Below, in pieces: positions 1 through 38,301 of a stretch of 38,301 bases of DNA. The DNA is from a virus (lineage: Duplodnaviria > Caudoviricetes). The first letter of the stretch is position 1. Each line of letters starts with the position of its first letter. Below the pieces are notes generated by a model. That model searched no databases. It saw only the letters and a program-made list of their open reading frames with translations, and was not told where the DNA came from. The stretch covers positions 1 through 38,301 of the IMG/VR virus record IMGVR_UViG_3300023256_000014, one strand, 5' to 3'. A program made the translations under genes and the position numbers.

Positions 1-386
1 TTTCTGTCTGTTTGCCCACCGATAAATTGGTCTTCAATTGCGGCAGTTATTTCAAATGAATGTTCATTTCAAACAATAATATCTCCAATCTCTGGATACA
101 ATCCAAAATCTTCTAAACTATTTTTGTGAAATTTAATAGTAATTCCTTGATTTATATCAACTCCAAATTCCTCGTTTTCAACATCAGGTGGGTCATGTTC
201 AATTAAGCCTGCAACAGTAACATCTGGAAAATAAACCATATTTAATGTCTCACCATATAAGTCTTCTTTGTTCTCGTAAGCATTTATTTTATATACTGTT
301 ATCACTGTATCAATAATATCAATAATCAATTCACGATTTATATGATCAAATAATGAAATGTCTCGTACTCTATTAAATAATGGCAT
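1..386 (-). CDS. gp14-like neck/head-completion protein, 3' end runs off the window
   Basis: Reading TGA(69-71) as Trp gives YPEIGDIIVWNEHSFEITAAIEDQFIGG, resembling the T4 gp14 PxxGDxI...FEI motif. Open to base 1; downstream of the gp13-like gene. Confidence 0.65.
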
Positions 387-396
387 AGTTTATTTC

Positions 397-1083
397 CTAA
401 CTTACTTGTTCTATTCGTTTATTTTTAAGCATTATAGCAATTAATTGTTTTACTAATTTTCCCTTTTTGTCATCATATATTTTATGTGCTCTGCCAACAA
501 ATCCATCAATTTTTTTATTTTGTCTTGCAAATTGTATTTCTCCGTTTGGTGTGTCTATATAAAATTCGCCAAATCCCATATGTTTTAATTTAGAATTAGA
601 TAACATTCCACTTGATTTATTAATAAAATTAGAATCCACATATGTTACTCCATGGTCTTCTGAGTAGTGTCCTAAATTTTTATCTTCATTTATCATTTCT
701 TTTATCATTTGTCTAACTTCTGATTTCTTCATAGTTTGCGATTCTTTTATTTTATCCTTAAATATTTCTTTCCATGTTCCATAATTTAATGCAATTCTAT
801 TTTGCGTTATATTACCATACACAATATTTTTTTCGCTTGTACTTTTTCCAGTAATTGCTTTATATGCTTTTAATCGCAAATCATTTGGCATTGGATTTTC
901 TTTTCAATTAAACATATCAACAGCAATATACGGATTTGGTCTTTTTGACTTTGACACACTAACACTTATTTTGAATCCTTTTAGGTCATTTTTCATCAAG
1001 TATTGTTTTAATCCTTTTGCGAAATTTACATACCTTTTGCGTTCTTCTTGAGATACTGCTTCTTTTATTTTCGATTTCTTCAT
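397..1083 (-). CDS. Two-module MKKS-leader protein (putative internal head protein)
   Basis: ATG at 1083 (MKKSKIKEA), one in-frame TGA at 904, second in-frame leader MKKSEVRQMIKEMINE at 732, ends TAG. Confidence 0.65.
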
Positions 1084-1105
1084 ATTTCTTATTCCTTATA
1101 ATTTT

Positions 1106-1222
1106 TTAAAACCAAACATATCATTTTGAAGAGCGAAGTGCTTTATCATTCCAAATAATTATATCATCCATAGTATCTTGAATCACCTCACGAATCATTG
1201 TCCTAACTTCTGACTTTTTCAT
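1106..1222 (-). CDS. Short MKKSE-leader protein (38 aa)
   Basis: MKKSEVRTMIREVIQD; TAATG overlap with upstream gene; one TGA; ends TAA. Confidence 0.5.
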
Positions 1223-1458
1223 TACTCTCACTCCACCTTTTTTACATAAATGGTAAGTAATTTTGGATCGCCTTTCCAATCATTACCTTCGCCAGACAAA
1301 ATATCAAATTGACTTAATAAATCGTCAAAGAATGATTTATTTTTAAAATCTGAAGGATAGAATGTTATAAGCCCACCTACATTTTTTTTCCCTTTGTTGC
1401 CTTCATTTATCATTTGGAGTTCTTCTTTTATCATACTTCTAATTTCTGATTTTTTCAT
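1222..1458 (-). CDS. MKKSE-leader protein
   Basis: MKKSEIRSMIKEELQMINE; AGGAG RBS; TGA(1228) read-through reaches a TAA overlapping the next ATG (TAATG). Confidence 0.7.
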
Positions 1459-1468
1459 TTATGTTCTC

Positions 1469-1744
1469 CTATATATTTTTTTTAATGTATAGTTGTTGTT
1501 CATTAGAATTATAATCAAATCCGATTCCAATAGAACTAACAGAATATCCTATTTTTTCAAGTTTAGATTTAAGTTTTTTACGTATGTTGTTATCTTTTCC
1601 ATGAAGTGCTACTATTGCCCCATCTAATCATTTTTCAACATATCTTACGCCTTTAATTTTGCCTAAATCTTGCTGAATCATTTTCTTGATTTCAGACTTT
1701 TTCATTTCTTCTTTAATTATTAATCTTAATTCTGATTTTTTCAT
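1469..1744 (-). CDS. Double-leader protein (91 aa)
   Basis: MKKSELRLIIKEE-MKKSEIKKMIQQ; one TGA; ends TAG; absent from the ORF track. Confidence 0.7.
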
Positions 1745-1756
1745 TTTATTCTTCCT

Positions 1757-1807
1757 TTATTTTAATTCAGGTAACAATTCAGTAATTATATGACTTACCT
1801 TTTCCCG
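1757..1807 (-). repeat. Displaced copy of the 3' end of the prohead protease gene
   Basis: 41/51 nt identical to 15549-15599; encodes KVSHIITELLPELK* versus KVSNIITELLPELK*. Confidence 0.8.
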
Positions 1808-2049
1808 ACAGCTACTATTTTATAATTTTTTAAATGACTGTCGTGTATATTAAATGACTTGCCAGTTTTAAAATTAGTAAATTTATAATAACTTCCTTTC
1901 TTCGTAAAATGTCCAACATATCTACACAAGCCAACATCTCAATCCAAGTCTATTTGCTTTAATCTATACATATGCTTCGGAATTAATTTAATTGAACTTG
2001 CTTCTTGTATAACTTCTTTAATTATTTTTCTTAATTCTGATTTTTTCAT
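1795..2049 (-). CDS. MKKSE-leader protein (84 aa)
   Basis: MKKSELRKIIKEVIQEA; AGGAG RBS; one TGA; ends TAA. Confidence 0.7.
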
Positions 2050-2059
2050 TTATGTTCTC

Positions 2060-2332
2060 CTATATATTTTCAATATCTTTAATTGAGACAAGTTCTTGGG
2101 GCTTAAAATGCATTAATTTAATTCCCGAAATTGGTTCTATATATACTCTTTTTGTTTTTCTGTTGCAATTTGTGATTTTAAAGATTATTTTTGCTTCCTT
2201 TTTATTTACAGGTTTTTTTAATTTAACTGGTTTTGTCAAATCAACATTATCTAATACTCCAACCACTGTACTGTTCGATTTTACTTCTTTTACAAGATTT
2301 CGTATCATTGTTCTAACTTCTGATTTTTTCAT
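2060..2332 (-). CDS. MKKSE-leader protein
   Basis: MKKSEVRTMIRNLVKE; AGGAG RBS; ends TAG. Confidence 0.7.
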   Translation of the reverse strand: MKKSEVRTMIRNLVKEVKSNSTVVGVLDNVDLTKPVKLKKPVNKKEAKIIFKITNCNRKTKRVYIEPISGIKLMHFKPQELVSIKDIENI

Positions 2333-2361
2333 TTATGTACTCCTATTTTTTATTTTTTTAT

Positions 2362-3546
2362 TTATCCTATGTACACCTTAAATGGTATTTTCTTTAAACT
2401 TTCCATTAAGAATTCAGATTCTTCCTGAGACTTCTCCATTTGTCGTCTTTTGCCTGCTTCTTCAAGGCTTTCTCTTAATTGTTCAATCAATGCTGTTTTA
2501 TCTGATTCTGCTTCAGAACGTAATGTGTCACCATCCAATTGAACTTCGCCATCTGGAATTGGAATTCCAGAATATTTACCCCTAACATATCCTAACATTT
2601 GAGTTGCTTCAGCAAATGCATATTCAAAAATTCATTGCTTACCAACTGTATTAATGTTGTCGTAATCCATCCACTCAAATCCTGCGTTCGAGAAGTCTGC
2701 TACTGAACCAGTACCGCTTGTTAACGAACCAGTATACCCTCTACCAGAAGGGTCATTTCTGTCTTCCTCAAGAATATAATCAAATCATAATGTGCAATTT
2801 GATGTTGGTATTGGAAACAATCTTAATTTATTAAATGGTCTAATTTGAAAACTATAATGCGACCACCTAACGTCACGACTCATTTCAATTTCTTGCATTC
2901 TTAACAAGTCAGCATATATTGGCATCATTGTAAAAGTAATTGCTGGTGACATTCCGCCAAATCCCCAAGCATCCGTCATTCCTTGCGATGCCATACCAGT
3001 GCCCGCATAAGGGTCAAAGAATCTTGTGACTGCCGGTATATCATTATGATAAATCTTTTTTATTTCCATTGTGTCGCCACTTGCTGAAACCGCTCCCCAT
3101 AATACATTCAGATCATAGTCTTGTTGTCCTGCAATTACAGAAATACTACCCGTATATAATGGAATATTGCCACCGCTTCCGGCTTCGGTGCCGTATGGCG
3201 TTGCTAATCTTATTATTTGTGATAAGTTAGTTGTATTCATCGCAACGTTATTATGAGTAAAATTTGTTGTTGCTGGTGAGCCCTGTAAGTTTATTAAATT
3301 TTCTCTAATATTGAACTCATTTACTTGTCTTGAGTATTGCATTATTGACCATTCAAATGCTTCATAAAATGAACCTGATGTAATCTCCACTTCTACAGTT
3401 GGATAGCCTAACTTTCTTGCTCCGAAAGTAGCAAATTTTGGGCCATCATTTTGAAACGATGTTTGGTTATCAAATAATCCAAATGGTGTTGAGCCCGATA
3501 TATCTCCAGTGGTTCCGTCTCAAACTTGTGCTTGTGGTGTTCCCAT
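2362..3546 (-). CDS. gp13-like neck protein
   Basis: ARKLGYPTVEVEI N-terminal motif and GKQ(W)IFEYAFAEATQMLGYVRGKYSGIPIPDGEVQLDGD C-terminal motif. Three TGAs (3520, 2785, 2632) join the track fragments in one frame; AGGAG RBS. Confidence 0.85.
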
Positions 3547-3564
3547 ATATTTTCTCCTACTTTA

Positions 3565-3597
3565 ATACTATACATTACATTCTTAAATGTATAGTAT
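3565..3597 (-). promoter_or_regulatory. 12-bp hairpin in the gp13-like leader
   Basis: ATACTATACATT-9 nt-AATGTATAGTAT between the candidate late promoter and the RBS. Confidence 0.45.
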
Positions 3598-3614
3598 ATA
3601 TAGTGTATCTTACA

Positions 3615-3623
3615 TATAAATAT
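3615..3623 (-). promoter_or_regulatory. Candidate late promoter ATATTTATA
   Basis: Same 9-mer in five intergenic gaps upstream of - strand operons. Confidence 0.5.
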
Positions 3624-3689
3624 TTGTTTTGTATATTTTTTCGATAATTTTATCTTAAAGATAGATTTATAATAAAATTAAAAAAATAC

Positions 3690-3717
3690 TTGACAAAACT
3701 TTCTATAAAGCTATTAT
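3690..3717 (+). promoter_or_regulatory. Sigma70-type (early) promoter
   Basis: TTGACA-16 nt-TATTAT, A-rich upstream element, followed by AGTTATGTAAGTGA shared with the promoter at 4613. Confidence 0.75.
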
Positions 3718-3768
3718 AGTTATGTAAGTGATTGAGAATAAGTGATTAAAAAAACAAAGGGAGCGGAA

Positions 3769-4293
3769 ATGAAAAAGTTAATTAACATTTTACTGAAAGA
3801 AACGCAAAATCTTCAGGTACAATATATAGAATTAACTAAAAAATGGGCAAGAAACGATTTTGTTAGAGCAGAAGAAATGAATTCTTGGAATGATGAAGAT
3901 TGGTGCGAATATCTTGGATTAATTCCCATATTACGTACTAGCCGATTTAGAGATGATTACATGACCTTCCCAAAAAACTTTTACAATACTAAATATGCAA
4001 AAACATATTCTTTAAAACAAGATGCTGTTAAACGAATTGTCCAAATGGGATTTCATAAATATGTTTTGAAAAATATCGAACAAGCAGAAAAACATTACAC
4101 CCAATCAATTGAAAAACTCGCATTTAGAATTAATAAAAAAGGACTCAACATTGATAACCTTAAAACAAAAACAGGACACGTTGGCGTTAATATAGAAACT
4201 ACATTAACTGATGGCGAAAAAACTGTTAGAGCATGGACAATCATTGCAAGCGGAATAGTACAAAGACCACATTACAGATATTTAATAAAATAA
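3769..4293 (+). CDS. Hypothetical (putative early) protein
   Basis: GGGAG RBS before ATG 3769; 4 Trp all TGG; ends TAA. Confidence 0.8.
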   Translation: MKKLINILLKETQNLQVQYIELTKKWARNDFVRAEEMNSWNDEDWCEYLGLIPILRTSRFRDDYMTFPKNFYNTKYAKTYSLKQDAVKRIVQMGFHKYVLKNIEQAEKHYTQSIEKLAFRINKKGLNIDNLKTKTGHVGVNIETTLTDGEKTVRAWTIIASGIVQRPHYRYLIK

Positions 4294-4306
4294 AGAGGAG
4301 ATACAA

Positions 4307-4600
4307 ATGAAAGAAAGCAAAGAAATTGCAAAGCAACCTTATGAAATGACAAAGAAAGAGTTTGCAAAAGCATACAAGGATAAAGGTGATGGATTATATG
4401 ATTTGGGACAACGTGGAATTATAGATGAATACAAAAAGAAAACAATAATGTCATCTGAAATAATAAGGGTTACTGAAAAATATCCAAAAGATGTTGATTA
4501 TGACAGATTCCTTATAGTAAGAAAAGCACTATCCGAAAGAAAAACAATTCCAACAGAAGTATTGGCTGACTATCCAGAATTATTTAAAAATCTTAACTAA
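4307..4600 (+). CDS. Hypothetical (putative early) protein
   Basis: GAGGAG RBS; ends TAA; co-oriented with neighbours. Confidence 0.75.
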   Translation: MKESKEIAKQPYEMTKKEFAKAYKDKGDGLYDLGQRGIIDEYKKKTIMSSEIIRVTEKYPKDVDYDRFLIVRKALSERKTIPTEVLADYPELFKNLN

Positions 4601-4612
4601 ATTAAAATAAAC

Positions 4613-4640
4613 TTGACAAAACCACCAATAAGAATACTAT
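4613..4640 (+). promoter_or_regulatory. Sigma70-type (early) promoter, second copy
   Basis: TTGACA-16 nt-TACTAT-AGTTATGTAAGTGA; leader ends AAAAAAACAAAGGGAG as in the first copy. Confidence 0.75.
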
Positions 4641-4692
4641 AGTTATGTAAGTGAGAGAGTGAAAGAGATAAAAAAAACAAAGGGAGAAATAA

Positions 4693-4905
4693 ATGAGCAA
4701 AATAACAAAAAATACTAAATGGTCTATAGTGGATGATCAAGACAAAAGAAAAATACATGCTTATCATTTAACATCAAAAGAAGCTCTTGCATTATATAAT
4801 GAATTAACTGGATATGAAAGTAAAACGATCGAACATGCATATAATAATACAGGACACCATAAATGGATGCTTATAAAGGATGATGATGTCTTTACAATGT
4901 TTTAA
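4693..4905 (+). CDS. Hypothetical (putative early) protein
   Basis: AGGGAG RBS; 2 Trp both TGG; ends TAA. Confidence 0.75.
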   Translation: MSKITKNTKWSIVDDQDKRKIHAYHLTSKEALALYNELTGYESKTIEHAYNNTGHHKWMLIKDDDVFTMF

Positions 4906-4929
4906 GAAGAAAAATAATCCCCATATACG

Positions 4930-4963
4930 AAAAAAAGAGCGAAAACAAATCCGCTCTTTTTTT
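4930..4963. terminator. Bidirectional intrinsic terminator
   Basis: AAAAAAAGAGCG-10 nt-CGCTCTTTTTTT between convergent genes. Confidence 0.75.
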
Positions 4964-6886
4964 TTACATATCTGTAATTACTTCATATTTAACTTTATTT
5001 TTTTTATCAAAGTGCGAAGTATTATTGGATATTTTGTATTTATACTTAAAATTCAATTTATCGGCAATATCTTTGGACATACAAATTTCTTTATTTTGAA
5101 ATGTTTGTAATGATTTTATAAATGTATTTTCCCATTCACTAAATGAACTATAATAACTATTACCACTATATTCTTCAAGATTAAAATATGGTATTGATGT
5201 AAATGTTAAATCACAATCTTTTGGCCCTGTATAATCTTCCATCTTGCAATTGTGTAATTCAATATTATTAAAATTCTTACTTAACTCAACCAATTCATTA
5301 TAAGCCTCCTTGTTCGGTTCAATCCCAATATATTTTCCATTAGGATATATTGATTTAAATCCTAACAACCTACCGCCAAACCCCGAGCATGGGTCAATTA
5401 CTGTTGGTGTGGCATTACTGCCCAATATATGCAAATATATTGCGGCGGCAAGCATTGGCTTAAAAAATGAAATGGTATACCTTGCGGCAGACAACCCCAT
5501 TATCAACTGATGAAGTGAGAAATCAAATATTTCATTACTATCATTTATACCAATACGGTATTTAATTATTTTTCTCATAATATCATCATCAAGCCAAGCC
5601 TCTACTGGGGTTTTCTTATCCTTATAATTTGAGTTCCAATAAGATTTGTGGTGTGCCTTTAAATATCCGACTCCTATTAATGAACAATTATTTCTAAATA
5701 CATTATCTTTAATTATATTCGTCAAGTCATATTTTTTTATTTTATCTATTATAATGCTCACATCATCAGTTTGTTTTGGGTATGGGAATTCTGGCTGAAA
5801 TACTCTTACGAATTTTAATAATAAACTAATATATTTTTCTAATTTATCTTTACCATTTTTTTCAATATAATGTTTAAAATATTCTTTTTCCATTATAATT
5901 TGTCTATTTAATATGGACAAATCTGGATGCTTATTGAATTTTTTTATATCATTCAATGTTGTTATCTTGTCAATATCATTCTCTCTAACTCTATAAAGTT
6001 TATGTAAATTTGACTTATTTTTATCTGAAATTGCTCCTGATATTAATTGAAAATTAAGATGTTCTTTCTTCATTGGGTGCCAATATTCTCCGTCTACCTC
6101 TACAAGCATATTGTCGTCAACTATATAAAAATCTACGACACCATAATCTGTTGGATATTGTTGTATAAATTCTTTGTTTAAATTTACCAATAATTCTTTA
6201 ATTTTATTCTCAGGTATTGTATTTTTTTTATCCGAAATTCCCATCCGACTAATAGCACGGTTTTTCATTTTTATCTTAGTTTCTGCTTTTACTCTTACAT
6301 TGAACCTAGGATTATTTTCCCCAATAGAGTTGTGTCCGGCTATAAAGTCATTATTGTATGGTGGCTGGTTTAACGTTTTAACTTTTTCCCCACATCCACA
6401 TTTACATTTCGGAATATTCCCTTTATATACATAATCAATGACATATTGTTGTTTCGTAATATGATGTTCTTTTTTTATATGATAGGTTAATAATCTTTCA
6501 GAACCAAATTCTTTATTACAAACCAAACAAACTACTCCGTTTTCTTTTGCTCTTTTATTATAATCTAAAAATTTAGGCCTAAATTCGCCATATTTTTCAA
6601 TATATCCTTCAGTAGTCATATTGTGAGTATCAGATAAGTGTCCTGATAATCCAACGGTAGTAAATTTTTTTTGACATATTTTACATATAACTCTATTTAC
6701 CTTCCTTTTTGCAGGTTTATTTTTATTTAATTTATTTTTACGGAATTCACCATATTTCTTTATATATTCCGAAAGACAATGGGTCCGTTTAATATGTTGT
6801 GCCAAAACATTTGTATAAAACATTTCATGACATTCCATACATTCCACTTTAGTAAATTTAGCAGTCCTATTTCTTTTTTTTGCCAT
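4964..6886 (-). CDS. C2H2 zinc-finger / Vsr-DUF559-like endonuclease / amino-DNA methyltransferase fusion
   Basis: Three CxxC..HxxxxH fingers, CKCGCG, VDFY..VEVDGEYWH, SAM motif VIDPCSGFGGRLLG and SPPY-like FTSIPYF; AAGGAG RBS before ATG 6886. Confidence 0.7.
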   Translation of the reverse strand: MAKKRNRTAKFTKVECMECHEMFYTNVLAQHIKRTHCLSEYIKKYGEFRKNKLNKNKPAKRKVNRVICKICQKKFTTVGLSGHLSDTHNMTTEGYIEKYGEFRPKFLDYNKRAKENGVVCLVCNKEFGSERLLTYHIKKEHHITKQQYVIDYVYKGNIPKCKCGCGEKVKTLNQPPYNNDFIAGHNSIGENNPRFNVRVKAETKIKMKNRAISRMGISDKKNTIPENKIKELLVNLNKEFIQQYPTDYGVVDFYIVDDNMLVEVDGEYWHPMKKEHLNFQLISGAISDKNKSNLHKLYRVRENDIDKITTLNDIKKFNKHPDLSILNRQIIMEKEYFKHYIEKNGKDKLEKYISLLLKFVRVFQPEFPYPKQTDDVSIIIDKIKKYDLTNIIKDNVFRNNCSLIGVGYLKAHHKSYWNSNYKDKKTPVEAWLDDDIMRKIIKYRIGINDSNEIFDFSLHQLIMGLSAARYTISFFKPMLAAAIYLHILGSNATPTVIDPCSGFGGRLLGFKSIYPNGKYIGIEPNKEAYNELVELSKNFNNIELHNCKMEDYTGPKDCDLTFTSIPYFNLEEYSGNSYYSSFSEWENTFIKSLQTFQNKEICMSKDIADKLNFKYKYKISNNTSHFDKKNKVKYEVITDM

Positions 6887-6905
6887 TAAATTTCTCCTTG
6901 TTATA

Positions 6906-6914
6906 TATAAATAT
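6906..6914 (-). promoter_or_regulatory. Candidate late promoter ATATTTATA
   Basis: About 20 nt upstream of ATG 6886; recurring intergenic 9-mer. Confidence 0.5.
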
Positions 6915-7031
6915 AAGGCTACACGAAGAAAGTTCAAAAAAACTTGGCATATCACTTTGTTTTTTTTGCTATCATAAAAAATGTTAGATGGTATTACTTT
7001 GTCGTATCTTTATTTTAAAATAATTAATAAA

Positions 7032-7067
7032 AAAAATAGACAACCAAGAAATTGGTTGTCTATTTTT
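7032..7067 (-). terminator. Intrinsic terminator after the major capsid gene
   Basis: AAAAATAGACAACCAA-gaaa-TTGGTTGTCTATTTTT perfect 16-bp inverted repeat with U tract. Confidence 0.85.
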
Positions 7068-7092
7068 AAGTCTATATAGTATAAACGTTTAT

Positions 7093-8694
7093 CTATACTG
7101 TGTTCAATCCGTGTACAATGATCTTTCCATAAAATTCAGGTCTGACCATTTTCTTCGCATAACGGGTCATTACCGCTTTACGTGGAACGAAAGTATCAGG
7201 ATCATAGATGAGTGGACTCATAATCAATGGAATATATGGCGCAAATACGGCACCTGTTTCCAAGAATGTGCTACCACGATATCCAATAAGAATTACGTTT
7301 TCTTTCATATAAGGATTTTTGTAAACAGTTAATCTGTTATTCAAAGCACCTATTTTCTTAACACCCATTGCAAATTGCATTTGATTACCATCTGTATCAG
7401 CATTATAACCAGGCATAGATTCAATGATTGTTGCTACGTCAGGAGAAACAACTATAAAGTTAGCTCCGCCTCTCATTGTTTTCGCATGGATTTGATTTGA
7501 TACTTTTTGTAATTTAATACCAAGAGTTTGGTACCAAGTTGTTTTGTCAGAGATGTAGTATTGTGAGTTAGCCGCAAAAGCACCAGTGTTAGCGTTATAT
7601 TCAACGCCTGGATTTGCAGACCAATATTCAGTTGTGTCAGCCGCTACAATTAACATATCTAAGATTTCAAGGTCAATCTCCATCGTCACATGCTCAGACA
7701 ACATAGTTGTCAATTCTTGCTCTGCGTCAATAGCGTGATAAGCTTGAAGGTCTTGACTAATTTCAGGTGTTCACACAGCTTTCAATTTTTTAGTCTTTGC
7801 TACAATAGCTTCGGACTTGAATTCGATGTCGATTTCAGGAATATCAATTGGACTATTTGTTGAATTTTCTTCGAAGTCACCTCTGTCATATGCAGAAGGT
7901 TGTTTTTGATAGTAAGCATACAGACCGTCTGTACCTTCTACAAGTGCTGATGATGCTGATACAATAAATTGTACGTTTGTTCCAACTATTTTTGTGAATT
8001 GTGGGTAATATTCGTCGAAATTAGCACTTGTTGCACTACTAGAGATTGCGAAACCTCTAATGCCGTCTGTATCATATTCTGAAAGAGCAGATACAGGTAT
8101 TGCTAATTTATAAATACCTTTACCTGCGGCGGTAGCCGCTACTGATGCTGATAAATCAGCGTCATAATTTACGTCAGACCATGCAATTGCAGAACCGGTA
8201 TTAACGTCTTGTACTGATGAACTGAAGTTATTTGATGAATAAGTAAATCTACCAGCGCCATAAAAGCCACCGTAAGGTGCGTTTGCTGATGCTGATGTAA
8301 TACCATGAACAGGGTCGCCGTCTGTGTAAGGTAACTTAGTTGTTCCGTACTTGAAGTTTATGTAAAACACAAGTCCAGATGGTAAGTTCATTGGTTGAAC
8401 ACTTACAAATTCTTTTGATGGAAGTTCACCAAAAATTCTACGTACTAAAGGAAGTGCAACTCCAGACCACTCTTCTGAGCCGGCTGTGTTACCAGTAGTA
8501 GTTGATTCTTTGATTAACTCACGTGCTTGGTTTTCAAGAAGTATTGCCATATTGCTACGGTCGTATCCTTCCAAACCTTCTAAAAGACCAGTTTCGTCCC
8601 ATTTGCCAGCAAGCAATTGTGCTTGTTTCATTTTGGACTTATGAGGGTCTGCACTTTCCATCAGTCTTTTAATATTGGTTAAATTTTTTCCCAT
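7093..8694 (-). CDS. gp23: Major capsid protein (T4 gp23 family), 533 aa
   Basis: LPLVRRIF, VSVQPMNLPSGLVF, KTKKLKAV(W)TPEISQDLQAYHAIDAEQEL, FAPYIPL, MTRYA; a single TGA at 7771 in the conserved KLKAxW position. Confidence 0.95.
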
Positions 8695-8709
8695 TTTATT
8701 TCTCCTATT

Positions 8710-9837
8710 TTATTTTCTTATATTTGCTAAAAGTTGGTATCTATCTTTTATAGGATTAGATACTTTGTTTCTAATAATTCTTTTCTTCCTATTTACAAGA
8801 ATCGCTTTAGATGCGGTTCCTTCTCTAAGAGTGTTTGGCTTAGTTGCCCTGATTTTCTTTTGTCTGTCCTTGTAAGCTTCAAACAAAGTTTTATAGATTA
8901 ATTTGATGTCACTAATGTTCTTAGCTTTATCAAATGCCTCAACGATTTTGTATTTTTGCATTTCAGAAAGTTTCTTACGTTTTAACATGTCATTGACATA
9001 AAGCAATTTAGCTTGCACAAATTTTTGTTCTGCAATTTTTCGTTTGAAAAGTTTTGTTCCTGCTTTATATTTTCTCAATTCTGTTGTAAGCTTTTTGTTT
9101 CTGGCTTTTAATGATTCAATTTCTAAATCATCATCTTCAATTTCGTCATCTTCAATTTCAACTTCGTCGTCGTCTTCAATGTCAAACTCAAGGTCTTCGT
9201 CTTCTTCAATTTCAACTTCGTCATCTTCAATTTCAACTTCGTCGTCTTCTTCAATTTCGTCATCTTCAATTTCAACTTCGTCGTCTTCAATGTCGATATC
9301 ATCATCTTCGCTAAGATCTTCCATTTGTTTCATAATGGCTTCGAGGTTAATTTCTTCTTCCTCTTCTTCCTCATCTTCCTCATCTTCCAAATCATCAACA
9401 TCAATGTCCATTTCTGCATCTTCCAATCCGGCAACTGCTTCATCTTCGTCGTCTTCAATTTCATCATCCTCAATTCCATCAAGGTCAACTTCTTCTTCGT
9501 CTTCCAAATCTTCATCGTCTTCCAAATCTTCATCGTCAATTACATCAAGGTCAATTTCTTCTTCTTCGGCTGGTGCGTCATAGGCATCATCTTCAATTTC
9601 TGCTTCTTCTTCGCCTTCAATATCGTTAAAGTTTTCCCCATCTTCTAAATCATCATCTTCTAATTCGTCTTCTTCTTGTTGTAATCTTTTAGCGATAAGT
9701 GATTTAAGTTGTGGTGTGAATCTTTCTTTTAACTTTTCTTGAGCGTTAAAGAGAGAAATTTCCATAAGAGCTTTCGCATCTGTGATGCATTCGTCGATAA
9801 GTCTTAATGAACCTGTGGTTTTTTTTACTTTACCCAT
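8710..9837 (-). CDS. Prohead scaffold/core protein (gp22-like)
   Basis: Immediately upstream of gp23; long D/E-rich centre, coiled coil, AKLLYVN..VEAFDKA, C-terminal RYQLLANI; AGGAG RBS before ATG 9837. Confidence 0.75.
   Translation of the reverse strand: MGKVKKTTGSLRLIDECITDAKALMEISLFNAQEKLKERFTPQLKSLIAKRLQQEEDELEDDDLEDGENFNDIEGEEEAEIEDDAYDAPAEEEEIDLDVIDDEDLEDDEDLEDEEEVDLDGIEDDEIEDDEDEAVAGLEDAEMDIDVDDLEDEEDEEEEEEEINLEAIMKQMEDLSEDDDIDIEDDEVEIEDDEIEEDDEVEIEDDEVEIEEDEDLEFDIEDDDEVEIEDDEIEDDDLEIESLKARNKKLTTELRKYKAGTKLFKRKIAEQKFVQAKLLYVNDMLKRKKLSEMQKYKIVEAFDKAKNISDIKLIYKTLFEAYKDRQKKIRATKPNTLREGTASKAILVNRKKRIIRNKVSNPIKDRYQLLANIRK
9130..9300 (-). repeat. Coding tandem repeats EDDEVEIEDDEIE in the scaffold
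   Basis: Recurrent tcttcaatttcaacttcgtc / tcttcaatttcgtca units. Confidence 0.8.
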
Positions 9838-9973
9838 TGTTTTTCTCCTGTTTTTCTTCAAAAAATTTCATAAGATTATTTAGAATCTTAACTGTGGTTA
9901 TTATTATAAATTGTTATACTACAATAGGGTTTAGTATATTTTGTCAATAACTCGATAAGGAATTATTCTTATA

Positions 9974-9982
9974 TATAAATAT
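9974..9982 (-). promoter_or_regulatory. Candidate late promoter ATATTTATA for scaffold-capsid operon
   Basis: Just downstream of the rpsU terminator, about 135 nt before the scaffold ATG. Confidence 0.5.
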
Positions 9983-10004
9983 CTTTTTATTATTTTTTTT
10001 TCAA

Positions 10005-10051
10005 AAAAAACCCCCAAAACAGCATATTTCTTTCTGTTTTGGGGGTTTTTT
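10005..10051 (-). terminator. Intrinsic terminator after bS21 gene
   Basis: AAAAAACCCCCAAAACAG-11 nt-CTGTTTTGGGGGTTTTTT inverted repeat. Confidence 0.85.
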
Positions 10052-10060
10052 AACTTTTTC

Positions 10061-10279
10061 TTACCTTTTATTGTTCATTAGCTTAAATTTTTGTCTTCTT
10101 TTTCCGATATTCAATGCTTCTTGCCTAATTTTCGATGGTTTTTTGAATTCTCTTCGTTCTTTCAGTTCGACAAATAAATTCTGCATTTTTAACTGTCTTT
10201 TAAAAGTTTTTAATGCTTCCGAAAAATTACCGTTCTTAACTTCTACCTTACTTCCGTCCTGCATATAACTTGGTCGCAT
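10061..10279 (-). CDS. rpsU: Phage-encoded ribosomal protein bS21
   Basis: VEVKNGNFSEALKTFKR..ELKERREFKKPSKIR matches the bS21 pattern; TAGGAGG RBS. Confidence 0.85.
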   Translation of the reverse strand: MRPSYMQDGSKVEVKNGNFSEALKTFKRQLKMQNLFVELKERREFKKPSKIRQEALNIGKRRQKFKLMNNKR

Positions 10280-10287
10280 AGTGCCTC

Positions 10288-10950
10288 CTATTTATTTTTG
10301 ATAAAGTCTTCATATTCGCCAGCCAATGCTCGAATGGTTTCTCTTATGAATACTTCTGTTCTTGCTCTAATTGCGTCAGCTTTATAGTTAATTTTACAAT
10401 GTAAAATATTTAAAATATCTCTTTCATATCAATCGGTTCCTTGCCCATGAACCGAAGTATAAAATTTATCAATAAATTCTTGCCCTAAAATTTCATAACC
10501 AATTTTTGCAATTGTATTTTTTTCAGAGTTTATTTTTGTTTTTATTTGTAAGTCTGTGATTGTATCAATGTCTAATTCTAATAAGTCTAAATTAAATTGA
10601 ATGATTGATTTTGTTTTTATATCAATGAATTCTCTTAATTTTACGTCATTGATATACTCAAGTGCGCCGCTTACAACGGTGGTTAGTAATTCAATAGTTT
10701 CTTTTCTTGTTTTTACCATTGCTGTTAATTCAGTGTTTTCTTTAAGTGCATCTTTAATAACAATTAGTTCGCCTTCAATATGACCAACTTTTTTTTCTAT
10801 TACTTGCAAATTATCCCTAACATCAAGCTTAATGTCTTTTAATTTATTACTAATAATTGGGTTGCTTCAAATTGCGGCAACGATAATTGCTAACGCACCA
10901 ATCGCCTTTCAAAACTCTGATGAACTTAAAAAACTTAAAACGGCATCCAT
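10288..10950 (-). CDS. N-terminally membrane-anchored protein (220 aa)
   Basis: MDAVLSFLSSSEF(W)KAIGALAIIVAAI(W)SN hydrophobic helix then coiled coil; three TGAs; ends TAG. Confidence 0.65.
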
Positions 10951-10951
10951 A

Positions 10952-11272
10952 TTATTTCTCCATCTTGCCAGTCAAAACAAGCTCCAATTCTACTTTGTCA
11001 GATTTTAGAGGAAGAGTGACCTCTAAAGAATCCAATTCACGGTTAGCAAATTTTACTTTGTTAAAAAAGTTTTTCAAATATGCTTTCTCTTTTTTCCAAT
11101 CTCTTGCACCTTTATTAGGCATTAACCATAATGTTTTTCTATTAGTCATAAGTTCAGCAATATATCCTTTTAAGTGGATTTGACTAGATTCTATAAGCTT
11201 TTTATTTGCAAAAGTTTTAGAGCTTAATCATACGCCACCGCCAATTGTTATTTCATTTAACAAATCTTTCAT
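10952..11272 (-). CDS. Hypothetical protein with MKDLLNE leader
   Basis: TAATG overlap with upstream gene; one TGA; in frame with track ORF 10952..11149. Confidence 0.65.
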
Positions 11273-11595
11273 TATACACTCACCTTCTTAAATACTTTTT
11301 CTAATTTTTTCTCATTAATGGGAGTATCATCAAGATTTACTATTACAACCAAATCATCTCCCTTTATCCATTTATTGTCACCATTTACAACCATTAAATT
11401 GCCAAAGTTTTTTTGAAATGCTTTAATAAGTGGCCAAATTGGTTGCGGTGTGCTTGCGGGCGAAACATTATCCAAATATATTGTTTTCTTATCTGGCGAC
11501 AACCATATACGTAAATTGTTAGTTTGCGTATATTTAATCTCAAATAATCTTTGTAGTTCTTCTTTAATGTAAGTTCTTAATTCTGATTTTTTCAT
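11272..11595 (-). CDS. MKKSE-leader protein
   Basis: MKKSELRTYIKEELQRLFE. Confidence 0.75.
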   Translation of the reverse strand: MKKSELRTYIKEELQRLFEIKYTQTNNLRIWLSPDKKTIYLDNVSPASTPQPIWPLIKAFQKNFGNLMVVNGDNKWIKGDDLVVIVNLDDTPINEKKLEKVFKKVSV

Positions 11596-11600
11596 AATTA

Positions 11601-12032
11601 TTATCCTTTTAATTTATTGTAAAACTTTAAGTCTTTAACTAATTGTTCTAACTTTTGAAGTTCTGGTTTCGTTTTAACATCAAGAGAAAATTCTGAGGTA
11701 AATAAAATTCTACCCTTTTCTCCCTTCATATGAATATACGGATGGATACTTGACTTGCTAATATTGATAAATTTCTTGGCTTCGTCTATAAAATTTTCTA
11801 CTGCTTTATTTTGATGGCGTTCAACACTTTTTATATCTTTTGTTACTAACGGTGGTGCTGATACATGGTCGGTCAATACTATTTTCAAGTTTTTGCCCGC
11901 AAACGTAGATACCACAAGAGAACCGGCAGGGATTCATCTCACAATATTATGCAATTCGTTATCACTTAAATTTGCTTCATTTAATTTTTGTATTTCTTCT
12001 TTAATCATTGTTCTAATTTCGGACTTCTTCAT
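11601..12032 (-). CDS. MKKSE-leader protein
   Basis: MKKSEIRTMIKEEIQKLNEA joined by one TGA to track ORF 11601..11915; AGGAG RBS. Confidence 0.75.
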
Positions 12033-12044
12033 TATGTTATTCTC

Positions 12045-12299
12045 CTATTTTATTTTCAACTTTCTTAACACGTTAAATACTTTGCCAGTGAGTAATTTGC
12101 CATCATTAATATTATTGATAATATGAGCAAATTCAAAAGCTAAATCAACACTATATGATTTAAGAATTTTATTCGTAGCATTTGAACCAATAGTTCTTTC
12201 AATTCCTCTAAAAACTTTATCTACGATTTCTTCGCCCTCAGCCGGTCTTTCTTTCAAAAGCTCTTCTTTGACCATATTTCTAATTTCGGACTTCTTCAT
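12045..12299 (-). CDS. MKKSE-leader protein
   Basis: MKKSEIRNMVKEELLKE; GGAG RBS. Confidence 0.75.
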   Translation of the reverse strand: MKKSEIRNMVKEELLKERPAEGEEIVDKVFRGIERTIGSNATNKILKSYSVDLAFEFAHIINNINDGKLLTGKVFNVLRKLKIK

Positions 12300-12303
12300 T
12301 ATG

Positions 12304-12618
12304 TTATTCTCCAGTTATGATTTTATTTAACTTATCTATTTTCTTTTGTAGCTGTTCATCAAGATAATTAAAAACCTTTTCGTTTATATCTTTCGGCATA
12401 GCAGTTGGCCTTACAGGTGAAGCGAAAATTACTGGGTTTTGTTGAGTATAAAAACTAACATCACCTTTATTTATTTCACTAATAAGCTTGTCTAACGCCT
12501 CTGTTTCTTGAATTGCTAACTTTACCTCTGCGACTGTTCTTACATGCTTAGGCGCTGGGTTTGCTACTTTGGTCTTCGTTTCTTTCTTAATTTCTGCTTT
12601 TATATCTTTATTTTCCAT
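12304..12618 (-). CDS. Hypothetical protein
   Basis: AGGAG RBS; tight packing with neighbours. Confidence 0.7.
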   Translation of the reverse strand: MENKDIKAEIKKETKTKVANPAPKHVRTVAEVKLAIQETEALDKLISEINKGDVSFYTQQNPVIFASPVRPTAMPKDINEKVFNYLDEQLQKKIDKLNKIITGE

Positions 12619-12931
12619 TTATAACTCCTGTGTATATTAATATTTTTGGGCCTTTTACTAAGTCTGTAAAGCTAAACATATCGCCATCTTCTACTTCGTT
12701 AACGCTTATATTACTAAGTATATCATCAACTGTTTTCTTATCTTTCGGCTTTAATTTTTTGTATATTTTATCTCACTCTTTTGTGCCATGCTTAATATCG
12801 TCTTCCCAAACGTCGTCAAGATTGCAGAAATATCCATTCTTACGATTAATTGCTGGATAGCCTACTACCGAATAGAGACGTATATTATCGGGCTTGTAAG
12901 CTTCTTTCAATTCAACGGCACTTGTACTCAT
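12608..12931 (-). CDS. Hypothetical protein (MSTSAVELKE...)
   Basis: TAATG overlap; one TGA; ends TAA; fills a gap in the track. Confidence 0.6.
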
Positions 12932-13185
12932 TATTTTTCTTTTCTCTTAATTTCTTTAAAAAATTTACCAATCCAAGGTTTGAAATATTCTCATGTTCAT
13001 TCTGAACTGTGGCGCCTATTCGCAACGTATCCTGGCCACTCATAATCTCAGTTAAAGATTGTGCCTGCTTTGAGAGCCATGCCTGGATATGGTTTTATTA
13101 GTTTTAAGTTTGGGTGCAAATGTTTGTCTTTTGGGTCTGCTTCAAACATTATCTTTTTCATTTCATTTAATTCTGATTTTATCAT
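12931..13185 (-). CDS. Leader-variant protein MIKSELNEMKKIMFE
   Basis: AGGAG RBS; three TGAs; ends TAA; leader resembles 26633..26887. Confidence 0.65.
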
Positions 13186-13195
13186 TTACGTTCTC

Positions 13196-13840
13196 CTACA
13201 AATATCTTTCTATAAGCATTCCTATTTCTTCATAGAGTGCTTGCATTCTTTCAAATACATTTTTAAGTTCGGATGCGTTTTTATTAAACTCATGACCTTT
13301 CTTGGTAATTTCACTTGCATTCCTCTTAAGCGTATGCTTATCAAACCAATCCCCATCACTTTCTGCAATAATTGTTTCACCTATTTTTTCTGTAAGCGAA
13401 GAAACTTCGGCACCAATATTTGTTAAATCTTTAGTATCAAAAATAATCTTTGATAGAAGAGCAAATCTTTCTTTCACTGGAAGTTCGTCCCATTGTTCTT
13501 TTTTTACTTTTTTAACTTTCTTCTTTTTTACTGAGCAATCATCATTCATGATTTCTTCAGCAAGTTTTTTGATTTCTTCTTTTTTTATATTCATTTTATT
13601 TTCCTTCCTTATAAATTTCTTAAAGAAATAGTTTTTAATTGGCTCGTCAATATACAATTGATAATTGTCTCTATCATATTTCCACTCTAACTCTTTACGT
13701 TTTTTCTTAAAAGCATAATAAGTTTGGTCACCTTTATCAAATTTTATGATAATTTTAGGATGATCCTCTTTGTATAGCTTGACGAATTTTTCATAGTCTG
13801 CTGGCAACAATTGATATTTGTACTTAAAAATTCCTGACAT
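13196..13840 (-). CDS. Hypothetical head-region protein
   Basis: AGGAG RBS; internal leader-like MNIKKEEIKKLAEEIM; helical C-terminus DWFD..RN..MQALYEEIG. Confidence 0.75.
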   Translation of the reverse strand: MSGIFKYKYQLLPADYEKFVKLYKEDHPKIIIKFDKGDQTYYAFKKKRKELEWKYDRDNYQLYIDEPIKNYFFKKFIRKENKMNIKKEEIKKLAEEIMNDDCSVKKKKVKKVKKEQWDELPVKERFALLSKIIFDTKDLTNIGAEVSSLTEKIGETIIAESDGDWFDKHTLKRNASEITKKGHEFNKNASELKNVFERMQALYEEIGMLIERYL

Positions 13841-13852
13841 TATTATTTCTCC

Positions 13853-14977
13853 TTAAAATTCTTGTGGGTCTACGTCATAACTCTTGCATTTTGGGCAACG
13901 TACTTCCATACTTTTGGGTATTGTTTTGCGACTAAATTTATGATCGCATTCCATACATTCAAAATTATATGGAGTTTTTGCTTCATTCGTTATAGACTCG
14001 CCAAATCTAGCTTTTACTTTTGGGTCCATCTTATCTACTTTATATCATAAGAGTGGATCAGTAACACTTGTTTGTTTTGCCTTTCCCTTTAATTTTCTGC
14101 CAGCATCTACAGTAAATTTTAACCCTTTATAGTTTCCATTCTTATATAATTTTTTGGGTAGAAAATATACTATATCTCTATTTTTAAATGTTTGTCTATA
14201 GAATTTTCCAATTTCTAATTTCTTTCCTATCTCTTCTTTCCATTCTTTAATTTTTATCTTATGTTTTTTAAGAATAGCACGGGCTTCGTCTTTTGTCATA
14301 CCACCCATTGCATTAGCACCGGCATCAGACATTTTTAATGTTTTCTTCGCAATTGCTATTTGATTTTTATCAAAAACATTTGACTCATCAATACCTTCCA
14401 ATGAATAACTTGTTTTAACTTTCTTTAATTTTGGTATGTCTTTCTTGTCAATAGTTTTTATTAACTTACTATAATTTTTTATAATTGACGCATATGCCTT
14501 TTTGTTATTGGCGGTAAATGCAACAAAATCATAAAGTTTATTTTCGTAAGCAACTCTTTGAACTGCAAGAAAATCAAACATATTATATTGACCGAGGCGC
14601 CTTAATGCTTCATATTGCCCAATAATTTTACTTGCTTGTTTAAAATCAAGTTTCATAATGTCTGTTTGGCTTTCATTAAGTTCAATGTTTTCATTCAATT
14701 TTTCAACAGACATTGTTTGGTCACGCATCTTTGTCGTCGGAACTCTATACTCTTTGCCTTTTTTATCCTTACAAACTATTCATTCAGCAAATGCGTTGTG
14801 ACTAACAAACGTTAATGGTATATTTATTCAGTCCGCTTTAATGTCAGGAGATTTAACCGTGAACTTGTCTCCCTTTTTGAGTGTCTTTATGGCTCTCTTT
14901 ATACTCGGATCAATGTTTTCATTACGGGCAGACTTAACCATTTCTCTAATCATTAGTCTAACTTCTGATTTCTTCAT
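13853..14977 (-). CDS. MKKSE-leader multi-module protein with C-terminal Zn ribbon (374 aa)
   Basis: Three TGAs; modules separated by LNE/IDE/IKE/TNE; DUF5049-like GQYNMFD..VQRVA segment (from memory of the family); C-terminal YNFECMEC..CPKCKS. Confidence 0.75.
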
Positions 14978-15055
14978 ATTTAATTTACTCCTATTTTAAT
15001 ATATTAACTGAACTATTTCCAAAAATTCCACTTTTATAAATTTCTATTTTCATTT

Positions 15056-15277
15056 TTAATCTTCATTATATATGCCAATTTTAATTAATGCACTTTGGCC
15101 ATTTTTAAAATCAACCAATCATTGAGTTTTGTCAAACTGACTTATATAATTAACTTTGCTTGCCGACTTCAATGCCGAAACAACATTATTTATTGCCTCT
15201 TTTCTATTCTTCTCCCAATTTGATTTTCCTTCCAACAATTCTTCTTGAATCATTTTTCTTATTTCTGATTTTTTCAT
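15056..15277 (-). CDS. MKKSE-leader protein
   Basis: MKKSEIRKMIQEELLEG; one TGA; ends TAA. Confidence 0.7.
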
Positions 15278-15289
15278 TATTGACCCTCT

Positions 15290-15529
15290 TTATATTATTC
15301 CATTTTCTTCAAATTCTTTAGTTAAATTAAATTTTTTCCCTAATTTTTCAAAATGTGTCCCCGCATTCATCAATTCGGCCCAACTCATTGATCTGTTTGA
15401 AAAGTCGCTTTGCCAATCTTTTGCTTGTTGTCTTGCTTCGTCCTTTGTTTTTACGTTCTTCAATTTAACTGCCTCGTTTAATCGTTTAATCTCTTCTCTA
15501 ATCATTTTTCTTATTTCTGATTTTTTCAT
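15290..15529 (-). CDS. MKKSE-leader protein
   Basis: MKKSEIRKMIREEIKRLNEA; AGGAG RBS; payload ends EFEENGII. Confidence 0.75.
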   Translation of the reverse strand: MKKSEIRKMIREEIKRLNEAVKLKNVKTKDEARQQAKDWQSDFSNRSMSWAELMNAGTHFEKLGKKFNLTKEFEENGII

Positions 15530-15548
15530 TTCGTATTTCTCCTAAGTA

Positions 15549-16172
15549 TTATTTTAATTCAGGCAATAATTCTGTAATTATATTGCTAACTTTATTCCAT
15601 TTAGTATCTTCTTTTACAAGGTTTGAATCTACACCTTCTTTAAGTGGTTTCATAAATGCACCTTTTGTTGAAGGGTTGGAGACAAAATCTCAACAAATTA
15701 ATTCAAAGTCTTCTTGTACATAGTCTGCACTCATATTGTCTTCATTTTGATTGTTTTTAATTGAACCCAATCCTCTTGACGAAATGCCCAATCTAATACC
15801 TGACTTAAATAATTCTTTTAAGATGTTGCCCGAAGGAGTTCCCAATACTTCAATAACTCCCATTAAATTTTTATTTTCTCAATATAAATCTAATATATTG
15901 TGGGAAACATTGTTTAAGTTTATCACACTTGAATCAGGATGATCTAATTCTCCCATCGCCCTGCTTTCTTTAATATATGAATCTGTATAATTTTTCGCTT
16001 CCTTTGTCAATATATCATAAGGATATATTCTACCATTTTGATTTAATGCATCTGCTCTTTGTACAATGCCCTTAACGATAAATCTATTGTCTGTTCTTCC
16101 CATTGCCTCTGTTATTACTTCATGTGGAACTTCGAACATCATCGTATCTATTAATAACTTTTTGTTATTCAT
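15549..16172 (-). CDS. gp21: Prohead protease (T4 gp21 family), 207 aa
   Basis: NQNGRIYP, GELDHP, VSH, LY(W), TPSGNIL, GISSRGLGS, IC(W)DFVSNPST; TGAs at 15879 and 15690. Confidence 0.92.
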
Positions 16173-16202
16173 TATATTTCTCCTAATTTATATTGCTTAT
16201 TT

Positions 16203-16967
16203 CTATTCTTTATGATCTTTTTCTTTAGTTCAATTTTTTTCAATATAATTAAAAAACTCTTTTTTCTTTTCATCGCTTAATTCGGCAGGCGACTTAACTT
16301 TAAACTTGTCAAGAACGGTTTTAAAGAATTCTTGATACTCGTTTTCTTCTTTAATTATTTCTTTAATCATTGCTCTAACTTTATTTTTTGTCGATTCTTT
16401 AAGTTCTTTCATTTGTGAGAATAAATCTTTATAATCTTTAAATATTATTCCATTTTTCGTACTTTTCCCAGAATAAACATTTGCTGTATCAGCTTTTCCG
16501 CCTGCATTTGAAATTTTAATTCTGGTAATGTTATTGTTCAATACATCAAAATCTCAAATATAGGAATCGTTCACTTTTCTTTTTGAATCTAATTTAATTT
16601 TGAACCCATACTTTTTGGCAACCTTCGCCATTTCGGGAGCATCAATTTCACTTAACGTTTCATTTAATTTTTGAATTTCTTCGCCGATTATAACTTTAAT
16701 TGATTCTTGTAATGCTTCTTCTTGTTTTTGTTCTTTAAGTCTTTTCTTAAAAACTCTTACATATTCTTTTGCCATTTTCTTTTCTCTCTTATATTCGTAT
16801 CCTTCAACCTTTCTTTGTAAAGAGGTTGGCAATACAAGTTCAGAACCTTCCATCATATTTTTGGCGAAATGCGCAACTCTTCTGGCATCAACATTATATG
16901 TCTTACGCCATTTATTTTCATCAAGTGATTTCATCCACTCACGTACTTCTTTTACTCTTATTCTCAT
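16203..16967 (-). CDS. Putative prohead core protein, multi-module (254 aa)
   Basis: Two track ORFs fuse through TGA 16554; internal leader-like IIGEEIQKLNE and VRAMIKEIIKEE; C-terminal YQEFF..KFKVKSPAELSDEKKKEFFNYIEKN(W); sits just upstream of the protease like T4 gp67/68. Confidence 0.65.
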
Positions 16968-16995
16968 AATATTTTCTCCTATTTTTATATTATAT

Positions 16996-17205
16996 TTATT
17001 TTATCTTTTTGAAATATACCCAAAAACTTTTTTTAAACGCATCGAATAATTTATCAGCATTTGCATCTTTTCCAGAAAACTTTCTTTTTGTTCACTCTTG
17101 CTGAATCAAGTCATGAAATTCACTTTGTATTTTTGAATCAAGTCCGCCTTCTTTAAGTAACTCTTCTTTGATCATTTTTCTAACTTCTGATTTTTTCATT
17201 TTCAT
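16996..17205 (-). CDS. MKKSE-leader protein
   Basis: MKMKKSEVRKMIKEELLKEG; AGGAG RBS; one TGA. Confidence 0.7.
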
Positions 17206-17221
17206 TTTGTGTCTCCTATTT

Positions 17222-17329
17222 TTATATTGCTGTAAAATCAATAACGCCACCAAAAGCGATTGATAAGTAAAGCCCCAATACTACAATTGCTAACAATACC
17301 CACTTAAATTTTATTAATAACTTTTTCAT
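17222..17329 (-). CDS. 35-aa single-TM peptide
   Basis: MKKLLIKFKWVLLAIVVLGLYLSIAFGGVIDFTAI; AGGAG RBS. Confidence 0.6.
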   Translation of the reverse strand: MKKLLIKFKWVLLAIVVLGLYLSIAFGGVIDFTAI

Positions 17330-17343
17330 TTTATATCTCCTAT

Positions 17344-17544
17344 TTATATTGTGTTTAATACAGAGTTAAGTTGCTTTAGTGCATCTTCGGCTTTTTTTGC
17401 TTTCACTTTATCTGTTATCTTATACTTTTTAAGTTTGGATTCCAAATCCTTAACCATCTTAACTAATTCTTTATAATCAGCTTCTCTAAGTGCTTGGACT
17501 TCTTCTTTAATCATATCTCTAACTTCTGATTTTTTCATTTTCAT
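17344..17544 (-). CDS. MKKSE-leader protein
   Basis: MKMKKSEVRDMIKEEVQALREA; AGGAG RBS. Confidence 0.7.
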   Translation of the reverse strand: MKMKKSEVRDMIKEEVQALREADYKELVKMVKDLESKLKKYKITDKVKAKKAEDALKQLNSVLNTI

Positions 17545-17576
17545 CTTATGTTTCTCCTAAATAAATTTATACTTAA

Positions 17577-18065
17577 TTAATAAATATTGCTTTTTCTGAA
17601 TATATATAGCGCTTCTTGTGCATCGTCTTTTGTTTTGAACATGAATACGCTTCCATATAATTCATAATCCAATTTATCTTCTGATTTATCAAGTGCACTT
17701 TTTGCATTTTTAGCTTTTGATGGTCTTACTAATACACTAAAATTACGTTGCGCTTCTTGGATTTTTTTTTCTCTTAATTTTTTAACTTCTTCTCTTATCA
17801 TTGTTCGTATTTCTGATTTTTTCATTTGTTTGCCTTCCTTAATGGTTTCTCATTTGCCATTGTTTCATAATTTGGGACCAATTTTTAATTTCATTTTTTT
17901 TGCCATTTTTTTTACATCATTCATCGTTCTATCTGATGACATTACTGGCATACCTTTGTGAATTAAAGTAAAGCCATTTGATGTTTTTGATACATAAGTG
18001 TCTGGCTCTTCTCTTAATTTCTTAACTTCTTCTCTTATCATTGTTCTAACTTCTGATTTTTTCAT
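17577..18065 (-). CDS. In-frame fusion of two MKKSE cassettes
   Basis: GPKL(W)NNGK(W)ETIKEGKQ-MKKSEIRT: two TGAs link 18065 to 17825 in frame; internal start at 17825 also possible (AAGGAAGG). Confidence 0.65.
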
Positions 18066-18078
18066 TTTTATATTTTCC

Positions 18079-18759
18079 CTATTGTATTCTTTTTAAACTG
18101 CCATTTTGGTTTACGAGTAATGCAAAAAATTGAATTGGTGGAATTTTTTCGTCCCCAACAATCTTATATCTTTTTTTTACTTTATTGACTATTGCTTTTG
18201 GTACATTGTTACTATAATCGATAAACATATTTATGTTTCCCATATCATCATCAAGCATTCTAACACGTCTATATAGCCCAGTTGTTAAATACTGAGTTAT
18301 GATTTTCTTCTTTGCGCTCGCAACCGTTCCAGTTGCAAGGTTGCCCGCCAATTGCACGTCTATTTTGTCAATCGGTATCCCATATTGTCTAAACGTACTA
18401 ATAAAAATATCTGGATTATCAAACTCAGCACGTGCTGTTAAAAATACAATTTTAGAATCACCATTACCAATTCTTTTAAACATTTGCTTAACTCTTTTAA
18501 TAACTGGCATTATAGGAATTGCAGTATTCTTAAATAATTTCGCATCTCTAAACTCACTATAGCCATAACGATATCCTTTTTTTAACTTAAAGGTATTATA
18601 CTCTTGATTATTAAGTTTCTTAACTATTTTCCCAGTATCATCATCCACCACATCTATTTTTGCTTTGGTATGAAATGTTGTTTCGTCAATATCTACGAAA
18701 GTAATTCCAGCACCATAGTCACTTTGCAATTCTGTTAAAAGTTTAATAAAACTAAACAT
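18079..18759 (-). CDS. HAD-superfamily phosphatase-like protein
   Basis: FVDIDET (motif I), FLTAR (motif II), K, LDDD..N (motif IV); N-terminal MFSFIKLLTE. Confidence 0.75.
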   Translation of the reverse strand: MFSFIKLLTELQSDYGAGITFVDIDETTFHTKAKIDVVDDDTGKIVKKLNNQEYNTFKLKKGYRYGYSEFRDAKLFKNTAIPIMPVIKRVKQMFKRIGNGDSKIVFLTARAEFDNPDIFISTFRQYGIPIDKIDVQLAGNLATGTVASAKKKIITQYLTTGLYRRVRMLDDDMGNINMFIDYSNNVPKAIVNKVKKRYKIVGDEKIPPIQFFALLVNQNGSLKRIQ

Positions 18760-18760
18760 A

Positions 18761-19060
18761 TTATTTTTTATTTTTCTTAAAAGTTACATCGTATATGTTT
18801 GAGCCTGACCTTGTTTCTTCTTTTAATTTTTTTAATTGTTCAAAGACTGCCTTTGCTCATTTTTTATATGCTTCAATTGCTTTTTTGTGAGCCTGTTTGT
18901 AATCCATTTCATCATCTTCGCTATAATAGAATTCCATATTTGCTGTAATGTCATTAATAGCACTTCTTACTTTATCTCTAATGCCATATTTCAAACCGTA
19001 GTCCATACCTTCTTTAATCATCTCTTCTTTTATCATTGTTCGTATTTCTGATTTTTTCAT
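18761..19060 (-). CDS. MKKSE-leader protein
   Basis: MKKSEIRTMIKEEMIKEG; AGGAG RBS; TGA 18857 read-through ends 1 nt before the next ATG. Confidence 0.7.
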
Positions 19061-19074
19061 CTGTATGTCTCCTA

Positions 19075-19341
19075 TTACATTCAAGCTTTTCTTTTTTTAA
19101 ATAAATCAAACATAATTAAAGCCATTTCTGTCCTAATTAATTCTTTAATTTTCCTATAATCTTCTGGTTCAAATTCTTCATTAAGACTAGCACCTTTTGC
19201 GGCTTCTCACCCAAAAATCTTACATCATTTGCGAATATCTTTTAAGCGCTTTGAATTTGGACCTTTGGTTGAAAATGCATATGGAGTTTCATATCCAGCA
19301 ATATCTCCTGTTGTACTAACTTCTCTTAAAAAACTTTTCAT
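19075..19341 (-). CDS. Hypothetical head-region protein MKSFLRE...
   Basis: MKSFLREVSTTGDIAGYETPYAF...FDLFKKRKA(W)M*; three TGAs; T4 internal-protein-like short leader. Confidence 0.7.
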
Positions 19342-19379
19342 TATATCACCTTTATTTCATTTATTTCTGATTTCTTCAT
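19341..19379 (-). other. Leader-only mini-ORF MKKSEINEIKVI
   Basis: Starts 2 nt after the upstream stop and overlaps the next ATG (TAATG). Confidence 0.45.
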
Positions 19380-19381
19380 AA

Positions 19382-19624
19382 TTATGGTCTCAAAAGGGAT
19401 TTTGCTCTTTGTAATGCTTTAATTGCGGCTTTCATTTTAGATATCAATTCTTTGTAATTTTTATTGCTTTTATCTATGCCAGCATGAGAATCAATTGTTC
19501 CAATTTTCTTGATAATGTCCGAAATATATTGGCCGCCTTTATTGGCTTTCATTTGTGGAGATTTCTCTTGCATTACTTTTGCTAACTCTTCCTGTATCAT
19601 TTGCTTAATTTCTGATTTCTTCAT
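19382..19624 (-). CDS. MKKSE-leader protein
   Basis: MKKSEIKQMIQEELAKVMQE. Confidence 0.7.
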   Translation of the reverse strand: MKKSEIKQMIQEELAKVMQEKSPQMKANKGGQYISDIIKKIGTIDSHAGIDKSNKNYKELISKMKAAIKALQRAKSLLRP

Positions 19625-19626
19625 AA

Positions 19627-19926
19627 TTATATTCCTAACCTTTCAGCCTTATGTTTGTCTCAAACTACTTCTGATTTATTCCCTTTTCTTGTTAATGCTC
19701 ATGGAGACTTATCACCAAAAATTTCTGTGTGTAATTTGATTCTAATATCGTCAGCCTTTTCAAATGCGGCTCTTACTTTTTTTCCCCCGGCGCCAATATA
19801 TACGTTATTCATTGCCATGTACCAGTCACTCATTGCTTCGGCTTCATCTTGAGTAGGATATTTTTGAGCTTCGTTTAGTTTTGCTAACTCTTCCTGTATC
19901 ATTTGCCTAATTTCTAATTTTTTCAT
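19627..19926 (-). CDS. MKKLE-leader protein
   Basis: MKKLEIRQMIQEELAKLNEA; two TGAs; read-through stop lies 2 nt before the next ATG. Confidence 0.7.
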
Positions 19927-19929
19927 AAT

Positions 19930-20814
19930 TTACTCACCATCCTCATTTAGCGTCTGGGAAATTTCACTTTCCAATTCGTATAACTTCATCAAATTTGTAA
20001 TTTGAGAATCTTTAACTCTGTTACCTTTCTTGAGACTTTCTGTATGTTTCAAAAGCTCTGTAAGTTTAATTTTAATAATTTCAGATTCAATTTTAGGAAT
20101 GTAGCTTGTTAAAAGTTTTGATACTCTTGGAACTTCACTACCAACATACTCTTTTAGTGCGGTCACATTTGACATACTATCAATATATTTTTTTAACAAA
20201 CAACGTTGGTTATCACTAAGGGAACTATACTTTTGATTGAACTTTTCAATTAACATATTGTAAGCAACAACTCTTATTTCTTTAGCTTGTTGTTTGTACT
20301 TTTCAACAATTAAATCGATTTTTGTTTTGTCTATCTTTTGAATTGGATTAGTAATATGCTCAATGATTGTATATTTAGTTTGAACGATTGCAGTTGGGTT
20401 GTAATTTTGAGTTGGATGTAATTCAGCTTCAAATAATCTATATATTGACGCCAATATTTTATAATTTCCAACTTTCGAGTTAAACAACGTATTAAGATTA
20501 TAATGTTTTTTAATTTCTTTAATAACGTTATATTTCTCCTGCGCCAATGCCGATTCGTTTAATCGCTTACGCATTTGAATAACTGTTTTTAAAAAATATT
20601 CCATTTTATCTTTTTTGTCAGTTTTGTATTCAACAATACTATTGTATAACCCTAATTCTTCGGATAATAATTTACCCTTATTAAAATACTCTTTCAATAT
20701 ATCGAAGACTGGGGAATTAGTACGTCCTTCAAGGGCGTCTATCGTTATTTGTCTTAACAATGTCTCGTATATTATTGATGTATTTCGCAATTTTAAATGC
20801 TTTAGATTACGCAT
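19930..20814 (-). CDS. Helical hypothetical protein downstream of portal
   Basis: AAGGAG RBS before MRNLKHLKLRNTSIIYETLLRQIT; no Trp; ends TAA. Confidence 0.8.
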   Translation of the reverse strand: MRNLKHLKLRNTSIIYETLLRQITIDALEGRTNSPVFDILKEYFNKGKLLSEELGLYNSIVEYKTDKKDKMEYFLKTVIQMRKRLNESALAQEKYNVIKEIKKHYNLNTLFNSKVGNYKILASIYRLFEAELHPTQNYNPTAIVQTKYTIIEHITNPIQKIDKTKIDLIVEKYKQQAKEIRVVAYNMLIEKFNQKYSSLSDNQRCLLKKYIDSMSNVTALKEYVGSEVPRVSKLLTSYIPKIESEIIKIKLTELLKHTESLKKGNRVKDSQITNLMKLYELESEISQTLNEDGE

Positions 20815-20892
20815 ATTTTTTCTCCTTGATAATATTATTATCATTATCAATTTTTATTCTTACAAATTATTCTTTTAATTTGTGCTATTTAA

Positions 20893-20901
20893 TATAAATA
20901 T
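20893..20901 (-). promoter_or_regulatory. Candidate late promoter ATATTTATA
   Basis: In the intergenic gap after the portal gene. Confidence 0.5.
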
Positions 20902-20913
20902 AATTTTCTTCAA

Positions 20914-23388
20914 TTATTTTAACATTATTTTATCTTTTTCGCTTTTTAAAACCTCTTTTATTAAGGCTTTCTCACTTTCTTCTTTTGCATAAGTTAAGGT
21001 CGCTTCAAGTCTTTCCAAGAAACCAAATTTATCCTTAATTCTCTTTTCAGTTAATGCTTGATTCTTTTCAATTTTCTCATCGTCTTCCCCAAATACGTCA
21101 GCTACGGTTCCCTCTAATGATAAAGCACTGCCACCTTTATACTTGTGAGAAATTACATCTTTGTCATATTTATGTGCGTCTTTCATATCATCTACTCCCA
21201 ACGTCGTATCAATTTTACTTTTCTTTGCTTTTCTGTTATCGTCACTGCTCGAACTAACATTCTCTTCAACATCATCATCGTCACCGTCCCAACTAAAACC
21301 ATCATCCTCATTATCTCCACCTTCTGGTTCTGACTTTGCATCTGCCGGATCCGTTCCATTATTTGCAATGGTTTCCATTCTAAACATTCGTTTTTTATCT
21401 TTGATAACGCCAGCACGTTCTTTATCGGAATCAATATCATTTAATTTAAAAATTTGCTCATATACAAAATCACTACTTAATAGATTTGTATCCATCATAT
21501 CATTTGCCAATGATACTTTGGCATTCCATAATTCAATTTTCATCTCTTCATGTATTACTGAAGGATTTGTTAAACTTAATTCAAAATCTAATAAATCTTT
21601 ATTTTTATATCCCTGAGAATAAAGGTGAATAATCGCAATCTTTGTTAATTCAGAAACAATAATACTTTGTATTCTTTCAATTGTTCTCGCAAATCTTAAA
21701 TCTTCGGCGGCAAGTGTGGCTTTTGAATTATGTATGATTACGCCAGCATTTGTTGCAAAATTATGATATTTTTCAATTGTAATATCGCATGTATCTCTTT
21801 GTTCATTAAGAAATTCTATGCTAATTACTTTATGGTTTTTAATATTTTTATTTCTTATAAATTTCGGCCATGCAATGTTATTTTTTTTATTAAAATCACA
21901 ATGATGAATTGCCATGTCTGAACCTTTAATAACGTTTCCATAATGTTCTGGAACAAGTCTATGTACTTCTTTATATTTGCCCGTATTTGGTTGGTAAACG
22001 GTAGTATATCCGTATTTTGTTTTATCCAAATATAAAGGCATTAATGATTGATTTTCTATTAAATTTTGTGCCTCAACTCACTCGCCATTTCTTGTTAAGA
22101 ATTCATGATCTGGAGTGCAATCAATATATTTACTATTATCTAAATTAACTCTAACTAAATTAGCGTTTTTCTTTGTATATCCGGCCCAAGATATTTCGCC
22201 AGGAACAATTTCTTTTTCTTCATTAATTGAATATACATAATTTTTAATTCCACCTTCATAATCTTCGATTAATTCTTTAACTGTTTTTACTTCATCATTA
22301 ATTAATTTAATTTCTGTTTCAGGAACAACACATCCAATTCCCTCTTCGAAAGTTAAGAACGCTTTAGGTATTCTTAATGATGCAAATAATTTTCTTTGTA
22401 AGTATTCGATGTCGTCAATAATTGCGTATTCCATTCCACTTAATGTATCGATTTCAGTCCCAGTGTCGCCACCACGAACTGGGAAGAAAAAATCTTCGTT
22501 AATATTCATCATATTATATTTAAGGTTATATTCTCCAGTTGCTTGGTCTATAAATGGAGTCCTTCTCATACCATTCATGATGTTTTCCATATGGTCGTCA
22601 ATCTCGTCAGGTGCTAATGCGCCAACATCTATTTTTATAATTCTTTTTTCAGGTGCTCTTGTTATTCTGTGAATAAGCATAGCATCTTCCATAAGTGTTA
22701 ATTGTTGCCATATCTTCCTACCACCTTCAAGCATACTTCGACCATATGGGAAGTGAAATACATCGCCTAACAATCTAAAGTGAGCTACTTGAAATTCTTC
22801 TAACATATCTTTTTTATCACCAGCTATAACAAATTGTACTAAGTATGGATTGTCTTCGTCAACGCCTTCAAGTCTTTCGACTTCATACGGCGATAATATT
22901 TTAATGTTAATAATGCCCAAATCTTTATGAAGTTCTAAATATAAATAACAATCTCCGAATTTAGCCATATTTCTGATTCAGCCTCATAAATTAAATGGGA
23001 TATTCAAAATGTCATAAAATAAATTTTGTAATATATCTTCTATATTTTTATTATCAGTCGTAATAGATAAGATATCCTCGAACTCATCTCTTGTAGTTGA
23101 TTCTTCTGCGTAAAGATCAAGTGCCGATGACAATATCGGGTCTCTATCCATTTGCATATAATCATTATATAGCATTTGATGATCAATAGAACCTTGAATT
23201 GCTCCACTCGCTTCTTCTAATTTTGCGTATGTTTTCATACGAGAATATTTGCCAGATTCACCATGACGCATTTGAAATCCGTCCGCATCTACAACTTTTA
23301 CTTTTTTCTTACCAACGTATCTTACAATCACGTTATTAGAGAATAATCTTCTCAACCCTCTATAAAAATTACTTGTTTCTTGTGCCAT
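20914..23388 (-). CDS. gp20: Portal protein (T4 gp20 family) with intein, 824-aa precursor
   Basis: FNL(W)G(W)IRNMAKFGD, LMEDAMLIHRITRAPEKR, EDFFFPVRGG..TEIDTLSG, SLRIPKAFL, EDLRFARTIERIQ; TGAs at 22984, 22978, 22078. Confidence 0.93.
21727..22332 (-). mobile_element. Intein (202 aa) in portal with HNH remnant
   Basis: EEGIG|CVVPETEI...CTPDH...DITIEKYHNF..GVIIHN|SKATL; internal VHRLV..IHHCDFNKKNN. Confidence 0.9.
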
Positions 23389-23403
23389 ATTTTAGCCTTC
23401 CTT

Positions 23404-25026
23404 TTATAAGAATTCTCTTAAATTCATTACTTGCCCACTTACTGACGCTTTCCATGGGTCGTCATTATCATTGTCATTATACATTTGCTTTGAAGTTAAT
23501 TTGCCTGTATATTTTAACATTCTTTTCGTTGATTTAACACTTTCTTGTAATAAAGTAATTGCCGTATCTCTTACGTACAATCCTATTGCCGCTGACAATG
23601 TTAAGTCGTCTCGCTTACCACTAATGGCTTCTGCTTTGCCACCCTTTTTATATATAAAAGTTAATAACTCATTTAATAATCTATTTGAGTGTACTATGAC
23701 AGCCTCTTCTCTAAAAAATCTTTCCATTTTATTTATCATTAATGGTCTTGTTATCATTGTATTACTAAATCCTGGAACTTTATCATCATTTGATTTTAAT
23801 AAATTTTTTACTCGTTTGCCAATATCAGCTTTTGTTCCTGCTTTGCCAGAATAATATAAATTGCCATATCTTCTATGTAATGCGCCCTCTATGGCCGCAT
23901 ACCCAAGCCCGTTATTTTCTATTACTAATAAAGCACTATTGTATTCGAGTGCTACGTTTACTGTCCAAGTTCCTAAGTCGTACGGGTCAATTAACCCAAC
24001 ATACTCGCCAACTTGTTCGAGTGTTTCTATATCTCAAATATGAAATGCTGACTTGTCTTCTGAGTCACCACGTGAAACGTCAACAGAAACTATATACTTA
24101 TGATTTGCTTCGGGATATTTTCATATTCAGAATTTTCCGGCATATCTTTTTTCTATTGGGTCACATGCATTCTTTTTTCTATGTGCTTCTATTATTTCCA
24201 AATCAATTACTGAATCACCAGAAGTAAGGAAAGAACAATCATTCTCTTGAGACGCCCTCTTCTTGCCTAATTTCTTATCTTCATTGTCTCTGTAAATTTG
24301 ATCTCTTTCCGGGTGTACGCTTCATGGCAATCTAATGGTATGGAACTCATTATCGCCTGATTCAGCATCAACTCATAAATCGTGAAATTGATTACCAACA
24401 CCTTTGGGAGTTGATAAAATAATACAATCACCACCAGTTGCCAATGTGTTGCTTGCGGCTGTCCAAATCTCCCTTGCTAAATTTTCTTTTACAATCGCAC
24501 ACTCATCCCAAATTAATAATGATAATGCATCAGAACGACCAGCGTCATCGGTTGCAGATGTAGCTTCAACAGTTGAGCCATTTATGAATGTAAGTTTTGT
24601 TTTACTATCTACTGGTAATTTACCGTTTTCATTTTGCACAATTTTTTGCAATCATCTCGGTAAGTTTTTGTAAATAGTTGATATTTTATTAATCATACTA
24701 TTGGCAACTTTTGCTTTATTTGCTATAATCAATACTGTTTTGTTATCATGGAACATTAATAGTCATGTCGCATAAGCCGAAGTTAAAGTTGAGATGCCTA
24801 ACTGCCTTGCTTTTAAAATAATGTTATATCGGTATTTTAAAAACTCTTGGATTGCTTTCTCTTGATAATCAAACAAATCAAATTTTATTAAACCTTTTAA
24901 TGGATGTTGAATTTTGCAATATTTTATCATAAAATATGCTGGGTCTCTTGCGCATCTGCTCATTTCTTTTTTAATAAGCTTTCGCATTTCCATTATTTTA
25001 ATTTGCTCTTCTGTTGGTGTACTCAC
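23404..25026 (-). CDS. gp17: Terminase large subunit (T4 gp17 family), 540 aa
   Basis: LKARQLGIST, LPR(W)LQ, LLIWDECA, LSTPKG, RLP(W)SVHPERD, VDVSRGDSEDKS, DDL; GTG start; seven TGAs. Confidence 0.95.
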
Positions 25027-25028
25027 AA

Positions 25029-25433
25029 TTACCCCCCTACAACGTTACTAGCAACTCACGAACCTAAAATAATACTTCCTGCACCGAATATATAATACGC
25101 TCATTTTTCATATTTTTCTCATCATTTTGGTTTTTGTAATTTATTTATTTCGTTCAATGTTTTAATTTGTCTATCTTTGTAAGACAAAATTAAGGAATCT
25201 GTAATGACCAAGGTTTCATAATTCTCTATTTGTATTTTGAATTGACCTATTAACTCATCTTTTATTTCATTTGCTTGCTGTAAGCTATCAACTTTTACAG
25301 CCAAGGTTTTTAATTCTTCTTTGGACAACGGATAAAATTCTTTTGATGTGCTATCTATTACTGTCATAATTTCCTGTGCAAATATTGGAAATGTTAAGCA
25401 TAAAATTAATAATACTGGCATAATCTTTTTCAT
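25029..25433 (-). CDS. Signal-peptide, coiled-coil, C-terminal TM protein (possible spanin-like)
   Basis: MKKIMPVLLILCLTFPIFA|QE; C-terminus KPK(W)(W)EKYEK(W)AYYIFGAGSIILGS(W)VA needs four TGAs. Confidence 0.65.
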
Positions 25434-25444
25434 ATTGCTATCCT

Positions 25445-25759
25445 TTATTTCTTTGATAAATTTTTGAATTTGAATTTACCGAAAAATCTTGTTCTTTTCG
25501 CCTTCTTCGTTAAATGTTTCACATAATTTCTAAATATATCATTTACTAACCTAGAGGCCTCATCTCTATCCGCCTCTACGCCTTTGTGCTTAATAAGATT
25601 ATCAACATTCTCTTCAATGACGGTTATAACACTTTTTATCATTTCATTATCTAATAAGTTATAAAAATCTTTATCACTCAATGCAGATGTTATATTGTCT
25701 GCAAAACTTTCCCTTATTACCTCTTCCTTGACCATTATTCTTATTTCTGATTTTTTCAT
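25445..25759 (-). CDS. MKKSE-leader protein
   Basis: MKKSEIRIMVKEEVIRES. Confidence 0.75.
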   Translation of the reverse strand: MKKSEIRIMVKEEVIRESFADNITSALSDKDFYNLLDNEMIKSVITVIEENVDNLIKHKGVEADRDEASRLVNDIFRNYVKHLTKKAKRTRFFGKFKFKNLSKK

Positions 25760-25770
25760 ATTATCATCCT

Positions 25771-26313
25771 TTATTTTATTTTCTTTAAAAATTTAGATAG
25801 GTTTTTAACTTCGCTTTTTTCATTTTCTGGCAATTCATTCCAAAATGAATCGTCGCCACTTATAAAATTATAAAAATTATCAAAAATTCTATCCATCGTT
25901 TTTGTTATTTTAATTTTCTTAAAAAATTTTGCCAAAACTGGTTTGGTATATCTCACTTCTTGTAAAAATTCAAAATCATCTGAAGTTAAATGTGACAAAT
26001 CTTTGTCTGGTTTGTTAGGAATTGTATAAATATATATATCCCTGCCAATTGGATTTTCGCCAGCCATATAAGCCAAGGCAGAATACGCTCCTAACATTGC
26101 GCCACCAATATATTTCGAGGCAGAAAGCTCTTTCTTTTCGCTTTGAGCTATAACGTTGCCTGTGGTAAACACTAAGTTTCCGTCTTCATCTGTTTCTTCG
26201 TAATGACCTTTCGGCTTTAAGCGAACATTATTGCCAACATACTTCATTAAGGCTCTGTAATATTGATTTGTAGAGCCTTCGAAAAGTAATGATTTAAATT
26301 TTAATGTGTTCAT
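25771..26313 (-). CDS. Hypothetical protein, possible ADP-ribosyltransferase fold
   Basis: Leader KFKSLLFE; YYR...LSAS...IYIYTI...QEVRY ordered like R-S-E ART motifs. The gene is solid; the function is tentative. Confidence 0.5.
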   Translation of the reverse strand: MNTLKFKSLLFEGSTNQYYRALMKYVGNNVRLKPKGHYEETDEDGNLVFTTGNVIAQSEKKELSASKYIGGAMLGAYSALAYMAGENPIGRDIYIYTIPNKPDKDLSHLTSDDFEFLQEVRYTKPVLAKFFKKIKITKTMDRIFDNFYNFISGDDSFWNELPENEKSEVKNLSKFLKKIK

Positions 26314-26318
26314 TATAT

Positions 26319-26630
26319 TTATTTCCCATTGATAAACTCTTTTAAAAAATCTATCGTTTCGTCGATGTCAGTTGTATCGACTTTTGGTTTAATTTCTTTA
26401 AGCTCTTTTTCTAACTCAACAATACTTTTGTTAGTTTCGTCTATATCGCCCTCATTGTTTTCCTTTTGTTCTTCAAGCTTTTTTATTTCTTTCTTAATTT
26501 CTTTAACTTGTTTTTTCTTTTTCTTTATTAACAAACTATTAATATTTGATTGTGGCAATAATATTATAATTGCCGCAACTATAACGATACCTATCAATAT
26601 TCGAATCAAAGTTTTTGCTTGTATTTTCAT
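26319..26630 (-). CDS. N-terminal TM plus coiled-coil protein (i-spanin-like topology)
   Basis: ILIGIVIVAAIIILL then poly-K and heptad-rich segment. Confidence 0.6.
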   Translation of the reverse strand: MKIQAKTLIRILIGIVIVAAIIILLPQSNINSLLIKKKKKQVKEIKKEIKKLEEQKENNEGDIDETNKSIVELEKELKEIKPKVDTTDIDETIDFLKEFINGK

Positions 26631-26632
26631 AA

Positions 26633-26887
26633 TTACCTCAATTTATCCAATAACTTTTTTGCTTGCATATAATAATGACTAGCCTGACTGAAATGCTTTT
26701 CGGCGGTAGCAAACGCTCTACCTGGTGTAGTATTCTCAAGATTATTTTGCTTAATGTATTCCTTTGCCTTTCGCCTATCTTCGTCAGTTTGTGTCAGTGC
26801 TATGGTTAACGGCACCAATACTTTTCCATTATATTTGCCTTCAAAAATAATATCTTTCATTTCGTTTAATTCTTTATCATTAATCAT
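26633..26887 (-). CDS. Leader-variant protein MINDKELNEMKDIIFE
   Basis: TAGGAG RBS before ATG 26887. Confidence 0.65.
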   Translation of the reverse strand: MINDKELNEMKDIIFEGKYNGKVLVPLTIALTQTDEDRRKAKEYIKQNNLENTTPGRAFATAEKHFSQASHYYMQAKKLLDKLR

Positions 26888-26898
26888 ACTTATTACTC

Positions 26899-27036
26899 CT
26901 AAAAAAAATGCGTCTCTAATCAAGGCAAGTGCGTTTTCCGAAGTATGTTTTCTTTAAGTAACTTCATATACGTTTTAACAAGGTTCGGGCGTTCTTTCGC
27001 CTTTTTCAATAATTTAGCACGCCCTTCTTTTGTCAT
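26899..27036 (-). CDS. Small basic hypothetical protein (45 aa)
   Basis: TAATG overlap; one TGA; ends TAG inside the next RBS. Confidence 0.45.
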
Positions 27037-27419
27037 TAAAATGTTCCCAATTCTTGTTGTTTTAAAATATCATCAACATTCAGAATGACTTTAGTTTTAC
27101 CTTTTTCCCATTTGGGCTTTAATTGCTTTACTAACTCATCTTTGGCTCTGTTATTAAACTTTCTAATTCTATAATCTTTAATTAATTGTTTAGCAATTTT
27201 TAATGCATCATTTTTATAAGCCTTCCCTGCTATTGCGAATGATATACTCGTAAGTCCCTCATGCATAACGTCCTCCCCTAATTCATCTTTAATAAAATCA
27301 TCAAGCGATTTATCGTATCAGTTTAATTTAGTATGTCCAAGGTTATCTGGGCCATAGGCAATGGTTTCTTCTTTAATCATTTCTTTAATCATTACTCTAA
27401 CTTCTGATTTCTTTAACAT
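27036..27419 (-). CDS. MKKSE-leader protein
   Basis: MLKKSEVRVMIKEMIKEE; AGGAG RBS; one TGA joins to track ORF 27036..27266. Confidence 0.7.
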
Positions 27420-27445
27420 TTACTATCTCCTAAAATATTTTTTAA

Positions 27446-27877
27446 TTAAACTTTGTCTTTGTCTTTAATATCTGGTTTTACTTTTAAAAGTTTTCCCGAT
27501 ACACCTGCAAGTTTGTCGCCAACATTACCACCAACATAAATGAAAAATATATTTTGTATAAATGTCGCTAACATTGTAAATGTTACAACGTAAATTCCTT
27601 CTTTCTTAAGAAACATAAGTCCTATTGCTGTAGCAAGTAATACAGCAAACCCAATAAGCTTTCTACTAAGTCCAATATCAATTACAACGCCATCTTTTAA
27701 TGATTGTGTTACCTTTGCTCCTACATTACCTAAGGCATAAATTCCATATAATCACATTGCATAACTTGACCATTCCGGAAATGATGCTCTATTTGTCAAG
27801 ATGAAAAATAATCCAATTGCATATAATACTGCAACTGTAATAACTTTTTTGCTCGTTCATTTTTTGTTTTTGTCCAT
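27446..27877 (-). CDS. 4-TM membrane protein, putative holin (tandem duplication)
   Basis: Two units SKKVI..TM..YGIYALGNVGAK and SRKLI..TM..FFIYVGGNVGDK; charged tail; TGA at codon 7 and one more; missed by the track. Confidence 0.6.
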
Positions 27878-27881
27878 ATTC

Positions 27882-28388
27882 TTATTCTCCTTGTTTTTGT
27901 GCTTTCTTCCAATTTTTTCATTCGCCATAATACTTTGATGATGCCAGTATTAGCCATAGTGTTCCAAAAAATGCTAAATTTTTATAATTCATTGCTTTGC
28001 CATTTAAAAGTTTTGCAAATTCCAATCAAACAGAAAGCATACCCATAACTAATGATGATGTGTATACCGTGTCTTTTAATGACATTACATAGTGCTTAAA
28101 GTCTTCGGTTAAAGGTTGAATGTCTTCTTTCATTTGCTGAAGTTTATCAATTTCACTTAAACTTTTATAATTGGTATGAAATTTCTTATTGATAATTGTC
28201 AATGCAAGCTCTTCGTTGCCAGAACTCGTTATTTCTTTTTTAAAGTCCGCTCAACCTTTGCGTATCATTGAAACAACTTTATTTATTGGTTGTTTCGCTA
28301 AATTTTTAAACATTTTTAATAATTCGCCAGTACCTTCGGCTAAAATAATTTCTTCTTTAAGAATATTTCTTACATCGTTATTATTCAT
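27882..28388 (-). CDS. Leader-variant protein with two C-terminal hydrophobic segments
   Basis: MNNNDVRNILKEEIILAEG; internal PLTE; SSLVMGMLSV(W)L and LAFFGTLWLILA; three TGAs. Confidence 0.65.
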
Positions 28389-29007
28389 TATTCTCTGATT
28401 CCTTTTCTTCGTCGTTAAGTTTCTTTTCTATAATATTTAATTGTGCAATATTACCCTCAAGTATTTTACGTTTATTTTCAACGGTAGTTTGGGATACACT
28501 TCAAGTTTCTAACTCACCAGTTTCATTACCAACAACTTGAAAACTTTTTGATAAGTTTTCTAATTGCTCTTCTAACATTTTTTTATTATCTCTAATTTGA
28601 GACAAAGCATTTGCACGAAGTTTTTTCTCAACATGAGCTTTTCACGTACCTTTTATTCTCATCTTGCCTTCTTCTTCAATCATACAATCTGAACATTTTC
28701 CTTCCATGTTTCATGGCTTTTTGTCATAATATTTTTTCATTACCTTGCCACATTCAGGGCATACTAATGGCATTTTATTTTCATCTCTTATCTCTTGCAA
28801 TATCTTTGATTTCGTACTCATATATCCGCCACGATGCTTTGTCATTTCGGTACCGAATTCTTCCCAAACGTCGCCTTCTTTTTTATCTCTTCTGATGTCA
28901 GCAAGCTTTTCATCTTTTGATTTCGTTGCGCCCATGAAATATGATGTTGATTTTTTATGACCATCATCTAATATATTTTGTATTACCTGTGTATTTGTTC
29001 TTCTCAT
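28381..29007 (-). CDS. Zn-binding hypothetical protein (208 aa)
   Basis: CPECG..KKP(W)..GKCSDC; the second CxxC lies beyond the first TGA; three TGAs. Confidence 0.75.
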
Positions 29008-29009
29008 TG

Positions 29010-29879
29010 CTAACCTCTTTCTTTAGTATTTTTCAAACCTAATGTTTTTTTCTTTAATGCATATCTGTTATCTTCTATTTTACTTCATGTACCTTTAATT
29101 ACAGAATTGCCAGTAGGTTTCCATTCAAATTTCATTAATCTATCAACAACACTATCCTGGCTTGTTCCTTCGCTTTGGTATGCCGAATAGGCTGTGCCCA
29201 TATTTTTTGCATAGCCATTTATTACGCTGGCACTTACGCCCCTACCTTCCATATTTTCTCTAAACTTATCTCTTTCAATGCATAGCTCTGGAGTTATCTC
29301 TAAATAAACAATTGTAGTATTAAATCCTTCCGCTTTGGCGTCTGTTAATCTGTCTAATATTTTTTTATGTTTGGCCGCAACTGTATCAATTATTAAAATA
29401 TTACCCGCTTCTATAACTTTTGTTTGTCATAATTGCTTATCAATTACTTTCGCTAAATCTCTAATATCGAAATACGTTGCATAAAAAAGTTTATAAAATA
29501 CTTTAAAATAATTTTTAATACCTTTACTTTCGTTTGCCATCCACCATTCGTAAGTTATTGGTATAACACGCTCCTTGAATTTATTATCAACATACGTCGT
29601 ATCAGCTTTAAACTTTAATATATCAATCTTATCTTTAACGTTTTTCTTTAGCCAAGCAAAGTGATCAACCGCTGTTTGATATTGTAGTCTTCTAACTTGG
29701 TTATCTGAGTTTATTACCTTATACCTTTTAAAGGCTGGCAATATTTTGTGTAAATCATTATTAATAAACGTACTTTTCCCTGATGCTGGTAAACCCATCA
29801 ATACCAAACATTGCTTTTTTAAATCATCCTTAAACTCAAATAAAAAATTATCTACCAATTCAATAAATTTAACATTCAT
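29010..29879 (-). CDS. P-loop kinase (AAA_33/zeta-like)
   Basis: GLPASGKST, INSD, LIIDT, IVYLE..CIERD..R; two TGAs; AAGGAG RBS before ATG 29879. Confidence 0.8.
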
Positions 29880-29889
29880 TACAATCTCC

Positions 29890-30249
29890 TTAATATTCAC
29901 CGAAGTGATTAATCCACACTCTTTCTAATTGCCTAACAACATCTACTGAAATCGTCACGCCATTATATTTTATCGTACGTTTCTTTGAGTCGTAATCGCT
30001 TAATTTTACTTTCCCAGCTACCGATTTAGTTTCTGTCTTTGTAATTGTATCTAAGCTCATTATTAAATACTTAATTGAGCCTTTATCTATTTCTACATTT
30101 TTATTTTGCTTTCACACTACAAGTTTATCACGTTTTGGGAAAACATCAAAATCATCCTTAAATGATGAAAATTTAGTTTTTTTTATTTTTCCTGCCATAA
30201 TATTTCTCACCTCTTCTATTACAAATTTGCGAAAATCTTTTTTATTCAT
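29890..30249 (-). CDS. Leader-variant protein MNKKDFRKFVIEEVRNIM
   Basis: One TGA; ends TAA; fills a gap in the track. Confidence 0.65.
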
Positions 30250-30251
30250 TA

Positions 30252-30500
30252 CTATTCCTTTCTGCAATCTAAATCTGTGAAATCAACATTCTTATAAATC
30301 TCTTTAAGACTTTCCGATAATTCAACAATGCTTTGTGCGTTTTTATTATTGCCACAAATGTTTAGTTTATCAGCCAATTTGTATAAACTTGTTTGTGCTT
30401 GTTGATAAATCTTTGATGCCATGTAAGCGTCTTCGCTTTTATATCCACCACCAACAAATTCTTCTAATCCTCTCATCACTTCACCTTCTGGTGTAACCAT
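30252..30500 (-). CDS. Hypothetical protein
   Basis: AGGAG RBS; ends TAG. Confidence 0.65.
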   Translation of the reverse strand: MVTPEGEVMRGLEEFVGGGYKSEDAYMASKIYQQAQTSLYKLADKLNICGNNKNAQSIVELSESLKEIYKNVDFTDLDCRKE

Positions 30501-30510
30501 AAAGTTTCTC

Positions 30511-33500
30511 CTATTTTAATTGTAATCCTTCTATTTCTAATAACTCATCAACAACACGTTCCTCTAAAGGTTTCGTTTCCTTACCACCTTGAATTCCGTC
30601 TTCCGTACCCTTAATAGTTTTCGTTGTATCTATCGCTCTTTTCTTTTCTTCAGTATCAATTTTATGTACAAATGTAAATCCAGTTATAAGAGCAACATTC
30701 TTAATTCATTTTCTCCAAGCATTGTACGCCTTTGTGCCTTTCCAGTCTACGCAACTTGTTGGAGTTGCTTTGCCTGGCACGCCTGCTGGGAAGAACGTAT
30801 TTGCAATCGCATCCCCATAATCATCAGAATTCTTATAATTTTTGGCAACACCAGTTACTAAATAATCAATTATTTTCATACCGCCCTTCTCTGCTACCTT
30901 TTTTACTTCTTTGGAATAATGCCTATAATTGACATACCAAGTTGCGGGGCCATCATCTGCATCGGTTCCATTAATTGGGCTTGCCGTTACTTCTTTTAAC
31001 AATTCCTTGCCTTCGCCTAAATCATCTAAAAATGTATCCATTAATCCAACAGCGTCTTCTTTAAATAAATAGTCATTAATTATATTTTTTATCTGATTTT
31101 CGCTCAATTTATTGCTTTCTTGAAATTTATATTTAGTCATTAACCATTTATACTCAGCAGTTGTCATTCCTTTGGGAAGTTTTAACGTTTTTATTCAAGC
31201 TGGGTCGCTTGAAAACTCTCTTCTACCTTTAATATGTGCTAGTTTTTTTAATAACGGTGCGCTCTCACTTTTTTTAAATGAAGATAGTGGAACTAATTTT
31301 GCGTCTGGATGATCACCCAAGCCGCTAGACCCTAACGTGCCTGAAATAGATTTGCTGTATATTTCAATTTGCCAAGATTTGTCTTTCTCAAAATCTATTT
31401 TAAGTTTTGCACCAACTAATCTAAGCATATCTCACAACTCATCCTTTGTTTTTGGATAATTTCAAAATGATATTACTTTATGTTTTCTTCAAATGCGACC
31501 ACCGTACTTATACGATCGATCATGTGGCTTACCTGGTTTCGAAACCCATACGGTTCAATTTTGCAAACCATTTCCATCAATACCAAACGAAATTGTTTCT
31601 GACGTTCCGGAATGTAATATACCACCTTTATATTTAACTTCATCAGGATGTTCTATTAATGTGAATTTATCTAATTCTTTATCTGATATTTCTAATGCTT
31701 CTTGGAATTTATATTTAGTCATTAAGTATTTTGCTTCTGCGGTACTCATACCTTTAGGAAGTTTTGTGTTCTTAGACCACCCGCCACCACCTTTTTTAAA
31801 TAATGGCGATAGTATGTGCAATTTCGCTAATTCTGATTTTGTTCTTTTACTACTTCCTGCATAATCTTTTGTTGGAATCAAGACGCCATATTTATTTCAA
31901 TGTATATCATCAAATATTCCAGGTTTGCCGTTTGGCAATGGAAGTATTTCAACCTCCCAATCTTTGCCTAATATATTTTTTTTAATATATTTATGGTTGC
32001 CTAATTCTTTCATTAATTTATTAAATTTGTTTATTGGTGGGTATTTCCAAAATGAAATGACTTTTTTATTTATTCATATACGGCCGGAATAGGCCATAGC
32101 AACCCTACCATCTTTGGAGTCCGGCGTCAAATCATCGTGGCTTTCACTTCTGCCTTTGCCAACAAGTAATTCGCCATAAAGTCATCCAAAAGCTCTTCCG
32201 TCTGAATCTGTAAACGAGGCTTGGTTAGTTACATAATCTGGGTTTTCATTTAATACAATCTCACTTAATTCTTCATCTGATACTTCAAATCCTTCTTGAT
32301 ATTTATATTTTGTTCTAAGCCAATTGTATTCTGCTTGAGACATTCCTTTGGGAAGTTTCTTTGTGCTTACAGGCTTGCCAATAACTAACTTTTTTAATTC
32401 TGGGTCTAAATGAATTTTTCGTCTTGCTTTGGCACTTCATTTTTTTTCATAATACTCATTTTCTCTTCCAAAATATTCTAATGGAATTAAATTAGGTTTG
32501 TCGCCTTCTCATGTAGGTAATTCAATCTTTCATCCATTATTTCATATTTTAATTCCACGATTTTTTTCTAAATCTTTAATTAATTTTGGTAATAATTTTT
32601 CACTTGGGTAATCTCAGAATGAAATTATTTTTGTTTTAATTCACATTCTGCCAGAAGATGAATAATTGTCCCGAGTAATTTTTTTCTTTGGGTATTGTGC
32701 TTTTAAACCTAATCATCCCTTGCCATTTCACGAAGTATCTCCGTAATCATGGTTGCTCCCGGCTTGCCCTATCCAAAGAAATCCATGATTAATTGACCAT
32801 CCGAATGGATAAGCCTCAGTTGTTTTCCAATTAACTGAAGGCGTACCGCTTGTTGATTTTATCTCATCAGGTGTTTCTTTCAATACACTTTCTTGAAATT
32901 TATATTTAGTCATTAGGTATCTTGCTTCTACTTCACTCATTCCTTTTGGTAATTTCATATGTTTTAAAGCTTTAGGGTTTATAGTGCCTTTTTTAAACAA
33001 AGGTGACAGCGTATGCAATTTTGATAACTCTTTTGTTGTTCTCGCATTGCTACCAGTATAATCTTTTGTTGGAATTAATATAATATTCTTATTTCTGTTT
33101 GTCCAGTCACCATCATATTGTATTGGTTTGCCATCTTTTCCTGGAACTATTTCAATTTTTCAATCTTTACCAAGTAAATTTTGCTTAACATACTTGTGGT
33201 TGCCTAATTGTTTCATTAATTTAACATACTTACTTTGGTCTGGATATGACCAAAATGAAATCACTTTTCTTTTAAGCCAAAGACGACCTGCATAGGTATA
33301 ATCTTCTCTATATAAATGAGTATGCATGGTAAACCCATCCTGAACTTCATCTGGCAAATAATTTCGTAAATGACTGTGAAATGTGTCACCATCTGGACCA
33401 ACTGACAAATAACCATTATATCATCCAAATGACCTTGCGTCATTACTATTCCATTTTAGCTCTTTTTCTTCAGCATTCATTCTGTCGGGGTTTTCGGTTA

Positions 33501-34173
33501 TTATATCTTCAGTATATTTGTATCTTGTTTTCTTAGCATTATATTCGGCATCGGACATTCCTTTCGACAATTTTCTATTTCTTTTCCATATAGTGTTGCC
33601 AGTTTTAAGTAAAGGAGATAACATATGTTGCTTTGCTTTGTCTGACATCTTTCTTTCATCGCCCCTTATATAATCATTAATCGGCACAATTAGGTTGCCA
33701 GAATAATCATATTTTCAATTTGGCTTTACTTGGCTTGGTTTAACTTTGTATTTATTAATCTCAATCATCCATGTATTATCTATGTGAATATCTTTTTGTT
33801 TGTTTAAGTCTTTGATAAGTTGCTTAAATTTACTTTTATCGGGATATACTCATAATGATATAATTTTACTATTCTTCCATAATCTACCTGGGCAATTGTC
33901 GGCAGTTCTTCCACCAAAATTTAAGAAAATTGTTGGGAAATCTGCATCGTTTTGCGTAATGTATTTATCAAGTATGTCTGTATGTGTTTCGAAATCATTT
34001 GAAATATATAATACTTTATCAATATACATAAATGCTACCGCATCCTTGCTAGTTCACGTAAGCCTTTTCCCGTCAATTAATTTTACAACATCTGGGTCCT
34101 CAGTTAATAATGCACTTACATCTTCTGACAATTCATTTAATATATTATCTGTTAATTTATTTATGGTCTTCAT
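30511..34173 (-). CDS. 1220-aa protein with five tandem ~200-aa repeats plus a distinct C-terminal domain
   Basis: Seven-segment single frame with 22 TGAs and no TAA/TAG; repeats start at 34098, 33492, 32874, 32244, 31650. Confidence 0.88.
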
Positions 34174-34219
34174 TTAATACTCACACCTTCCTAATATCTG
34201 GGAAATTACTTTTCCCGTA

Positions 34220-35317
34220 TTATATTTTTCCTCTACCAATTTTTCATCCAATGTTTGAATGTCTTTTATATTCATACTCATAAATCATTTTTCTTTTTTT
34301 GTCTAAAGGATTATGAATATGTATTTTTTTATATTTATCTTTACCAATTCCCAATTTTCAACCATTTGATTTATATTCATTTCATTCATTTTCTTTAATT
34401 GTTTTTCGCAAACCTACCTTGTCATTGTATATATTAATTTTTTTGAAATATCTTCCCAAAGCTCAATTTTTATTTTTTGAATATTTGTTTTTTCATTCAT
34501 ATTCGTATACCATTTTTTTCTGTAATGTTTCTTTATTGAAAATATGAATTCTATCCAATACAATAGGCTTATATTTATTTTTATAGCCTTTGTCTGTAAT
34601 TTTTATTCTAAATTTATTTCCATTGTCATCAATAACTAATGCTGTTCCTATCAATTTTTTTCTTCTCTTTTCTATGCTTTCTTTCGATGGATTTCGAGAA
34701 TAATTTATAAATCTTTTAACTTCACCGCTTTTTAGTCTTTCATCGTTTACTTTCATTAAAAAGGTATTTCCATTTTTATCTTTTACAGGAACTTTGCCCT
34801 TTCTAACTTTAGATAAATTTTCTTTTCACTCTTTAGTAAATTTTATTTTTCTTCCCTGGTTACTAATTGAAATTTTTCTTTTAGTTTCTTTTGAAAGTTT
34901 TTTGCCTTTATTTATATGTTCTCATTCATTAGAAATCACTTTTTTATGTTTAGTAGAAACATAATGCCTATTTCCGGACTTATCTATATAACAACCCTTA
35001 CCTGCATTATGTTTTCATCCACCTCATCCGCCATCGCAAATATTATAAGTGTCATTTCTTTTAATAAAATTTTCAGTAACAATTATAGATTCATATTCAT
35101 ATGCCTCATTTGCCATTTCAAAAAATTTATCAATTTTAAGAATAAAATTTTCATTTCCATATTTTTTTATAGCCCTTTGTAATAACTTTCCTGAGCCAAT
35201 ATATCCATCACTTAAATTATTAGTGCTATGAACGCCATAATATATTTTATTATTAATGAGATTTGTTGTATAATATGTAAAATGATATTTTTTCTTATTT
35301 TTACATTTAGTAGCCAT
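34220..35317 (-). CDS. GIY-YIG homing endonuclease (365 aa)
   Basis: YYTTNLINNKIYYGVHST..GYIGSG, NUMOD3-like KGKKLSKETKRKIS, repeated G(W)KxG tails; nine TGAs. Confidence 0.85.
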
Positions 35318-35340
35318 TTATATTTTCTCCAAATTTATTT

Positions 35341-35733
35341 TTATAATTCTAAATATTTATTATTACTATTATCTATATTTCAAACTTTAATTATATTAGG
35401 AAAATTTTTTTTCCCATATATGTCATGAAATTTTCTATGACACTTTGCGCAAAGTGTAATTGAATTCATCATCTCAAATCTTCATTTCTTATGTTTCTTA
35501 AATCCTAAAATATGATGGGCGTTTATTCTACCACCACGCTTACCACACTTTTGACATGTCGCTTTATCACGTATAAATATAGCCTTACGCCACTGCTTAT
35601 ACTTTTCCGAATGACGCTGTATAATGGCCTCATCAACAATTTTATGTTTGATGATTTTATTTTTTAGAGCAAACTTTCCGTTAGCGTTTTTTCCTTCCCT
35701 AAGAATTTTCCCTATTTTCTCAAACACTTCCAT
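35341..35733 (-). CDS. HNH endonuclease
   Basis: WRKAIFIRDKATCQKCG..HHI..NSITLCAKCHRKFH; two TGAs. Confidence 0.85.
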
Positions 35734-35739
35734 TTGTCA

Positions 35740-36897
35740 TTACTTATCTGCGCCAATGTCTACTTTGTATTTCTTCGCATTTTTTATCCATTGTTTTGCA
35801 ATTGAATTTTTTACTGGCGATCCCGCTCATTTATTAATTGCTTTATGAGCGTTAGCCGGTAATTCTAATTTACCACTTTCCATTTTTGCATTATTTTCAA
35901 CTTCTAAAAAATTTGCGCCAAATAAATTCTTAAAATATCCTAAGTTTTCTTGCACTTGATGCCACATGTCATTCACCATAGCGTGTTTAAGTTTTCTTTT
36001 CCTCAATAGATTACGTTCTAATGCTTTTTCTAAAGTTGTATTTACAAAAACCATATGTGTATCATATCCCATTTCTTCTAATTGGGTTTTAAGTCCTAAA
36101 ACCCTTTGCCTGTTTCTTGCTGTAATATCAATAAGCATGCCAATCCTGCCATCTAAATAATGTTTGTATCTTATTGCGGCCTTTAACTTTGCCCTGCTAT
36201 AAATTGATTCGGGATTTTCAGTTGCATAAATTTGTCAATTTTCTTCATCGTTAAGTGATGTTAAATCGGCACTTATTCCAGCCTTTTTAAGCATATGTTC
36301 AAATTCTCTATCTGAATTAAATACTTTTAATCCATGGGGGGAGAATGAAAGTTTTCTTGGTATTCCAAAAAGTTCGCCTGCTACGGTAGTTTTTCCCGAG
36401 TTATGAACATTTATTTCTGACTTGCCAACAAAATAATTATGATTATTTGATACTTTCAAATCATAAACATATTTCTTATTATAATTTGTAATTCTATTAA
36501 CAGATTTTACTTTTGCACTATTTTTTGTATATAGCAATATATCACTCTTTTCTGTTAAATTTTGTGCCTCAATCCAAGAGCCATCTTTTAATTTAATCTT
36601 ATGGTCTGGTGTGCAAACAATTTTTTCATTATTTTCAAGTATAATTTCAATCATTTCGTTTTTTGCAAAATAAGAAAATATCTTTTCAACCCTTTCCAAT
36701 ACTCTATTGTTATTATTGTCGATTGTTCATATTGAGTCTCCACACTTTACATCTAATATTTTTTTATATCCAATATCAGTTTTAATAAGCGTATCTTCAT
36801 CAAAACAACCAGGTCCGCCGCCCATAAATATTGCCTTAAAAATGCCTGGGTCATTCACGCCTTCTGTTATCAATGGCAAAAATTCTACTAATCTCAT
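35740..36897 (-). CDS. P-loop kinase (zeta/AAA_33-like) with intein
   Basis: LITEGVNDPGIFKAIFMGGGPG|intein|SGKT, NSD, MLIDIT, MVFVNT..ALERN..R; three TGAs. Confidence 0.85.
36400..36807 (-). mobile_element. Mini-intein (136 aa) in the Walker A loop
   Basis: GPG|CFDEDTLI...CTPDH...VYDLKVSNNHNYFV..INVHN|SGKT. Confidence 0.92.
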
Positions 36898-36899
36898 TA

Positions 36900-37214
36900 T
36901 TATGCTCCTTTACCAAATACTTTTTTAATTGTTAATAATATTATTAAAAATGATTGAGTAATACCAACCATCCAGGAAATTGTTCCTTTCCAATCAAATT
37001 CTTTTTTTACTTCAAAACTTTCTTCGGCTATTTCTGGCGAACTATCACTTGTCATAACTGACATTACTGATTGCTCTTTCTCAATTGTTAATGCATTAAT
37101 AAGCGATGGACCCCATAGTGCTGTAAGTAAAATAAATCCTAAAAGTACAATCCCAATAAATATTTTACCTGTAGATTTGGTAACTTTCTTATCTACTATT
37201 TCTGCAAATTGCAT
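36900..37214 (-). CDS. 2-TM membrane protein next to the endolysin
   Basis: IFIGIVLLGFILLTALW and ISWMVGITQSFLIILLTI; AGGAG RBS. Confidence 0.7.
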   Translation of the reverse strand: MQFAEIVDKKVTKSTGKIFIGIVLLGFILLTALWGPSLINALTIEKEQSVMSVMTSDSSPEIAEESFEVKKEFDWKGTISWMVGITQSFLIILLTIKKVFGKGA

Positions 37215-37224
37215 ATTCTATCTC

Positions 37225-37791
37225 CTAAAATTCGGACTCCAATTTCATCTTACCCACTTCATCTTTTGTAAGTAATCTTCATTTACTTTTTTTAATTAAT
37301 CCAGATTTAACTTTTTTAACACTTAATATTTCATTTCTATTTATGCCAAATGGAGTATATGATATGTGAATTCAAGCACCATATTCTCAAATACATTGGT
37401 CAAATTCTAATCCACTTTTGCAAACAATTCATTTGAACGCATCAAACAATGACGCTCCCCATATATTGAAATCTGCGGCCTGTCCTTTCATATGTTGTGA
37501 TTTCTTGGCACTTCCACCAATTGCTTTATTTAATCTTAAACTTCTAAATCCACTTGAAACCATTAGTAAGGCTTTCTCATATATATCTTTACGAACACCT
37601 GAGCGAATTGGTTCTAATAAATTAATACATAATGATTTCATATTTTTAACTTGCTCTTCATTTGGAATATTTTGAATACCCTTTCTTGATGCTGTTTGGC
37701 TATCTAAAAATTCCTTTAATGTAAAATGTGCTGATAGTTTGCTATAAATTGACATTCCTAACACTTTTAATTTACCCATTTTTACTTTCAT
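37225..37791 (-). CDS. Peptidase M15 family endolysin (188 aa)
   Basis: LSAHFTLKEF, SSGFRS..LN..IGG, SQHMKGQAAD, FDQCI(W)EYGA(W)IHIS; four TGAs. Confidence 0.88.
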
Positions 37792-37818
37792 ACTAAACTC
37801 CTAATAACTTATTCTATC

Positions 37819-37827
37819 TATAAATAT
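37819..37827 (-). promoter_or_regulatory. Candidate late promoter ATATTTATA
   Basis: About 28 nt upstream of the endolysin ATG. Confidence 0.5.
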
Positions 37828-37924
37828 CATTATTTGATAAAATTTTTCATAAATTTTGAAAGTTACTACTTATATATTGATTTGTTAAATTACTCATTTA
37901 TATTCCGCACTCATAGTATTTGAT

Positions 37925-38301
37925 TTATACCCCCCAATCATAGTATTTAATTGATACTCAAGCGTAATTGATTCCAGATGTTTTCATACATATTTGTAAT
38001 TGCGACGTTCCCGCCGCAACATCTCCTGTTTCTCAATATCTTAATGTCCCTGCATTATCTGCATTAGCAGTGGCTGTGACATCTAATGTTCCTATTTGCA
38101 TTGCGGTATTAATTTTCAAACTGCCACTTGGTGTATTTGACATTGTTACTGCACCAATATGTACTGAGCTTGAATTTGTATAAATACTATCGCAATACAT
38201 ATCGCCTGATGCAGATATAGTTCCGTCAATAAATGTATCACCATTAACATATAATTTTTCGGTTCCAGGCCAAAGAGTATCGCCATCATCTATTGACACT
38301 T
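37925..38301 (-). CDS. C-terminus of a probable virion fibre/structural protein (5' partial)
   Basis: LYVNGD..GTISASGD beta-repeats; GTLRY(W)..ICMKTSGINYA(W)V; ends TAA at 37925. Confidence 0.6.

What the first reader, a model, noticed from the sequence alone, without database searches (positions are those of the whole stretch)
397..27419. About 25 unrelated payloads share one N-terminal leader: candidate capsid-targeting cargo system
Seen: MKKSE(I/V/L)(R/K)xMI(K/R/Q)EE followed by an (L/I)xE site starts at 732, 1222, 1458, 1705, 1744, 2049, 2332, 11595, 12032, 12299, 14977, 15277, 15529, 17199, 17538, 17825, 18065, 19060, 19379, 19624, 25759, 27419, with variants at 1083, 13185, 19926 and looser ones at 26887, 28388, 30249. 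Downstream of the (L/I)xE I see no similarity between payloads. The genes cluster among neck, scaffold, protease, portal and terminase genes. Known: T4 IPI-III carry a ~10-aa capsid-targeting sequence removed by gp21 after (L/I)xE, and injected IPI* blocks GmrSD restriction. Inference: a distinct, much expanded address tag that loads many small proteins into the prohead for release and injection, possibly anti-defence or host-takeover factors.
Basis: partly seen in the sequence, partly recalled or inferred. Interest (0 to 1): 0.92.

Follow-up and report, generated by a model that had tools for sequence, protein, structure and literature searches.

The report
Clip-off head-loading tag on phage proteins
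Nineteen otherwise unrelated proteins encoded among the head genes of an uncultured salt-lake phage begin with the same short peptide, which likely works like phage T4's "pack me into the head, then cut me off" tag, so the virus would carry an unusually large kit of ready-made proteins whose jobs are unknown.

Summary
The leader is real, but the count is 19 N-terminal copies, 3 internal copies and 1 dead 12-codon frame, not about 25 payloads. The window is the head module of a T4-type phage that reads TGA as Trp.

The tag is less distinct than claimed. Its core has the hydrophobic-x-x-hydrophobic-I-x-E spacing of the T4 capsid targeting sequence, shifted by two residues and aliphatic instead of aromatic. 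A second (L/I)xE follows at residue 16-19 in 14 of 19 (background 12-21%).

In relatives the same tag heads 160 payload clusters, and a profile finds 1,788 protein clusters. It swaps with a shorter T4-like tag on the same payloads, and payload modules are joined into polyproteins at (L/I)xE sites.

Best reading: a prohead-core address removed by the gp21-type protease (about 0.68). Packaging, cutting and injection are untested. No tagged payload matched a known anti-defence family, so that step is weaker (about 0.3). One relative carries tagged genes among replication genes, and RM378 and Mel-JY01 lack the long tag.

My paper searches found no description of this tag. This scan has noted similar tags on many other genomes. 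New variant of a known kind.

The parts
1106..1222 (-). 38-aa frame with long leader; no downstream (L/I)xE, possibly a remnant
1222..1458 (-). long leader, I-x-E19, 78 aa, no family
1469..1744 (-). two leaders in tandem (1744 and 1705), 91 aa, no downstream (L/I)xE
1795..2049 (-). long leader, I-x-E16, 84 aa
2060..2332 (-). long leader, V-x-E16 only, 90 aa
397..1083 (-). two-module protein, 228 aa: truncated leader with I-x-E8, then an internal full leader at 732 preceded by I-K-E
11272..11595 (-). long leader, L-x-E19, 107 aa; homologue in G002
11601..12032 (-). long leader, L-x-E19, 143 aa
12045..12299 (-). long leader, L-x-E17, 84 aa
13853..14977 (-). long leader on a 374-aa module chain: DUF5049 (117-166), a module shared with G002 (253-332), a Zn ribbon (from about 334); (L/I)xE at 96, 102, 198, 245
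15056..15277 (-). long leader, L-x-E16, 73 aa
15290..15529 (-). long leader, L-x-E19, 79 aa; the payload is an internal module in a relative
16996..17205 (-). long leader (motif at 17199), L-x-E17
17344..17544 (-). long leader (motif at 17538), L-x-E19
17577..18065 (-). two tagged modules fused: leader at 18065, internal leader at 17825 preceded by I-K-E; the first module stands alone in G002
18761..19060 (-). long leader, I-x-E17, 99 aa
19341..19379 (-). dead 12-codon leader remnant whose stop overlaps the next start
19382..19624 (-). long leader, M-x-E20 only, 80 aa
19627..19926 (-). long leader (MKKLE variant), L-x-E19, 99 aa
25445..25759 (-). long leader, I-x-E17, 104 aa
27036..27419 (-). 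long leader (MLKKSE), I-x-E17, 127 aa
27882..28388 (-). loose long leader, L-x-E18, 168 aa
29890..30249 (-). loose long leader, no downstream (L/I)xE
19075..19341 (-). conserved head-module gene with a short tag (L-x-E7); 23 of 25 orthologue N-termini carry a long helix instead
10952..11272 (-). short tag (L-x-E7); the same payload carries the long leader in G003 and is a C-terminal module in G002
12608..12931 (-). short tag (L-x-E10); three homologues sit directly behind a long leader
18079..18759 (-). short tag (L-x-E10); protein P0132 shows the same N-terminal stretch behind a long leader (seen by eye)
25771..26313 (-). short tag (L-x-E12) before a predicted ADP-ribosyltransferase-like fold that starts at residue 11-14
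29010..29879 (-). P-loop kinase-like protein with a short tag (L-x-E15); a homologue has a long-type start
30511..34173 (-). 1220-aa chain of five repeats, each starting right after (L/I)xE (25, 227, 433, 643, 841)
15549..16172 (-). prohead protease, Peptidase_S77, homologue of T4 gp21
8710..9837 (-). scaffold-like acidic protein before the capsid gene (named from position and composition; no family hit)
7093..8694 (-). Gp23 major capsid protein with a conserved (L/I/V)xE near residue 63
20914..23388 (-). T4-type portal with an intein
23404..24993 (-). terminase large subunit

Best explanation
Nineteen unrelated proteins of this phage start with one 12-20-residue peptide, a predicted amphipathic helix, that likely docks them in the prohead core and would then be cut off by the phage's gp21-type protease after (L/I)xE, leaving the small, mostly basic payloads inside the head. 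Shown by sequence: the shared leader; T4-like spacing of its core (hydrophobic at -6 and -3, I at -2, E12); a second (L/I)xE at 16-19; swapping with a shorter tag on the same payload; payload modules joined at (L/I)xE; and the protease, capsid and scaffold-like genes with matching sites. Inferred from T4: binding to the core, cleavage and retention in the mature head. Inferred with weaker support (about 0.3): ejection into the host and a counter-defence or takeover role for many payloads. The 5' DNA of the tag likely spreads by recombination or duplication and so recruits new payloads.
For: Downstream (L/I)xE in 14 of 19 window leaders, against 11 of 93 and 113 of 546 interior stretches. In relatives, 206 of 251 against 162 of 1,332, with 188 at E16, 17, 19 or 20 (the DNA pattern that found many of them, does not cover these positions). 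The residue after the site is A/G/S in 71 of 159 against 28 of 166 interior sites; T4 gp22 is cut at Glu-Ala (PMC9026906, passages). The T4 IPII/IPIII tag has the same spacing, and IPI has a second site at E19. 16 of 19 leaders fit that spacing against 9 of 38 other genes, most of which are the short-tag class. Homology to relatives begins right after the site, and long and short tags swap. The 1220-aa protein has five repeats, each after (L/I)xE. The protease matches Peptidase_S77 (E 9e-26) and T4 gp21, PDB 5JBL (E 2e-14). All 13 distinct capsid N-terminal stretches printed keep L-(L/I/V)-x-E, and scaffold E85 and E104 are invariant in 28 sequences. With a window-only profile, LR756508.1 has tagged genes in 12 of 110 genes within 50 kb of the capsid gene against 1 of 611 elsewhere (p 1e-9), and immuto has 4 of 106 against 0 of 123. 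All 5 large contigs tested encode Gp23 and S77. No Pfam-named replication or chaperone enzyme in the regions checked carries the tag.
Against: No virion, cleavage or expression data exist here. 3 of 19 leaders lack any downstream site even with V/M allowed, and 5 of 19 lack a strict one, although 18 of 19 have some strict site within 20 residues once E12 is counted. In G008, 4 of 5 matches lie more than 50 kb from the capsid gene, two of them between DNA polymerase, GroES/GroEL and AAA genes. In G010 two tagged genes lie just downstream of a DNA polymerase gene. RM378 (0 of 158 genes) and Mel-JY01 (0 of 247) lack the long tag although they have this type of capsid. The tag has aliphatic, not aromatic, residues at the positions T4 needs for targeting. 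Leader codons are more alike than codon bias predicts (0.70 against 0.56), so DNA-level spread contributes. (L/I)xE is a short, common motif, and about 80% of SPN3US head proteins are not cut by its protease (PMC10052503, passages).
Confidence: 0.68

Rival explanations
1. The helix is a cleavable propeptide with another job: it holds the payload inactive, recruits a chaperone, or fixes it to an outer or tail part of the particle, without loading it into the core.
For: T4 propeptides also recruit chaperonin (PMC10052503, passages). One conserved tagged gene in G006 lies beside baseplate gp25. Tagged genes occur outside the head block in G008.
Against: A prohead protease acts inside the prohead (T4; PMC9026906, passages), so the enriched (L/I)xE makes most sense for proteins that get there. 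Tagged genes crowd around head genes in most genomes tested.
Confidence: 0.13
2. The conserved unit is DNA: a ribosome-binding site plus A-rich 5' codons that serves as a recombination and expression cassette; the peptide is a passenger.
For: Codon identity is 0.70 against 0.56 expected; Ser4 uses TCA in 18 of 22 copies and Glu5 uses GAA in 22 of 22. There are dead, doubled and fused copies, and the payload set turns over almost wholly between the window and G002, whose capsid is 87% identical.
Against: Changes are conservative at the protein level: I/V/L at position 6 by five codons, position 8 free with eleven codons. The helix is amphipathic (moment 0.37 against 0.28 +/- 0.03 in 1,000 shuffles, maximum 0.39). 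The second site floats in helical steps. The peptide pattern persists in a 484-kb phage with different N-terminal residues.
Confidence: 0.1
3. The helix mimics the N-terminal helix of the large terminase and docks proteins on the portal or the packaging motor.
For: An iterated profile scored 29 of 31 terminase N-termini above threshold.
Against: That profile had taken terminases in during training. The window-only profile scores 1 of 31 and a terminase-free retraining 2 of 31. 0 of 31 terminases have the downstream (L/I)xE.
Confidence: 0.04

Closest known systems
[quoted passage not shown]
   Same: A short shared N-terminal peptide on unrelated small basic proteins; hydrophobic-x-x-hydrophobic-I-x-E spacing; 10-19-residue length; L/I-x-E cut motif; a homologous protease. 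T-even phages are known to vary the payload behind a conserved CTS (PMC3012670 and PMC9026906, passages).
   Different: Two residues longer before the first hydrophobic position; aliphatic instead of Tyr/Phe; Lys/Arg-rich helix; usually two sites (E12 and E16-20). There are 19 copies here against three IP proteins in T4. It also occurs internally in fused chains and on a conserved head-module gene. Nothing has been tested in a virion.
T4 Alt (packaged ADP-ribosyltransferase with a 7-residue propeptide)
   Same: 25771-26313 has a short tag followed directly by a predicted ADP-ribosyltransferase-like fold.
   Different: 180 aa; the best structural match is rifampicin ART Arr at Z 6.8, rmsd 4.4, 117 aligned, on a model of mean pLDDT 64. 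It carries the short tag, not the MKKSE leader. Activity is untested.
phiKZ/SPN3US head and ejection proteins with protease-cut propeptides
   Same: Many head proteins cut after x-x-E, with redundant sites (PMC9026906 and PMC10052503, passages).
   Different: Their motif is A/S-x-E, and most SPN3US propeptides are long (111-254 aa). The passages read describe no shared short leader.
Phage P1 DarB N-terminal packaging signal
   Same: An N-terminal stretch (30 residues) sufficient to load a reporter into the capsid, in an anti-restriction system (PMC9024508, passages).
   Different: No consensus is shared among the Dar proteins; here one consensus heads many proteins.

Membership tests
T4 capsid targeting sequence | Short N-terminal peptide shared by otherwise unrelated proteins | tested here: met
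   19 genes with unrelated payloads; 160 clusters among 188 tagged frames of relatives
T4 capsid targeting sequence | Ends in L/I-x-E within about 10-19 residues | tested here: met
   14 of 19 with a site at E16-19, 18 of 19 counting E12; 206 of 251 in relatives
T4 capsid targeting sequence | Hydrophobic spacing at -6, -3 and -2 before Glu | tested here: met
   16 of 19 against the T4 sequences read
T4 capsid targeting sequence | T4 consensus itself (aromatic residues at positions 4 and 7, Glu at 10) | tested here: not met
   The window leader has I/V/L at 6, M at 9 and E at 12, so it is filed as working like a CTS, not as a member
T4 capsid targeting sequence | gp21-family protease encoded by the same phage | tested here: met
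   PF03420 E 9e-26; 5JBL E 2e-14
T4 capsid targeting sequence | Sufficient to package a foreign protein; binds the scaffold core | not testable with these tools
   needs a packaging or pull-down experiment
T4 capsid targeting sequence | Removed in the mature virion | not testable with these tools
   no virion proteomics for this clade found
T4 internal proteins as injected counter-defence factors (IPI type) | Payload related to a known anti-defence or takeover protein | tested here: inconclusive
   No such Pfam or PHROG hit for window payloads; 8 of 130 and 6 of 81 relatives hit only DUFs, Zn ribbon, AAA_33 or weak families; one short-tag gene has an ART-like predicted fold
T4 internal proteins as injected counter-defence factors (IPI type) | Ejected into the host with the DNA | not testable with these tools
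   needs an infection experiment

The most novel reading that the evidence does not exclude
A whole clade of RM378/immuto-related T4-type phages uses this tag as a plug-in port. Any captured domain placed behind the leader, or chained behind another module at (L/I)xE, is packed, cut free and injected. Each virion would deliver 20-50 different ready-made proteins drawn from a pool of at least 1,788 sequence clusters, many of them new anti-defence or host-takeover factors that act before any phage gene is expressed.
Probability: 0.3. Interest if true: 0.85.

Novelty: new variant of a known kind. Interest (0 to 1): 0.55.

Why it matters
If the tag works as inferred, a 12-20-residue profile picks virion-internal proteins straight out of metagenomes. 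It turns about 1,800 unannotated protein clusters into a ranked list of candidate day-zero effectors. It also makes an old T4 idea testable on a large scale: that a portable address lets phages swap their packaged cargo. A cultured carrier exists (Flavobacterium phage immuto), so the test is within reach. A second natural loading tag, with protease-jointed chains, would also be useful for packing proteins into phage heads. The mechanism itself is borrowed from T4, which limits the surprise.

Tried and rejected
Complex prediction of the leader with the conserved post-portal protein (19930-20814) and the scaffold C-terminal part gave no verdict (score 0.00); it is not used for or against binding. 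The AlphaFold model of 19930-20814 (pLDDT 82, all helical) had no PDB match at E<=0.001 by Foldseek; VIA was not run on it.

The ESM Atlas search with the leader gave only unnamed clusters under 0.9. A search for shorter stand-alone homologues of the DUF5049 module found none.

Terminase mimicry was largely a training artefact. Code 25 (TGA=Gly) was rejected. No repeated promoter-like word was found upstream of the genes, only ribosome-binding words.

No RNA holder was listed. Joints have short sides at repeats and were not used.

The first look of the genome search is insensitive for this 22-position profile (7 matches in four named genomes), so whole genomes were rescanned by script. My gene calls there are simple ORF calls.

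Repoila et al. 1994 is not held and was seen only as a reference entry. No supplementary files were read; tables of virion proteomes there could bear on the claim that no packaging data exist.
Full report
What the window is. It is a 38.3-kb, 31% GC virus record; the whole of G000 is the window. Almost all genes lie on the minus strand. Reading TGA as Trp nearly doubles long-frame coding. Homologues from code-11 phages put W opposite 21 of 34 aligned TGA sites by majority and G opposite none. Pfam and PHROGs (59 proteins) name a Gp23 capsid, a Peptidase_S77 prohead protease, a T4 portal with an intein, a terminase, a head-tail adaptor, ribosomal protein bS21, an M15 endolysin, HNH-type nucleases and two P-loop proteins. 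The closest named capsids are LR756508.1 (52%), Microcystis phage Mel-JY01 and Flavobacterium phage immuto (51%), RM378 (37%) and T4-likes (about 25%). That suggests the RM378-related 'Far-T4' group (PMC4360716, passages); I built no tree. The 24 runs listed as holding the DNA are 23 salt-lake and 1 marine metagenome. The host is unknown.

The observation. The motif is at all listed places. It matches 22 times on the coding strand against at most once in 2,000 shuffles. A strict second (L/I)xE at residue 16-19 follows in 14 of 19, and 16 of 19 with V/M allowed; interior backgrounds are 11 of 93 and 113 of 546. The payloads are mutually unrelated, mostly 40-130 aa, and 17 of 19 are net basic (the genome is Lys-rich, so this says little). 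G001 repeats the layout gene for gene from the capsid gene onward, and one contig of run X11 spans 300-2333, so the fusions are real.

The tag compared with T4. T4 ipI-III read from NC_000866 show a ten-residue tag with aromatic residues at 4 and 7 and I-x-E10 in IPII and IPIII, and a later I-x-E19 in IPI. A review states that targeting rests on residues 4 and 7, processing on 8 and 10, that the propeptides are 10-19 residues and that gp21 cuts after L/I-x-E (PMC9026906, passages). The window leader has the same spacing two residues later (I/V/L6, M9, I10, E12) in 16 of 19 copies. Of the 38 other genes, 9 fit the spacing: eight with shorter or looser N-terminal tags and one HNH nuclease, which may be chance. 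The chemistry differs (aliphatic, Lys/Arg-rich; helical moment 0.37 against 0.28 +/- 0.03 in shuffles). It therefore works like a CTS on paper but fails the T4 consensus.

Relatives. Among 251 non-redundant tagged frames from these, 206 have (L/I)xE at 15-25, 188 of them at 16, 17, 19 or 20, against 162 of 1,332 interior stretches (all were read in code 4, two terminases slipped in, and G001 copies are included). After dropping 60 short loci and the near-identical genome, 188 frames fall into 160 payload clusters. The residue after the site is A/G/S in 71 of 159 against 28 of 166. A 30-position profile finds 1,788 clusters at E<=0.001 among 1.84 billion representatives. Of the best 150, 142 have the tag at the N-terminus and 126 of those have the second site. 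In G002 (capsid 87% identical) the core genes keep their order while the tagged genes are almost all different.

Swapping and chains. The payload of 12608-12931 has a short tag here and sits right behind a long leader in three relatives. The payload of 10952-11272 has a short tag here, a long one in G003, and is the last module of a chain in G002. The Zn ribbon that ends 13853-14977 stands directly behind a leader in L155. The conserved gene 19075-19341 has a 7-residue tag here and in G002, and a long helix in 23 of 25 orthologue N-termini (the scoring profile was trained on these loci). The 1220-aa protein is five repeats, each starting right after (L/I)xE. The capsid N-terminal site is kept in all 13 distinct stretches printed, and scaffold glutamates are invariant, so the clade's protease probably shares the T4 motif. 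The protease aligns with T4 gp21. It keeps the His and Ser that I recall as catalytic; the deposited chain shows Ala at the His position.

Genome position. With a profile built only from the window, tagged genes in LR756508.1 are 12 of 110 within 50 kb of the capsid gene against 1 of 611 elsewhere, and in immuto 4 of 106 against 0 of 123. RM378 and Mel-JY01 have none. By HMM, matches lie within 40 kb of the capsid gene in G006 (10 of 11), G007 (7 of 7), G009 (4 of 4) and G010 (8 of 9), but in G008 only 1 of 5. Two G008 copies lie among DNA polymerase, GroES/GroEL and AAA genes, and two G010 copies lie just downstream of a polymerase gene. They are always on separate unnamed frames, never on the named enzymes. 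However, T4's own ip genes lie among denV, lysozyme and tRNA genes with no head gene in the 11 kb read, so distance alone does not refute packaging.

What the payloads do. Among the 19 tagged window genes, only 13853-14977 has a solid family hit (DUF5049, plus weak Zn ribbon). I scanned 130 of the 188 tagged frames of relatives (the 150 longest, less one terminase and 19 code-4 frames) and 81 of the 150 best representatives (the longer ones). 8 and 6 hit anything, all DUFs, Zn ribbons, AAA_33 or weak families. The only functional lead is a short-tag gene, 25771-26313. Its model (pLDDT 64, four sequences) resembles ADP-ribosyltransferases from residue 11-14 onward (Arr Z 6.8, rmsd 4.4, 117 aligned; most top rows are ART-fold). 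This recalls T4 Alt but lies under the Z 8 mark. Anti-defence is therefore an analogy with IPI (PMC3012670 and PMC13326640, passages), not a result. The tag on a conserved head gene suggests that part of the set is core or DNA-neutralising filler.

DNA level. Codons at same-residue positions agree in 70% of pairs against 56% expected from the genome's codon use. Dead, doubled and fused copies show the 5' end moving as a unit. Yet substitutions are conservative and the second site shifts in helical steps, so selection acts on the peptide. I read the DNA likeness as the way the tag spreads, not as its purpose.

Novelty. Searches of the held library (listings and abstracts, with passages from six papers) found the T4 CTS, the P1 DarB signal (PMC9024508, passages) and giant-phage propeptides (PMC10052503, passages), but no description of this tag. 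Subscription papers and supplements were not seen. The scan's own notes hold 542 findings with similar words, and some describe two swappable tags and protease-jointed chains in other genomes. They are unchecked AI notes, and one is marked as partly fallen; none matched this sequence. Verdict: a real, widespread, expanded variant of the T4 head-loading tag; packaging and cutting are likely (0.68), and injection of counter-defence factors is possible (0.3).

Noticed in passing
window 10061-10279 (-): Ribosomal protein bS21 gene inside the head module, just upstream of the scaffold-like gene; also present in G002, G003 and Mel-JY01.
   Followed up: no
window 19930-20814 (-): Conserved 294-aa all-helical basic protein directly after the portal (134 homologues, no Pfam or PDB match); candidate core component.
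   Followed up: partly
window 25771-26313 (-): Predicted ADP-ribosyltransferase-like fold behind a short tag; three homologues only.
   Followed up: partly
window 30511-34173 (-): Trp-rich 1220-aa protein of five repeats jointed at (L/I)xE-x-P-D, holding 22 TGA codons; homologue in G003.
   Followed up: partly
window 20914-23388 and 35740-36897 (-): Inteins in the portal and in a P-loop kinase-like gene.
   Followed up: no
window 12931-13185 and 26633-26887 (-): Two genes share a third leader type (M-I-x-x-x-x-L-N-E-M-K-x-I-x-F-E); the dead frame at 19379 resembles it.
   Followed up: no
whole window; G002: TGA=Trp recoding in this phage and G002, while 78 of 80 protease-bearing relatives read as code 11.
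   Followed up: partly
window 3769-4905 (+): Three small plus-strand genes interrupt the minus-strand module; read depth peaks near 4600-4680 with many loose ends, perhaps a repeat shared with other genomes.
   Followed up: no
LR756508.1, about 177-337 kb (L093-L101): More than 20 genes with the short M-K-L-K-x-L-L-x-E type tag, in addition to 26 long-tag genes.
   Followed up: partly
window 4964-6886 (-): 640-aa protein with Zn fingers and a methyltransferase-looking C-terminal part (by eye) next to the capsid gene; a similar gene follows the capsid gene in LR756508.1.
   Followed up: no
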